Source: a virus (Duplodnaviria > Caudoviricetes). Taken from it: 59,999 bases of DNA. The stretch lies in IMG/VR virus record IMGVR_UViG_3300027631_000020, positions 1 to 59,999 of that record, one strand, 5' to 3'. A program made the position numbers and the translations under genes. Shown here in pieces: positions 1 to 59,999 of the stretch; position 1 is the first letter of the stretch; each line of letters starts with the position of its first letter. The notes below the pieces were generated by a model. The model was given only the letters and a program-made list of their open reading frames with translations. It had not been told where the DNA came from and did no database searches.

Positions 1-22
1 GGGAAAGATATTTATTAATAAC

Positions 23-3000
23 ATGAATAGTCAAAATATACTAAAATTTTGGGGTTCCAAATTTAATTTGAAACTCGATACATCGGAATTTCACGATTAT
101 GAGTTAGGGAAAACAGACACGGATTACAATTCCGACGTTTTAGACTTGACTACACCCATCGTTTATTCCACTTTGAAAATAAATACTACGGGTCTTAGGG
201 GAACTTCATGTTCTCGAGACAGAATCACTATTGTCGAGTACGATAATAGAGGTAATGACCCAACATATCCATATTCCGCCTATACATGGACCCTTCCATA
301 TTCTGACTTCACTAATCGTTTGGGTAATTCTGACACTATTCTACATAATGACGTTTATAAATTTGTAGATGTCAGTGGTTTTACCCATTATTTTAGAACA
401 TATAGTTATAATTTACCACTTAATAACCCATTTTCGTTAAATGTCACAGGATTAACTGTCAGTACACCAATTGCGTGTATTCCAAGATTGTGGGATGAAG
501 ACCACTGTTGTACATTAGATTCACCATCAAACGCAAAACCATGGGCGTACCAAACCAATCATGGTGCGGGTAGTGGAAATGATTGTAATCCGGCAATTCA
601 AAGAAGAACCGAAAAGGGTTGGACTTTAGATTTTGTATTCAACAGAGAGGATTTACCTTGGTCAGTTGGTAAAGTGTTTTATTATTTGGGTACAAGAGGA
701 AATAGTGATATTTCCGATTATGCGGACAATAATCTTTCATTTTCTTTTACGTCGGATAGAAGAATACAGTGGAGAGCGGTTCATTATTCGGGAGTTTGTT
801 TGGATAATGGTGACTTTAATGAAAGTTACTATGTTGCATCGGGACAAACACCACAACTTTGTATTGATGGAACATCTGAAGATTTTGAAATTACAATAAC
901 TTTTGATAGATATAGACATTTAACCGAATGTAACATTGAAAACGATGGTGGGTTTAATGACTTAATTCCTGAATTTATTATTAATGATTATGTTCCAAAT
1001 ACGGGGGTGACTGCGGTAACATCGACTCAAGTAGTTTCACATAACGAATCTGAGATTTTAAATAAAAAATGGGCTGACGAGAGAAATAGACGATTAGGTG
1101 TTTTGACAATCTATCTAAATGGTAGACCCGTTTATAAAATAAGAAATTGGGAGGAGGTGATTCCTTCAAAAAGGGGTGCTCAACCTTTCATTCAATCGTG
1201 GGGTGCCGGAACTGAATATTCAGGTGGAATCCACAATATGGGTATTTCATGTTTTAACTTTAAGAGAGTACAATACTATGAAGAACCTCTTGATTTTGTT
1301 CACGTTAGACACCATTATTTGGTTGACGTTAAACCATATTATAATATTATTGAATGTGTTGGGGATTGTCCTGATGAGGTAATGGGATTGGGTTATTTAT
1401 CCCCAACCCCCACACCGACTTCTACACCAACACCTACGTTAAGTACCACACCAACCCCAACTATTACACCTACACCAACGGTTGGACCCATTGTGTTAAC
1501 ATTTAGTGGAACAATCAGTAGTGGTTCAATTGTTTGTCATTACGATGCAACTATCGATAGGGTAATTACCAATGATATTACTTTAACAACCACTAACACT
1601 TTAAAATTAAACGACGAAAGTATTTTAGAAATACCTATTTCTATTACAATATATGCTGGTGATTTTATAGGTCAATACACTCAAACATTACCTGAAAATT
1701 TCGGTGATTTGAATAAAACATTCTTTGAGTACACCCCATTGGTGATTAATACTGATAGTACCGAACAATTTAACGATAACGTTTCATTAGCATTAATTTT
1801 TTCGGAGATAACACCAACCCCTACACCAACACCAACAGTAACTCCTTATATACCCGAAAATGATTTTATTTATAATATTATTCCGAATGGAGATTTTATC
1901 TATTCATTAATACCAAATAGTGATTTAACATATACCTTAATTCCTTCAGGTGATTTCTCATCAACGTTTATTCCAAATAACGACGTAACCTATGTTACAT
2001 TACCTGACAATGATACACTCTACTCAATTATACCAAACAATGACTCAACATACACATTAATACCAAATAATGATATTGAATACAATGTATTGAAACCGGG
2101 TAATTCATTCTATGGTGAAATAAAATTAGGTGAGAGTGATATTGAGGGGACTTGTAATTGTCCTGAATGGGAATGTCCAAGATTTTACGTAACGGGAGAC
2201 GGTCCAACGTTCTGTGATTCAAATATTTTTGTAACAAATGGAGATGGATTTAATTTAAATGGATGGGGAACTATTGTTCATAATGGTTTTTATAAAACCG
2301 TTAATATGGATGGTAGTAATATCGCAACATATAGAACTGATTGTGGGGTTTGTCCAATAACTCCAACACCAACACCAACGGTGACACCAACCCCCACGGA
2401 AACACCAACACTAACCCCTACGGAAACACCAACACCAACTCCTACGGAAACAATAGTACCATATAATAAAATTGTTGACCTTAACATAAACAGTTTATCT
2501 TCATATTCAGGAAGTGGAACAACGGTTACGGACATTTTGGGTAATACAACTGCAAGTATATTTGGTTCACCATCATATCAAAATGATGGATGTACATCAT
2601 CAATAGTATTGAATGGTACTGACCAGTACGTTATAACCGACACTTCAATTGCATCATTTTATGATTCTACAGACACGTCTTTATTCCTTTGGGTTTATTT
2701 AACAGATAATGGAGTGATATTGAGTGAACAAGGTGGCGGTGGTTTAAACTTTGGTTGGCACGATTCACAAATTGAATTAGTTAGTGGAACATTGAAGTTT
2801 AGTGTTTGGCCATATGGTAGTACAATAACATCATCAATATCAACACCTCTTAATAATTGGTATTATATTGGGTTTATATACAACAATACAACTTTGACCG
2901 CATATGTGAATGGTCAAAGTGCTGGTTCTGTAAATGTTACAAGACAGGTACCTTATGATAGTGGTAATGGTTTATATTACGCAATAGGCGCATCAGATAC

Positions 3001-4804
3001 TACAAACTTAGGTGATGGTGGTTATTCCGCATTGAAATTTGGTAGATTAGAAATATGGGATGGTGCAATTTCATATTCAGATGTTTTACAAAACTATAAT
3101 AGTTCTGTTACCACTTGGATTTGTTCAACCCCAACACCAACGAGTACACCAACGGTAACTTACTACTATTATTATTTATTAAATTGTAATTTAGGTGATA
3201 ACAAATATGGTAGAAGTACCAATCCATCGTTAAGTGGTAATATTTTTAATGTTGACACCAATACTTGTTACACAATTGTTGGGAATGATAATGGACCTTC
3301 TTATGATTATGATTTAGATGTCGCTACTTTGGTAACGGATTGTACAGACGTATTATGTGTTTTACCAACCCCAACACCAACACCTACTCCAACGAGTACG
3401 GAAACACCAACTGAAACTCCCACTCCCACACCAACAGAAAGTCCTTTAGATTTTACAATATCATCTGATTGTACTAACGGTGGTGCGGTTTATACAAATA
3501 ACCATATCGGTGGTTCAGGTGTATATGATAGAGGAACTGGTTTATATGATACCGAAGCAGAGGCATTAAACGATTTAGGATGGATTCAAATTTCAAATCC
3601 AAGTGGTTATGTTAGTTCAGGTGTCCCATATTTTAATACCACAAGAACATATTGGATTGCATTAAGAGATAGAAATAATCAGTCAAATATTATTGCGAAA
3701 TCTGTACTTGTTGATTGTGAACCAACCCCTACACCAACACCAACGGTGACACCGACGGAGACCTCAACACCGACTCCAACGGCAACGAGTACACCCACAT
3801 CTACGGAAACTCCAACTTCAACGAGTACACCAACTCCAACACCAACATCAACACCATTAGGTTTTACAATTTCAGGTATTTGTCAGAATGACGGTTCAAT
3901 TAGAATAAGTAACCTTGTTGGTTCGGCATCAAATAATTACCAATATACCGGAGGAATACATACCACCGAAAATAGTGCACTTAACGCAACTTTTTGGGGT
4001 TCTATAGTTAGTGGAAGTGTTGGTGTTATAACCATAGGTTCAAGTGGAACATATTGGGTGGCAGTAAGAGAAACCGAAAACCCTTCAAATATTATTGCGA
4101 AGTCGGTAACGATTACTTGTGTTGAAACGAGTGGATTAGTTTTACATTACGACCCATCTACAACAGTGTCATATCCAGGTACCGGAACAACAATTAACGA
4201 TTTGACTGGTCAGGGTAGAACAGGAACAATGTCAAATATAACATTTACATCACCATACCTTACATTTAATGGAACCTCTTCACAAATTTCAGTTCCCGAT
4301 AGTATAGGGTTAGAACCACAAACTGGTGATTGGACAATCGAAGTTTGGGTTAATCAATCAGTTGCAGGTAATGACGTTGTACTTGGTAAGTTTAATGCTG
4401 GTGGTCTCACACAAAACGTAGGTTATAGTATTCGAACTTTAGGTTCATCAGTTTATGCACAATATGGTTCAGGTTCAGGTTCTGGAACTACATTATTTCA
4501 AGATAGTACAAGTTATAGTGTAACACCCGGCACTTGGTATCAAATAGTTTATGTATTCACCAATATTGCGGCTAACACATTTGAAACATTTGTAAATGGA
4601 ACAAGTATAGGTAGTATAAGTCATAATTTATCAAGTATTTTAAACACCACCACGAATTTATACATAGGTTCATATAATAATGGTGAATATGAACAATGGT
4701 TTGATGGTAAAATTGGTATAGTTAGAATGTATAATAAATCATTGACATCATCCGAGGTTTTAGGTAACTACAATACGGACAAATCAAAATACGGATTAAG
4801 TTAA
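23..4804 (+). CDS. Large virion fibre/adhesin-like protein (1593 aa) with LamG/ConA-like domains, SprB-like modules and Thr-Pro linkers
   Basis: LamG-type patterns (WYYIGFIYNNTTLTAYVNG; WTIEVWV...WYQIVYVF...FVNG...FDGKIGIVRMYNKSLT), several (PT)n linkers, a 10-aa repeat tract, and a TATTTAT motif at 9-15. Confidence 0.7.
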   Translation: MNSQNILKFWGSKFNLKLDTSEFHDYELGKTDTDYNSDVLDLTTPIVYSTLKINTTGLRGTSCSRDRITIVEYDNRGNDPTYPYSAYTWTLPYSDFTNRLGNSDTILHNDVYKFVDVSGFTHYFRTYSYNLPLNNPFSLNVTGLTVSTPIACIPRLWDEDHCCTLDSPSNAKPWAYQTNHGAGSGNDCNPAIQRRTEKGWTLDFVFNREDLPWSVGKVFYYLGTRGNSDISDYADNNLSFSFTSDRRIQWRAVHYSGVCLDNGDFNESYYVASGQTPQLCIDGTSEDFEITITFDRYRHLTECNIENDGGFNDLIPEFIINDYVPNTGVTAVTSTQVVSHNESEILNKKWADERNRRLGVLTIYLNGRPVYKIRNWEEVIPSKRGAQPFIQSWGAGTEYSGGIHNMGISCFNFKRVQYYEEPLDFVHVRHHYLVDVKPYYNIIECVGDCPDEVMGLGYLSPTPTPTSTPTPTLSTTPTPTITPTPTVGPIVLTFSGTISSGSIVCHYDATIDRVITNDITLTTTNTLKLNDESILEIPISITIYAGDFIGQYTQTLPENFGDLNKTFFEYTPLVINTDSTEQFNDNVSLALIFSEITPTPTPTPTVTPYIPENDFIYNIIPNGDFIYSLIPNSDLTYTLIPSGDFSSTFIPNNDVTYVTLPDNDTLYSIIPNNDSTYTLIPNNDIEYNVLKPGNSFYGEIKLGESDIEGTCNCPEWECPRFYVTGDGPTFCDSNIFVTNGDGFNLNGWGTIVHNGFYKTVNMDGSNIATYRTDCGVCPITPTPTPTVTPTPTETPTLTPTETPTPTPTETIVPYNKIVDLNINSLSSYSGSGTTVTDILGNTTASIFGSPSYQNDGCTSSIVLNGTDQYVITDTSIASFYDSTDTSLFLWVYLTDNGVILSEQGGGGLNFGWHDSQIELVSGTLKFSVWPYGSTITSSISTPLNNWYYIGFIYNNTTLTAYVNGQSAGSVNVTRQVPYDSGNGLYYAIGASDTTNLGDGGYSALKFGRLEIWDGAISYSDVLQNYNSSVTTWICSTPTPTSTPTVTYYYYYLLNCNLGDNKYGRSTNPSLSGNIFNVDTNTCYTIVGNDNGPSYDYDLDVATLVTDCTDVLCVLPTPTPTPTPTSTETPTETPTPTPTESPLDFTISSDCTNGGAVYTNNHIGGSGVYDRGTGLYDTEAEALNDLGWIQISNPSGYVSSGVPYFNTTRTYWIALRDRNNQSNIIAKSVLVDCEPTPTPTPTVTPTETSTPTPTATSTPTSTETPTSTSTPTPTPTSTPLGFTISGICQNDGSIRISNLVGSASNNYQYTGGIHTTENSALNATFWGSIVSGSVGVITIGSSGTYWVAVRETENPSNIIAKSVTITCVETSGLVLHYDPSTTVSYPGTGTTINDLTGQGRTGTMSNITFTSPYLTFNGTSSQISVPDSIGLEPQTGDWTIEVWVNQSVAGNDVVLGKFNAGGLTQNVGYSIRTLGSSVYAQYGSGSGSGTTLFQDSTSYSVTPGTWYQIVYVFTNIAANTFETFVNGTSIGSISHNLSSILNTTTNLYIGSYNNGEYEQWFDGKIGIVRMYNKSLTSSEVLGNYNTDKSKYGLS
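1850..2093 (+). repeat. About 8 degenerate 30-nt/10-aa coding repeats (DxxYxLIPNx)
   Basis: DFIYNIIPNG-DFIYSLIPNS-DLTYTLIPSG-DFSSTFIPNN-DVTYVTLPDN-DTLYSIIPNN-DSTYTLIPNN-DIEYNVL. Confidence 0.9.
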
Positions 4805-4876
4805 AAATAAAAAACAATAAAAAAGAAAAGATACAACAAGATAAAGTATTTATAATAAACACAAAAATAACAAACT

Positions 4877-6979
4877 ATGGCAGTAGGAGCAAGAATAACG
4901 AGCACACACCTGAGTGGTAAAACGGCAACAGTAACGTTTGTACCATATACAGGTGCAACATCAGGTACAACTCAAAACCTCGGAACTAAGGTAATCCCTT
5001 TCAATAACATCACCACACACCCGTATGGTAACTATAATCTTTACTTTGCTGAGTATGATTACACATACACGTTAAACATACCTGAACCAGATGCCTCTGT
5101 CCAATCGTTTGTTTATCAAAATAGAATGGTTAATTCTGACAACTATGGAGCTGCGTTTTTGAATTTTAATGATTTTACCGCAGAAATTATTGACTTAGGT
5201 GTTGATGTTGGTGTATGGAATAATAATAATATATATGTATTAGACAATTCAGGTTATATGTACTATTACATAGGTGTTAACAATAGTAATGATAGATTAG
5301 TAATATTCACAAATGCCACTCACGAAGAAATAGGAAGATATAGTGGTACAACTAATAGTTCAAGTAGAGATGATTTTGACGGTAAGTGGGTCGCGTTTGA
5401 AGATGTGAATAATGGTGTGTTGACTTACTCAGATGGTGTATCGGTATTTACATACACTTGGGACCCAATATTTTATACTGTTGATATTGACTGGAATTAT
5501 GATGCAACCACGTCTGATGGTACAATGATTATCGAAAAATGGGAAGTTCCGCCTTCAAGTGGGTGGACATACAATGGACCAGGTACATCACACATAGTTA
5601 ATCCAACTGATGGTACAACAACTTTATTTAAAACTTGGACCGATGGAACATACATTAGACATAAAATAACGCCATCGTCTGACTTTATTGTTGTTTTAAC
5701 TGAAACTCAAGGTACCTCAAACGCATACACAAATTTTGAAATATATGACACAAGTGGAACCATTTTAGAGACAGTTTCACTAAGTGGTGCCACATATACC
5801 AATTATAATGAACAATTTCACGGAACAAACAAATATACCGTAGTGTTCTATGATAATAATAATGTAAACACACCATATAAAATTATAAGTTATAATGGTA
5901 ACACATCGAACTTAATTGAAACATCACACGCTAGAGGTACGGAATATGAACAAAACAGTTTAGATGGAGATGGTAATTTTTGGCCTGATAATGAAGGAAC
6001 TAATGGTGGTGTTGTAATAACTTTTTATGATGCATATAATTGGACTAATTATGGTACACAAGTTACATACTGTGACATTATGTATATGTTCAATAATCAA
6101 ACATCGTTTAGTACATATACATTCGCAAACGACGAATCAAAAACAATTAATCCATATGGTCAATTAAGTGACATTTATAGAACACCGTGTGTAAATGGTG
6201 ATGGTGTTGCGTCTATGTTAACCATTATGTCGGGTAGTACTCGTATTGAAAGTATGAATGTTAATATTTCTGGTGTTACTAATTTGAATTGGCATTCATT
6301 GGGTAATAGAACTGTTGTACAAATTTTGACAAACGACAATAACAACGTAACTTACAAATATATTAATGAATTAGGTGTTGTAATTGACGAAATAAACGAT
6401 TATGGTTTAGTTTCAAACTTCGCAACAAATATGAATTCTTTTGGTGAGACCGGTTATCTTTCAATCAGAACAGAAGGTGATATTGGGTATTACGTATATA
6501 GTGGTAGTACCGGATTTACTCAAACGGGTTATTATGCCGATACAAATACCACAAATCAATATTCCTCAGGCACAAATAGGTATTATGGTGCGATGCTTTT
6601 ATATACTTTCGACCAGTTAGGTTTTAGGGTATTATCATCAACCGGAATAACTAGTGAGTTTATTTTCCCTGAGTATAATAGTTTTGACATTCGAATTGGT
6701 GAGAGTAAATTTATGTTTGTATATAATGAAACTATTGGTGGTCCAACTATAATAAGATTATATGATTTTTCTGGAACACTATTAAACAGTGAAGTAACAA
6801 GTTGGACTAATGGTTGGAGTAATTTGTATGGTGTTAGAGACAGATTTGTTGTTATGAACTATGATGGAGATAACACGGTCGAAACTTATTTAGTTAGTGA
6901 AAATACTATTACATCAGTAACAACTCAAGACTATAGTAGTGAAGAATCTACCAATGATTGGATTTACACAAATGACTAA
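4877..6979 (+). CDS. Putative virion structural protein (700 aa, beta-rich, possibly propeller-like)
   Basis: Long ORF rich in T/N/Y/G with many [ST]GxT motifs; TATTTATA at 4847-4854. Confidence 0.55.
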   Translation: MAVGARITSTHLSGKTATVTFVPYTGATSGTTQNLGTKVIPFNNITTHPYGNYNLYFAEYDYTYTLNIPEPDASVQSFVYQNRMVNSDNYGAAFLNFNDFTAEIIDLGVDVGVWNNNNIYVLDNSGYMYYYIGVNNSNDRLVIFTNATHEEIGRYSGTTNSSSRDDFDGKWVAFEDVNNGVLTYSDGVSVFTYTWDPIFYTVDIDWNYDATTSDGTMIIEKWEVPPSSGWTYNGPGTSHIVNPTDGTTTLFKTWTDGTYIRHKITPSSDFIVVLTETQGTSNAYTNFEIYDTSGTILETVSLSGATYTNYNEQFHGTNKYTVVFYDNNNVNTPYKIISYNGNTSNLIETSHARGTEYEQNSLDGDGNFWPDNEGTNGGVVITFYDAYNWTNYGTQVTYCDIMYMFNNQTSFSTYTFANDESKTINPYGQLSDIYRTPCVNGDGVASMLTIMSGSTRIESMNVNISGVTNLNWHSLGNRTVVQILTNDNNNVTYKYINELGVVIDEINDYGLVSNFATNMNSFGETGYLSIRTEGDIGYYVYSGSTGFTQTGYYADTNTTNQYSSGTNRYYGAMLLYTFDQLGFRVLSSTGITSEFIFPEYNSFDIRIGESKFMFVYNETIGGPTIIRLYDFSGTLLNSEVTSWTNGWSNLYGVRDRFVVMNYDGDNTVETYLVSENTITSVTTQDYSSEESTNDWIYTND

Positions 6980-6997
6980 AAATTAAAAAAATAGATT

Positions 6998-7240
6998 ATG
7001 AAAATATTAGATATTGATGTTAAAGTCATCAAAAACAAACAAAAAATTAAAAGTTTTCAAAAGACCTTTAATACTAACGAGGAGTTAACGGTTGAACACA
7101 TTAAAGGTGTTATTAAAAATGAAATGGAATTTCCATTTGAAATAGTAAAAGAAGAATTTTACTGTAAGTCAAATGAATTAAAAAATGAAGATAATGCACC
7201 ATTCAAATCAGGTAACGAATTTATTTTAACAATTAAGTAA
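6998..7240 (+). CDS. Small protein with a possible ubiquitin-like (beta-grasp) fold
   Basis: IDVK...TVEHIKGVIKNEMEFP...FYCKSNELKNE...GNEFILTIK parallels ubiquitin IFVK...TIENVKAKIQDKEGIP...LIFAGKQLED...STLHLVLR; TAATG overlap with the next gene. Confidence 0.4.
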   Translation: MKILDIDVKVIKNKQKIKSFQKTFNTNEELTVEHIKGVIKNEMEFPFEIVKEEFYCKSNELKNEDNAPFKSGNEFILTIK

Positions 7241-7608
7241 TGGAATTTTTTATTAGACAAGGGTCATCCGAACCTATATTAAAGTTAAGAATGATTGATG
7301 ATGGTAAAAATGATAAATCATCCTTTAATGATTCTTTGGAGTTGTGCGATATCACTTTCGATATGTACGATGTTATTACGGGTGAACCTGAAATTTTAAA
7401 TTCCGATTGTCAAATTACCACAAGGGACAAAAAATACAATCAGACCACAGACGAATATTACATCGTTCACAGATTTACAGAAACCCAAACATCTAAATCG
7501 GGAAAATATGAAGGTAAGGTTACAATTCAATTTTTGGATACAAACCTAAATCCAACGACAAAGTTAATTTTACCCGTAAAAGAAAAATTATTTATTACTA
7601 TTTTTTAA
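7240..7608 (+). CDS. BppU N-terminal-like Ig-fold virion protein
   Basis: FFIRQGSSEPILKLRM...ITFDM...F...T..SGKYEGKVTI...LP pattern typical of BppU_N-like fibre anchors. Confidence 0.5.
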   Translation: MEFFIRQGSSEPILKLRMIDDGKNDKSSFNDSLELCDITFDMYDVITGEPEILNSDCQITTRDKKYNQTTDEYYIVHRFTETQTSKSGKYEGKVTIQFLDTNLNPTTKLILPVKEKLFITIF

Positions 7609-7626
7609 TTTATCAATATATTTTTG

Positions 7627-7634
7627 TATATTTG
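7627..7634 (+). promoter_or_regulatory. Bacteroidota-type -7 element TATATTTG upstream of the DNA polymerase gene
   Basis: Matches TAnnTTTG; no clear TTTG -33 element. Confidence 0.45.
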
Positions 7635-7697
7635 GCCCTAAGACAAACTATGACAATTCCGTCATAAGATAATAGGTCAACTAAAAAATATACAAAT

Positions 7698-10595
7698 ATG
7701 GCAGAAGTAATTTCTCAAGAAACCATCGAGGGTTTCTTAAATGGTTGGGACCCCGAAGAATTCATAGTAGGGGTTGAGTATGACTACAGAACCAACAAAA
7801 TCTACAAAATCATTCAAGACCCTGAAAAGGGTAAAGTCATTAAAGAGGACACAATCGTCCCCTTTCTTTGGGTCGGAGACCTAACGGGATTCAATTTCTA
7901 TCAAAACAGTAAGGCACTCCAAAAGAAAAAAATGGGGGAATACGGTATTTTGATTGAAAAATTGGAGACCCATGGTAATGAGCGTCTTGAACTTGGTATG
8001 ACTCACTTGGTTAAGTGTATGAAAGGATACACCGAGTTAATCAACTTCTTTAAACAAGGTGGTATTGACCCATGGGGTGAAAAAACAAAACAGTTATTTA
8101 CCATTTTAAATCCCTCAGAACAATACCTAATTCAAAAGAAAAAAAGATTATTTAAAGGTATTGAAGAATATAGTGGTGTTCATCGTTTTGTATTTGATAT
8201 TGAAACCACAGGTTTAGACCCCGAAACGTGTAACATCATTTTGATTGGGGTTAAGGATAATCGTGGTACAAACGAAACAATATCTGCATTTGGGGATGAC
8301 GGTGAAAAAAAATGTATAGAGAGATTCTTCAATATTATTAAAGAATTAAAACCAACAATCATTAGTGGTTATAACTCCGCATTCTTTGACTGGCCATTTA
8401 TTTTAAAACGAGCGGAAATCTTGGGTGTTGATGTCAGTAGTTTAACTCAAATCTTTACAAAACAAGGTATTAAAGAAAAAAAGGGCATGTTGAAACTTGC
8501 CAATGAACAAGAAGACTACATCCAACATGTTATTTGGGGATTTAATATAATTGATATTGCACACTCTGTTCGTAGAGCACAGGCAATTAACAGTGAAATC
8601 AAATCTTGGGGTTTGAAGTATATCACCAAGTATTTGGAAAAGGAAAAGGAAAATCGTATCTACGTTGATGGTGCCAAAATATCTAAAATTTATTTAGATA
8701 ATGAAAGTTATTATGTTAACCCAAAAACAGGTGGTTACAAACAAATTGGTGAATCGGGAACCGATGGTTTATTAGAAAGATATCCTGGTAAGTTTGAAAT
8801 ATGGACGGGTAGAAAAGTTATTGAACAATACCTTGACGATGACTTGTATGAAACAATGGTTGTTGATGATTCATTTAGTCAATCTACGTTTCTACTTTCT
8901 AAAGTCGTACCCACAACATATGAGAGAATCGCAACGATGGGTACCGCAACATTATGGAAAATTATCATGTTAGCGTGGTCATATGAAAATAATTTGGCAA
9001 TTCCCGCAAAAGATGAAAGACGACCAATCACGGGAGGTTTATCGAGGTTATTGAACGTGGGTTACGCTAAAAACATCGTTAAGTTTGACTACTCTTCACT
9101 CTACCCTTCAATTCAATTAGTGTATGATGTATTCCCTGATTGCGATGTTATGGGTGTACAGAAATCGATGTTAAAGTATTTCCGTAACATTCGTATAAAA
9201 TATAAACACCTTGCCGGTGATTTAAAATCGAGTGACCCCGTTGCATCTGAGATGTACGACCGTAAACAATTACCAATTAAGATTTTTATTAACGCATATT
9301 TTGGTTCATTATCCGCACCACACGTATTTCCATGGGGAGATATGAATATGGGTGAGACAATCACATGTGTGGGTAGACAATGTCTTCGTATGATGATTAT
9401 GTTCTTTATGAAGAAGGGATATAAACCACTTGTAATGGATACAGACGGTGTAAACTTTGAAACACCCGAGAATATCAACGACACCATTTACGTAGGTAAA
9501 GGATTAAACGAATTGGTTGTGGGAGGTAAAGAATATATTGGTATCGAGGCGGACACCGCCGAATTCAACGATATCTTTATGAGAAATGAAATGGGTCTTG
9601 ACATTGATTACGTTGCACCTGCGTGTGTTAACGTATCGAGAAAGAACTACATCATCAAATTGAATAAGAAAGGTAAAGAGGTAATTAAATTAACGGGTAA
9701 CACCATTAAATCTAAAAAGTTATCACAATATGTTGTTGATTTTTTAGATGAGGGTTTAAAATATCTTTTAGAAGGTAATGGATTGTTATTTATTGAACTT
9801 TATTACAAATACGTTGGAATGATTTATAATCAGGAAATTCCTTTGGCTAAAATTGCAAATAAAGCTCGTGTAAAACAAAGTCTTGCCGATTATAAAAAAC
9901 ACATTCAAAAAACAACCAAATCGGGGTCACTTATGTCTCGTCAGGCCCATATGGAGTTAATACTTCAAAGTGATTATTCTGCGGGTCTTGGAGAAACCAT
10001 TTATTACATTAATAACGGATTTAAGAAATCAGATGGGGATGTCCAACGAGTTACTAAGGCGACTAAGAAACAACAGGAGGATTATTTGGAAAAACACGGA
10101 ACAACAATTCCTGACAATTACATTCAAATCAATTGTTATATGATTCCCGAAAAAGACATTGTGGATAATCCCGACTTGACCGGTGAATATAACATTGCTC
10201 GTTACCTAACCAATTTTAATAAACGAGTGGAACCTTTATTGGTCGCATTTAACCCTTCAATCAGAGAAGACATCTTAATTGAAAATCCGAACGATAGACA
10301 ATACTTTACACAAACTCAATGTGAACTTGTTAGTGGATTTCCATTAAAAGAAGACGGACAAGATAAGTTCGAAGAAGTTATGACACTATCAGATGGTGAG
10401 GTTATATTTTGGAATAGAGTACAACGTGACCCATTCTTTATGTACGTAGATAGTAGTCTCGAATTGGTTGACCAATATTGGGTTGAGCACAACAGAAAAG
10501 TTGTAAAGTTACAAGCCGCAAGTATTAAAAGTAATGAAGATGAAATTATTGAAACGAATGGTATTGATTATGCGTACCATGCGATTGATATTTAA
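7698..10595 (+). CDS. polB: Family B DNA polymerase with 3'-5' exonuclease
   Basis: ExoI FDIETTG, ExoII GYNSAFFD, ExoIII YLDDD, motif A DYSSLYPS, motif B KIFINAYFG, motif C MDTDG. Confidence 0.97.
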   Translation: MAEVISQETIEGFLNGWDPEEFIVGVEYDYRTNKIYKIIQDPEKGKVIKEDTIVPFLWVGDLTGFNFYQNSKALQKKKMGEYGILIEKLETHGNERLELGMTHLVKCMKGYTELINFFKQGGIDPWGEKTKQLFTILNPSEQYLIQKKKRLFKGIEEYSGVHRFVFDIETTGLDPETCNIILIGVKDNRGTNETISAFGDDGEKKCIERFFNIIKELKPTIISGYNSAFFDWPFILKRAEILGVDVSSLTQIFTKQGIKEKKGMLKLANEQEDYIQHVIWGFNIIDIAHSVRRAQAINSEIKSWGLKYITKYLEKEKENRIYVDGAKISKIYLDNESYYVNPKTGGYKQIGESGTDGLLERYPGKFEIWTGRKVIEQYLDDDLYETMVVDDSFSQSTFLLSKVVPTTYERIATMGTATLWKIIMLAWSYENNLAIPAKDERRPITGGLSRLLNVGYAKNIVKFDYSSLYPSIQLVYDVFPDCDVMGVQKSMLKYFRNIRIKYKHLAGDLKSSDPVASEMYDRKQLPIKIFINAYFGSLSAPHVFPWGDMNMGETITCVGRQCLRMMIMFFMKKGYKPLVMDTDGVNFETPENINDTIYVGKGLNELVVGGKEYIGIEADTAEFNDIFMRNEMGLDIDYVAPACVNVSRKNYIIKLNKKGKEVIKLTGNTIKSKKLSQYVVDFLDEGLKYLLEGNGLLFIELYYKYVGMIYNQEIPLAKIANKARVKQSLADYKKHIQKTTKSGSLMSRQAHMELILQSDYSAGLGETIYYINNGFKKSDGDVQRVTKATKKQQEDYLEKHGTTIPDNYIQINCYMIPEKDIVDNPDLTGEYNIARYLTNFNKRVEPLLVAFNPSIREDILIENPNDRQYFTQTQCELVSGFPLKEDGQDKFEEVMTLSDGEVIFWNRVQRDPFFMYVDSSLELVDQYWVEHNRKVVKLQAASIKSNEDEIIETNGIDYAYHAIDI

Positions 10596-11714
10596 TTAAA
10601 TTACATTATATGGTGATTGGAAGGGTCTGTATTTCAGAGCCTTGTTAAGGTTTTCAGCCTCATTCCCTTTCCTTTCCATCATCTTGTCAGGACGAAGTCT
10701 TTCCAATCTCAACATTAATTCTTCAGTTAATTTAAGTTTCTCATCTTTACCTTCAGTTAATAACGAAGTGTAGTCTAATTTAATTTGACTGTCAGGAACT
10801 TGTAGGTCTCCTGAGAATTTACCCCATATCCTACCTAATCCTTCTTTAGAATATGCGATAAGGTATTTTCTAACCCAGTTTTGGGCTGGTTTATTTAACA
10901 TATCCCATGTTAATTCCTCAGTATCAACATCAGATGGAAGTTTAATTATGTCTTTATTTTTATCTAAACACGTGTCTCTATCCATAGTATCATAATACCA
11001 ATACCAAACTCTATTACGGTTATTTTGAATTGAACCGAAATCAAATCTACCACCGGGTACGTTAGATAAATGTACAATTTTAGTACTATTTGGACCTGCG
11101 GTAATTCTATATGTTAATTCTCCACCAATTAAACGGTTTTTTAAATTTCTATCTCCCATTCTCAATAAAAGGTCAAACGCTGGCATCATGAAATATGAAC
11201 CTGATGAACCTTGTTGTGCAAATCCACCCACACCACCAAAGGCAACACCACCAAGACCTCCGAATCCACCTAAAAATGGGTCAACGATTGAGTCAGTTAA
11301 TTCGGCTCTCGTGAACCATAAAAGTTCATTGATTTCTCTACCCGCTGGAATTACATATGTTTGAGTATTTGCACTTAATGTGATAAAATCCTTTTTAAGT
11401 TCAGAGTTTCCACCTGTTTGTAAACCAACAATTTTAGAATATGCATGTGAGAATTGTGTCTCATAGTCCAAACTTCTAGTTGTGAATGCACGAGTCAGTG
11501 ATTGGGTATCAACATCAACACCAATCAATGATGACCATTGTGACTCAATTAACCAATCATTAACGTATTGTTCATATTCAGAAAGTGATAACTCTAAAAA
11601 CGTATCCATTTGTTCTTCAGTAAGTTCAATACCTCTAACAGGTAAACCTAATAAATGGAATACTTGGGTGTATAACTTCTGTTTTTCAGGATTTGTAATA
11701 ATTGTAGCTGACAT
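10596..11714 (-). CDS. Neck/head-tail adaptor protein (T4 gp13-like)
   Basis: N-terminal LGLPVRGIELTEEQMD and C-terminal WVRKYLIAYSKEGLGRIWGKFSG..VP....LDY..L..EG pattern; TATTTATA on the minus strand at 11735-11728. Confidence 0.75.
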   Translation of the reverse strand: MSATIITNPEKQKLYTQVFHLLGLPVRGIELTEEQMDTFLELSLSEYEQYVNDWLIESQWSSLIGVDVDTQSLTRAFTTRSLDYETQFSHAYSKIVGLQTGGNSELKKDFITLSANTQTYVIPAGREINELLWFTRAELTDSIVDPFLGGFGGLGGVAFGGVGGFAQQGSSGSYFMMPAFDLLLRMGDRNLKNRLIGGELTYRITAGPNSTKIVHLSNVPGGRFDFGSIQNNRNRVWYWYYDTMDRDTCLDKNKDIIKLPSDVDTEELTWDMLNKPAQNWVRKYLIAYSKEGLGRIWGKFSGDLQVPDSQIKLDYTSLLTEGKDEKLKLTEELMLRLERLRPDKMMERKGNEAENLNKALKYRPFQSPYNVI

Positions 11715-11716
11715 AT

Positions 11717-11747
11717 TTTGTTTTCTTTATAAATATTCGTATATTTG
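11717..11747 (+). promoter_or_regulatory. Bacteroidota sigma70-type promoter TTTG-N19-TATATTTG, overlapping the divergent late motif of the neck gene
   Basis: TTTG at 11717-11720 and TATATTTG at 11740-11747 with a 19-nt spacer. Confidence 0.6.
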
Positions 11748-11766
11748 AGTTATTAATTGAAATGTT

Positions 11767-12960
11767 TTGAAAGTACGAAGTAATATTAAATATAAGGACG
11801 GTAAATTCGTTTACCTTTTAAAGAAAATATGTACCGGAAGTGGTCATTATAAAGAATCTAAGAAGTATTTGATTAATAATTGGGCAAATATCTATGTAAA
11901 ATATTATACCAAATTTAATCAATACGGTACTTGTGACCAAAACGGGATGACCGGTGTTTTGACACCTTTTGGAAGTTGGTCGAGGATTAATCAATTTAAT
12001 ACTCACCCAAGTTGTAATGAGTATATTTCACAATATCTGAACCAACAACTATCAAATGACTTTATTGCCAAAGGTATTGATGAGTTGGATGGAAGACAGA
12101 TAGATTTAATTAAATTTGATAAAACAAACACAACAGTAGAATACGCATTCAGTGAATTAGAGAAGTATTTCTTTTGGTTGAATTATTATGGGGATAAGAT
12201 ATTCAAAGACCAAAATAATTTAACTGACAATGATTTCTTATCGATATTAATCGACAAGGCGATAAGTACAATGAGTGCTGGTACATTTGCTGAGTTGTGT
12301 GTTGAATATTTGTTTAAGTCAAAACTAATAAAATATAATGTATACCGAAGTTCCACCATTAAGGGTAATAAAGACGATTTCAACGGTGTTGATTTATACA
12401 CCACTGAAAAAGATAATGAAAGTGCGGTAAAAAAATATCAAGTAAAATCCGTTAAAGTATATGGTGGGAACACAATTTACAATCCAATCAATACAAAGTT
12501 CTACAACCAAATGGGTATTGACTACTTAACAATAGCGGAAATGAACATTCATTATACCCCAAGTGAAATTACAGTAAATCCAACAAGGATGTTATTTTTT
12601 AAAATGGACCCAAATTTATTTACTGAACAAAAACATTTAAACAGTGGAGACACATATTCATTCGACCCAAAATCAATTATAATGGAAGAACCAATTAGCC
12701 AAATTTTTAAATCGAAGATTTTTTACGATTTCTTCATGTACTGTACTAAACATGGATTACAATTCTTAATGGATGTCGATGACACTACGTCAGCAACATA
12801 CGATGAAAATATGAAATCCGTGAGTCTAAAATTACCCACCGACGACAAAACGTATGATGACCAACCTATCATTGATGTGTGGAAGGAAATCATTAACAAA
12901 ATAGAAACGGGTACAAATAGAGAAAATTCACTTAAAGACTTAGAGAAGTTCCATAAGTAA
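11767..12960 (+). CDS. Putative PD-(D/E)xK-fold nuclease (397 aa, TTG start)
   Basis: GTFAELCV...DDFNGVDLY...YQVKS matches the G..E / D / QxK catalytic layout. Confidence 0.55.
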   Translation: MKVRSNIKYKDGKFVYLLKKICTGSGHYKESKKYLINNWANIYVKYYTKFNQYGTCDQNGMTGVLTPFGSWSRINQFNTHPSCNEYISQYLNQQLSNDFIAKGIDELDGRQIDLIKFDKTNTTVEYAFSELEKYFFWLNYYGDKIFKDQNNLTDNDFLSILIDKAISTMSAGTFAELCVEYLFKSKLIKYNVYRSSTIKGNKDDFNGVDLYTTEKDNESAVKKYQVKSVKVYGGNTIYNPINTKFYNQMGIDYLTIAEMNIHYTPSEITVNPTRMLFFKMDPNLFTEQKHLNSGDTYSFDPKSIIMEEPISQIFKSKIFYDFFMYCTKHGLQFLMDVDDTTSATYDENMKSVSLKLPTDDKTYDDQPIIDVWKEIINKIETGTNRENSLKDLEKFHK

Positions 12961-14691
12961 TGATTGCGCAAAACTCTCTGAGTATTCACCATCACCCATA
13001 ACTTGGTCGATAATACCTTTCTTCTTTTGTAAGATATTATATACAATTCTTTCAATAGTGTTCTCAAATACAGGATAGTAAACGAGGACACTATTTTTTT
13101 GCCCATATCTATACGCCCTATCTTCCGCTTGTGAGTGGTCAGCCGGGACAAATGATAAGTCATTCATAATAACAGTTTCCGCAGCAGTTAATGTGATACC
13201 CACACCACCGGCTTTAATGTTAGAAATGAATATTTTAATTTTATCATCATTTTGAAAACGGTCAACACTATCTTGTCTTTTTTCTTTTGACATTCTACCA
13301 TCAAGGGTAACAGAGTTCTTCTTATATTTCTCATGAATCATATCGAGACTCATTGTGAAGTTTGTAAAGACAATCACTTTTTTACCTTGTTCAATAAATT
13401 TATCAATCAATTCACAGGTATACGGAACTTTCTCATATGCGATGACCTGTCTGATTTTCATCAAACGATTAAGGGTAACAGTTATCGACTCTTTCTTTTG
13501 ATTGTCCTTAGAGATTCTCATAAAGTCTTCCAACTCTTCATCGTAGAATGTACTTTTTAAATCTAAGAAAACAGGTGTAATAATTTTTTCAGGTAAATCG
13601 AGGATATCCGTTTTCATTCTTCTAAGAACAATGTTTTTAGTCATGTCCCTCAATTCATCAAGATTACTTGCACCACTAGTGTTCCATATTTTTTTACCAC
13701 CAACATTAAATTGGTATCCAGCACAATATCTTCTAACAAAACTCTGCCAATTCAATGCGATTGGTGAATTAACTAATTTTAAAAGATTATAATAATTAAT
13801 TGGTCTCGATGTCATCGGGGTACCAGTTAATAACCAAACTTTAGGTATTTGTTTGGCAATATCGTTGATTAATTTTGTTCTCTGTGCCGTTGGGTTCGAA
13901 ACATAGTGTGCCTCATCGATTATAACGAGGTCAAATCCCTCTTTAACTATCAATTGGTATGAATCGTTGTCTTCTAACTTTTCGGTCGTGTGGTAGTTCT
14001 TAATGATGTCATAGTTGATAATATAAAAGTCAAACGTTGACCCCCACTTACGACCTTCAACAATTAATACCTTTTTATCGGAATAATTACCAATCTCACG
14101 TTCCCAATTGATTTTCAATGATGCAGGACAAATGATTAAAACTTTCTTTGCTTTCGCTTCTAAAGATGCTATGATTGCCGATGTTGTTTTACCCAGTCCC
14201 ATATCATCCGCCAAAATGTAATGGTTATTGGCTAATAGTTTTTCAATTGCAACTTTTTGGTGTTCCATCGGTGCCCTGTGTGAATAAGGACTATAATCAA
14301 CTTCTCTATTTAATTTCTTTTCTTCTTGAATGATTGATGATTTGGGTAACCACAACGAATAGTTTTTTTCGGTATCAACTACCTTACCCCAAATGTGGTA
14401 TGCCTTATCACTTTCACATAATAACTTTTCACACCATACCTTTTCAGGTACATATGTTAAATGTTTACTTTCCATTATCGTATTTGCAAAGTTCTTCGAA
14501 ATACTTAGGTATTTTTTAGCAACACGAGGTACCGTCTCATGATATTTTAAGACGTACTCTGCTTGAGGTCGAGTTAATTGAAAGTTTTTAATTCTTGAAA
14601 ACTTATCTTTCCAATCCAATAGTTGATTATTGAACCCTTCGTAACTTAATAATATATCCCTCGCCTCTATCTCGGGTATTTTATTCTGCAT
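12940..14691 (-). CDS. SNF2-family (HARP/SMARCAL1-like) helicase/translocase
   Basis: ILADDMGLGKT, DEAH, LLTGTP, GGVGITLT, QAEDRAYRYGQ; start moved to the ATG at 14691 (MQNKIPE) to avoid overlap with the divergent gene. Confidence 0.92.
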   Translation of the reverse strand: MQNKIPEIEARDILLSYEGFNNQLLDWKDKFSRIKNFQLTRPQAEYVLKYHETVPRVAKKYLSISKNFANTIMESKHLTYVPEKVWCEKLLCESDKAYHIWGKVVDTEKNYSLWLPKSSIIQEEKKLNREVDYSPYSHRAPMEHQKVAIEKLLANNHYILADDMGLGKTTSAIIASLEAKAKKVLIICPASLKINWEREIGNYSDKKVLIVEGRKWGSTFDFYIINYDIIKNYHTTEKLEDNDSYQLIVKEGFDLVIIDEAHYVSNPTAQRTKLINDIAKQIPKVWLLTGTPMTSRPINYYNLLKLVNSPIALNWQSFVRRYCAGYQFNVGGKKIWNTSGASNLDELRDMTKNIVLRRMKTDILDLPEKIITPVFLDLKSTFYDEELEDFMRISKDNQKKESITVTLNRLMKIRQVIAYEKVPYTCELIDKFIEQGKKVIVFTNFTMSLDMIHEKYKKNSVTLDGRMSKEKRQDSVDRFQNDDKIKIFISNIKAGGVGITLTAAETVIMNDLSFVPADHSQAEDRAYRYGQKNSVLVYYPVFENTIERIVYNILQKKKGIIDQVMGDGEYSESFAQSLLMELL

Positions 14692-14741
14692 ATAATCTAA
14701 ATATAAGAAAATAGAATGAATAATGGAACTATTTATTGTGT

Positions 14742-15254
14742 ATGAAACATAAGTTACCAATAACCAGACTCAGTAAATTTTTCTCGGAGACCGATTTTGA
14801 TTTGAATATTCAAATGGGTCAAGAGTATTTGCATGGTGATTTGAACATGAAATTAGTTATATTTCGTGTTGACAGACAAAGGACGGATACTGATGAAGTT
14901 TATGCGGAAGTTGGTAAAGACCAAATCAAATTTTTACCCCCCGTTGAATTCAATGCGTTGGTAAAAATTGAAGAACCTAAAAATACCACATATAAAGGTG
15001 GGTTGGGTAGATATTTGGAACCCGGTAATATGAATATTTCAGTTTTCATAAAACATTTAGAGGAACTTGATATAGATATTAGATATGGTGATTTTATAGG
15101 ATATCCTGAGTCTGAAGAAAGAATCAGATATTATACTGTAACTAATGATGGTAAAGTAACCTCAGACAATAAACATAATATGTTTGGTTTCAAACCATAT
15201 TATAGAACAATTCTATGTGTTCCGGCACAAGAATCAGAATTTCGTGGAATTTAA
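14742..15254 (+). CDS. Head-closure/neck protein (T4 gp14-like)
   Basis: D.VYAE...KF..PVE motif, location upstream of the tail terminator and sheath, TATTTAT at 14730-14736 just before the ATG. Confidence 0.55.
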   Translation: MKHKLPITRLSKFFSETDFDLNIQMGQEYLHGDLNMKLVIFRVDRQRTDTDEVYAEVGKDQIKFLPPVEFNALVKIEEPKNTTYKGGLGRYLEPGNMNISVFIKHLEELDIDIRYGDFIGYPESEERIRYYTVTNDGKVTSDNKHNMFGFKPYYRTILCVPAQESEFRGI

Positions 15255-15256
15255 AT

Positions 15257-16510
15257 ATGGGAGTACCTAAAAGAAAAAACGATATTAAAGTATACGGGGT
15301 CAAACAAAACGTTGACGGACCTGATGTTATTGGAAGAAGAAAAGAATTATTAGAAAGGATTACCAAATCCGATACTTTCCTTCCCGATTCAATCCTTCAC
15401 GAAGACCTTGACTTAGGTATGCTCGATTTTGTAAAGGAAAATTTTAAAATCATATCTGACGGTAACCAAATTCCAATCATTCCGAGAATTTTAACAATTC
15501 AAAGGTGGGGTGAGATGACCAATAATTGGACATTTGCCGATGAGGATGGTAATATGAAGTTACCATTTATGGCGGTTATTAGACGACCTGATGTTCAACC
15601 GGGTACAAATCCTGTTGTTCAAAGAACTATTCCCGATAGAAGAGACTTCTTTTATGCATCCGTTCCAACGTGGAATGGAACCCAAATGGGTGCCGATGTT
15701 TATAAAATACCACAACCAGTTGCAATTGATATAACTTTTGAAGTGACAATTGTTTGTACGAAAGTTAGGGACATTAATAAATTTAATAGGATTGTTTTAC
15801 AAAAATTCTCATCTCGTCAATCGTATACGAGTGTAAAAGGTCACTACATACCGATTATATTGGATAGGATTGAAGATAATACCCCGATGGATACTTTGGA
15901 TGGTAGAAGATTTTATATTCAAAATTACACCTTTACAATGTTAGGGTTTCTAATTGACGATGAAGAATTTGAAGTTAAACCCGCAATTAGTAGAATGTTC
16001 TTATTAAATGAATTCATTTCTAGTAACAATTACGCAAAGAAATATATTAATAAAACTATTGAGATAACAATCGCAACATTTACTGCTGATGGAATGCAAA
16101 CTGTCTTTAGTGTTGGTGAAAGTATTAATGTTTTATTTACAGTGGCGATTAATGGTCTTGTACAAGTTAGGGATATCGACTATTATCACATTGCAGGAAC
16201 ATCAAAAATAACATTTACATCCGCACCAGATGAGGGTGATGTTATTACAATTACTTATTTTAAAGGTAGAAATGATACTTTCATCGATACTTTCGGTAAA
16301 CCATTACAGGTTTCATATGAGAATTTTACATATGACGGTTCAACAATGGAGTTTACAACTTTAAGTCCAATAGATAGTGTTATCAGTTTTGATATTAACG
16401 GTCTTGTTGAAGATGAAGGTGTGGGTTTTGAGGTATCAGGTAACTACACAGTTAAACTACTCGAGTCTCCGGCTGTCGGGTCAAAAATTGGTGTTGTATA
16501 CCTAAGTTAA
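15257..16510 (+). CDS. Tail terminator/sheath stabiliser (T4 gp15-like) with two C-terminal beta-repeat domains
   Basis: LPFMAVIR...PQPVAIDITFEVTI...F.MLGFL; duplicated ~70-aa unit F..DG....F......INGLV...........AP..G..I...Y; directly upstream of the sheath. Confidence 0.6.
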   Translation: MGVPKRKNDIKVYGVKQNVDGPDVIGRRKELLERITKSDTFLPDSILHEDLDLGMLDFVKENFKIISDGNQIPIIPRILTIQRWGEMTNNWTFADEDGNMKLPFMAVIRRPDVQPGTNPVVQRTIPDRRDFFYASVPTWNGTQMGADVYKIPQPVAIDITFEVTIVCTKVRDINKFNRIVLQKFSSRQSYTSVKGHYIPIILDRIEDNTPMDTLDGRRFYIQNYTFTMLGFLIDDEEFEVKPAISRMFLLNEFISSNNYAKKYINKTIEITIATFTADGMQTVFSVGESINVLFTVAINGLVQVRDIDYYHIAGTSKITFTSAPDEGDVITITYFKGRNDTFIDTFGKPLQVSYENFTYDGSTMEFTTLSPIDSVISFDINGLVEDEGVGFEVSGNYTVKLLESPAVGSKIGVVYLS

Positions 16511-16665
16511 TCCCCGTAAATGTCCTTCTTTTTTATTTTACACGTCTCATCAATCCATTTTTGAACGACTTTGTAAATTTTTAATCCATTCTTATCGCAA
16601 TATTCCTTTAACATCTCGTGATGTTTCTCACTGATTTTGATGTTTTTTAATGATTCTTTTGTCAT
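16507..16665 (-). CDS. Small ribbon-helix-helix DNA-binding protein (52 aa)
   Basis: KNIKISEKHHEMLKEYCDKNGLKIYKVVQKWI fits the RHH beta-helix-G-helix pattern; ATG at 16665 preceded by TATTTAT. Confidence 0.65.
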   Translation of the reverse strand: MTKESLKNIKISEKHHEMLKEYCDKNGLKIYKVVQKWIDETCKIKKKDIYGD

Positions 16666-16743
16666 AAAGATAAATAATGATAAAAAAGGATTTTTTATTA
16701 TCCTTAAATGGAAAAGTCTCGAAATCTTTGCTAAAAACAAAGA

Positions 16744-16751
16744 TATTTATA
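16744..16751 (+). promoter_or_regulatory. Late-promoter-like motif TATTTATA (representative copy, upstream of the sheath)
   Basis: The same motif precedes about 13 mostly structural genes (see findings). Confidence 0.7.
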
Positions 16752-16788
16752 GAATAAGTAATAAATTAAATTAACCAAACTATTAAAA

Positions 16789-19623
16789 ATGGCAAATTCA
16801 AATAGAGTTTTTGTATCTCCAGGTGTTTATACATCGGAAAAAGATTTAACATTCGTCGCACAGAGTGTAGGTGTAACTACATTAGGTTTGGTAGGTGAAA
16901 CCTTAAAGGGGCCTGCTTTTGAACCTATCTTAGTAAAAGATTATGACGAATTTAAATTGTACTTTGGAGGTTCATCACCAGCAAAAGACGGGGCCGGTAA
17001 CCCAAAATATGAGTTACCTTATGTTGCTAAAGCATACCTTGAAGAATCAAATCAGTTATTCGTAACAAGAATCCTAGGATTAACAGGATATAAACCAGTG
17101 AAAACTTTCGCAATTAAAACCTTGGGTGGTTTTGTTGTTGGTTCCATTACAGGTAGTACCACAGGTGTTACTATGGACCCTACTCCATTAGCGACTTTTA
17201 CGGGAAGTACATTTTACGGTGAACTTTCAGGTAAAACCGCATACGATGGTACATCCATTACAGATTATATCTACACAGAATTTAGTGGTTTCACAGGTAA
17301 TACTGGAACATGGTTCGTTATCGGTGAGGCGGACGCAGCAGACGTTGCGGCTCAGGACCCAACTAAAGAAATGATTTCACCATTTACAGGTGACCTAAAC
17401 GCAGATTCAAATTGGAATAAAAATTGGTACAACACATTCAATGATGGGTCGGGAGTTGTTTACTCTTACCTATTTGTTTGGAATGGTACTACTAATTTAT
17501 TCACAGTAACAAGATATCAATATTCGGCAACAGTAACTAATGATAATAAAGTCGTAGTTGCATTCCGTTCTAGAGGTTCTTATTCGGGACAAACATTATT
17601 ACTTGAAGTTACAGGTAACACAAGTTTTAACATTTCAAGTTCTGAGTTGGCAACAAATCCTTTCGCAGAATTTACACTTAATGTAACGGGTTCTACGAGT
17701 GGTGCAAAAACATTCACTTGTTCTTTGGACTCTACATCATCTAAGTATGTAACTAAGGTGTTGGGTACGGATGTATTCGACAAACCTAAATCTGATATTC
17801 CGGTGTATGTTTACGAAACATATCCGAATTATTTGAAAAAGGCATATGAACAAGGATTAGTAAGAGGTTTAAGTTTAACTGAAGTATATGTTTCTGAAGG
17901 AACAAACTTTGTTAGAGAATGGGATACCCCAATGTCTCCAACAGTTGTATCTGAAGTACGAGGTGGTGAAGTTTCTGACCTATTCGAAGTTATTACAATT
18001 TCTGATGGAGATGCTGCAAACGCACAAATTAAAATGTCGGTTATCAATATAAACCTTGAAACAGGTGAATTTGATTTAATCGTTCGTGATTTTAATGATA
18101 CTGACGATAACTTAGTTGCTCTTGAGAAGTTCACAAGATGTTCAATGAACCCTGACCTTCCAGGTTATGTGGCTAAGAAAGTAGGTACTTCAGATGGAGA
18201 ATATGAGTTACGTTCAAAATATATTATGTTGAATATGTCTGAAAACCATCCGGTTGACGCATTCCCAGCAGGTTTTAAAGGATTCGTATCAAATACAAAT
18301 TTCTCAGGTTCAACCTTGGGTTCACTTATGTATAAAACAGAATACTATACTGCGGGTGACGTAACAGGATTTAACTTTGACGGTTCTGAAATTCAATCAG
18401 CGGGAGATAAAGTTAGAAAAGTAACTTTAGGTCTTTCAACTCAAGTTGGATTTGATAAAGATTTATTTAAATATAAAGGAGCATCAGCTGCGGGAGCAAC
18501 TAATGGTTTCCACTTATCTGTAAACGCATCTACTATCACAGGAACAACTTTTACAACTACTCCTTACGATTTAGAAGGTCAATCAGGTGTTGACAACTTA
18601 TTAGTTACATCAGCATACCGTAAATTCACATTTGCAGTTGGTGGTGGTTTCGATGGTTGGGATATCTATCGTCAAACTAAAACTCTTGGAGATGGATATA
18701 TCTTCGGTAAACCTACTTATGTAAGTGGTCACACAACTAATGGTGGTGTGTTCAGTACAACAGTTGGAAACTCTGATTACTACTCATACCTACAAGGTAT
18801 TAACACATTCGCAAACCCTGAAGCGGTAGACATTAACATCTTCGCAACTCCGGGGATTAACTTCTACGACCATAGTTCATTAACCACACAGGCGATTGAT
18901 ATTATGGAGAACGATAGAGCGGATTCACTTTATATCATTTCATCACCTAATTTCCAAACTGCAGAAGAAGTAATTGACGCATTGGACGGTGTCGCATTGG
19001 ATACTAACTATTCAGCAACCTATTGGCCATGGATTCAGGTTAGAGACCAAGATAATGCAACTCAACTATATATTCCACCAACAGGTGAAGTTGTTAGAAA
19101 TATTGCATTGACTGATAATGTGTCTTTCCCATGGTTCGCGGTAGCGGGTTACTCAAGAGGATTGGTAAAATCAATCAAAGCGGTTAAGAAATTAACCCTT
19201 GACGAAAGAGATGACCTATACAAAGCGAGAATTAACCCAATTGCAACCTTCTCAGATACTGGTACAATTATTTGGGGTAACAAAACCCTACAAGTTAGAG
19301 AATCTGCATTGGATAGAATTAACGTAAGAAGATTATTGTTAAGAGCAAGAAAACTTATTTCAGCAGTTGCAATAAGACTATTGTTTGAACAAAATGACGA
19401 ACAAGTTCGTAATGAATTCTTGAGATTAGTAAACCCAATTCTTGAATCAATTAAGAGAGAAAGAGGTTTATATGAGTTCCGTGTTACTGTTTCAAATGAC
19501 CCTGAGGACATTGATTCAAACACACTTAGAGGTAAAATCTATGTAAAACCAACTCGTTCACTTGAATTCATTGATGTTGAGTTCATAATAACCCCAACTG
19601 GAGCATCATTTGATAATATTTAA
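16789..19623 (+). CDS. Contractile tail sheath protein (gp18-like)
   Basis: SPGVYTSEKD N-terminus; YWPWI...PWFAVAGYSRG...INPI...IIWGNKTL...RINVRRL...FEQND...KPTRSLEFI C-terminal core. Confidence 0.97.
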   Translation: MANSNRVFVSPGVYTSEKDLTFVAQSVGVTTLGLVGETLKGPAFEPILVKDYDEFKLYFGGSSPAKDGAGNPKYELPYVAKAYLEESNQLFVTRILGLTGYKPVKTFAIKTLGGFVVGSITGSTTGVTMDPTPLATFTGSTFYGELSGKTAYDGTSITDYIYTEFSGFTGNTGTWFVIGEADAADVAAQDPTKEMISPFTGDLNADSNWNKNWYNTFNDGSGVVYSYLFVWNGTTNLFTVTRYQYSATVTNDNKVVVAFRSRGSYSGQTLLLEVTGNTSFNISSSELATNPFAEFTLNVTGSTSGAKTFTCSLDSTSSKYVTKVLGTDVFDKPKSDIPVYVYETYPNYLKKAYEQGLVRGLSLTEVYVSEGTNFVREWDTPMSPTVVSEVRGGEVSDLFEVITISDGDAANAQIKMSVININLETGEFDLIVRDFNDTDDNLVALEKFTRCSMNPDLPGYVAKKVGTSDGEYELRSKYIMLNMSENHPVDAFPAGFKGFVSNTNFSGSTLGSLMYKTEYYTAGDVTGFNFDGSEIQSAGDKVRKVTLGLSTQVGFDKDLFKYKGASAAGATNGFHLSVNASTITGTTFTTTPYDLEGQSGVDNLLVTSAYRKFTFAVGGGFDGWDIYRQTKTLGDGYIFGKPTYVSGHTTNGGVFSTTVGNSDYYSYLQGINTFANPEAVDINIFATPGINFYDHSSLTTQAIDIMENDRADSLYIISSPNFQTAEEVIDALDGVALDTNYSATYWPWIQVRDQDNATQLYIPPTGEVVRNIALTDNVSFPWFAVAGYSRGLVKSIKAVKKLTLDERDDLYKARINPIATFSDTGTIIWGNKTLQVRESALDRINVRRLLLRARKLISAVAIRLLFEQNDEQVRNEFLRLVNPILESIKRERGLYEFRVTVSNDPEDIDSNTLRGKIYVKPTRSLEFIDVEFIITPTGASFDNI

Positions 19624-19633
19624 TGAAAAAATA

Positions 19634-19660
19634 GTGGGAGAGGGAAACTTCTCCCATTTA
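19634..19660 (+). terminator. Hairpin after the sheath gene (GTGGGAGAGG-GAAA-CTTCTCCCAT)
   Basis: 10-bp stem with a GNRA loop and a short T tail. Confidence 0.65.
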
Positions 19661-19662
19661 TA

Positions 19663-19678
19663 TGTTTCACATGGAACT
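19663..19678. promoter_or_regulatory. parS-like palindrome TGTTTCACATGGAACT
   Basis: 13/16 match to the canonical parS TGTTTCACGTGAAACA. Confidence 0.5.
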
Positions 19679-19711
19679 AAAAAATATAAAAATAAAATTA
19701 TTATAAATTAC

Positions 19712-19804
19712 CCAGTATTATAGCTAGTATACTAGTTCTAGTATTATATTTCTAGATTTATTTATTTAATCTTTAAATCCAGTTCCAGTATTTATACTAG
19801 TATA
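19712..19804. repeat. Cluster of C(T/C)AGTAT-like repeats and palindromes in an AT-rich intergenic region (candidate origin)
   Basis: CCAGTAT at 19712 and 19785, CTAGTAT at 19724, 19738 and 19797; perfect palindromes CTAGTATACTAG (19724-19735) and TATACTAGTATA (19793-19804). Confidence 0.6.
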
Positions 19805-19928
19805 GGGAAAAAATACGAAAAAAAAATCAAATAAAAAAGTCCAACGGTGAAATTTTTTATTTTTTCAAGATAGGCATATTTATAAGTAAGAAGAATAACC
19901 AAAAAAAAATTAAAACAAAGACATAGAC

Positions 19929-20417
19929 ATGGCAGATTTATTAATGAAAATGCCGGTTCCTTACGAACCGAAAAGAGTTAACCGATTCATACTTAGATTC
20001 CCTTCTTCATTGGGTATCAACGAATGGTATGTATCATCAGCGGCTAGACCAAGTGCGAAAATCAATTCAGTTGCGATTCCATTTATAAACACTTCAACTT
20101 ATGTTGCAGGTAGATTCGAATGGAACGAATTAAGAGTGACGTTTAAAGACCCAATAGGTCCTTCAGCATCCCAAGCATTGATGGAGTGGTTCCGTCTACA
20201 CGCTGAGTCTGTTACAGGTCGTATGGGATACGCTGCTGGGTATAAGAAAGACATTGAATTGGAAATGTTAGACCCAACAGGTGTTGTTGTTGAAAAATGG
20301 ATTCTTCAAGGAACATTTTTAACTGACTTGAACTTTAACGAACTTGATTATTCAAGAGACGATATTGCAACTATCACAGCGTCTTTACGTATGGATAGAT
20401 GTATTCAAGTTTACTAA
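19929..20417 (+). CDS. Tail tube protein (gp19-like)
   Basis: YEPKRVNRF...YVAGRFEW...W.......TG.....YKKD..L..LDPTG..VEKW.L.G.F......LDY; follows the sheath. Confidence 0.92.
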   Translation: MADLLMKMPVPYEPKRVNRFILRFPSSLGINEWYVSSAARPSAKINSVAIPFINTSTYVAGRFEWNELRVTFKDPIGPSASQALMEWFRLHAESVTGRMGYAAGYKKDIELEMLDPTGVVVEKWILQGTFLTDLNFNELDYSRDDIATITASLRMDRCIQVY

Positions 20418-20449
20418 TAAAAATAAAAAATATAGAATCTGTCGATATG

Positions 20450-20483
20450 AAGGTCTCCTCAAAAGGGAGACCTTTACTTTTTA
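20450..20483 (+). terminator. Intrinsic terminator after the tail tube gene
   Basis: AAGGTCTCCT-CAAAA-GGGAGACCTT followed by TACTTTTT. Confidence 0.75.
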
Positions 20484-20526
20484 TAATAAGTTTCGTATTA
20501 TAGTATAGTTATAACAAAATACATAT

Positions 20527-21276
20527 ATGGAAGAATTTAGAATTGACCCAACGATATCTTATGATGTTGTTGAACTACCTTCAAGGGGAATTTACTACCC
20601 AAGTGGTAAGAAATCCCTAAGAGTTGCATACCTAACTGCAACTGACGAAAACATACTATCGTCACAAAATTTAATCGCTACCAATATGGTAACTGAAGAA
20701 CTTCTAAAAAGAAAAATTCTTGATAGAGATTTTGAAGTTACTGAAATGGTTGATGACGATAAACAGGCGGTATTATTATTTTTAAGAAACACCGCGTTTG
20801 GTTCGGAATATAAATTTAATTTAATCGACCCAAAAACAAAAGAAGAATACGAAAGAATCGTTGATTTAAGTGAAGTTAAATTTAAAGATTTCACATTGGT
20901 TCCCGATGTTAACGGTGAATATCCATATAGAATGGAAAAAACTGGTATTGATATCACATTCAAATTTCTAAATCAAAAACAAATTGATGATATTAGAAAA
21001 ATAGAAGACAGTTGGAACGGAAATGGGGTTGCACCTGTTATCACAAAACAACTTGAAATGATGATTAAAACAGTTGCCGGTAATAAAGATATGATGAACA
21101 CAAGAAACTTCATTGAAAAATTACCAATCAAAGATTCTCAGGATTTCAGAAAATACGTGAAAGAAAATTCACCTAAACTAGATTTAAAAAAAGAAGTAAA
21201 CACCCCGTCAGGAGACATAGTCCAAGTAGAAATTGGATTCGGGGTTGAGTTTTTTCGTCCTTTCTACGGATTATAA
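20527..21276 (+). CDS. Tail assembly chaperone/baseplate hub assembly protein (T4 gp26-like)
   Basis: VELPSRG..Y, LTA.DE.IL, D...L..LR...G..Y, C-terminal EFF; located between tube and tape measure. Confidence 0.75.
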   Translation: MEEFRIDPTISYDVVELPSRGIYYPSGKKSLRVAYLTATDENILSSQNLIATNMVTEELLKRKILDRDFEVTEMVDDDKQAVLLFLRNTAFGSEYKFNLIDPKTKEEYERIVDLSEVKFKDFTLVPDVNGEYPYRMEKTGIDITFKFLNQKQIDDIRKIEDSWNGNGVAPVITKQLEMMIKTVAGNKDMMNTRNFIEKLPIKDSQDFRKYVKENSPKLDLKKEVNTPSGDIVQVEIGFGVEFFRPFYGL

Positions 21277-21409
21277 GAAAGGTCAGCTAGACGAGATTTT
21301 ATTTTTAGTTAAAAGAGGATTCTCTTATGGGGATGTACTTACTATGCCCGTCTTTATTAGAAGGTATTATGTTGAGTATTTAATTGAATTAGAAAATAGG
21401 TCGGCGTAA
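21245..21409 (+). CDS. Hidden 54-codon ORF (gp51-like/chaperone extension), absent from the ORF track and possibly a +1 frameshift extension of the upstream gene
   Basis: Reads LSFFVLSTDYKKGQLDEILFLVKRGFSYGDVLTMPVFIRRYYVEYLIELENRSA*; the GFS..D...MP...R..Y pattern is typical; it has no N-terminal ATG and fills the gap before the tape measure gene. Confidence 0.7.
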   Translation: MSFFVLSTDYKKGQLDEILFLVKRGFSYGDVLTMPVFIRRYYVEYLIELENRSA

Positions 21410-21420
21410 TATTTATAGAC

Positions 21421-23325
21421 ATGGCAAATGGACCCAAACCACAAATTTCTTCTTTTATAGGTAAATATGGAAGTGCACCAAAAGATTCTAAGGCGTATTC
21501 CGATGCGATGGAGATGCATTTGGGGTCATCATATAATATGCCTCAAAATGAAACGAATCAATTTCTTAATCATTGGAATAAAGTAAGTAATGGGGTAGGT
21601 TCAGGTTCAACCACTGCAACCTCCACATACAACCCCATAACTATGGCAAAAAATGCTATTGTTGGTGGACTAGAAACTCAAGAACAAACAGGTCAGATGC
21701 CTCAGGTTGGTGAAGAGATGATTAAGGCATCAACATCAGCAAAAGAGTTATTCGGGTTTATTACTAATCTTAAAAGTCCAATGGATATTTTAAGTGGTGC
21801 GGTTGGAGTAATTGGAGACCAAGCGGCGTTATATCTAACACAACAAACTGAACTACTTGGGGTTATCAATAAACAAGCGGGATTAACTGGAAAGTTTTCC
21901 GAAGATGTTAGAGATGAATTAACACAGGCAAATATTCCATTAACTCGATTGGGTATCGGTTTTGCGGATTTAGCAACTGCAGCAAAAGATTTAGTTAGTG
22001 ATAGTGGTAGGTTTATCACTTTAAATAAACAATCTTGGTATGAAGCGGGAGCCGCAGCAACCGCATATGTTGGAACACTTGGAGAATTAGTCCAAATGTA
22101 TCCCGCATTTGAAAAAATAGGTATTGGAGCATCTGATGTTGCCAATCAAATTAAAGAAACAGGTCAAAGGTCTCTTAGTTTGGGTTTACAATCCAGTAAA
22201 ACCACAAAAGAGTTAGGTTCAAATATTGGAAAAATAAATGAATACGGTTTTAAAAATGGTATTCAAGGATTATCCGAAATGGTTAGAAAATCTACCGAGT
22301 TTAGAATGAGTATGGAAACTGCGTTTAAAGTCGCCGACGACGTGATGGACCCAGATAAGGCGATTGATATGGCCGCAAATTTACAAGCAATTGGTGGGGC
22401 TATTGGTGATTTTAATGACCCAATGAAGTTAATGTATATGGCAACAAATAATGTTGAGGGATTACAAGATGCTTTGATTGGTGTTGCGGGTTCATTAGCA
22501 ACGTATAATGAAGAACAAGGACGTTTTGAAATTACTGGTGTTAACCTTAGAAAGGCTAAGGCGATGGCTAGTGAACTTGGGATATCGTACACGGAATTGG
22601 CTAATGGAGCGATTGCTGCGGCTGAAAGGTCAACAGCGGCATCTGCATTATTGGGAAGAGGATTGAAATTAGATGAGGACCAACAAAGATTCCTTACTAA
22701 CATTTCACAAATGAAAGGTGGTCAAATGTCAATTGAACTTAATAGTGATAAACTCAAAGATGCATTAGGTATAGATAGAAAAGCGGGTGAGGTGTCGTTA
22801 GATAAATTAACCCAAAAACAAGTTGATACTCTTTTACAGTATCAGGATGAGTTTAAAAAATTATCACCAGAAGAAATCATTCAAAAACAAGCAACGACGG
22901 TTGAAAATATTGCCAGAGATGTTAATTATATGGCAGCAGCCGCAAGAGTTGGTGCCGCCAATAAAGGAGGAGCATTTTTAGAAAAAATAAAAGAAATGGC
23001 GGGTTATGAACCCGGAACCTTACTTAAAAAAAGTAATGAATTGGCTAATAAAGTGGGAGAGGCTCTCGGTCAAGAACCGGCTAAGGCCACACCAGTCAGT
23101 ACACCGCAACAATCGGTACCTGTGAATAATTCAACACCGACAACAAATACACCAACAACGACTGCTGAGTCCCAAACTAATCAATCTAAAGAAATCACCC
23201 TTAATGTTAAGAGTGACCCAATCATGGATGAATTTTCAAGATACATTGTTAGAAGACCTGAAGCAATTGACGCATTTTTAAATAGTAGTAGTCCGAGAGA
23301 TTATACTAGTCAAACATATGCATAA
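21421..23325 (+). CDS. Tape measure protein (634 aa)
   Basis: Ala/Gly-rich helical composition; follows tube and chaperone genes. Confidence 0.7.
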   Translation: MANGPKPQISSFIGKYGSAPKDSKAYSDAMEMHLGSSYNMPQNETNQFLNHWNKVSNGVGSGSTTATSTYNPITMAKNAIVGGLETQEQTGQMPQVGEEMIKASTSAKELFGFITNLKSPMDILSGAVGVIGDQAALYLTQQTELLGVINKQAGLTGKFSEDVRDELTQANIPLTRLGIGFADLATAAKDLVSDSGRFITLNKQSWYEAGAAATAYVGTLGELVQMYPAFEKIGIGASDVANQIKETGQRSLSLGLQSSKTTKELGSNIGKINEYGFKNGIQGLSEMVRKSTEFRMSMETAFKVADDVMDPDKAIDMAANLQAIGGAIGDFNDPMKLMYMATNNVEGLQDALIGVAGSLATYNEEQGRFEITGVNLRKAKAMASELGISYTELANGAIAAAERSTAASALLGRGLKLDEDQQRFLTNISQMKGGQMSIELNSDKLKDALGIDRKAGEVSLDKLTQKQVDTLLQYQDEFKKLSPEEIIQKQATTVENIARDVNYMAAAARVGAANKGGAFLEKIKEMAGYEPGTLLKKSNELANKVGEALGQEPAKATPVSTPQQSVPVNNSTPTTNTPTTTAESQTNQSKEITLNVKSDPIMDEFSRYIVRRPEAIDAFLNSSSPRDYTSQTYA

Positions 23326-23360
23326 AATGAGTAAATCTCTATTTATAGTAAAAACAATAA

Positions 23361-26300
23361 ATGCCAAGTTATTTAGATTTTAGTAATACATCAACATTCA
23401 GGGATTTTCTTATAGGAAAGACGTTACAACGCCCATTCGGTCCACAAACATTTACGGCATCGAACTATAGTGTTCAAACTCTAAGTAATCTGGCCAACGT
23501 TGACCCAGGTGCGGTCGATACAAACCGAGTAAATGATTTAGTTACAATTAAAAATGCAAATATTTTTAAACCACTAAATTATTTTGTAACAGAAAATATT
23601 AATACATTACCAAGAAGTGCTAATTTGAGTTTATATCCCTATTTTACTAGAGGAGATATTAGTAGTTTAATTGGTATTATGTCGAATAGTAACTATGATA
23701 ATGAATCACAGTTAATGAAATTCGCGGCGTTAAACATACGTGAGAATAAAGATGGACCTGTATTTGCAAGGATTACACAAAATCTAAAATCGGCAACAAT
23801 CGGTAGAGTTAGATTAGCCGATGCGATTAATGGTAATATGACAACGGCAATTAATATTGTTACGGGTAGAGAACCATTAGTAGAAAAAAATTATAGAATC
23901 ACAGTTGCAAAGACACTATTAGGTAAAGGTATTGATTTTCTTCAAACAGTTGCCGGTGTTGAGTTTCCGTGGTCAGAAATACCGGGTGATTATTTATCAA
24001 ACCCACAAAACCCAATTGAGAATAGACCAACACCTAAAACTGAAGGTGGGGCAATTCTACAAGATATTACAGGCGCATTAGGTTCATTGATTGGTATCCA
24101 AAGAAGACCAAAGGTTTCAAGAAAACCTTCCGATTTAATGATTGAATACATGGGCGATGGTCAAAAACAAGTATTGTTTGATAACCTCTCATATTCAAAA
24201 TATGCGCCAAACTACACAACAACCGCAAGGTCTCAACAATCATCCAAATTATTCAATTCGATAAACCAATTTGCTCAAGGAGTTAAATCTCTATTAGGGT
24301 TAGAGGCACCAAAAGGTGGTGCATATATTGGAGACGATAGAAGTGAAGATGTGAAGATGACAATGTCTGATTCAAATAACAATATGGTAAAAGGTAGTTA
24401 CTATATGGGTATGATGTTTGACCCGATTCAAACGTCATTATTTGAAAGACAACAAAATATTACTGAAGGTGGAACACTCGGAGGTAAATTAACTTGGATT
24501 AGTACTAACTCAAAAAACAAGTTAGGTTTATATAATGAGGAGTGGGCTCAAGAATCAACACAACATAGTGACGGACTATCAACGAAATATGGTTTTAGGG
24601 AAGATTCGATTCTTGGGAAAACACAAGAACTCCTTAACTCTATGCCAAATGACGGTATGGCCGCACGAACTCACGTTGGTAATGTTATTGACCAAACTAG
24701 TAGAGTCTTCAAAGAAGGTGAAACAATGTTGTCAAGAGGTTCGGCAATTCAATACGTTGACAAATACACAAAAGAAAACACTGGTATAGAATATTGTAGA
24801 GTATGGACCAAAGATAGGTCTTACTTTAACTATTCAGATACTATGAAGAGAACGGGTAATATCCGTAAATTTGATGATAGTGTTATGAGTACACCGTGGA
24901 ATTTGAACATTGCACCAATGTCAAATGGTCAAAAGGAATTCAAGGGATTTTCAACCAACATATTTCCACAGGGAGACGGGTTTTATGCAAAAAAATATAT
25001 GTTCTCACTTGAGAATTTGGCGTGGAAAACATCAACAACTCCCGGTTTCACATATAACGATTTACCTTATTGTGAAAGAGGAAGTAATGGAGGTAGAGTA
25101 ATGTGGTTCCCACCATACGATTTAAAAATCAGTGAACAAAACTCGGCAAGATGGACGGACAATACCTTCTTAGGTAGACCCGAACCAATCTACACATATC
25201 AAGATACAACAAGAACAGGTCAATTATCTTTCAAAGTTGTAGTCGACCACCCAAGTATTTTAAACCTATTGGTTAGAGAACACTTTAAAGGGATGTCAGA
25301 TGAAGAAACTGAAAATTACATCAATGCAATGTTTGCTGGATGTGAGGAATTGGATTTCTACTCACTTATTAGGAGATACACCCAATTAGACATGGATGAT
25401 GTTACCTTGATTAAGATGTTCTTAGAAAAAGGAAAAGACACCGAAGTTATAAAAAAATATAAAACCATTGTTGAACCTGTTGTCGGTAAAGAAGAAGGTG
25501 GAGGTAATGGAAGTGGGCAAAAAAATGACAAAGTAAGTAAGAGTTTTGTACTTAAATATGACAACGATATTCCGGGTCCACGTTTACAATCGGTAGAGGT
25601 AGACACACCATACGGAGAGTTATTCGGTAAATTTTATGATAAGAAAAGCGGTCATACTGCCTCACTTGAAACCGATTTAAGAAGTATCACAGGTTTAACA
25701 CAAACCGCACAAATTTTAAAAGAAAAATCATACATTTTTGGTTCAACCGGTGCGACTATTGACGATACATCTGTCATTGCTCAAACAACAAAATTGAGTG
25801 AGTACTTTGAGACTGCAAAATCTCAGTACGAAAGTTATACGGGCGAAACTGTAACACTTAAAGAAAAGATTAGTGGTAACACTGTACAAAAAATATATTT
25901 AACAGTCGAGTCATCGTGTTCTTCTGTTGCATCTGAGTATTACAATGAAAAATTGGCGTTGAGAAGAAGTTCAAGTATTATAAGAGACTTTTTCAATAGA
26001 ATATCTAAAGATGGTGATGGGGCAAAAAAGGTAAAATTAAAATGGGTTGATAGTCTTGGTCTTGAGCAAAATAAAAACTTATCTGAAAACGATAAGGTTA
26101 TTGTTGTTAAAGGTAAAGCGATTGTAATTAAAAAAGAATATAAATTAAGTGATTTTGGTTGGTCGGGTAATACAGGTGTTGTTGTTATTGATTCTGCGAA
26201 TTATGGTGAAGGTTTTACCGGACCATCTCCTGACACACAATGTAAAGGGAAAGAATTTGTTACCGTTAAAGGATTGAAAATTAATGCACCTATTGCGTTT

Positions 26301-28130
26301 TATTGTAGACAATCTACGGTAAAACTTGATTACGTCATTCAACCTGAACCACCAAAACCAACACCACCACCGACAGTGGTTACAAGAATTGAGGAAGACG
26401 GAGAAACCATTTTATATCCGCCAACTAAGAAACCCGCAATTGACCCGATGAAAAGAATCATTATGAAAACTCTTTCGGAGTGTTTCTATTTCAAGAAACT
26501 CGAAGAGGATTCTCCACTTGCATTTAAATCATTAAAGGAAAAATTAAAATATTTTCATCCTGGATTTCACTCGACAACGCCTGAAGGTTTAAATTCACGT
26601 TTAACTTTCATGTTACAATGTGTTAGACCGGGTGACACGATTCCAATTAAAGGAATTTCAGATGATGCGGATTTGAACGCTAGAAATACTTCGTTTGGTC
26701 CACCACCTGTTTGTGTATTAAGAATTGGTGATTTCTATCATTCAAAAATTATTATTCGTGATGTAAACATCACATACGATGATTCACCATGGGATTTAAA
26801 TCCTGAAGGAATTGGAGTACAACCAATGATTGCAAATGTAACGTGTCAAATTGCATTTATCGGAGGACAAGGTTTAAACAGACCTGTTGAACGATTACAA
26901 AATGCGTTGTCATCAAACTTCTTTGCAAATACAGAAATGTTCGATGAAAGGTCAATCCCAACAAATGAAACAATTGGTGGTGTGGATGCAAAAGAATTTA
27001 CAGACGATTTCCTACGTAAACTTAAAGAAGATTTTGATAAAGGTTATGGAAAAACCACACCCGAGTCTCAAAATACAAATAAAATAAGTGAAGGAGAATG
27101 GATTGGTACGTTTATTTCACCATCATCCACAATAGATTTTACACCATTATTAAAACCTGTATTTGAAAATACTGACAACTATTTTAAAAGTTACGAAAAA
27201 ACATATAATAAATTAATTTCTAAATATGGAACCGAAATTGGTACTCTTTTATTAAAAGACACATATAGAACCGTAAATCAATACGACATTTATAGTTCAA
27301 CTAGTACCACACCCGGTTCAACCATTTCATTAGTTGGTTTATATCCAAAGAATAGTGAATTATCTATTTTAATGAGGGGGGTAAAAAGTGCAATAATTGC
27401 GACGTTAGAAACTACCGATTTGTCTACTATGATGGGATTAGATAAAATATTAACGACACCTAAGTTGGATAAGTCAAATGAATATTTACAACCATTAATT
27501 AAAACAATGGTGGAAGAAAAATTAAATGAGTTAATTGACACAAATCCTTTTTCTGAACTTGAATCTGTTAGAGATTCATTAATCAGTAGTTTGGATGATG
27601 TTAACTTCCTTGTAAAGTTTGGTAAAGATGCGATGGTAAAAGGTGAAGAGGTAAGTGAAGGGGTATTATCAGGGTATACTTACGATTTATTATATAATGA
27701 ATATAGTAGTTGTGTTGAATATATTGAGAAAAACACACCAAAAATGTTTGTTGATTTAACATCAACCATAAACTTCAACAACCCTACCATTACTTCAAAT
27801 GACTTTGAAAAAATCATGAGTGTTTTCCTTGAAGAGAAGTTAAATGAAATTGCAAAAGTTTACGAATCGGATACCACTATCTTCCCTGATAATATCAGAA
27901 AGAAAATTAGAAAAAGGATTGAGGACTTCGTTGAAAAACCAAAAGACAAGAATTTTAAATTTTCAAAATTTAAAGATAGGAAGAATGATAAACCTGTTAA
28001 GTTCTCAATTACCTCAAGTAATCCGGCAACTGACGCAACATTCAAAGAGGAGGCTAAGAAAATACATTCGGATAATAATCCACCAACGACCAAACTAAAC
28101 TACTATAGAAGTAAAAAAGATACAAAATAA
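23361..28130 (+). CDS. Large baseplate hub/tube-initiator protein with an inserted OmpA-like domain
   Basis: Tube-initiator-like motifs (W....FLGRPEPIYTY..T.R...LSF; PPVCVLRIGDFY....I...V...Y....WD.....P..A.V); OmpA-like SS.AS..YNEKLALRR. Confidence 0.6.
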   Translation: MPSYLDFSNTSTFRDFLIGKTLQRPFGPQTFTASNYSVQTLSNLANVDPGAVDTNRVNDLVTIKNANIFKPLNYFVTENINTLPRSANLSLYPYFTRGDISSLIGIMSNSNYDNESQLMKFAALNIRENKDGPVFARITQNLKSATIGRVRLADAINGNMTTAINIVTGREPLVEKNYRITVAKTLLGKGIDFLQTVAGVEFPWSEIPGDYLSNPQNPIENRPTPKTEGGAILQDITGALGSLIGIQRRPKVSRKPSDLMIEYMGDGQKQVLFDNLSYSKYAPNYTTTARSQQSSKLFNSINQFAQGVKSLLGLEAPKGGAYIGDDRSEDVKMTMSDSNNNMVKGSYYMGMMFDPIQTSLFERQQNITEGGTLGGKLTWISTNSKNKLGLYNEEWAQESTQHSDGLSTKYGFREDSILGKTQELLNSMPNDGMAARTHVGNVIDQTSRVFKEGETMLSRGSAIQYVDKYTKENTGIEYCRVWTKDRSYFNYSDTMKRTGNIRKFDDSVMSTPWNLNIAPMSNGQKEFKGFSTNIFPQGDGFYAKKYMFSLENLAWKTSTTPGFTYNDLPYCERGSNGGRVMWFPPYDLKISEQNSARWTDNTFLGRPEPIYTYQDTTRTGQLSFKVVVDHPSILNLLVREHFKGMSDEETENYINAMFAGCEELDFYSLIRRYTQLDMDDVTLIKMFLEKGKDTEVIKKYKTIVEPVVGKEEGGGNGSGQKNDKVSKSFVLKYDNDIPGPRLQSVEVDTPYGELFGKFYDKKSGHTASLETDLRSITGLTQTAQILKEKSYIFGSTGATIDDTSVIAQTTKLSEYFETAKSQYESYTGETVTLKEKISGNTVQKIYLTVESSCSSVASEYYNEKLALRRSSSIIRDFFNRISKDGDGAKKVKLKWVDSLGLEQNKNLSENDKVIVVKGKAIVIKKEYKLSDFGWSGNTGVVVIDSANYGEGFTGPSPDTQCKGKEFVTVKGLKINAPIAFYCRQSTVKLDYVIQPEPPKPTPPPTVVTRIEEDGETILYPPTKKPAIDPMKRIIMKTLSECFYFKKLEEDSPLAFKSLKEKLKYFHPGFHSTTPEGLNSRLTFMLQCVRPGDTIPIKGISDDADLNARNTSFGPPPVCVLRIGDFYHSKIIIRDVNITYDDSPWDLNPEGIGVQPMIANVTCQIAFIGGQGLNRPVERLQNALSSNFFANTEMFDERSIPTNETIGGVDAKEFTDDFLRKLKEDFDKGYGKTTPESQNTNKISEGEWIGTFISPSSTIDFTPLLKPVFENTDNYFKSYEKTYNKLISKYGTEIGTLLLKDTYRTVNQYDIYSSTSTTPGSTISLVGLYPKNSELSILMRGVKSAIIATLETTDLSTMMGLDKILTTPKLDKSNEYLQPLIKTMVEEKLNELIDTNPFSELESVRDSLISSLDDVNFLVKFGKDAMVKGEEVSEGVLSGYTYDLLYNEYSSCVEYIEKNTPKMFVDLTSTINFNNPTITSNDFEKIMSVFLEEKLNEIAKVYESDTTIFPDNIRKKIRKRIEDFVEKPKDKNFKFSKFKDRKNDKPVKFSITSSNPATDATFKEEAKKIHSDNNPPTTKLNYYRSKKDTK

Positions 28131-28456
28131 TGTCAAGAGAATACTACAACAGATACGAATTATTCATAGAGGATAGTGAATTTAAAATTGTACCCGGTAT
28201 TCAAATACCAATTAAGGGAACCGATAAGTACACTTTTTATAAAAAGGGAAAAGATAGGTTAGACAAAATATCACAAGAGTATTATAATACTCCCGTATTT
28301 GGATGGTTAATTCTAATGGCAAATCCTGAAGTTAGTGGTTTAGAATTTGAAATACCGAATAATTCTCTATTAAGAGTGCCATTTCCTTTAACTACGACTT
28401 TACAAGATTATAAAAGAAGTGTAGAATTGTACAACTTATATTATGGCGAGCAATAA
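28130..28456 (+). CDS. LysM-like baseplate wedge protein (gp53-like)
   Basis: DRLDKISQEYY..P..GWLILMANP...LRVP. Confidence 0.8.
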   Translation: MSREYYNRYELFIEDSEFKIVPGIQIPIKGTDKYTFYKKGKDRLDKISQEYYNTPVFGWLILMANPEVSGLEFEIPNNSLLRVPFPLTTTLQDYKRSVELYNLYYGEQ

Positions 28457-31400
28457 CGATTTAACTAATAGTGAAAACATACTTGTAAAAGTAGACCAAA
28501 ACAATCTTATGTATATCGACCCGAATAGTGTCGTCGACAATGACGGTAATATTCAACCTAGGGGAGTAAAACAAGAGAATTTGGTTATGTATGCGAACTT
28601 GGAGGCGGATATTATCCCGAGAACAACTCTAGTTGCAAAAGAACAAGGTAGTACACTTGTTAGTATCGCCAAGGGTGAACTTAACTTTTTAAAAAATCAA
28701 ACAGGGGACGGTAATTTCGATACCTCATGGACAGATTCGTTTGTTGGTAAGGACAACTTTACTGATAAAGATGGAAAACCATTACCTAAAACCGCAAAAA
28801 ACTATTCAGGGGCGGATAGTGTAAACTACGACCCAAGTGGACAAAGTTTTGGTATTGATAGTATTAACATAACAGTTAAGGGTGCCAACTACACACCCCA
28901 GGTCACAATTAATTTCATCGACGTTAGAGGTAAAACACTATTTGAATCATCTGAAAATTCACCATATCGTGCATTTTTTCACTTACCGTGGCCAATATTT
29001 TATTTAACTGTAAAGGGATATTACGGTAAGGCAATAAGGTATCGTTTACACATGACTAAGTTTAGTTCAAAGTTTAACGAGTCTAATGGTAACTTTGAAG
29101 TGACCACAACATTTGTGGGTTCAACTTACGCATTTATGAATGACATCCCATTATCCACAATGATAAACAGTCCTTATATGTTTTTAACTGAAAATGTTGA
29201 GAACAAAAAATTTAATGAAAAGGATGGGAGATACGAAAAAACAATTTCAAGAAGTTCAAGGGGATATCAAATTTTAAGGTCAGTTTACGAACAATACGAA
29301 CAAAAAGGATTAGTTGCTAAGGGAACATTCATTAAGAACGACGGTAAACCCGTAAAAACTTTAAAAGATTTAGGATACATTGCAGAATCATTAGATAAGA
29401 TTTTGGAAAGAAAAATCTTCAATGAGGTTGTAGATATGTCAGTGTTTCAAGGGATTAAAGAATTGGAAACAACTCTTAATACTTTTGAGAGTGCAATTAG
29501 TGCGTGGTCTAAACAAAATTTAGCGGTTAAAGAATTTGAAGTTAGGTTAATTGGTACTGACGAATACAATTGGTATTATATTGGAACCAAAGAAAAAAAG
29601 TCTTTAGATAAAATAACTGGTGAGAGTGAAGGTACTTTAGAAAGGTTACTAAAGGTATATTCCGAAGAATTAAACAAATCAGTTTTATTTGAAAATAAAT
29701 TAATGAATAGAACGAAGTCCGATTTTAAAAAGATTTCGTTGAGTACAATTAAAAACATTAAATCTTATTACGATGTTTTAACTGACGGTTTTGTTTTGGT
29801 TGGTGTTGATTTACTTTTAAAAGATATTTTTGAAATTAGAAAATCATTTGAAGAACAAAGAAAAAAATTAGAGGATGAGGTTGAACAAAAGATGAATGAA
29901 ATCATCAAAGACCCAACTTTAGGGTTTGGATTTGAACCGACCATTAGAAATATTTTTGCGGTGGTTTTGGCTGGTGCTGATGTGTATATTCGTTTAATGA
30001 AGGACACCCACAACAAAGCATTTGATGCAAGTAAAAGTAGAATAAAACTATTAGAAGGTTTAAGTGACGAACAAAAAGGGAAGGGAGTTGCAATTTATCC
30101 ATGGCCTGAGGTTAAAAAACCAATGTCAAGTGGAAAACAAAATGTAATTGCATATCCTGGCGAGGCTGAATTGGTTAATAAATTAAAATCTAACAATAAA
30201 ACGTTGTGGCCTGAGGTTGATTTTGTTGAGGAGTATATTAAAATTGTAACGAACAAATTAGACACAGGTGTTAAAACAGAACCAACGATTAGTGACATTA
30301 ATTATATTTTCGAATCTGATTCTGAATCGAATAATTTAGATGACATTAGTGGTATAGATGTAATAAATGATGGACTACCATATACTGATAAAGTGTTTTC
30401 ATCTTTTATTTACGAAGTGTACGAAAGAGCAAAATATATTACATTATTTGATTCTTACACAAATAGTATGTTGGATATCTTGGCAAAAGAAGAGGTAGAA
30501 AACATTAAAGAGTCTATAGGTGAAGATATTGAATTAGTGGACTTATGTCAAAAACTAACCAGTATTGATTCATTTATAACGGTTTCACCGGATGGTACTA
30601 AATTTGATGGATACCTTCCATCATCATCACCACACGATAGGTTTACTTATTTAAGAGACCATCTACCAACGGTACCGTACATTAAAGATATTTTAGAGTA
30701 CCCATTTAAGTTTGAAAAATACGGAAGTGTTAATAGACAAAGGAAAGATTTCAAATCAAAAGAAATGAATGATGAATTGGTGAAATATGTTTCAGAACCA
30801 TATAGAACTAAAATATATCCATTTAATTCAGACACTTATTTAGATTATTTGAATAAGACCGAATTTACTGATGACAATTTTAAATTTAATGGGATTTTAC
30901 AAGTTAACCCATCACAAGGATTTGTATGTTCACCGTTTAATGTGACTTCATGGGTTAAACCTGGATACGATGAAAATATGTTTACACAAAAACTTAAAAA
31001 TGGTAACACATCCGTTAATATATTAAACACACCATATTTTCATAAACAGTTAAAATCTGATTTTGGTAAAACGACCAAACACGGAAAATATACGGGAGCG
31101 TCTTATCTTTTATTAAATTCATTGCCGTTTTTAGATTTAGAAGATACCATTACATTTACTGACCCATTAGCCGGAATGATGGGTCAAACTAACAACAGTA
31201 AATCGATATTAATGTCTTCTTTATTCAGAGAAGTTTCATCAACTCATTTTGTACCGTACCACTTAATGTTAAAATGGGGAGCAATGTACCATAGATACAG
31301 AAAACAAATTATTGATGGTGTGGATATATTAGATGGTTTCTTAAACTCAAGTAATATAACACAACCAATTACGGGTAGTGCCTTTTTTGATGGTGGATTA

Positions 31401-34229
31401 ATAGGTTCAACCTTTAACTCTTTTTTAATTAGTGGAAATTCAATTTCACATGTAACATCTGATAACGTAGGTTTAAATCCACATTACCAAGCGGTTTACC
31501 ACCAAATTGTTAATGGTTATTCACATTACAACATCAATTCAGGTAATGTTGATTATACAACACAAACAAATTCAGGTAACATATCACACAAGGTACTTGA
31601 AGGTAATAACGGAAATAGATATTGGAGTGTGTTGGTTGATAACTCAAAGTACAAACCGACCGAACAATTTTATACACTATTACCGTCACACGGTTTGAAC
31701 CAATCTGACCTTGCAACTAAAAATTTAGAAACATTTGATTTTGCCGAACAATATACGTTTAGAAGTTGGTGGTTTGATGAAAGTGTAACAAATGAGTTTT
31801 CAGGTAAAACATTTGCATCACATTCTGAATACCCAAGAAATTATATATCGGGAAGTACGGTTGATAACACATTTTCAATAGACACGAACTATAGAAAGGT
31901 TATCGATTTAATTGCAACGTTCAGTCCAGAAATTTTAGATTCATTTGAAAGTATGTTTTTAGATTTCGCATCTGAAAAAACAAATGATGAAATACCATAT
32001 CAAGTTTTTGATAATCTAAAGTATGGTAAATTTCAAGACTTACTTAAAGAATTGGTTACTGTAAAAAAAGAAAGTTCAGACGGTACGTCAAACACTTTAT
32101 TTAATTTAGTTAAGGAAAGACAAGTTGCAAAAGCAACGGAGGTTACTAGTGGTTTATTAAGTAGTCAAAATATAATAAAATTCACATTAGCAAATCCAAA
32201 AGAAATTGACCCATACACTTTTTATGGTATGGCAAAAATTGAAAATTACAATCGTTATACGGTTCAACCATATAGTAATTCGGATTTAACCCCTACAAAT
32301 CAAAAATTCATTAAATTATATATTGGTGAGGACATGGAAGGGTACTACCAAGAATTTTTTGGTGTAAACGATGTGAAACTTACAGAAGAGAATATTATAA
32401 AATATCGACCATTGGCTCAGATTTATGCTGGTTATAGAAAATCGGGCGGTACAAATAGTAAGTCTGCATTTAGAGAATATCTTAGAGTTTCTATATTTCA
32501 AGTCACAGGTAATAAAATTTATGCCGATGGGTCTGACGTTAGATTAAAATACTTTTTAAGATTGGTATTAAGTGAAATCAGTAAAAAGGGTAACATAACA
32601 AGAAAAGATGAATCGATTGATATAAGAAAGTACCAAGGACACAATTTAAATGACACTAAGTTGGAGTTGTATAACACCTTCAAATCATTTAACGATAAAT
32701 GGACAGCAGGTAATTCAATTGGTCAAAGATTATTACTTGAGGAGTTCTTATTTTTAGATAAGGCAAATAGAGATATTGGAGACAAGTTCTTTTTAAATGT
32801 TGACAAAATTCTACCATTGTTACACCCAAATAATATGAAACAAAATTTATATGGGGCGATTTCTATGTTAATACAGGAAACTGGTTTAGATATGAGAGCA
32901 CTTCCCGCATATGTTAATTTCTATGGTAGTAACTTTAAAAATAAAACTAAAATTGTCCCATCTAAGAAAGTTGCAAAAAACCTATTCGGTACATTTTTAG
33001 AAGTTGATTATCAAGAGTCATCACCAAAAATTATTATTCAATTAGTTGGGGCATCATCAAAAAGAGCCGACATGTCTAATAGTAAGGCAAATAAATTTGC
33101 CGATGATAGTTTTTATGTTGGTAGTGTTAATAATAACCCATTGGTTATAACATCACTTGAAAATTTCTCAAAAACAGATTTGAGTAAATCAAATAAGGTG
33201 GTGGCATTCGAAGTTAGTTTTGGTGACCAAAATCAGGGTATTTTTAAAGGTGTTCAATTAGACCAAAGTACACTTAAAAACACTTCAGAATCGTTTGTTG
33301 TGTTGGAAAACTTAGGTAGGTCTGAATCAGGTGCGGGGGCATATAATGTTGACGTAAGTCTTTTCGATTATTACAAATCAGCATCGTATAGATGTGAAGT
33401 AACATGTATGGGTAACGTAATGATTCAACCAACAATGTATTTTTACCTTAAAAACATACCAATGTTTAAGGGTTCATATTGGATTACCGAGGTTAGTCAC
33501 TCGATTAAAAGTAATAACATATCCACAACATTTGTTGGAACTAGAATACCATATACATCGTTACCTGACCCTAAAGACTCATTTATATCGAGTTATAGAG
33601 TTTTATTCGATAAGTTATCAAGTAAAGCCCAATCAAAACTTAAACAGGCACCTGTCACGGGGGCAACAACTGAAACCTCAATAGTATATGATAATGCATC
33701 GTATTCAACGGACATGAAAGGTAAAAAGGGAACTAATGATGAAATTATAACCAAAACATCTCCATTAGTTGGGGTTACTGAATTCGGTATACCTTTCAAT
33801 GGATATAAAAACCATAAAGAGGTTCAGAAAATTGATAGTGACGGAACATGGTTAAGAGCAATTGCAGTTAAGATGGGTGGTGAAAAATGTCCAATTGACC
33901 CTGACACAACAATGGGAATTGCAGATGGTATTAAATGGTCTAAATTAAGTGGAACCACTTATAAGTTCTATACTACTACATTTTTAACAAACGTTGCTAA
34001 TTCTCAAAAAATTAGAACGGCAACCACTAATTTTAAAAATCCTAAAAACGGAAAAACTTTTACACTTAACCCAAGTTACCAATTAGCGGAGACATTAGGA
34101 ACAATAGTGGCAAATGGACCCGTTGGTAATGGACCAATTGCTGAGGGATATGGAATGGGTATGTCGCCATCTTTAATGTCTGAATTAGGATTATTTGACG
34201 GAGATGTTGTGTATTTTAAACTAACATAA
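28443..34229 (+). CDS. Giant baseplate hub protein (gp27/late control D-like, 1928 aa)
   Basis: N-terminal FGI.SINI......P.V.I.F.DVRG and C-terminal V.CMGN..IQP..YF.L...PMF.GSYWITEVSHSI......T.F.G.R hub signature. Confidence 0.6.
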   Translation: MASNNDLTNSENILVKVDQNNLMYIDPNSVVDNDGNIQPRGVKQENLVMYANLEADIIPRTTLVAKEQGSTLVSIAKGELNFLKNQTGDGNFDTSWTDSFVGKDNFTDKDGKPLPKTAKNYSGADSVNYDPSGQSFGIDSINITVKGANYTPQVTINFIDVRGKTLFESSENSPYRAFFHLPWPIFYLTVKGYYGKAIRYRLHMTKFSSKFNESNGNFEVTTTFVGSTYAFMNDIPLSTMINSPYMFLTENVENKKFNEKDGRYEKTISRSSRGYQILRSVYEQYEQKGLVAKGTFIKNDGKPVKTLKDLGYIAESLDKILERKIFNEVVDMSVFQGIKELETTLNTFESAISAWSKQNLAVKEFEVRLIGTDEYNWYYIGTKEKKSLDKITGESEGTLERLLKVYSEELNKSVLFENKLMNRTKSDFKKISLSTIKNIKSYYDVLTDGFVLVGVDLLLKDIFEIRKSFEEQRKKLEDEVEQKMNEIIKDPTLGFGFEPTIRNIFAVVLAGADVYIRLMKDTHNKAFDASKSRIKLLEGLSDEQKGKGVAIYPWPEVKKPMSSGKQNVIAYPGEAELVNKLKSNNKTLWPEVDFVEEYIKIVTNKLDTGVKTEPTISDINYIFESDSESNNLDDISGIDVINDGLPYTDKVFSSFIYEVYERAKYITLFDSYTNSMLDILAKEEVENIKESIGEDIELVDLCQKLTSIDSFITVSPDGTKFDGYLPSSSPHDRFTYLRDHLPTVPYIKDILEYPFKFEKYGSVNRQRKDFKSKEMNDELVKYVSEPYRTKIYPFNSDTYLDYLNKTEFTDDNFKFNGILQVNPSQGFVCSPFNVTSWVKPGYDENMFTQKLKNGNTSVNILNTPYFHKQLKSDFGKTTKHGKYTGASYLLLNSLPFLDLEDTITFTDPLAGMMGQTNNSKSILMSSLFREVSSTHFVPYHLMLKWGAMYHRYRKQIIDGVDILDGFLNSSNITQPITGSAFFDGGLIGSTFNSFLISGNSISHVTSDNVGLNPHYQAVYHQIVNGYSHYNINSGNVDYTTQTNSGNISHKVLEGNNGNRYWSVLVDNSKYKPTEQFYTLLPSHGLNQSDLATKNLETFDFAEQYTFRSWWFDESVTNEFSGKTFASHSEYPRNYISGSTVDNTFSIDTNYRKVIDLIATFSPEILDSFESMFLDFASEKTNDEIPYQVFDNLKYGKFQDLLKELVTVKKESSDGTSNTLFNLVKERQVAKATEVTSGLLSSQNIIKFTLANPKEIDPYTFYGMAKIENYNRYTVQPYSNSDLTPTNQKFIKLYIGEDMEGYYQEFFGVNDVKLTEENIIKYRPLAQIYAGYRKSGGTNSKSAFREYLRVSIFQVTGNKIYADGSDVRLKYFLRLVLSEISKKGNITRKDESIDIRKYQGHNLNDTKLELYNTFKSFNDKWTAGNSIGQRLLLEEFLFLDKANRDIGDKFFLNVDKILPLLHPNNMKQNLYGAISMLIQETGLDMRALPAYVNFYGSNFKNKTKIVPSKKVAKNLFGTFLEVDYQESSPKIIIQLVGASSKRADMSNSKANKFADDSFYVGSVNNNPLVITSLENFSKTDLSKSNKVVAFEVSFGDQNQGIFKGVQLDQSTLKNTSESFVVLENLGRSESGAGAYNVDVSLFDYYKSASYRCEVTCMGNVMIQPTMYFYLKNIPMFKGSYWITEVSHSIKSNNISTTFVGTRIPYTSLPDPKDSFISSYRVLFDKLSSKAQSKLKQAPVTGATTETSIVYDNASYSTDMKGKKGTNDEIITKTSPLVGVTEFGIPFNGYKNHKEVQKIDSDGTWLRAIAVKMGGEKCPIDPDTTMGIADGIKWSKLSGTTYKFYTTTFLTNVANSQKIRTATTNFKNPKNGKTFTLNPSYQLAETLGTIVANGPVGNGPIAEGYGMGMSPSLMSELGLFDGDVVYFKLT

Positions 34230-34293
34230 CTTTTATTGACCATTACGGTAACGAGTTTTCCTATTTCTATGATATTTATATAGAAAAAATACT

Positions 34294-34497
34294 ATGAATA
34301 AGGATAAATTAAATAATGCTCTGAACAACTACATCTCCCCTAAAAAGGTTAGTAGTGTTTCTCAAGACGGTATGGAAAGAGAAGAGTGTGACCTAAGAAC
34401 TGGTGAATGTTATGTTATCAGGTCTAAAGACGGTATTGTTGAAAGAATAAATAAAAAATTCATTACCGAAGACGGTAGACAACTTTTACAAGATTAA
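34294..34497 (+). CDS. Hypothetical late protein (67 aa)
   Basis: ORF after TATTTATA at 34273-34280; CDLRTGEC motif. Confidence 0.6.
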   Translation: MNKDKLNNALNNYISPKKVSSVSQDGMEREECDLRTGECYVIRSKDGIVERINKKFITEDGRQLLQD

Positions 34498-34501
34498 TAT
34501 C

Positions 34502-35149
34502 ATGAATAAATTAGAAAATCAATTACTGGAAGAAGTAGCAAGATTCAATGCTATTAATAAGTACACAAAAAAATTAATGAGTGAACAGGATGTTCCTGCT
34601 GAGGAACCGACTGGTTTTGAGGCACCGGTTGAAAGTGGTGAATTACCACCCGCACCTGAAGACACTACAACACCCGAAGCTGCACCAACAGATGCACCGG
34701 CTGAAACACCTATGGAAGGTGGAGATACAGAAGAAATCGATATTACAGATTTAGTTAATATGACTAAATCAATCAAACAAGACTTAGACGCAACTAAGGG
34801 CGAGAATGAAGGTGTCATCAGTAAAATGGATGATGTTTTTAGTAAGTTGACTGATTTAGAACAAAAACTATCTCAAATGGATGCGGTTATGAGTAAAATT
34901 GACGAACTTGGAAACAAGGTTGAGATGATGAAAGAAAAAACTCCTGAGGAAAGACTTGAACTACGTTCATTGGATTCTTATCCGTTTAACCAAAATCCAC
35001 AACAATTCTTTGCTCAAAAACAAGGAGAAATGAGACAAAGCGGTAAAAATGAATATGTTTTAACTAAACAAGATGTTGATACATACTCAAATGAAACCAT
35101 GAGAAATACATTTAATCCAGAAGAAGAAAATGACGAGTATAAATTCTAA
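34502..35149 (+). CDS. Acidic coiled-coil protein, possibly head-associated
   Basis: Pro/Glu-rich linker plus a heptad segment; N-terminal LLEE/LMSE motifs. Confidence 0.5.
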   Translation: MNKLENQLLEEVARFNAINKYTKKLMSEQDVPAEEPTGFEAPVESGELPPAPEDTTTPEAAPTDAPAETPMEGGDTEEIDITDLVNMTKSIKQDLDATKGENEGVISKMDDVFSKLTDLEQKLSQMDAVMSKIDELGNKVEMMKEKTPEERLELRSLDSYPFNQNPQQFFAQKQGEMRQSGKNEYVLTKQDVDTYSNETMRNTFNPEEENDEYKF

Positions 35150-35504
35150 CATAAACCTTTTTTTAGGTTTACAAGCTCAATTAAGAATATTCCATTGGCA
35201 GACAAAGGGTTATGCAAGACACAACGCATTTGGTGTTACATATGATACATTAGAAGATTTAATTGATACCTTTGTTGAAGAGGCAATGGGAAAATACGGT
35301 AGATTTGTTTTAGATGATGAAACCAATGTAATTCAATTAACGAATTTAAAAGAACTTAAACCTGAAGCGATGTTAGATACAGTAATCTTGGCATTAAATC
35401 AATTTTCAGAACAATTTGAAGAAACCGACACTAATCTCTTAAATGTGAGAGATGAGATGTTAGGGGCCATCAATAAATTAAAATATTTACTAACATTAGA
35501 ATAA
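35130..35504 (+). CDS. Dps/ferritin-like four-helix protein
   Basis: HWQT.GYARH.AF...YD.L..LID.FVE resembles Dps ferroxidase ligands; RDEM....NK..YLL. Confidence 0.75.
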   Translation: MTSINSNINLFLGLQAQLRIFHWQTKGYARHNAFGVTYDTLEDLIDTFVEEAMGKYGRFVLDDETNVIQLTNLKELKPEAMLDTVILALNQFSEQFEETDTNLLNVRDEMLGAINKLKYLLTLE

Positions 35505-35541
35505 CCCAAATGGGTAAAAACAACTTTTTTGAAAATAATTT

Positions 35542-35581
35542 AAGTCGGATTTGGTAATTCGACTTTTTTTATCTATATTTC
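35542..35581 (+). terminator. Terminator hairpin overlapping a Bacteroidota-type promoter for the SSB gene
   Basis: AAGTCGGATT-TGGT-AATTCGACTT-TTTTT; TTTG (35550-35553)-N20-TATATTTC (35574-35581). Confidence 0.65.
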
Positions 35582-35608
35582 ATTATAAACAATTTAAAAT
35601 AAAAATTT

Positions 35609-36457
35609 ATGTCAACATTCGATTCAGTACTGGCTCAGTACAGCAAGAACGCCGCGAGCGGCAACCAAAACAGAGTGTCTCAAGAAGACCGATTAAAAAG
35701 ATACTTTACTACCCTGTTACCGAAAGGTGCTAGAAGTGGTGAAAAAAGAATCCGTATCATCCCAACAAAAGACGGAAGTTCTCCATTCGTGGAAAAATAC
35801 TTCCATGAAGTTCAAGTGGATGGAAATTGGGTGAAATTGTATGACCCAAAACAAGAAGGTCAACGTTCCCCGTTAAATGAAGTTTATGATGCCTTGATGA
35901 TGACAGGTTTAGAATCTGACAAGGTTCTTGCTCGTCAATACAGAGCACGTAAATTTTACATCGTTAAAGTGATTGATAGAGAAAACGAACAGGATGGAGT
36001 TAAATTCTGGCGTTTTAAACACAATAGTAAACAAGAAGGAATTCTTGACAAAATCTTCCCTTTATTTAAAAACAAAGGTGATATTACCGACCCTAACACG
36101 GGACGTGATTTGATTATCACTCTTGGATTAAGTAAAGCCGGTAATGGTAGAGAATACACAACAATTAGTTCAATTATGTATGAGGACGCATCTCCACTAC
36201 ATAGTGATGAAACAACTTCACAAAGTTGGATTAGTGATGAGTTAACTTGGAATGATGTCTATTCTAAGAAACCTGAAGAATATTTGGAAATGATTGCCCG
36301 AGGCGAAGTTCCAAAATGGGATTCAGAAGGAAAAAAATGGATATCTAATTTACAAGAGGAAACTCAATTTATGTCACCATCAGTTGCAGCAACAGTTGCA
36401 GAACCAATCTACGATGCACAAGTAGATTCTGAATCAGACGACGATTTACCGTTCTAA
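35609..36457 (+). CDS. Single-stranded DNA-binding protein (T4 gp32-like)
   Basis: IRIIP...SPF....FH, Y..KVIDR, DITDP..GRDL, acidic C-terminus DDDLPF. Confidence 0.85.
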   Translation: MSTFDSVLAQYSKNAASGNQNRVSQEDRLKRYFTTLLPKGARSGEKRIRIIPTKDGSSPFVEKYFHEVQVDGNWVKLYDPKQEGQRSPLNEVYDALMMTGLESDKVLARQYRARKFYIVKVIDRENEQDGVKFWRFKHNSKQEGILDKIFPLFKNKGDITDPNTGRDLIITLGLSKAGNGREYTTISSIMYEDASPLHSDETTSQSWISDELTWNDVYSKKPEEYLEMIARGEVPKWDSEGKKWISNLQEETQFMSPSVAATVAEPIYDAQVDSESDDDLPF

Positions 36458-36470
36458 TTTACCCCCACAT

Positions 36471-36514
36471 GGACATTCTCAGGGACAAACTGTCCCCGAG
36501 GGTGTCCTTTTTTT
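36471..36514 (+). terminator. Long hairpin terminator between SSB and RecA
   Basis: GGACATTCTC-A-GGGACA-AAC-TGTCCC-C-GAGGGTGTCC followed by T7. Confidence 0.85.
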
Positions 36515-36537
36515 AAAAAAAAACTTATATTAATAAC

Positions 36538-37560
36538 ATGGCAATAAAGAAACAAGATTTTTCGAGTGTTATCTCGAAGTATTCCAGCAAAATGACCTAC
36601 AAACCTGATAGGTTCTTAGACCTTGGTGACGCATTCTTAGACGCAACCGGTATTCCCGGACCTGCACTCGGACACATCAACATGTTCTTAGGACACTCAG
36701 ATACAGGTAAAACTACCGCATTATTAGCTGCGGCTGCTGATGCAATTAAAAAGGATATATTACCTGTCTTTATTATCACTGAACAAAAATTTGCGTTTGA
36801 ACATGCCGACATTATGGGAATTCCCGTAACTGAAGACGTTGACCAATCAACAGGTGAAATTACATACTCAGGTCAATTCATTTTTAGAAATGATTTTGAA
36901 TATATCGAACAAATTACAGATTTCATCAATGAATTATTGGATGCACAAGAAAAAGGTACAATCCCTTATGATTTGTTATTCCTTTGGGATTCTGTTGGTT
37001 CTGTTCCATGTAAAATGACTTTCGAAGGTAAAGGTGGTAAACAACATAATGCAGCAACCTTGGCCGATAAAATCGGTATGGGTATCAACCAACGTATTTC
37101 AGGTTCAAGAAGAGCAGATAAAAAACATACAAACACACTTATCGTTGTTAATCAACCATGGGTTGAATTACCTGATAATCCTTTTGGACAACCAAAAATT
37201 AAGGCTAAAGGTGGAGAATCACTATGGTTAAATTCAACATTAGTGTTTTTATTTGGAAATCAAAAAAATGCTGGTACTACTAAAATCGATATTACGAGAA
37301 AAGGTAGAAAGGCAAACATTGGTAGTAGAAGTAAAATTTCAGTGATGAAAAATCACGTAAATGGTATTTCATTCGCTGATGGTAAAATCATGGTAACCTC
37401 ACATGGTTTCATGAAAATGAGAGACACCGTAGAAGAAAAGAAATCGAGAGAAGATTACTTAAAGACAAATCTTGAGTATATTGGGTCGAGACTATTTGGT
37501 GAAAAAATCACAGATACATCTGGTATCGAATTCGAAGTCGGAGAAGAAGACGAGAATTAA
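36538..37560 (+). CDS. uvsX: RecA/UvsX-like recombinase
   Basis: Walker A GHSDTGKT, Walker B FLWDSVG, VVNQ, KGG.., KNH. Confidence 0.9.
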   Translation: MAIKKQDFSSVISKYSSKMTYKPDRFLDLGDAFLDATGIPGPALGHINMFLGHSDTGKTTALLAAAADAIKKDILPVFIITEQKFAFEHADIMGIPVTEDVDQSTGEITYSGQFIFRNDFEYIEQITDFINELLDAQEKGTIPYDLLFLWDSVGSVPCKMTFEGKGGKQHNAATLADKIGMGINQRISGSRRADKKHTNTLIVVNQPWVELPDNPFGQPKIKAKGGESLWLNSTLVFLFGNQKNAGTTKIDITRKGRKANIGSRSKISVMKNHVNGISFADGKIMVTSHGFMKMRDTVEEKKSREDYLKTNLEYIGSRLFGEKITDTSGIEFEVGEEDEN

Positions 37561-37599
37561 TTTTATTTTATTGTTTAACTATTAAACTACAAAGACTAA

Positions 37600-38622
37600 A
37601 TGTCTAATGTTTTATTGGTCGATGGGGACAATTTGTTGACCATTGGTTTTTTCGGACTTAAAAATCATTTCTATAAAGGGAACCACATAGGTGCATTGTA
37701 CCATTTTGTGAACACTTTACGTAGAACCATCGAGATACATCATTTAGATAAAATAGTTGTCTTTTGGGATGGTAAAGAAGGTTCGTCATCTCGAAAGAGA
37801 TACTACCCTCAATACAAGGAAAATAGAAAAAGTAGAATAAGAACTGAAGAGGAATTAACAGCGTATAGTCAACAAAGAAATCGAGTAAAACAATACTTGG
37901 AAGAATTGTTTGTCCGTCAAGATGAATACGAATACTGTGAAACCGATGATGCAATTGCGTACTACTCTCAAAACTCACCAAAAGAAAATATCATTATATT
38001 TTCATCGGACGGAGATTTAACTCAGTTAGTTTCAGAAAACACACGTTTATTCAATCCTTCACATAGTAAAATGTATCAACCAAAAGATATGTTTGTTTAT
38101 GACCACGAAGAGATAAGAATAGAAAACATCAAATTAGTAAAGATGTTATGTGGGGACCCATCTGACAATATCGCGGGAATTAAAAACTTAGGTGTTAGAA
38201 GATTATTAGGGGCGGTTCCCGAATTAAAAACAGAAGAACTTACATTAGAATTCATTAGGAGTCGTTTTGACGACTTATTCGAAGAAGATAGAGATAATCG
38301 TATAGTTACCAACTTACTTACGGGAGTGACGAAGTATGGGGTACTGGGAGAGGAGTTCTTCGATGTTAATAGTCGAATTGTAAGTTTGGATGACCCTTTC
38401 CTAACTGATGAGGCCAAAGAATCTATTGAATCACTTATTAATGATAAAATGGACCCCGAAGGTCGTTCGTATAAAAACACAATGAAAATGATGATGGAGG
38501 ATGGTATTTTCCTCCTTTTACCTAAATCAGACGATGCGTGGATTAATTTCTTGAATCCATTTCTTCGATTAACAAGAAAAGAAAAAAATAAAAAAATAAT
38601 AAAAATAAGAAACAATGACTAA
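37600..38622 (+). CDS. 5'-3' exonuclease/flap endonuclease (T4 RNase H / PolA N-terminal family)
   Basis: LLVDGDN, WDG, YKENR, ETDDAIA, SSDGDLTQL, GDPSDNIAGI. Confidence 0.95.
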   Translation: MSNVLLVDGDNLLTIGFFGLKNHFYKGNHIGALYHFVNTLRRTIEIHHLDKIVVFWDGKEGSSSRKRYYPQYKENRKSRIRTEEELTAYSQQRNRVKQYLEELFVRQDEYEYCETDDAIAYYSQNSPKENIIIFSSDGDLTQLVSENTRLFNPSHSKMYQPKDMFVYDHEEIRIENIKLVKMLCGDPSDNIAGIKNLGVRRLLGAVPELKTEELTLEFIRSRFDDLFEEDRDNRIVTNLLTGVTKYGVLGEEFFDVNSRIVSLDDPFLTDEAKESIESLINDKMDPEGRSYKNTMKMMMEDGIFLLLPKSDDAWINFLNPFLRLTRKEKNKKIIKIRNND

Positions 38623-39058
38623 TCAAGATGTAACTAAATTTGAGTTCCTTTTAACCCTTGAAGGGAACATTATTTGCCAACGTTTTTTTAACGTGAGAGA
38701 GCATAACCCACAATCAAGACGTTCGATGGATTTACACGACTACGTAAAAGAAATTTCAGATGAAATTTTTGATGATTTAAAAATAAAAACTTCCGAGTAT
38801 CTATATGAGAATCGAGAATATTTTTACGGTTTGAGTAATGTAGACACCAGTGAAAACGATGGAAAAGAACATTTTCTACTTGAAATTAAGATGGGTGACG
38901 ATGTATTTATTTCTAGAGTGTTTCCCGCATATTATTTTCACCCAAAAGTGAGATATACGGTAGACATTCGTCCACATTTAAAAAGATACCTATCATATCT
39001 AACCGATATTTTATGTTCTGATGAATTGGAAACAACATATTTAAATTACCAACTGTAA
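38615..39058 (+). CDS. Hypothetical protein (147 aa) in the replication operon
   Basis: ORF overlapping the exonuclease stop, directly upstream of the helicase. Confidence 0.65.
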   Translation: MTNQDVTKFEFLLTLEGNIICQRFFNVREHNPQSRRSMDLHDYVKEISDEIFDDLKIKTSEYLYENREYFYGLSNVDTSENDGKEHFLLEIKMGDDVFISRVFPAYYFHPKVRYTVDIRPHLKRYLSYLTDILCSDELETTYLNYQL

Positions 39059-39081
39059 AAATAAAAACATAACTTTGTAAC

Positions 39082-40455
39082 ATGGCAGAAAAGAACTTTG
39101 GACTTCTCGGAACATCATTCCAACAAGCATTAATAAAAGCGATAATTGAGGATAAGAAATACGGGGAAACAATTATCGATGTAATCGAGAGCAAGTACTT
39201 TGATAATAACTCGTTTAGATTTATAACTCAACATATTAAGGAACTTTACAAAAAATACGGTAAGATTCCCAACTATGATGGGTTATGTCAAAAGATTATA
39301 CTTGAATTAGGGTCGCAAGAAAGTTCAAGAATACACTTGGACACTATTGAGGCCATAAAAGATAAAGAAGATACCGAACAAATGGTTAAGGATGAGGCTT
39401 TGAATTTTTGTAAACAACAAAACCTTAGAAAAGAACTAAAAAAAGTGACAACCATTATTGATAATGGGGCATTTCACGAGTATCAAACAATTGAGGATAT
39501 TATTCAAAAGGCTCTACAAGTGGGTATTCCACCTGAAGAATGTATGGATGTGTTCCACGATATCGACGCGGTATTGGAAAAAGACAATAGACAGGCAATT
39601 CCTACGGGGATTAATGGTTTGGACAATATGTTAAAGGGAGGTATAGGAAGAGGTGAATTAGGTATTGTATTAGCACCGACAGGTACTGGTAAAACTACTT
39701 TATTAACTAAATTCTCTAACACCGCATATAATTGTGACTTTAACGTACTTCAAATCTTTTTTGAAGATAATCCTTCAAACATTAAAAGAAAACACTTCAC
39801 AATATGGACAGGTATTGAACCTGATGAGCAACCTCAAAGAAAAGAGGAAGTTAAGAGTATTGTGGAAGAAATTCAGGGTAGATGTAAAGGTTCACTTAGT
39901 ATTATCAAACTACCAAGTGATTCAGTAACAATCTCTGAAATCAAATCAAGAATTAGAAAACAAATTTCAGACGGAAAACCAATTGACATGCTAGTTATTG
40001 ACTATGTCGATTGTATCAGTCCTGAAAGGTCTAATTTTGGTGAGGAATGGAAAGGTGAAGGTTCCGTTATGAGAAGTCTTGAGGCAATGACAACTGAGTT
40101 TAATATTGCGATATGGACTGCAACTCAAGGTAATAGAGGTTCAATTTCATCTGAAGTTGTAACTACAGACCAAATGGGTGGTTCCATTAAGAAGGCACAA
40201 ATTGGTCATATAGTTTTATCTGTTGGTAAGACATTAGAACAAAAAGAACACAATTTGGCGACTATGACCTTACTTAAATCACGTGTTGGTCAAGATGGTG
40301 TGATTTGGAATAACTGTAAGTTTGATAATAGATTTATTATCATAGATACAGAAACTCAAACAACCTTACTTGGACACCAAGAACAAACGGTAAAATCAAA
40401 TGTCAACCGAGCAGCAGAAATGTTCAAACACAGACAAGAAACATTAAATCGTTAA
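39082..40455 (+). CDS. dnaB: DnaB-like replicative helicase (T4 gp41-like)
   Basis: IPTG...LD....GG...GEL, APTGTGKT, VIDYVD, WTATQGNR, KSR.G. Confidence 0.95.
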   Translation: MAEKNFGLLGTSFQQALIKAIIEDKKYGETIIDVIESKYFDNNSFRFITQHIKELYKKYGKIPNYDGLCQKIILELGSQESSRIHLDTIEAIKDKEDTEQMVKDEALNFCKQQNLRKELKKVTTIIDNGAFHEYQTIEDIIQKALQVGIPPEECMDVFHDIDAVLEKDNRQAIPTGINGLDNMLKGGIGRGELGIVLAPTGTGKTTLLTKFSNTAYNCDFNVLQIFFEDNPSNIKRKHFTIWTGIEPDEQPQRKEEVKSIVEEIQGRCKGSLSIIKLPSDSVTISEIKSRIRKQISDGKPIDMLVIDYVDCISPERSNFGEEWKGEGSVMRSLEAMTTEFNIAIWTATQGNRGSISSEVVTTDQMGGSIKKAQIGHIVLSVGKTLEQKEHNLATMTLLKSRVGQDGVIWNNCKFDNRFIIIDTETQTTLLGHQEQTVKSNVNRAAEMFKHRQETLNR

Positions 40456-40474
40456 TTAGCAAAAATTTTATACT

Positions 40475-41452
40475 ATGATTGAAAAAATTCTTAAAGAGAA
40501 TACAGGCCGTTTTGTCGTTTTTCCTATCGAACATCACGATATTTGGAAACAATATAAACAACAAGAAACATGTTTTTGGACGGCAGAAGAAATTGACTTA
40601 GCCCAAGACATTAATGATTGGGATAACAAACTAAATTCAGATGAACAACATTTTGTTAAGAATGTTTTGGCGTTCTTTGCTGCATCCGATGGTATCGTAA
40701 ATGAAAACCTAGGGATTAATTTTATGAATGAGGTACAGTATACCGAAGCAAAAATGTTCTATGGATTTCAAATTATGATGGAGAACATCCACAGTGAAAC
40801 ATATTCATTGTTGATTGACACTTACATTAAAGATAAGGAAGAACAAAATAGACTATTCAATGCAATTGATACGGTACCGGCAATTAAGAAAAAGGCGGAT
40901 TGGGCAATCAAATGGATTAACTCTGATTCTTTTGTTGAGAGATTAATTGCGTTTGCTGCGGTTGAAGGTATCTTCTTTAGTGGTTCGTTCTGTTCTATAT
41001 TTTGGTTAAAGAAACGTGGTTTAATGCCGGGTTTAACTTTTTCAAATGAACTTATTTCTCGTGATGAGGGAATGCATTGTGACTTCGCTTGTCATTTATA
41101 TAACCACCACATTGAAAAGAAATTATCAGATAAAAAAATCAAAGAGATAATCTGCGGAGCGTTAGAAATTGAAAAAGAATTTATTTTAGAGGCGTTACCT
41201 GTACGATTAATTGGTATGAATTCTGATTTAATGAAACAATACCTTGAGTTTGTGGCTGATAGATTATTAATGTCATTAGGTGTTAATAAAGTATACAACT
41301 CAACAAACCCATTTGATTTTATGGAGAACATCGCCATCCAAGGTAAAACCAATTTCTTTGAAAAAAGAGTTGCAGAATACCAAAAGGCAGGGGTAAATAA
41401 CAATTCGTCTATAGAAGACCTAAATACGAATTTTGACGATATAGATTTCTAA
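40475..41452 (+). CDS. nrdB: Ribonucleotide reductase class Ia beta subunit
   Basis: [56 protein letters not shown]. Confidence 0.98.
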
Positions 41453-41467
41453 ATAACAAAATAAACG

Positions 41468-43903
41468 ATGAAAGTAAAAAAGAGAGATGGCTCCTTAGAG
41501 GAGATGAGATATGACAAAATAACAAGGAGAATACAACATTTTTGTGATGATTTGGATATTGAATTTATTGACCCAACATTAGTTACCTTAAAAGTAACAC
41601 AGGGTATCTATGACGGTATTTCAACTGTGGAGTTGGATACATTAGCGGCGGAAACTGCAGCATCGTTAGTAACCTCACATCCCGATTATGCAAAATTAGC
41701 TGGAAGACTTTCGGTTTCTAATTTGCATAAAACAACACCTAAGAAATTCTCTCAGTGTATTAAGGAATTACATAATTTCATTGAACCTAAAACAAACAAG
41801 GAATCCTCTTTGATTGATGATAGTGTTGCTAAATTTGTACAACAAAACAAAGAAGTTTTAGATGGTGCAATTACTCAAGAACGAGATTTTGATTTTGATT
41901 ATTTTGGGTTTAAAACATTAGAACGTTCTTATTTGTTGAAAATCAACAATCGTATTGTTGAAAGACCACAATATATGTACATGAGAGTTGCCGTTGGTAT
42001 TTGTAATGGTGATTTAGAAATGGCATTAAGAATATATGAAGACCTTTCATTGCATTTCTATACCCACGCAACACCTACATTATTTAATGCGGGAACACGT
42101 AGACCACAAATGTCGTCTTGTTTCTTAATTGGTAATAAAGGTGATGATATTGATGGGTTGTTTGATACAATAAAAGATGTTGCTAAGATTTCTAAATGGG
42201 CTGGGGGTATTGGTCTTCACGTTCACGATGTAAGAGCAAAAGGTTCATACATTAGAGGAACAGGTGGAGAATCAGATGGATTACTTCCTATGATGAAAAC
42301 ATACAATGAGGTTGCTCGTTGGATTAATCAAGGTGGTAAAAGAAAAGGTTCTTTTGCTGTTTATCTTGAACCATGGCATGCTGACGTTTTTGAATTTATC
42401 GATTTAAGAAAGAATCATGGTAAGGAAGAAATGAGGGCTCGTGATTTATTTTTGGCAATGTGGACTCCTGATTTATTTATGAAACGAGTTGAGGAAGATG
42501 GTGATTGGTCATTATTTTCACCCGATGAGGCACCTGGTTTATCAGACGTATACGATGACCCATTTGAATCTACTCAAAACTTCACTGAATTATACGAGAG
42601 ATACGAAAAAGAAGGAAGAGCAAGAAAAGTTGTTAAGGCAAGAAAGTTAATGGATGCCATTTTAACTTCTCAGATTGAAACTGGAACACCTTATATGTTA
42701 TATAAAGATTCGGCCAATTATAAATCAAATCAAAAGAATTTAGGTACAATTAAATCATCAAATCTTTGTACTGAGATTATCGAATATAGTTCACCAACAG
42801 AACAGGCGGTTTGTAATTTAGCATCAATCGCATTACCTAAGTACATCGTAGACGGTGAATTCAATCATAATTTATTATTTGAATACACATACCAAGTTGT
42901 AAAGAATTTAAATAATGTAATTGATTTAAATTTCTATCCAACCGATGAAACCAAACTTTCAAATATGAAACATAGACCAATTGGTTTAGGTATTCAAGGT
43001 TTGGCGGATGTATTTTGTATGTTAAATTTACCATTTGAAAGTGAAAATGCAGATATCTTACAAACTGAAATTTTTGAAACAATCTATTATGCTGCATTGA
43101 CCTCATCTAAAGATTTGGCAAAGGAAAATGGTGCATATGAAACATTTATCGATTCTCCACTATCAAAAGGTATTTTCCAATATGAGATGTGGGGTAAAAC
43201 AGATAGAGATACAAGTAAAAGATGGGATTGGAAATCTTTAAGAAAAGAAGTGGTAAAATATGGAGTAAGAAATTCTCTATTAGTTGCACCGATGCCAACC
43301 GCATCAACGGCTCAAATTTTAGGTAACAATGAGGCGTTTGAACCATTCACATCTAACCTATTCTCAAGAAGAACGTTGGGTGGTGAATTTGTTGTTGTAA
43401 ACAAACACCTTGTTAAGACATTACTTGAAAAAGGTATATGGTCTGATGATATAAAAAAGAAACTTATCATGGAAAACGGTTCAGTTCAGAATATTCCTGA
43501 AATCCCAACTGACGTTAAAGAAGTGTATAAAACGGTATGGGAAATGTCCCAAAAAAGAATACTTTTCATGGCTGCAAATCGTTCAATTTATATTGACCAA
43601 TCACAGTCTTTAAATTTATTCATTGCAAATGCGACTAAACAGAAAGTTTTGGCGGCTCACCTTTATGGATGGAAACTCGGTCTTAAAACCGGTATGTACT
43701 ATTTGAGAACCAAATCTGCGGTTGACCCACTTAAAGGGTTAGGTATAGACATGTCCACCACAAAACCAAATATTGAAACCCAAGAGGTTCCGAGTACAAA
43801 TAACTTAATCCAAGATAATTCAGAAGAAATTAAATTAACGGAGATGGTTATGAGTTCACGACCAACGGATTCACCATTTGAGTGTGAGGGGTGTGGGTCT
43901 TAA
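41468..43903 (+). CDS. nrdA: Ribonucleotide reductase class Ia alpha subunit with ATP cone
   Basis: VKKRDG ATP cone, TPTLFNAG, SSCF, SNLCTEI, CNLAS, APMPTASTAQI, LKTGMYY, C-terminal CEGC. Confidence 0.98.
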   Translation: MKVKKRDGSLEEMRYDKITRRIQHFCDDLDIEFIDPTLVTLKVTQGIYDGISTVELDTLAAETAASLVTSHPDYAKLAGRLSVSNLHKTTPKKFSQCIKELHNFIEPKTNKESSLIDDSVAKFVQQNKEVLDGAITQERDFDFDYFGFKTLERSYLLKINNRIVERPQYMYMRVAVGICNGDLEMALRIYEDLSLHFYTHATPTLFNAGTRRPQMSSCFLIGNKGDDIDGLFDTIKDVAKISKWAGGIGLHVHDVRAKGSYIRGTGGESDGLLPMMKTYNEVARWINQGGKRKGSFAVYLEPWHADVFEFIDLRKNHGKEEMRARDLFLAMWTPDLFMKRVEEDGDWSLFSPDEAPGLSDVYDDPFESTQNFTELYERYEKEGRARKVVKARKLMDAILTSQIETGTPYMLYKDSANYKSNQKNLGTIKSSNLCTEIIEYSSPTEQAVCNLASIALPKYIVDGEFNHNLLFEYTYQVVKNLNNVIDLNFYPTDETKLSNMKHRPIGLGIQGLADVFCMLNLPFESENADILQTEIFETIYYAALTSSKDLAKENGAYETFIDSPLSKGIFQYEMWGKTDRDTSKRWDWKSLRKEVVKYGVRNSLLVAPMPTASTAQILGNNEAFEPFTSNLFSRRTLGGEFVVVNKHLVKTLLEKGIWSDDIKKKLIMENGSVQNIPEIPTDVKEVYKTVWEMSQKRILFMAANRSIYIDQSQSLNLFIANATKQKVLAAHLYGWKLGLKTGMYYLRTKSAVDPLKGLGIDMSTTKPNIETQEVPSTNNLIQDNSEEIKLTEMVMSSRPTDSPFECEGCGS

Positions 43904-43912
43904 CAAAAAGTG

Positions 43913-43990
43913 GGTGGCTCCCTTAATGGTTCGCGGCCGACCGCAAGCATCTATTTAGTTTGGTTATACAGGGGGCGAAAACCGAACACC
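43913..43990 (+). ncRNA. Candidate structured (pseudoknotted) RNA of unknown class
   Basis: GC-rich island; GCTCCCT (43917-43923) pairs with AGGGGGC (43970-43976); GTTTGGTT (43958-43965) pairs with AACCGAAC (43980-43987); hairpin GCGG-CCGA-CCGC. Confidence 0.5.
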
Positions 43991-43998
43991 ATACATTT

Positions 43999-44028
43999 AA
44001 TCCCAATCCTAAAAGATTGGGATTTTTT
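43999..44028 (+). terminator. Intrinsic terminator after nrdA and the ncRNA candidate
   Basis: AATCCCAATC-CTAAAA-GATTGGGATT-TTTT. Confidence 0.85.
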
Positions 44029-44065
44029 ATTTATTAGTATTCTAATATTGTTTATATTTATTTAC

Positions 44066-44515
44066 ATGGCAACATATGGTATAGACTTCCCATTTAGACA
44101 AAGTATGAAAGGTAGTTTCCTCAATATGACGGAAATACCTGAAAGGGAAATTAGGGCGAACCTAATACATTTAATTTTAACCAGAAGAGGTACTAGATAT
44201 TATTTACCTGATTTTGGTACGAGATTATACGAATACATATTCGAACCAAACGATGCGGTTACATTTCAACTAATAGAAGATGAAATCAGAAGTACAGTTA
44301 AAAAATATATCCCTAATTTGGATATAAAGACAATTAGAATAACCCCCGCGGATATGGACTCCGAGCAACCTGCAAGTGTGAGCGAACAAGATGATGAAAG
44401 ATTATTTAGAGTATCTGACAATTCATCTAAACCCTACACCGCTAAAGTTAGACTTGACTACGACATTAATAATGAACCATTCAGTTCGTCAGACTTTATA
44501 ATTATTAACATTTAA
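44066..44515 (+). CDS. Baseplate wedge protein (gp25-like)
   Basis: GIDFPF...IRANL..LILT.RG.R...PDFGT.L..YIFEP; start moved to the ATG at 44066, just after TATTTAT. Confidence 0.9.
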   Translation: MATYGIDFPFRQSMKGSFLNMTEIPEREIRANLIHLILTRRGTRYYLPDFGTRLYEYIFEPNDAVTFQLIEDEIRSTVKKYIPNLDIKTIRITPADMDSEQPASVSEQDDERLFRVSDNSSKPYTAKVRLDYDINNEPFSSSDFIIINI

Positions 44516-44516
44516 T

Positions 44517-46349
44517 ATGGCTAAAAAGATATCATACGCAACAAGAGATTTTGCGGGATTAAGACAAGAGTTAGTTAATCTAACAAAAGAATATTACCCT
44601 GATTTAGTAAAAAATACTAATGATGCATCGATTTATTCGGTTCTTTTGGACTTGAATGCGGCCGTTGCTGATAACTTACACTTTCATATTGATAGAGTAT
44701 GGCAAGAAACCATGTTGGACTTTGCTCAACAAAGACAATCTCTTTACCACATTGCAAAAACATATGGTATTAGATTACCTGGTAACAGACCATCAGTTGC
44801 GTTGTGTGACTTTTCAATCAACATACCTGTAAGAGGTGATAAAGAGGATGAACGTTATTTGGGAACCATTAAAGGTGGTGCTCAGATTTCAGGTGGAGGA
44901 CAGGTATTTGAAACAATAGATAATATTGATTTCTCTAGTCCTTTCAATGCTAAAGGAGAACCCAACAGATTAAAAATACCTAATTTCGATGGTAACAATA
45001 GATTAATTTCATATACAATATTAAAAAGAGAAGCGGTAGTTAACGGTGTTACTAGAATTTTTAGAAAAGTTATTACTGAACTTGACCAAAAACCATTTTT
45101 AAAACTTTATCTACCTGAACAAAATGTTTTAGGTGTAACATCAATCATACACAAAGATGGAACATCATTCGCTGGCAACCCAACAAATTCTGAATTTTTA
45201 GAGGCAACCAATAAATGGTATGAAGTTAAATCGATGGTACAGGATAAGGTTTTTGTTGAGGACCCAACTAGCGCGTCTGATACAGATAATTTTAGAGCAG
45301 GAAACTATATTAGTGTTGCAAATAAATTTGTTACGGAGTATACCCCTGAAGGGTATTTCTCATTAACATTCGGTTCAGGTAACGTTGACCCAATGGATAA
45401 TTTGGATAACTACATTGATGGTAATCTTAAAGTTAGTCTTGGTACATATCTTAATAACATGTCATTAGGTGCATTACCAAAAGTTGGTACTACGATGTTC
45501 ATCAAATATAGAATTGGTGGTGGTAAGGATACTAACCTTGGAGTAAATGTGGTAACTAGTATTGACGATGTTGAATTTAATATAACGGGACCAAACACTG
45601 CAATTAACACTCAAGTAACCCAATCACTTATTGTAACCAACATAACACCAGCAATCGGTGGAGCGGATTTACCGGGAATTGAAGAAGTTAGAAATATGAT
45701 TGCATATAACTTCGCGGCTCAGAACAGAGCGGTAACATTAAATGACTACAAATCGTTAATAGAGACCATGCCTTCGACTTACGGAGCACCTGCTAAGGTA
45801 AACGTCATGGAAGAAGATAATAAGGTTAAAATCAAATTATTGTCATATGACGAAAATGGTAATCTTTCAGATACCGTTTCTACGACTTTAAAGGATAATA
45901 TTTTAAATTACCTATCTGAATACAGAATGATTAATGACTTTGTTGATATTGAGAGCGGACAAGTTATCGATATGGGTCTTGAAATTGATTTGGTTGTGGA
46001 CAAGAATGGTAACCAAACTGAAATCATAAAAACATCAATTGAAGATATTGTTGAATATTTTGCAATCGAAAAAAGAAAAATGGGTGACCCATTATTGGTT
46101 GGTGATTTAAATAGATTAATTGGACAAGTAAATGGGGTGGTAAACGTTGTTGATGTCCGTGTTTTTAATCAAACAGGTGGGGAATACTCAAGTGCAGAGG
46201 TTGCACAATCATACGTAGATATGTCAACTAAGGAGATTAAACAATCCGATATGACGATTTATATGAAGTCTAATCAAATTTTTCAAATTAGATTCCCAAA
46301 TAAAGATATTAAAATAAGGGTTAAAACTTTAGGTTCGACTACATTCTAA
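44517..46349 (+). CDS. Baseplate wedge protein (T4 gp6/baseplate J-like)
   Basis: Y..RDF..LR..L, D.L.F..D....E..LD.AQ, FG.G, Y..GGG...N, GGAD....EE.R, AQNRAVT..DY. Confidence 0.9.
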   Translation: MAKKISYATRDFAGLRQELVNLTKEYYPDLVKNTNDASIYSVLLDLNAAVADNLHFHIDRVWQETMLDFAQQRQSLYHIAKTYGIRLPGNRPSVALCDFSINIPVRGDKEDERYLGTIKGGAQISGGGQVFETIDNIDFSSPFNAKGEPNRLKIPNFDGNNRLISYTILKREAVVNGVTRIFRKVITELDQKPFLKLYLPEQNVLGVTSIIHKDGTSFAGNPTNSEFLEATNKWYEVKSMVQDKVFVEDPTSASDTDNFRAGNYISVANKFVTEYTPEGYFSLTFGSGNVDPMDNLDNYIDGNLKVSLGTYLNNMSLGALPKVGTTMFIKYRIGGGKDTNLGVNVVTSIDDVEFNITGPNTAINTQVTQSLIVTNITPAIGGADLPGIEEVRNMIAYNFAAQNRAVTLNDYKSLIETMPSTYGAPAKVNVMEEDNKVKIKLLSYDENGNLSDTVSTTLKDNILNYLSEYRMINDFVDIESGQVIDMGLEIDLVVDKNGNQTEIIKTSIEDIVEYFAIEKRKMGDPLLVGDLNRLIGQVNGVVNVVDVRVFNQTGGEYSSAEVAQSYVDMSTKEIKQSDMTIYMKSNQIFQIRFPNKDIKIRVKTLGSTTF

Positions 46350-46402
46350 TTTTATTTTTCCTTATTTTTCTGGAAAATAGATAATTTTCTATTTATAGTA
46401 GA

Positions 46403-49400
46403 ATGATACAGAAACATAGAATTTCCACGAATATAGGTAGAGACCAAAAGGTTACTGTCGAATTAAAACAAGACTATGACCTTTTAGAGATTTTATCTTT
46501 AAAATTTACGCAAGTTGACGCATATTCCTCAATGTGCTCAGACTACGGTGTTGTTGTGGGTAGAATCTCTGTAAACAACGGTTTGGGTATACCAAATGCG
46601 AGAGTATCTATTTTCATTCCACTTGATGATGTGGATAGTGAGGACCCCGTAATATCTAAATTATATCCATTTACAACCATTTCAGATAAAAATGATGATG
46701 GGTATAGATATAATCTTCTTCCATCAAGAAAACAACATGGGGGACATGAACCAACAGGTACGTTTCCAGACCAAAGAGATGTTTTAACAAGAGAAGAAGT
46801 TCTCGAAGTTTACGAAAAATATTACAAATACACAGCAAAAACAAACGATGCGGGTGACTTTATGATTTGGGGTGTTCCACTTGGAACACAAACCATTCAT
46901 GTTGATGTTGATTTATCCGATATCAGTTGTTTCTCATTGAGACCTGATGATTTTATCAGACAGGGAATGGGTGTTGATTCATTCAAAAATTCGTATTCAT
47001 ATAAAAGTTCTAACGATATTGATGCGTTACCTCAAATAATTTCCTTTAATCAAACAATTGAAGTTTACCCTTTTTGGGGAAATGAAGATTTGTGTGAGAT
47101 TGGAATTACAAGAACAGACTTTGATTTATCAGATAAAGGGGTTAAAATAGAACCTAAGGCATATTTGTTGGGGTCAGTTTACTCAGACCAAGGAACAAAT
47201 ACAGTAAATAAAAACTGTACTCCAAAAGGTAAAATGGGTAGAAAATGTGATTTAACTACATTCCCCGCAAAGGTTGAAATTATTAGATTTACAACCCGTA
47301 AAGACGACCTTAATAGACCAATACTTGAATTTTTAGAAATTGAGGAAGATGTCGACGATGATGGTTCATTTGTTTTACCGTTACCGATGAATTTAGATTA
47401 CATGTACACCAATGAGTTTGGTGAAATGGAAATCACCAATGACACAAATAAAGGTATACCAACAAGTTCATGTTATAGATTCAGAATATCGGTAAAAAAC
47501 GATTCTCTCGGTAGGGTTAGAACAACTGCTAGTTATTTAATACCGAACATTAGAGAATTTCAAAACGACATTGACGCATCATATGCGTGGTCAACAAATT
47601 GGACCGACTATCCGGCCGACGCACTAAACAGTACATATATTTTTAATTCCGTTTTAGGTAGTTACTATCCTGACGATTTCTTCTACCGTTTTACGTATAA
47701 TAAAGTTTATGCGGTTTCCTCATTCATGGGGTCATTATACTCTTCTGGCGGATTTAATAGACATACTTTTTTAGGTATCAAAGAAATTTCACCAAAAGAA
47801 GAAGAAGATTGTCAAAGTGAAGTTAATACCCCACCAACAAATTGGGGGTTACAAAAATTTAATTTTTCAATTCTTTTAGCAATTATCATTAACATTTTTG
47901 AAAGAATAATATACATAGCATTTGTTGGTTTAATGCAAGTATTGATATGGCCATTTCAAATATTCTATGATTTCAGAATCTATATTAGGGCATTTCGTGT
48001 TACATTAATTAACTGGAGGCCCTTCAAATTTCTCGATAAAGTTATTGAGGCAATTCAAAGATTTGGAACTGTAAGATTGGGATTGGCAATTTATCCTGAA
48101 TGTGAAAATTGTGACCAAGTAGATGCTGCTCCGGCAGTACCGGACACAACCGGAGATGTCGACCCAGCTTTAGTATATGAAATGGTTGGTTATGGAACTG
48201 CGTTAAGAGATTATACAACTATTATAATTGATTGTGATGAGTATGAATTGTATGGTGATGCACTTCTTGGGTCAACATTTACGTATGTTGATTGTACTGG
48301 GTCAACATCAACTAGTCTTTATGTTGACCCAGGATTGACAGAAACTCGATGCGTTAAATCGGGTACATTATCAACACTTGATGGGACTTATAGTTTGATA
48401 GTAGGGTGTGATGCAACCGTATCGACACCATGGTTAGACCCAAATTCAAGTAACAACGAATTAGTTTTAAGTGATGTTAACGGGTTCTCGATATACACAA
48501 CCGACCCAATAACGGGAAAGACACTTTCTCAAATTTACGATAACAATGCAACAGGTACCGTTTATATTATTAAATTAATCTCATATTTGGGTGGTACCCC
48601 ATCAACAGTATCTTACACGGGACTAAGTACAACATTAAACATCGACACATACACTGATGTTGGTAACACATATCATTTACATTCTGACAGTTCAAATAGT
48701 AACCAATGGATTGTTTGGAACGGCACATGGACTGGTGTGACATATGAAATATACGATTCAACTGCCCTACTTACCGGAACCGGCACTACTGTAAATCAAG
48801 ATGATGGTGGCTTACCATCAGGTTGTGGTTCTTACATGACAGTATATAATGAAAGCATTGTGTCCGAATCATATTGTTCTAACAATGCAGACATTGCATA
48901 CTCAGGATTATCAACTTCTAATTTAGTTAGTGGTCCCACATGTTCGAATTTTGTTGTTGGTCAAGTAATTAAACAAGTGAATAGTAATCCATGTTCATCA
49001 TGTGTGACCCATAGTGGTTATTCGGAATTTAGACGAGGGGTATTTACAATAATTCCCGCGGCGAAAGATACCAATTGGACTCATAATTTTAAGGCAATTG
49101 GTGAATATTGTAGAAGAAAACTCGTTGCCAAATTATTCTGTGAAGGGGTTGTTAACTATTCATTTACTGATAATTGGTTATCGGGTTCACTTTATTTATT
49201 CCCATTCAAAGCAAAAGTTAGATGGGATGATGAAGGTGCTCTCGACTTAAACAATAGAAGAACGAATTATTGTGGAAATTTAGTTCGTTTTAAAATAAAA
49301 GAAAAAACAACGGGAATTCCAGATAAAAGATTTTATTATAGGTCGGCAAAATTTAATGGTTCATCCTTTAGTAGATGGAGTAGTGATAGTACATTGGGTC

Positions 49401-50497
49401 ACCCAACAACAATTGTTGATTTAGGACCAAGAGATGAATTCATTAAAGAAATATGTATTGACCCCGCATTGGACCCTAACTGTTCTGTTGTTAGAAGTAT
49501 AGGTCCATCATCTTTTCAAGATTTTAAAGAGATGTTAGGTCTTTATTTAAACTATAAAATGGATACCCTTGGAACAGATGGCGGTTATACTGATATGTTT
49601 GACAACAATGGATTTGATTCAATCCTTCCATCCAAAATGGATGGTTATGTTTTAAATGGTGATATCTTGCAATTAATTTCTATAAATAATGAAGTAGGTA
49701 TTCAAGAATTTGATTTACAAAATAAAAATTACGTACCGTATTCATACCAAGTTGTTGACCCTGATGACTACCCAACATTATTTGAGTCTAGTCCGGGTGT
49801 TTGGGGACCATTACCGATAAATTTTGTTTTAGACGATGATGGTTATAGGGTTCGAGTTTGTTTAAATGAACCCGGCAGATTGACTGAATCCTCACAAAAC
49901 GTACCATTCTTTTTATGGGATAAACAGGGTACGGGGTTTGGTGTGGGAACAAACCAATCGTGGGATTATGGGTCAATTCAAAACCAACCATTACAAGGAA
50001 TGACATATAATTACAACTACACCGGAGACTCATCATGGAAATATGTATTATTCCCAATGGGTAAGGATTATGCTGGTTTGACAAAAACAATAAGCGGTGT
50101 GAGTTATAATGAAGTCACATTTAACATTGAAAGAACATCTGCGGTATACACTGCAACAGATTATTTAATTTTTAATAATCAAGAAGAAGGTTTCACTTAC
50201 TTATACGTCACTAGTTGGTCTTCAGGAACAAGTGAAGATGAAAGAGTGCAAAATGCGTTAACAGCTACGTTATATACTAGAACAGGTAACACAGGTGGAT
50301 GGGCATCACAAGCGTGGACATATGATACTGATTTTATTATAAAACCAACAACAAACAATTATGGTAATAGTGATAATCATAAACAAATTTTATCTACACC
50401 ATTTTTATTCTATTTTGGTTTGAGACCGGGTAAAACTGCGGTTGATAAGTTTATACAAAGATTCGGTCCAAAAGGAGCGTTTCCACAATCTGAATAA
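46403..50497 (+). CDS. Large Cys-rich virion protein (1364 aa) with a carboxypeptidase-regulatory-like N-terminal domain and a hydrophobic segment
   Basis: GVVVGRI....G.GIPNARVSI; TNDAGDFMIWGVPLG; hydrophobic FSILLAIIINIF..IIYIAFVGLMQVLIWPF; TATTTATA at 46390. Confidence 0.55.
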   Translation: MIQKHRISTNIGRDQKVTVELKQDYDLLEILSLKFTQVDAYSSMCSDYGVVVGRISVNNGLGIPNARVSIFIPLDDVDSEDPVISKLYPFTTISDKNDDGYRYNLLPSRKQHGGHEPTGTFPDQRDVLTREEVLEVYEKYYKYTAKTNDAGDFMIWGVPLGTQTIHVDVDLSDISCFSLRPDDFIRQGMGVDSFKNSYSYKSSNDIDALPQIISFNQTIEVYPFWGNEDLCEIGITRTDFDLSDKGVKIEPKAYLLGSVYSDQGTNTVNKNCTPKGKMGRKCDLTTFPAKVEIIRFTTRKDDLNRPILEFLEIEEDVDDDGSFVLPLPMNLDYMYTNEFGEMEITNDTNKGIPTSSCYRFRISVKNDSLGRVRTTASYLIPNIREFQNDIDASYAWSTNWTDYPADALNSTYIFNSVLGSYYPDDFFYRFTYNKVYAVSSFMGSLYSSGGFNRHTFLGIKEISPKEEEDCQSEVNTPPTNWGLQKFNFSILLAIIINIFERIIYIAFVGLMQVLIWPFQIFYDFRIYIRAFRVTLINWRPFKFLDKVIEAIQRFGTVRLGLAIYPECENCDQVDAAPAVPDTTGDVDPALVYEMVGYGTALRDYTTIIIDCDEYELYGDALLGSTFTYVDCTGSTSTSLYVDPGLTETRCVKSGTLSTLDGTYSLIVGCDATVSTPWLDPNSSNNELVLSDVNGFSIYTTDPITGKTLSQIYDNNATGTVYIIKLISYLGGTPSTVSYTGLSTTLNIDTYTDVGNTYHLHSDSSNSNQWIVWNGTWTGVTYEIYDSTALLTGTGTTVNQDDGGLPSGCGSYMTVYNESIVSESYCSNNADIAYSGLSTSNLVSGPTCSNFVVGQVIKQVNSNPCSSCVTHSGYSEFRRGVFTIIPAAKDTNWTHNFKAIGEYCRRKLVAKLFCEGVVNYSFTDNWLSGSLYLFPFKAKVRWDDEGALDLNNRRTNYCGNLVRFKIKEKTTGIPDKRFYYRSAKFNGSSFSRWSSDSTLGHPTTIVDLGPRDEFIKEICIDPALDPNCSVVRSIGPSSFQDFKEMLGLYLNYKMDTLGTDGGYTDMFDNNGFDSILPSKMDGYVLNGDILQLISINNEVGIQEFDLQNKNYVPYSYQVVDPDDYPTLFESSPGVWGPLPINFVLDDDGYRVRVCLNEPGRLTESSQNVPFFLWDKQGTGFGVGTNQSWDYGSIQNQPLQGMTYNYNYTGDSSWKYVLFPMGKDYAGLTKTISGVSYNEVTFNIERTSAVYTATDYLIFNNQEEGFTYLYVTSWSSGTSEDERVQNALTATLYTRTGNTGGWASQAWTYDTDFIIKPTTNNYGNSDNHKQILSTPFLFYFGLRPGKTAVDKFIQRFGPKGAFPQSE

Positions 50498-52254
50498 TGG
50501 ATAAGAAAAGAATCATATTACCTAAAAAGAAATTCTTCGGTGCAATCGATGAAGATTTAAGTCTAAAAATAAATTTAGATGAATCTAAAAACTTGCTCAG
50601 AGAGGGAGACAGAACAGTAATTCTTGACATGTCTGTTCTTTTCGCAAAGGAAAGAAATGAAAGTCCAAACTACAAGGTACATGGAAAACTAAAAATGGTT
50701 TTTAGAAACATATACAGTGGTGAATCGGGGTATTCCCCAATACAAGAAAAACTATATTTGATTGGTGATGGTACTGATTCAAATAATTTTAATGGATTTG
50801 TTTCATATGAAGAATTTGCATTTCAAAGACAGGATGTGAAAAGAGAATACAATACAATACCGGCAACAAGTTCTCCCGGTACGTATTCACCTAATTTATC
50901 TGTTATTGGACAAAGTACTCATAAATCAATTACCCCAATACAGGCACCATACCATAACTGGAATGTGTACCTATCATATGTTTATTCGGGTGATACAACA
51001 TATCCAATCAAATACTCATTGAGTGGTGGAACTAGTGGGGATACTTATTCCTTTGTTTCAGGTGATGGTATACCATTTAGAGTAATAGATAATGGCTCAA
51101 CATATAAATTAATATGTCCAGTTACACACGGAATTTCTGCCGGTGAATATATTGTCATTTCGGGTGGTACATTAAATAATTCGATACCACTATCGGGTAG
51201 AACATTTTTAGTAATAAGTGTTGGTGATGAGTTATATGATTCAGAAAATTATGTATTGGATATTTCAAAATCTGAGATACCATCAGGAACAACATTATCT
51301 AATGTTATACTTGGTAAAAGATGTATAAACAAATATAAATTAAACGAAACCATATCGACATATTATGTTCATAAACATAAAACACTTACGGAGGATGTGG
51401 ATTGTATTATCGATAAAATTGGATTCGAATTACCAATATGGGAGGAAGAAAGAAAATTACTACTTGAAAATTCACTCGGAACAAATGATGTTTTAGTTGT
51501 AAGGAATCGAATGGAAAGTTTAGTGTACGATTTTAAAAAACCATTTGTACTTGAAGGTTTAATAAATAATTTAGGTTATTTACCGACAGATGTTTATGTA
51601 TCAACTGTTTATGTAAACAAAAATGGGTTATTCGATTATCCACATAAGGCTGGTTTTAAATTTAATTTCCATAACTCATGGGTTGATGAACACTTTAGTG
51701 GTACCACATCATTAGAAACCACATTACCAACTCAGACATTTACGTCTAATTCAATAACATTCACAGGTGGAACTGCATTACCGATTGGTACTGTTTTAAC
51801 TGGCGCATTTATTGAATACAATAGGTCGGAATTAAAAGAAAGGGTTATCAGTGAGTCGTATCATAAAATGACCCATAGAACTACCATATTTGACCACGGA
51901 CAAGAAAGTTCATCAACCTATTCAGGTGCATCCGTAAATAATAAAGTCGGGTTATATTATCAACCACATCATAGAGTAAAACTTAGACAACTTTCTCCGT
52001 ATGTTGAAAGTTCTAATACTAGTCAAATATATGGTTTACCTCAAAACGCAAAATATTTTGAGGATGAATTATTATGGAAGTGGCATGATGTGTATGACCA
52101 TGGATTTATCGACCCAGAAGGATTCGGTACAAATTATCCATTTATTAATAACATTCATTATATAAAAAATGATATCAATTTCTATTTACGTAATGAACAA
52201 CAATACACAAATAAATCTGATGGAATTAAAAAATTGGTTAAAATAGTTTGTTAA
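50497..52254 (+). CDS. Putative virion/baseplate protein (585 aa)
   Basis: Translationally coupled (TAATG) within the structural operon; [ST]GxT-rich. Confidence 0.55.
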   Translation: MDKKRIILPKKKFFGAIDEDLSLKINLDESKNLLREGDRTVILDMSVLFAKERNESPNYKVHGKLKMVFRNIYSGESGYSPIQEKLYLIGDGTDSNNFNGFVSYEEFAFQRQDVKREYNTIPATSSPGTYSPNLSVIGQSTHKSITPIQAPYHNWNVYLSYVYSGDTTYPIKYSLSGGTSGDTYSFVSGDGIPFRVIDNGSTYKLICPVTHGISAGEYIVISGGTLNNSIPLSGRTFLVISVGDELYDSENYVLDISKSEIPSGTTLSNVILGKRCINKYKLNETISTYYVHKHKTLTEDVDCIIDKIGFELPIWEEERKLLLENSLGTNDVLVVRNRMESLVYDFKKPFVLEGLINNLGYLPTDVYVSTVYVNKNGLFDYPHKAGFKFNFHNSWVDEHFSGTTSLETTLPTQTFTSNSITFTGGTALPIGTVLTGAFIEYNRSELKERVISESYHKMTHRTTIFDHGQESSSTYSGASVNNKVGLYYQPHHRVKLRQLSPYVESSNTSQIYGLPQNAKYFEDELLWKWHDVYDHGFIDPEGFGTNYPFINNIHYIKNDINFYLRNEQQYTNKSDGIKKLVKIVC

Positions 52255-52255
52255 A

Positions 52256-53053
52256 ATGGAAATACTAAGAAAAACTACCGACCAAAATATTGTACTAAAC
52301 ACAAATCAAACATTTAAAACTGATTTGGCGTGGACTGAGAATGCTGAGTCCATGGAAAAAGAAATTTTGTATGAGATTATAAACCCAACAGAGAATTATG
52401 AAACGGTTAGATATATACACGCACCATACAATAGTGGGTTAAATGTTAATCAAACAGATATATGGTTTTATTTTTATTTTTTAAATGGGTTAAATAATTA
52501 TTCAACAGGTTTGGATTATAACCATATTGGTATCACCTATCGTGAAAATTCTAAGATGTTAAAACAATCAACTGAAAGTTTTTTTAGATTGGAATTTTAT
52601 AAAACACCAAATGGTGATGCCCCAACAAACCTAAATAGAAGATTAGTTTTTGCTAAAAATCTTACACTTCCATTAGGTGAAAAACAATTCTATTTAACAT
52701 TAAACGATTACATTCACGTTCCTGTTTTTATGGGTTCAAACTATAGAAATAAGGAAAATATGTATCTATTTTGGTTTTCAGATGACAGTGCGTTTGATGA
52801 AACAACACTAACTGGTAACACATTTTACATGACTGCTAAGTTTTATAACTCAAAAGACGGTTCGGTGTTAGATTTTACAAATAAGGTATTATCGGCGGGT
52901 GTTTCCGCTAGTGAAACTGAAGATATGTATTTTAAAATGATAATAGATAGAACAGATTATTCTTATCAGATTTATCGATTTAGTGGTTCGACAACTTTAA
53001 GTCGAATAGGTGAAAGTAACGACCCAATAAAATTTTATGAAAGACGACCATAA
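52256..53053 (+). CDS. Putative virion/baseplate protein (265 aa)
   Basis: Operon context; SFFRLEFY.TP motif. Confidence 0.55.
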   Translation: MEILRKTTDQNIVLNTNQTFKTDLAWTENAESMEKEILYEIINPTENYETVRYIHAPYNSGLNVNQTDIWFYFYFLNGLNNYSTGLDYNHIGITYRENSKMLKQSTESFFRLEFYKTPNGDAPTNLNRRLVFAKNLTLPLGEKQFYLTLNDYIHVPVFMGSNYRNKENMYLFWFSDDSAFDETTLTGNTFYMTAKFYNSKDGSVLDFTNKVLSAGVSASETEDMYFKMIIDRTDYSYQIYRFSGSTTLSRIGESNDPIKFYERRP

Positions 53054-54159
53054 TGGAAAAAAACGCATATAAAATACTGAGAAAAAATATCCCCAATGTG
53101 AGATTACACTCATTATCGGGACAGTATTGGTATGATTATTTTGGTAATTGGGTACCATGGTCAGGTGATACAACCTTACCACCACAAATTGGTTATGTTG
53201 TATATAACGTAACGGGAACTGTGTCTGTTGGATATTATCGATGGTCAGGTTCAACATGGGTATCGATTTCAAAAGCGGTGGCCATGGGTAGTTATGACAT
53301 TCCGTTATTCTTAGAGAGTTCTGCGGATGAAATGGGGGTTATGGTTGGTTTCGATGGAAATATGGAACAGGTTGAACAAATCTGTAATTTTTCATATACC
53401 CAAACCGGAAACACCGTTCAAGTTTATAATACTGTAGACTCGAGTAAGGTATCTGAAATTCACGTTATTAATTTTACGGTGAATTGGGGTGACGGAACAA
53501 CCAACACGTTAACGACCCACACTGGTACGACTTTAAATTCGATTTCCAAGACTTATACCACTACAGGTGTGAAAACTATTGCAATATCAATTAACACCCC
53601 GTGGATGGACTTTAAAATGGAAAAAAAGGTAACGGTACCGGCAAACATCACAGTTGCAGACCCACTTGGTGTTTTTAGTGGTTTTACCGTACCATATACA
53701 ACAATTACGGGACAAACCCTTGATTATTTGACTGATTTAGATTACACTAATAACACGGGTAACACAATCTTCAATTACGCATCGATGGGTAAAAGTAGAA
53801 TCGACGAGAAAAAACTTTACGGTTCGAACACATATTCGGGAGTAACAACAGGAACAACATCTGGAATTGTATATAGTGCATATACCATAGATAATCTTTA
53901 TTTTAAAGATTTTGCCGATGGAGTAACAACTATTACGGGTGCGACTTCAGGTTTCACTAAGGAGGAAGTTTTTAATTTAGTTCTCACAAGGAACGAACAT
54001 TTCTTAGGTTTTATTGATGAACCAACCATTTATTCGGACATTTTTGTTGAAAGAGGAAAACAGGGGGTTATGGAAAAAACATTAAGATTATCTGAAATTG
54101 ATAACACCGGGGAAATGGAAATCTACGGAAATGGATATTTTAATATAAGAAAACAATAA
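53053..54159 (+). CDS. Putative virion protein with a PKD-like domain (368 aa)
   Basis: FTVNWGDGT...KTY...G...I PKD signature; very [ST]GxT-rich. Confidence 0.6.
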   Translation: MEKNAYKILRKNIPNVRLHSLSGQYWYDYFGNWVPWSGDTTLPPQIGYVVYNVTGTVSVGYYRWSGSTWVSISKAVAMGSYDIPLFLESSADEMGVMVGFDGNMEQVEQICNFSYTQTGNTVQVYNTVDSSKVSEIHVINFTVNWGDGTTNTLTTHTGTTLNSISKTYTTTGVKTIAISINTPWMDFKMEKKVTVPANITVADPLGVFSGFTVPYTTITGQTLDYLTDLDYTNNTGNTIFNYASMGKSRIDEKKLYGSNTYSGVTTGTTSGIVYSAYTIDNLYFKDFADGVTTITGATSGFTKEEVFNLVLTRNEHFLGFIDEPTIYSDIFVERGKQGVMEKTLRLSEIDNTGEMEIYGNGYFNIRKQ

Positions 54160-54184
54160 AAATTATATTTATTAATAAAAAAAC

Positions 54185-55102
54185 ATGGCAGTAGGAAGTT
54201 ACGGAATTATAAGACCAGCGGATGTTTCTCCGGAAGATGTGGAAATTTACTTTCACTATGTATCGGGAAGAACTAGTGACGCGGCTGCGACTTTGAAAAG
54301 ACTTAATACGGGTGATGTATTAACACCTGTATTTCATAATGCAAATACAACAGACGACACAAGTGCACCTGACGTAGAAATTTTAGGTGGTTTGTATAAT
54401 TTAAAATTAACATCTGCGGATTTCTCAGATTTGGGAATCTACACTTTACATGTTAGACCAAAACAAATTCGTACAACAATCACCGATTGTGGAATTTTAG
54501 CGTCATTACCATCAGTTAGGGGATTAGTTATTGATTTAAGTAATGTACCAGCGGGTGACAGAAATAAATTTACCCCACAAGGTTTGGTGGGATATAGAGT
54601 TGAATACATTAATTCATCTGACAATAAGAAGACATCAAATTTTTATAGAATTGTAACATCTTCTTTTTATTGTACACCAATAGTAACCAATTTAACCAGT
54701 ACATCACAAAAGTCGATTAGATATCAATATAGTGAGCAAGCAACGAATTTGATGTTCTTAACTGTTACACCATCTTCAGCACCTTCGAATAAACCAAATA
54801 CGGTTCCTTTCATCGGTACACCCTCACAAAAAATTATTCTATCTAATACATACTTTAATCCAACAACAATTGAAATTGAAATGGTTGAACATGATTCATC
54901 CACAATTGCACATGCGTTGTATGGTAATCAGAGTAAAGCAGTCTCACAAGGTATCTACACGATATATGACAATAATAATAACATCTATAGACAATACAAT
55001 CTTTACGAAGTTAAGGACGAGTTTAATGAAACATTATACGAAGTTCGTGAAGAAAGAAACGATATTGATGAGACCTTAAATTTTGATACGATTACCGCAT
55101 AA
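54185..55102 (+). CDS. Putative virion/baseplate protein (305 aa)
   Basis: TATTTAT at 54166-54172; TAATG-coupled to the next gene. Confidence 0.55.
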
Positions 55103-58100
55103 TGGCAAAAACAAAGGTACCAAGTCAGGCCGCAAATGGTGGGCAAACTTTTAGCGATAATTTAGTTGGTAGACAAATTACCAGCGGAAGTTCGGCGCTT
55201 ACTAACACAAGTTTTGATATCGATAAGACGATACCTGAAAAGGATGCCAAAAATTTTAAAAACAACCCATTTTCTGAGTTTTTAACTTTAGATACTTTAA
55301 AAGAAGAAAAATCGGCAGTTGTCACTCAAACAAAAACAAAACAGGAAAAGAAATCGTCTATTCGTTTTAAGAATAACAAAAGAAACGCGGACAAATCTTT
55401 ATTCGGTTCATTAAAAGATAGAATTTTAGTTTCGGTAACAAGAATCATCAATAAGTTTCCCGGTGGGTTAAGTGTTGAAGGTGGAGGTCCGATTGGTAAT
55501 AATTCATATTCAGCGTTTAACGCGTCTTACGATTATAGTTTAAATAGAACAACTTTTTATGTACAAAGAGCCAAACTCTTTAATCCATTCGATATAACTT
55601 TAATCCAACCTAACAGTGTAATTAAACCAACAACTGAAAATGAGATTAGAAATTTATATTCTTCTTATGGTAAGTATGTTGCGGTTTTTAACGGTGTATC
55701 ATATCCGATAATTCAATATACGGAACCCAATTCCTCGAATGAAATTAAATTTGTTATTCTTGGTAATTCATTTAGTGGTTCAACAACATATTCTGACAAT
55801 TTTTTAATTAGACCGAATGATGGAATTATTGAAGAGTTCTTCAATGGATTAGATGATGTTGAAGAGTCATTATTAAATAGAGAAACAAACCCAATATACA
55901 CCGCCAGTTTTGAAATTCCAATGGATAGTTCTGACGGTACAAGAACAACATTACAAAATATTGAATATACGTGGCCTTTATCTTCGGATAATTGGAATAT
56001 TAGAATTTCAGGTCTCGATTATGAATCGTATCTTGAAAATTTAAGTGATGTCTCTGACCAAATAGATGATTATAAATCTAATTTAATGGTTAGATTTTTA
56101 GCGTCTCCACAGTTATTTGAATTTGATACTGATGATAAAAAGGCGGAAAGTGTTTTCCAATTATATGGTCAAAGTTTTGATAGGGTAAAAAAATATATTG
56201 ACAACATTGCTCATATGAGAAATGTAAGTTATGACGGTATTAATAACCTACCTGATATATTATTAAAAAACCTATCTCAAAATTTGGGACTATCAAGTAT
56301 TAAATTATTCGATGAGAAATCGTTGGATGAAATTTTATATACTAGACAGGATTCATCATATGGTGGTGTTTCTAAAGGTTTTAATTTAGAAGATGCCGAA
56401 TATGAGTTTTATAGAAGATTATTGGTTAATTTGGCGTTCATTTTTAAATCAAAAGGAACGAGAGCGGGTATTGAATTTTTCTTAAAATTCTTAGGTGCTC
56501 CTGAACCATTAATTAAACTTGACGAATACATTTACCGAGTTACATCCATTCCCGGTAGTAACGATTTGGAACAAGACATATATGATGTCATCCAAGGTGA
56601 AAAAACATATACAACTGCAATATTCAATATTACGGGTTATACCTATGACTCTACTACGGTAACGGGAGCAACAAACTTCAATAGAGATGGTTACCCTGTT
56701 AATCCCGACACACTATTACCAAGAAAGGCATTCAACGAAACGGACGAAATATTCTTTGAAAAGGGTTCAGGTTGGTACGACATTACGTTAGACCACCGTA
56801 CACCAACAATATTAGATACTGAAAATTCCATTTTAACTGGTTTAACAAAAACAATTAAAACTAAAAACAAACCATACACTTATGGTGAGAATTATTTTGA
56901 TGTGTTTAGAACGTTGCCAGGTTTAGATACGGGATATGGACTTAAAACAGAAATTGATAACAGAAAAACTCATTCAGTTGAGGACGATTCGTTATTAATA
57001 TTAAATAGAAAAAACATAAACGTTCATTTATCTCCATCAAGAGGTATTGATTATGACATTTATAGAAAAAGTAGAAATTTAAATTTATCTTTTGGTACAA
57101 ACAATAGTTTATTACCACAAACAGGTGTCACCTTTGCTCAATTCATTGATAATTTTATTCACAGTGTAATTAAAAATTCTAACACAATTAGATATAAAAA
57201 AAATTACATTGTACTTGAGGACATTTATAGAGATTACATATCCCAAGCCGGATTTAGTCCATATGGGTTTATCGACGTAAATGAATTTGTTGATAAAATT
57301 ACACCATATTGGGTTCAGTTAGTTGAACAATTAGTACCTGCAACGACATTATGGACGGGTGGTAACTTAATAGAAAATAATCTATTTGGTAGACCAAAAT
57401 ACCCTTACATATTCGATTGTCAACCAATGGAATTTATTGAAAGTTTATATCCTGAGTTTGAAAAAACAATTGAAGAGGATTTAGAAACTTTACTTGGTGA
57501 AGAGGATAACTTTAGAAGTTTAATTAATTTAACGGGTGTTACATATTACCCCGTAATTGAAATAGATGGGGTTGTTTACGGTGGACCAACATATTCAGAA
57601 TTAACAACAGGAATGACTGTTGTTGTTAGTGGAACTACGAACACCACAAATAGTGCTCAGTTATTTAATCCATTTCCAATGGATGACTGTACTGACCTAA
57701 CAAGTAATGATAGTGTAAATTTAGCACTTATCTGTGATTATAAGGATTACTTAGAACCCGACATCGTTAAAATAAAACAACTATGGTTAATTGCGATAAG
57801 TAATTTAATTAGTTCAATTACAATAACAAGATATACTGCGGGATATGAAGACTATGACCCATTCTTAGGTACAACAGGTCAAACATATACAACTGAAGAG
57901 TTACCAATGGTTAGTTATGAACTGTTTACTGATGTAAATGGTCAAGAGATGATTAGATTCTCATCTATAAAATATGGTATTGGAGATTGTTCGGTAAAAG
58001 ATTATTTTGATTACAGATTCGAGGCAGATTATGAAACAACTAAAAATGTTGTTGAAATGAGTGTCGAGGTGAGAGGAGATGGTCAATACTATTGTAATGA

Positions 58101-59999
58101 ACCGTTGGATTGTATATTGGTTTCCGATTTATACATTGAGGTTATTGGACACAAATCAGGTGTTCAAAATCATAGTGGAAATTGGCCATTTTACATTTAT
58201 GCAAACTGTGTATCTGGTTATAATCAAAATGCAGACATACACATTGAGAGAGTACCGGGTGAAGACTGTATCTTTAAATTGACAGGTATAACTGAAACTG
58301 ATGTTATTGATTTTGATATCATTGACGGTGCAAATAAAGAAGTTAAATTTAAAATAGAAGGTTTACAAGCCAAAGTTGAACATGACCCATGTCCATTACC
58401 AAGTGGTAAAAGTCACGTTGAATTATTCGAACTAATAGGTTTCCAAGGAACTTCAGGAAATAGTATTTCATCCATATCAGGTGCCACATTCTGTGACAAT
58501 TATACGGGACATACAATTCACCCTAAAGTTGAATATAGAAGCAACTTCAATTATGGTTTAAAATGTGATACGGATGTTTTAGTTGTCACAACTGGAATAA
58601 CAATTAACAGTGGTACCACAAATACTGATGTTGAAACTTTTATTTCAAACGGAGATATAATTAAAAAAAGTGTTTGTGACCTTCTTGTTGATGATTACAT
58701 TTTATCTGCCGAATACAAAGATTGTAACCAATCATCAAATCAACAATACCAAGATGCCCCTGAAAATGGATATTCGTTTACATATGAATATGTTAAATTA
58801 AAAGTTACCGATAAAGATTGTCTTGCATCTATTAAGAAGAGTGTAATTACAGGTTTAACGACTAATGGAATTTATGAAGTATTTGAAGTTTTACCAACAA
58901 CACAACTTAGAGTTTATACGAATAAGTTTATTGAGAATTTTGGGGATATAACAAATGGTAAATATCACTTTGATGATAGATTCCCCGAAGAATTACAAAG
59001 TAAACCAACAGATTTTATTGAACCATGCTGTGACCATCCAAAAGAGTTATATAATCATGGAGATTATTTAATTAATCAATACGGATACCCAATCGAAGTG
59101 ATTGCTGTCGATTTAAATTACTGCGAATCAAACCTATATTTTAATATAAATGTTGAGAAGGACGGAACACCATTAGGTAATGGTAGTTTCTTAGTAGTGT
59201 TCAATGGTAACTCAAATGAACAATTACTAATGAAACACACATATAGTGTTCATCCGGGTCTTGACTTTAAATTAGGTCAATATTATATTGACCCTGAACA
59301 TTGTCCAACTGAACCAACAAATGAAGAATTAGAGATTTCGGTTTTTGGTGAGTGTATAGATTGTGATTTTGATATCGATGTGAACATATTAGATTGTAAT
59401 TTTGAAATAGATGTTGATGTTATTTTTAATGAGACAACACCAACACCAACATCAACTAGTACACCTACTGTAACACCAACGGCGACTCCTACAGGAACGG
59501 GAACAAATACACCGACTAGTACGGTAACCCCAACAGAGACCCCAACGGCAACCCCTACGGAAACACCAACAGGAACTAGTACACCTACAGCAACCCCTAC
59601 GGAAACACCAACAGCAACTCCCACAGGAACGGGAACAAATACACCGACTAGTACTCCGACAGCGACTCCTACGGAAACACCAACGGCAACGGGAACTAGT
59701 ACCCCAACGGGAACTGCAACTCCTACGGAAACACCAACAGGAACTAGTACACCTACGGAAACGCCTACAGGGACTAGTACTCCTACGGAAACGCCTACAG
59801 GGACTAGTACACCTACGGAAACGCCTACAGGGACTAGTACACCTACGGAAACGCCTACAGGGACTAGTACTCCTACGGAAACGCCTACAGGGACTAGTAC
59901 TCCTACGGAAACGCCAACAGCAACTCCAACGGATACACCTACTGAAACACCTACAGCTACCCCAACGGGAACTGCAACCCCTACTGTAACACCTACGGG
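55102..59999 (+). CDS. Very large baseplate wedge/fibre protein (gp7/baseplate I-like N-terminal part), running off the window end; not in the ORF track
   Basis: ATG at 55102 ([23 protein letters not shown]); frame checked at several points through to the end; [22 protein letters not shown] motif; C-terminal Thr-Pro tract. Confidence 0.75.
59731..59910 (+). repeat. 30-bp tandem repeat encoding [10 protein letters not shown] within a longer Thr-Pro tract (from about 59434 to the end)
   Basis: ACGCCTACAGGGACTAGTAC(A/T)CCTACGGAA occurs 5 times at 59761-59910, plus a degenerate copy at 59731. Confidence 0.95.

Follow-up and report, generated by a model that had tools for sequence, protein, structure and literature searches.

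To judge from protein sequences, the pattern Ser/Thr-Gly-x-Thr ([ST]GxT) most likely marks the attachment sites of a phage-made sugar coat. Selection keeps this short linear motif in the outward portions of a particular set of virion proteins: the insertion of the tail sheath, a 700-aa protein, the products of the genes 3' of the gp6-like baseplate gene and, in relatives, also the major capsid protein. The motif was scored in the window, the whole stretch of 59,999 nt analysed here (IMGVR_UViG_3300027631_000020), and was found 91 times in its 34 ORFs where 21.6 copies were expected from composition. In this giant, uncultured phage from fresh water and in its relatives, the motif is 4–15x more frequent in outer virion proteins than chance would give. 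The motif, its specificity, its conservation and turnover and its co-occurrence with a pair of genes were all observed directly.

The per-protein counts of an initial annotation proved exact on recount, and the excess survived correction for both global and local composition. Shuffling within blocks of 10, 15, 20, 30 or 50 residues, 1000 times per block size, gave means of 28.5 to 25.5 copies with standard deviations of 4.6–4.9, a maximum of 44 and z of ∼13; blocks of 10 residues gave 28.5 ± 4.9. Mere local richness in Thr, Gly and Ser was thereby ruled out as the origin of the 91 copies. When 8000 patterns of the form a-b-x-c were ranked in the window, SGxT (46 vs 9.6, p 2e-17) and TGxT (45 vs 12.1, p 3e-13) each came separately within the top four, and the only patterns of comparable rank were the Pro-Thr linker patterns PTxT and TPxP. 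As annotated before, NrdA, NrdB, SSB and SNF2 contain no copy, and PolB, the exonuclease, the RecA-like protein and DnaB contain one each, those of the RecA-like protein and DnaB being Walker A TGKT. Non-virion proteins do not avoid the motif (26 vs 24.3 expected).

Per-protein p values were taken from 2000 shuffles each and have a floor of 0.0005, which was reached by five ORFs: the 700-aa ORF, the sheath, the 585-aa ORF, the 368-aa ORF and the last ORF. The features that follow are all on the + strand. The 700-aa ORF (4877..6979), which has no Pfam or PHROG match, contains 11 sites vs 1.7 expected (p 0.0005), their codons starting at nt 4913, 4949, 4961, 5342, 5558, 5783, 6230, 6269, 6500, 6509 and 6641; its orthologue in the relative G001 contains 12 vs 1.9. 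The tail sheath (16789..19623, 944 aa, matching sheath families) has 12 vs 1.6. All 12 fall at residues 121–649 (nt 17149–18735), N-terminal to the Pfam sheath core that begins at residue 659, in keeping with their earlier placement in the variable insertion. The 162-aa tail tube protein (19929..20417) has none, and neither have the neck (gp13-like), gp25-like and gp6-like proteins; for tube, neck and gp6-like proteins this had been noted before. Smaller excesses were found in a 1589-aa ORF 3' of the baseplate-hub-like genes (23361..28130; 7 vs 1.6, p 0.001, six sites within residues 763–938) and, weakly, in a 1928-aa ORF (28443..34229; 5 vs 1.5, p 0.016, sites within residues 1120–1839). The 610-aa gp6-like baseplate wedge protein (44517..46349) served as an internal negative control with 0 sites vs 0.42 expected, and its four aligned orthologues and the five further loci listed also have 0. 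Immediately 3' of it lies a 1364-aa ORF (46403..50497) with 6 sites vs 1.6 (p 0.005; orthologues 9 and 5), followed by the 585-aa ORF (50497..52254; 8 vs 0.54), a 265-aa ORF (52256..53053; 2 vs 0.2, orthologues 4–5) and the 368-aa ORF, which gives a match to a PKD-like beta-sandwich fold (53053..54159; 11 vs 0.97). Between the two richest genes, a 305-aa ORF (54185..55102) has a single site vs 0.32 expected, with 1, 1, 1, 1 and 0 in five aligned orthologues and 0 in five further IMG/VR loci listed. The last ORF (55102..59997; >1632 aa, open at the window end) has 15 vs 2.9 at residues 225–1253, ahead of a Pro-Thr linker that starts at residue 1446, and an orthologue of 47% identity has 23 vs 3.9.

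The annotation had proposed that the motif marks outward-facing virion proteins. The position of the sheath copies supports this, but exposed proteins are not all marked. No excess is seen in eight Laminin_G_3 proteins of G001, which are beta-sandwiches (9 vs 8.6 expected), and the first ORF of the window, a Pro-Thr-linker protein at 2-4804 that lies outside the range covered by that annotation, has 7 sites vs 4.4, which is not significant. The window contains 89 TPT repeats; Pro-Thr linkers would be a more conventional sugar acceptor, and this counts against reading [ST]GxT as a sequon.

The excess demands all three fixed positions, a hydroxyl residue at 0, Gly at 1 and Thr at 3. The motif is directional, the reverse T-x-G-[ST] being found 18 times vs 21.6 expected, and [ST]G without Thr at +3 is not in excess (183 vs 201.8). 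Position -1 is hydrophobic at 56 of 84 sites (67% vs 33% background) and +4 in 48%. The main alternative explanation is that the motif is a structural habit of the lineage that involves no modification: Ser/Thr would end a strand or helix, Gly would take the left-handed turn position and Thr would start the next element, giving a compact connector re-used in fast-evolving outer domains. This is possible though doubtful. Textbook turns of this kind are the ST-turn or Asx-turn followed by Gly at strand ends and the two-residue beta-hairpins of type I' or II', and the hydrophobic residues at -1 and +4 together with Gly at the turn fit such a two-residue hairpin with an exposed pair of hydroxyls. 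However, it is Asp and Asn that usually take the structural place of Ser/Thr in capping turns, and neither they at position 0 ([DN]GxT, 14 vs 16.4) nor Val/Ile at +3 ([ST]Gx[VI], 27 vs 29.2) are enriched; the Asp/Asn stand-ins are therefore not used in the motif.

Several other origins were rejected. A motif acting at the DNA level was ruled out because the codons are mixed at the three fixed positions, Ser being encoded by TCN and AGT and Thr by all four ACN. A shared repeat or domain was ruled out by BLASTP of the motif-rich proteins all against all (no match below E 0.09), by hhalign (probability 0.5%, no shared domain) and by flanks that are conserved only as far as position -1. The carriers show no detectable relationship in sequence, in line with the annotation. 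The Walker A P-loop accounts for only the two sites of the RecA-like protein and DnaB among the 91, and the strict pattern G-x4-G-K-[ST] occurs once in the 34 ORFs and 0 times in the nine motif-rich ORFs.

A longer form, [ST]-x-T-G-x-T, was found 17 times in the nine rich ORFs vs 1.3 expected, and flavodoxins have a phosphate loop of the form Thr/Ser-x-Thr-Gly-x-Thr. The motif might accordingly be a small binding loop or docking site for an anion such as phosphate, for a surface polysaccharide or for a decoration protein. The need for both hydroxyls and the Gly, and the directionality of the motif, would suit such a loop, and the many lectin-like Laminin_G_3 proteins in these genomes could serve as readers. 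We consider it improbable: the six-residue excess mostly follows from the TGxT excess and a mild Ser/Thr preference at position -2, and the variety of backbone contexts described below argues against a single preformed loop.

The number of sites is kept in homologues. The mean number of sites is 9.3 vs 1.5 for 46 sheaths (that of the window with 45 close homologues) and 9.6 vs 0.94 for the 68 aligned sequences of the 368-aa family, 67 of them homologues of the window's protein. Five orthologues of the 585-aa ORF at 70–73% identity contain 10–11 sites each, with Ser and Thr exchanged and x free at aligned sites. Orthologues of a 721-aa protein at 25–32% identity have 14, 11 and 12 sites vs 1.2–1.6 expected, of which 1–5 positions are common. 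In the 368-aa family, 22 alignment columns begin a motif in at least 5 of the 68 sequences; position 0 of site 209 is S39/T27, and x of site 295 is T37 A14 S12. Site density is, on these alignments, maintained while positions turn over, which argues against a purely structural role. Near-invariant sites fit that role better, for example site 295, where the motif is present in 67/68 sequences, and sheath site 300, kept in 45/46. Motif columns hold a slight edge over other columns in aligned orthologues (Gly 0.868 vs 0.769, Ser/Thr 0.819 vs 0.744), and those of the sheath are barely better conserved than the rest (0.789 vs 0.763).

Two AlphaFold models were used to read the secondary structure at 23 sites, 3 of them in low-confidence stretches; the sheath model has a pLDDT of 81.7 and T4 gp18 as its best match. 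The contexts seen are hairpin turns, caps at either end of helices (C-caps and N-caps), in-strand positions and loops. Plain strand-turn-strand hairpins account for about 7 of the 23, so that the motif does play a structural part at some sites; 3 follow and 2–3 precede a helix. Four lie inside strands, and in these models the sites span at least four backbone contexts rather than one recurrent context, contrary to what a single textbook turn would give. At the aligned hairpin of site 266, distant sheath homologues have DGEN, NGEV or DSES, and the turn can therefore do without the hydroxyls. The slight conservation edge of motif columns, the ∼7/23 hairpins and the lack of avoidance in non-virion proteins were counted against the sequon reading.

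The motif excess is not general to T4-like virions. T4 has 24 copies vs 19.5 and Microcystis phage Mel-JY01 has 8 vs 7.7; in the single region that was read, Flavobacterium phage immuto was mildly enriched (1.7x). The physics of proteins does not differ between lineages, and the lack of an excess in T4, in Mel-JY01 and in the Laminin_G_3 proteins of G001 is therefore difficult to reconcile with a structural habit; neither homologous nor analogous beta-rich proteins of other phages carry it. In 70 further IMG/VR loci, 2951 copies were found vs 398.7 in total, each locus being at least 3.8x enriched. The host clade of the motif is a large uncultured group of T4-like freshwater jumbo phages, whose own hosts are probably Bacteroidota. 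Motif-bearing genomes include G001 (310,691 bp), whose orthologues of window genes are 52–94% identical, and G012 of a second lineage, 88% complete and strongly enriched, in which no pattern ranks above SGxT and TGxT across the genome; G009 is weakly enriched. Tblastn of 50,697 GenBank phage records for cultured relatives gave no match for the 368-aa, GT7-plus-lectin or GT-A protein or for either Agt-like protein.

A Pfam scan of the 34 ORFs agrees with the annotation in finding no glycosyltransferase in the window. The window is only 60 kb, and we infer the enzymes of its own phage from the genomes of relatives. G001 encodes many glycosyltransferases. Among its 22 sugar-related ORFs, only a GT-A-like one was found by BLASTP in both G012 and G009, and a 355-aa gene adjoining it is also common to all three genomes in synteny. 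These three motif-bearing genomes are deeply diverged, and the adjacent GT-A-like and Agt/AmGGT-like GT4 genes are the only two sugar genes they have in common. The two are adjacent in G005 and G006 too. The pair is thus present in 5/5 near-complete motif-bearing genomes and in 0/3 T4-like genomes searched (Mel-JY01, T4 and immuto, the last with its 1.7x excess), a comparison confounded by descent because 55 genes have the same three-genome distribution. The GT-A (GT2-like) protein has 259 aa and keeps an Asp-Asp motif. A profile of three orthologues of the 355-aa GT4 matched PDB 8xsg (AmGGT) with E 5.7e-22 over nearly its full length (positions 46–339 vs residues 25–321), which makes the homology of the phage protein to the Agt/AmGGT family clear. 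ApAgt, a relative of AmGGT, is described in the available text of PMC12159676 as an enzyme of the cytoplasm that extends the glucose chains of adhesin proteins; the same text reports that AmGGT, the solved homologue, is unable to use glycopeptides, which counts against the sequon reading.

Other candidate writers were considered. PF11397, a GT60-like polypeptide GlcNAc-transferase family, was rejected because its distribution does not follow that of the motif: G001, G005, G006, G008, G010 and the weakly enriched G009 have it, and the strongly enriched G012 lacks it, as do G013, G011, G007 and Mel-JY01. Tblastn of the same GenBank records with the 799-aa PF11397 protein gave only four distant jumbo phages, at 27–28% identity. 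Glyco_transf_7N matched none of the five records searched, but also none of the control genomes, making that search uninformative. A different modification of Ser/Thr, by phosphorylation, acylation or nucleotidylation instead of a glycan, is an unlikely alternative: the hydroxyl requirement would fit any O-linked modification and relatives encode a carbamoyltransferase, methyltransferases, a radical SAM enzyme, a sulfotransferase and an APS kinase, but none of these is common to the three diverged genomes, of whose enzymes only the two glycosyltransferase-like genes are, and no protein kinase family was seen in a Pfam scan of 256 G001 ORFs. The sugar genes may instead serve DNA modification, and DNA glucosylation is the possibility raised first for four core glycosyltransferase groups in the available portion of the moraphage paper (PMC12619734).

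We tentatively favour the reading that hydrophobic-[Ser/Thr]-Gly-x-Thr is an O-glycosylation sequon, acting as both recognition and acceptor site for a phage-encoded glycosyltransferase. The attached sugar, the residue that carries it, the enzyme that writes it and the role of the coat are what we infer. The glycosyltransferase would modify virion proteins in the host cytoplasm, during or after their folding, placing the first sugar on Thr at +3 or on Ser/Thr at position 0; this sugar would then be extended, so that the finished particle bears a glycan coat. The candidate writers are the adjacent pair, the 259-aa GT-A (GT2-like) protein and the 355-aa GT4 related to the Agt/AmGGT glucosyltransferases, and lineage-specific sugar cassettes may elaborate the glycan. 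The annotation's proposal of a virion O-glycosylation site is partly supported by the excess, the lack of detectable similarity among the carriers, the location of the sheath copies and the glycosyltransferases of relatives, with the pair in every near-complete motif-bearing genome examined; its extension to every exposed protein does not stand. It is more speculative that the whole clade has its own cytoplasmic O-glycosylation, in which the GT-A protein would start and the Agt-like GT4 lengthen the glycan on this sequon, the coat would cover sheath, capsid and outer baseplate, and the number of sites would be selected while their positions move. Animal virus glycan shields, in which selection likewise keeps site number while positions move, are a proposed analogy.

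One close likeness is to NGT/Agt of Actinobacillus pleuropneumoniae, which glucosylates adhesins in the cytoplasm (in the available text of PMC12159676). The likeness is to a soluble, cytoplasmic, sequon-directed system in which an initiating enzyme is paired with an Agt GT4 elongator homologous to the phage 355-aa protein. However, its sequon Asn-x-Ser/Thr is unenriched in the nine motif-rich ORFs (117 vs 117.3), the phage partner gene encodes a small GT-A protein, and the Pfam matches listed for the 256 scanned ORFs of G001 include no NGT-type family. The general O-glycosylation system of Bacteroidota, the likely host phylum, also uses a three-position Ser/Thr sequon on many unrelated proteins, Asp-(Ser/Thr)-(Ala/Ile/Leu/Val/Met/Thr). 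The sugar is added there outside the cytoplasm, away from the compartment in which phage proteins fold, and D-[ST]-[AILVMT] is unenriched in the nine rich ORFs (29 vs 39.2).

To our knowledge, glycosylated phage particles have so far come from a few mycobacteriophages, and we know of no sequon defined for them; searches of the literature on the motif and on phage virion glycosylation did not find the present one described. In mycobacteriophages, as far as Freeman et al. (2023, Cell Host Microbe) are summarised in PMC12619734, phage glycosyltransferases are proposed to decorate structural particle proteins, with glycans at the C-termini of capsid and tail-tube subunits. The proposed phage-encoded decoration of structural proteins is alike, being read here from sequence alone. 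The C-terminal-tail pattern is not matched: there are 0 sites in the tube, many proteins carry internal sites of a defined four-residue pattern, and those of a relative's capsid orthologue lie at residues 134, 202, 234 and 410 of 576. If the sequon reading, with its conserved two-gene writer, is true, virion glycosylation would be predictable from sequence in metagenomes, a glycan shield would be indicated as a general phage strategy in fresh water, and a compact cytoplasmic O-glycosylation tag would be available for protein engineering. If the structural reading is true, the motif would still be an unusually clean, clade-specific way of building protein connections.

The available text of PMC12619734 on moraphages, an aquatic jumbo phage lineage, mentions no peptide motif and leaves the target of their glycosyltransferases open. 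Going by this description, G001 resembles the moraphages in its T4-like core, its glutamine synthetase, Clp, sigma factor and glutaredoxin genes, its Bacteroidota host cues and its several glycosyltransferases, and its 310,691 bp are similar to the moraphage genomes of up to 307 kbp.

The counts of the [ST]GxT tetrapeptide per protein, made by hand in the initial annotation, proved exact on recount, and its suggestion that the motif is enriched held after correction for composition with 91 copies in the window against 21.6 expected. Shuffling in blocks of 10 to 50 residues gave means of 28.5 to 25.5 and a maximum of 44 in 1000 shuffles each. These means are far below 91, thus local richness in Thr, Gly and Ser does not explain the excess. 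SGxT (46 versus 9.6, p 2e-17) and TGxT (45 versus 12.1, p 3e-13) were independent outliers among 8000 patterns of the form a-b-x-c, and the sole comparable patterns were those of Pro-Thr linkers. Before GxT, enrichment was limited to Ser and Thr. At position 1 only Gly was clearly enriched, the surplus of Thr there (52 versus 30.8) reflecting Thr-rich runs, while at +3 Thr was enriched, Ser slightly (27 versus 17.7) and no other residue. Position x was unconstrained, with Pro at chance level. No excess was found in the window for [ST]G lacking Thr at +3 (183 versus 201.8), the reversed T-x-G-[ST] (18 versus 21.6), [DN]GxT (14 versus 16.4) or [ST]Gx[VI] (27 versus 29.2). A hydrophobic residue preceded the motif at 56 of 84 sites against a background of 33%. 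All fixed positions use mixed codons, which places the selection at the protein level.

The window belongs to a T4-like myovirus and has 34 long ORFs and 32–36% G+C. Recognisable replication genes were PolB, SNF2 helicase, a gp32-like SSB, a UvsX/RecA-like protein, 5'-3' exonuclease, DnaB, NrdB and NrdA, and recognisable structural genes were tail sheath, tail tube, baseplate hub, gp25-like and gp6-like. A 124-aa DUF5856 protein (35130-35504; PHROG name starvation-inducible regulator) lies between replication and structural genes. Apart from the sheath, the large motif-bearing proteins matched no Pfam or PHROG family. Among named phages, Microcystis phage Mel-JY01 is the nearest (33% sheath identity). 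Close relatives are IMG/VR contigs, among them G001 (310,691 bp, 93% complete), whose orthologues are 52–94% identical to the window genes. The lineage is abundant, with 852 homologues of the 368-aa protein (53053..54159) and 5730 sheath homologues among 8000 candidates scored. G001 encodes glutamine synthetase, ClpP, a ClpB-like ATPase, a sigma factor, glutaredoxin and a protein with a type IX secretion (T9SS) C-terminal sorting domain (stretch L043:500-2407), a cue for a Bacteroidota host. By content, this gene set fits the ‘moraphages’ (PMC12619734), a set of 25 genomes of aquatic jumbo phages that reach 307 kbp, have Bacteroidota as their predicted hosts and carry four core groups of glycosyltransferases. 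G001 also encodes SmpB (L028:1100-1528), a SET-domain protein (L033:58-357), a cyclophilin (L029:18117-18548) and a 475-aa ORF with a Cas12f1-like TNB domain of the TnpB/Cas12f type (L031:1900-3327).

The motif is retained in close and moderately distant relatives. Alignment of five families showed that Ser and Thr interchange and x varies (SGGT to TGNT; TGQT to SGRT; TGLT to TGRT, TGET or SGVT). The 368-aa family averages 9.6 sites versus 0.94 expected (68 sequences: that of the window and 67 homologues of 53–91% identity) and the sheath (16789..19623) 9.3 versus 1.5 (46 sequences: that of the window and 45 close homologues). A further 70 loci contained 2951 copies versus 398.7, the lowest locus still having at least a 3.8-fold excess. 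Five of these loci, followed gene by gene, conserved the on/off pattern, with none in the gp6-like and 305-aa proteins and rich neighbours. The 305-aa ORF (54185-55102; 74–94% identity) lies between the two richest genes and is nearly motif-free in all lineages; its product may be buried or lie outside the virion.

At greater distance the sheath excess falls patchily with rank, from 4.6-fold to 1.3-fold (150 representatives of 33–72% identity). A second lineage, G012 (232,514 bp, 27% G+C, 88% complete), has SGxT (94 versus 24.6) and TGxT (79 versus 23.3) as its two top patterns genome-wide. A third, G009 (321,283 bp, complete), has no overall enrichment (142 versus 133.8), and six of its proteins are enriched. 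The 721-aa protein orthologues of the three lineages (25–32% identity) carry 14, 11 and 12 sites with 1–5 positions in common, a sharing possibly understated owing to alignment noise at such identity. G012 (stretches L220-L231) also has many translation and stress genes, including Glu/Gln-tRNA synthetase, an Ala-tRNA synthetase fragment, peptide deformylase, an RNB-family ribonuclease (RNase II/R-like), DnaJ, Hsp20 and two sigma-70 factors, and a PolIII-alpha-like gene with an intein match.

Among the control phages, T4 showed 24 copies versus 19.5 (100 ORFs, 70–169 kb) with none in its sheath and gp34, and the structural region of Mel-JY01 8 versus 7.7 with none in the 817-aa sheath or the 1352-aa and 2255-aa proteins. 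Flavobacterium phage immuto had a mild excess (39 versus 22.4). Within G001, 207 ordinary low-Thr ORFs were neither enriched in nor depleted of the motif (26 versus 24.3), and eight Thr- and Gly-rich Laminin_G_3 proteins gave 9 versus 8.6. G001 also has a cluster of around twelve adjacent genes (L035:7214 to L036:1491), each ending in a lectin-like Laminin_G_3 domain and without motif enrichment. Beside it lie two genes for GT7-type glycosyltransferases, of which one is fused to Laminin_G_3. Small Laminin_G_3 genes of similar kind occur in G012. No sequence similarity was detected when motif-rich proteins were compared with one another.

Structures were predicted for the sheath (pLDDT 81.7, pTM 0.76; best match T4 gp18) and, with moderate quality, for the 368-aa protein (pLDDT 66.3), which contains a PKD-like sandwich. 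About 7 of the 23 modelled sites are ordinary strand-turn-strand hairpins, 3 directly follow and 2–3 directly precede a helix, 4 lie within strands and the others are in loops, 3 of these in low-confidence stretches. At the sheath site 266 hairpin, distant homologues align DGEN, NGEV or DSES. The many hairpin turns count against a sequon and would suit a purely structural habit without any modification, an explanation we consider rather unlikely. A recognition motif for a lineage-specific reading factor is favoured because the pattern is strict, directional and hydroxyl-dependent, because it is confined to certain virion proteins of a single clade, because the backbone settings are varied and because density is kept while positions move.

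The initial annotation saw no glycosyltransferase in the window, and a Pfam scan of its 34 ORFs confirmed this. The scan of G001 covered 256 of 279 within-locus ORFs of at least 90 aa, 23 window orthologues and 14 border-crossing ORFs being excluded. It found GT2-type enzymes, a PF11397 plus GT7 fusion and two further GT7 proteins, together with UDP-galactopyranose mutase, UDP-glucose dehydrogenase, a carbamoyltransferase, methyltransferases and a 2OG oxygenase. PF11397 was an attractive candidate as a polypeptide-modifying family (GT60); it was rejected as writer of the motif since its presence does not track the motif across genomes. Only one of 22 sugar-related G001 ORFs was present in both G012 and G009 by BLASTP, a 259-aa GT-A-like gene (265470-266249; Pfam GT2 24.9 bits, barely above cut-off) with a conserved Asp-Asp motif. 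Its upstream neighbour, a 355-aa gene, keeps this synteny in all three lineages, and a profile of the three orthologues matches AmGGT (PDB 8xsg, E 5.7e-22). ApAgt, a relative of AmGGT, is a cytoplasmic enzyme that extends glucose chains on adhesins, and AmGGT itself accepts free oligosaccharides only (PMC12159676). The two genes are also adjacent in the relatives G005 and G006, and neither was found in Mel-JY01, T4 or immuto. G012 has its own non-orthologous cassette of two GT2, GT25, GT10, a sulfotransferase and APS kinase, the last two forming a sulfation cassette; the list comes from 133 of 167 ORFs scanned and may be incomplete.

Conservation of this glycosyltransferase-like pair makes O-glycosylation the likeliest form of recognition, and [ST]GxT is tentatively read as a putative O-glycosylation sequon, at somewhat less than even chances. 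Counted against this, shared descent confounds the co-occurrence of pair and motif, since an identical distribution is seen for 55 genes, and the enzymes may serve DNA modification instead. The hydroxyl dependence would equally suit another kind of Ser/Thr modification, which seems improbable beside the conserved pair; a binding loop or docking site is similarly improbable. The literature searched contained no description of such a sequon. The present case contributes a strict four-residue form, the exclusion of other things that the motif might have been, signs of turnover and a specific pair of candidate genes.

Pro-Thr linkers are classic O-glycan carriers in other systems and, as the more conventional acceptor, also count against the sequon. 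In the window they occupy 2-4804 (residues 469-1280 of the first ORF, which additionally has Laminin_G_3 domains) and 59437-59997 (last ORF, residue 1446 on). TPT is the strongest tripeptide excess in the window (89 versus 7.6); the first ORF contributes 44 of these copies and the last ORF 40. Seven G001 ORFs have at least 5 TPT, one of them 179. G001 also encodes a 2OG-Fe(II) oxygenase (L031:14788-15660) and the fusion of PF11397, the Skp1-type GlcNAc-transferase family, with a beta-4-galactosyltransferase-like domain (L028:13589-15988), a pairing reminiscent of hydroxyproline glycosylation, for which the Pro-Thr linkers could be a candidate target.
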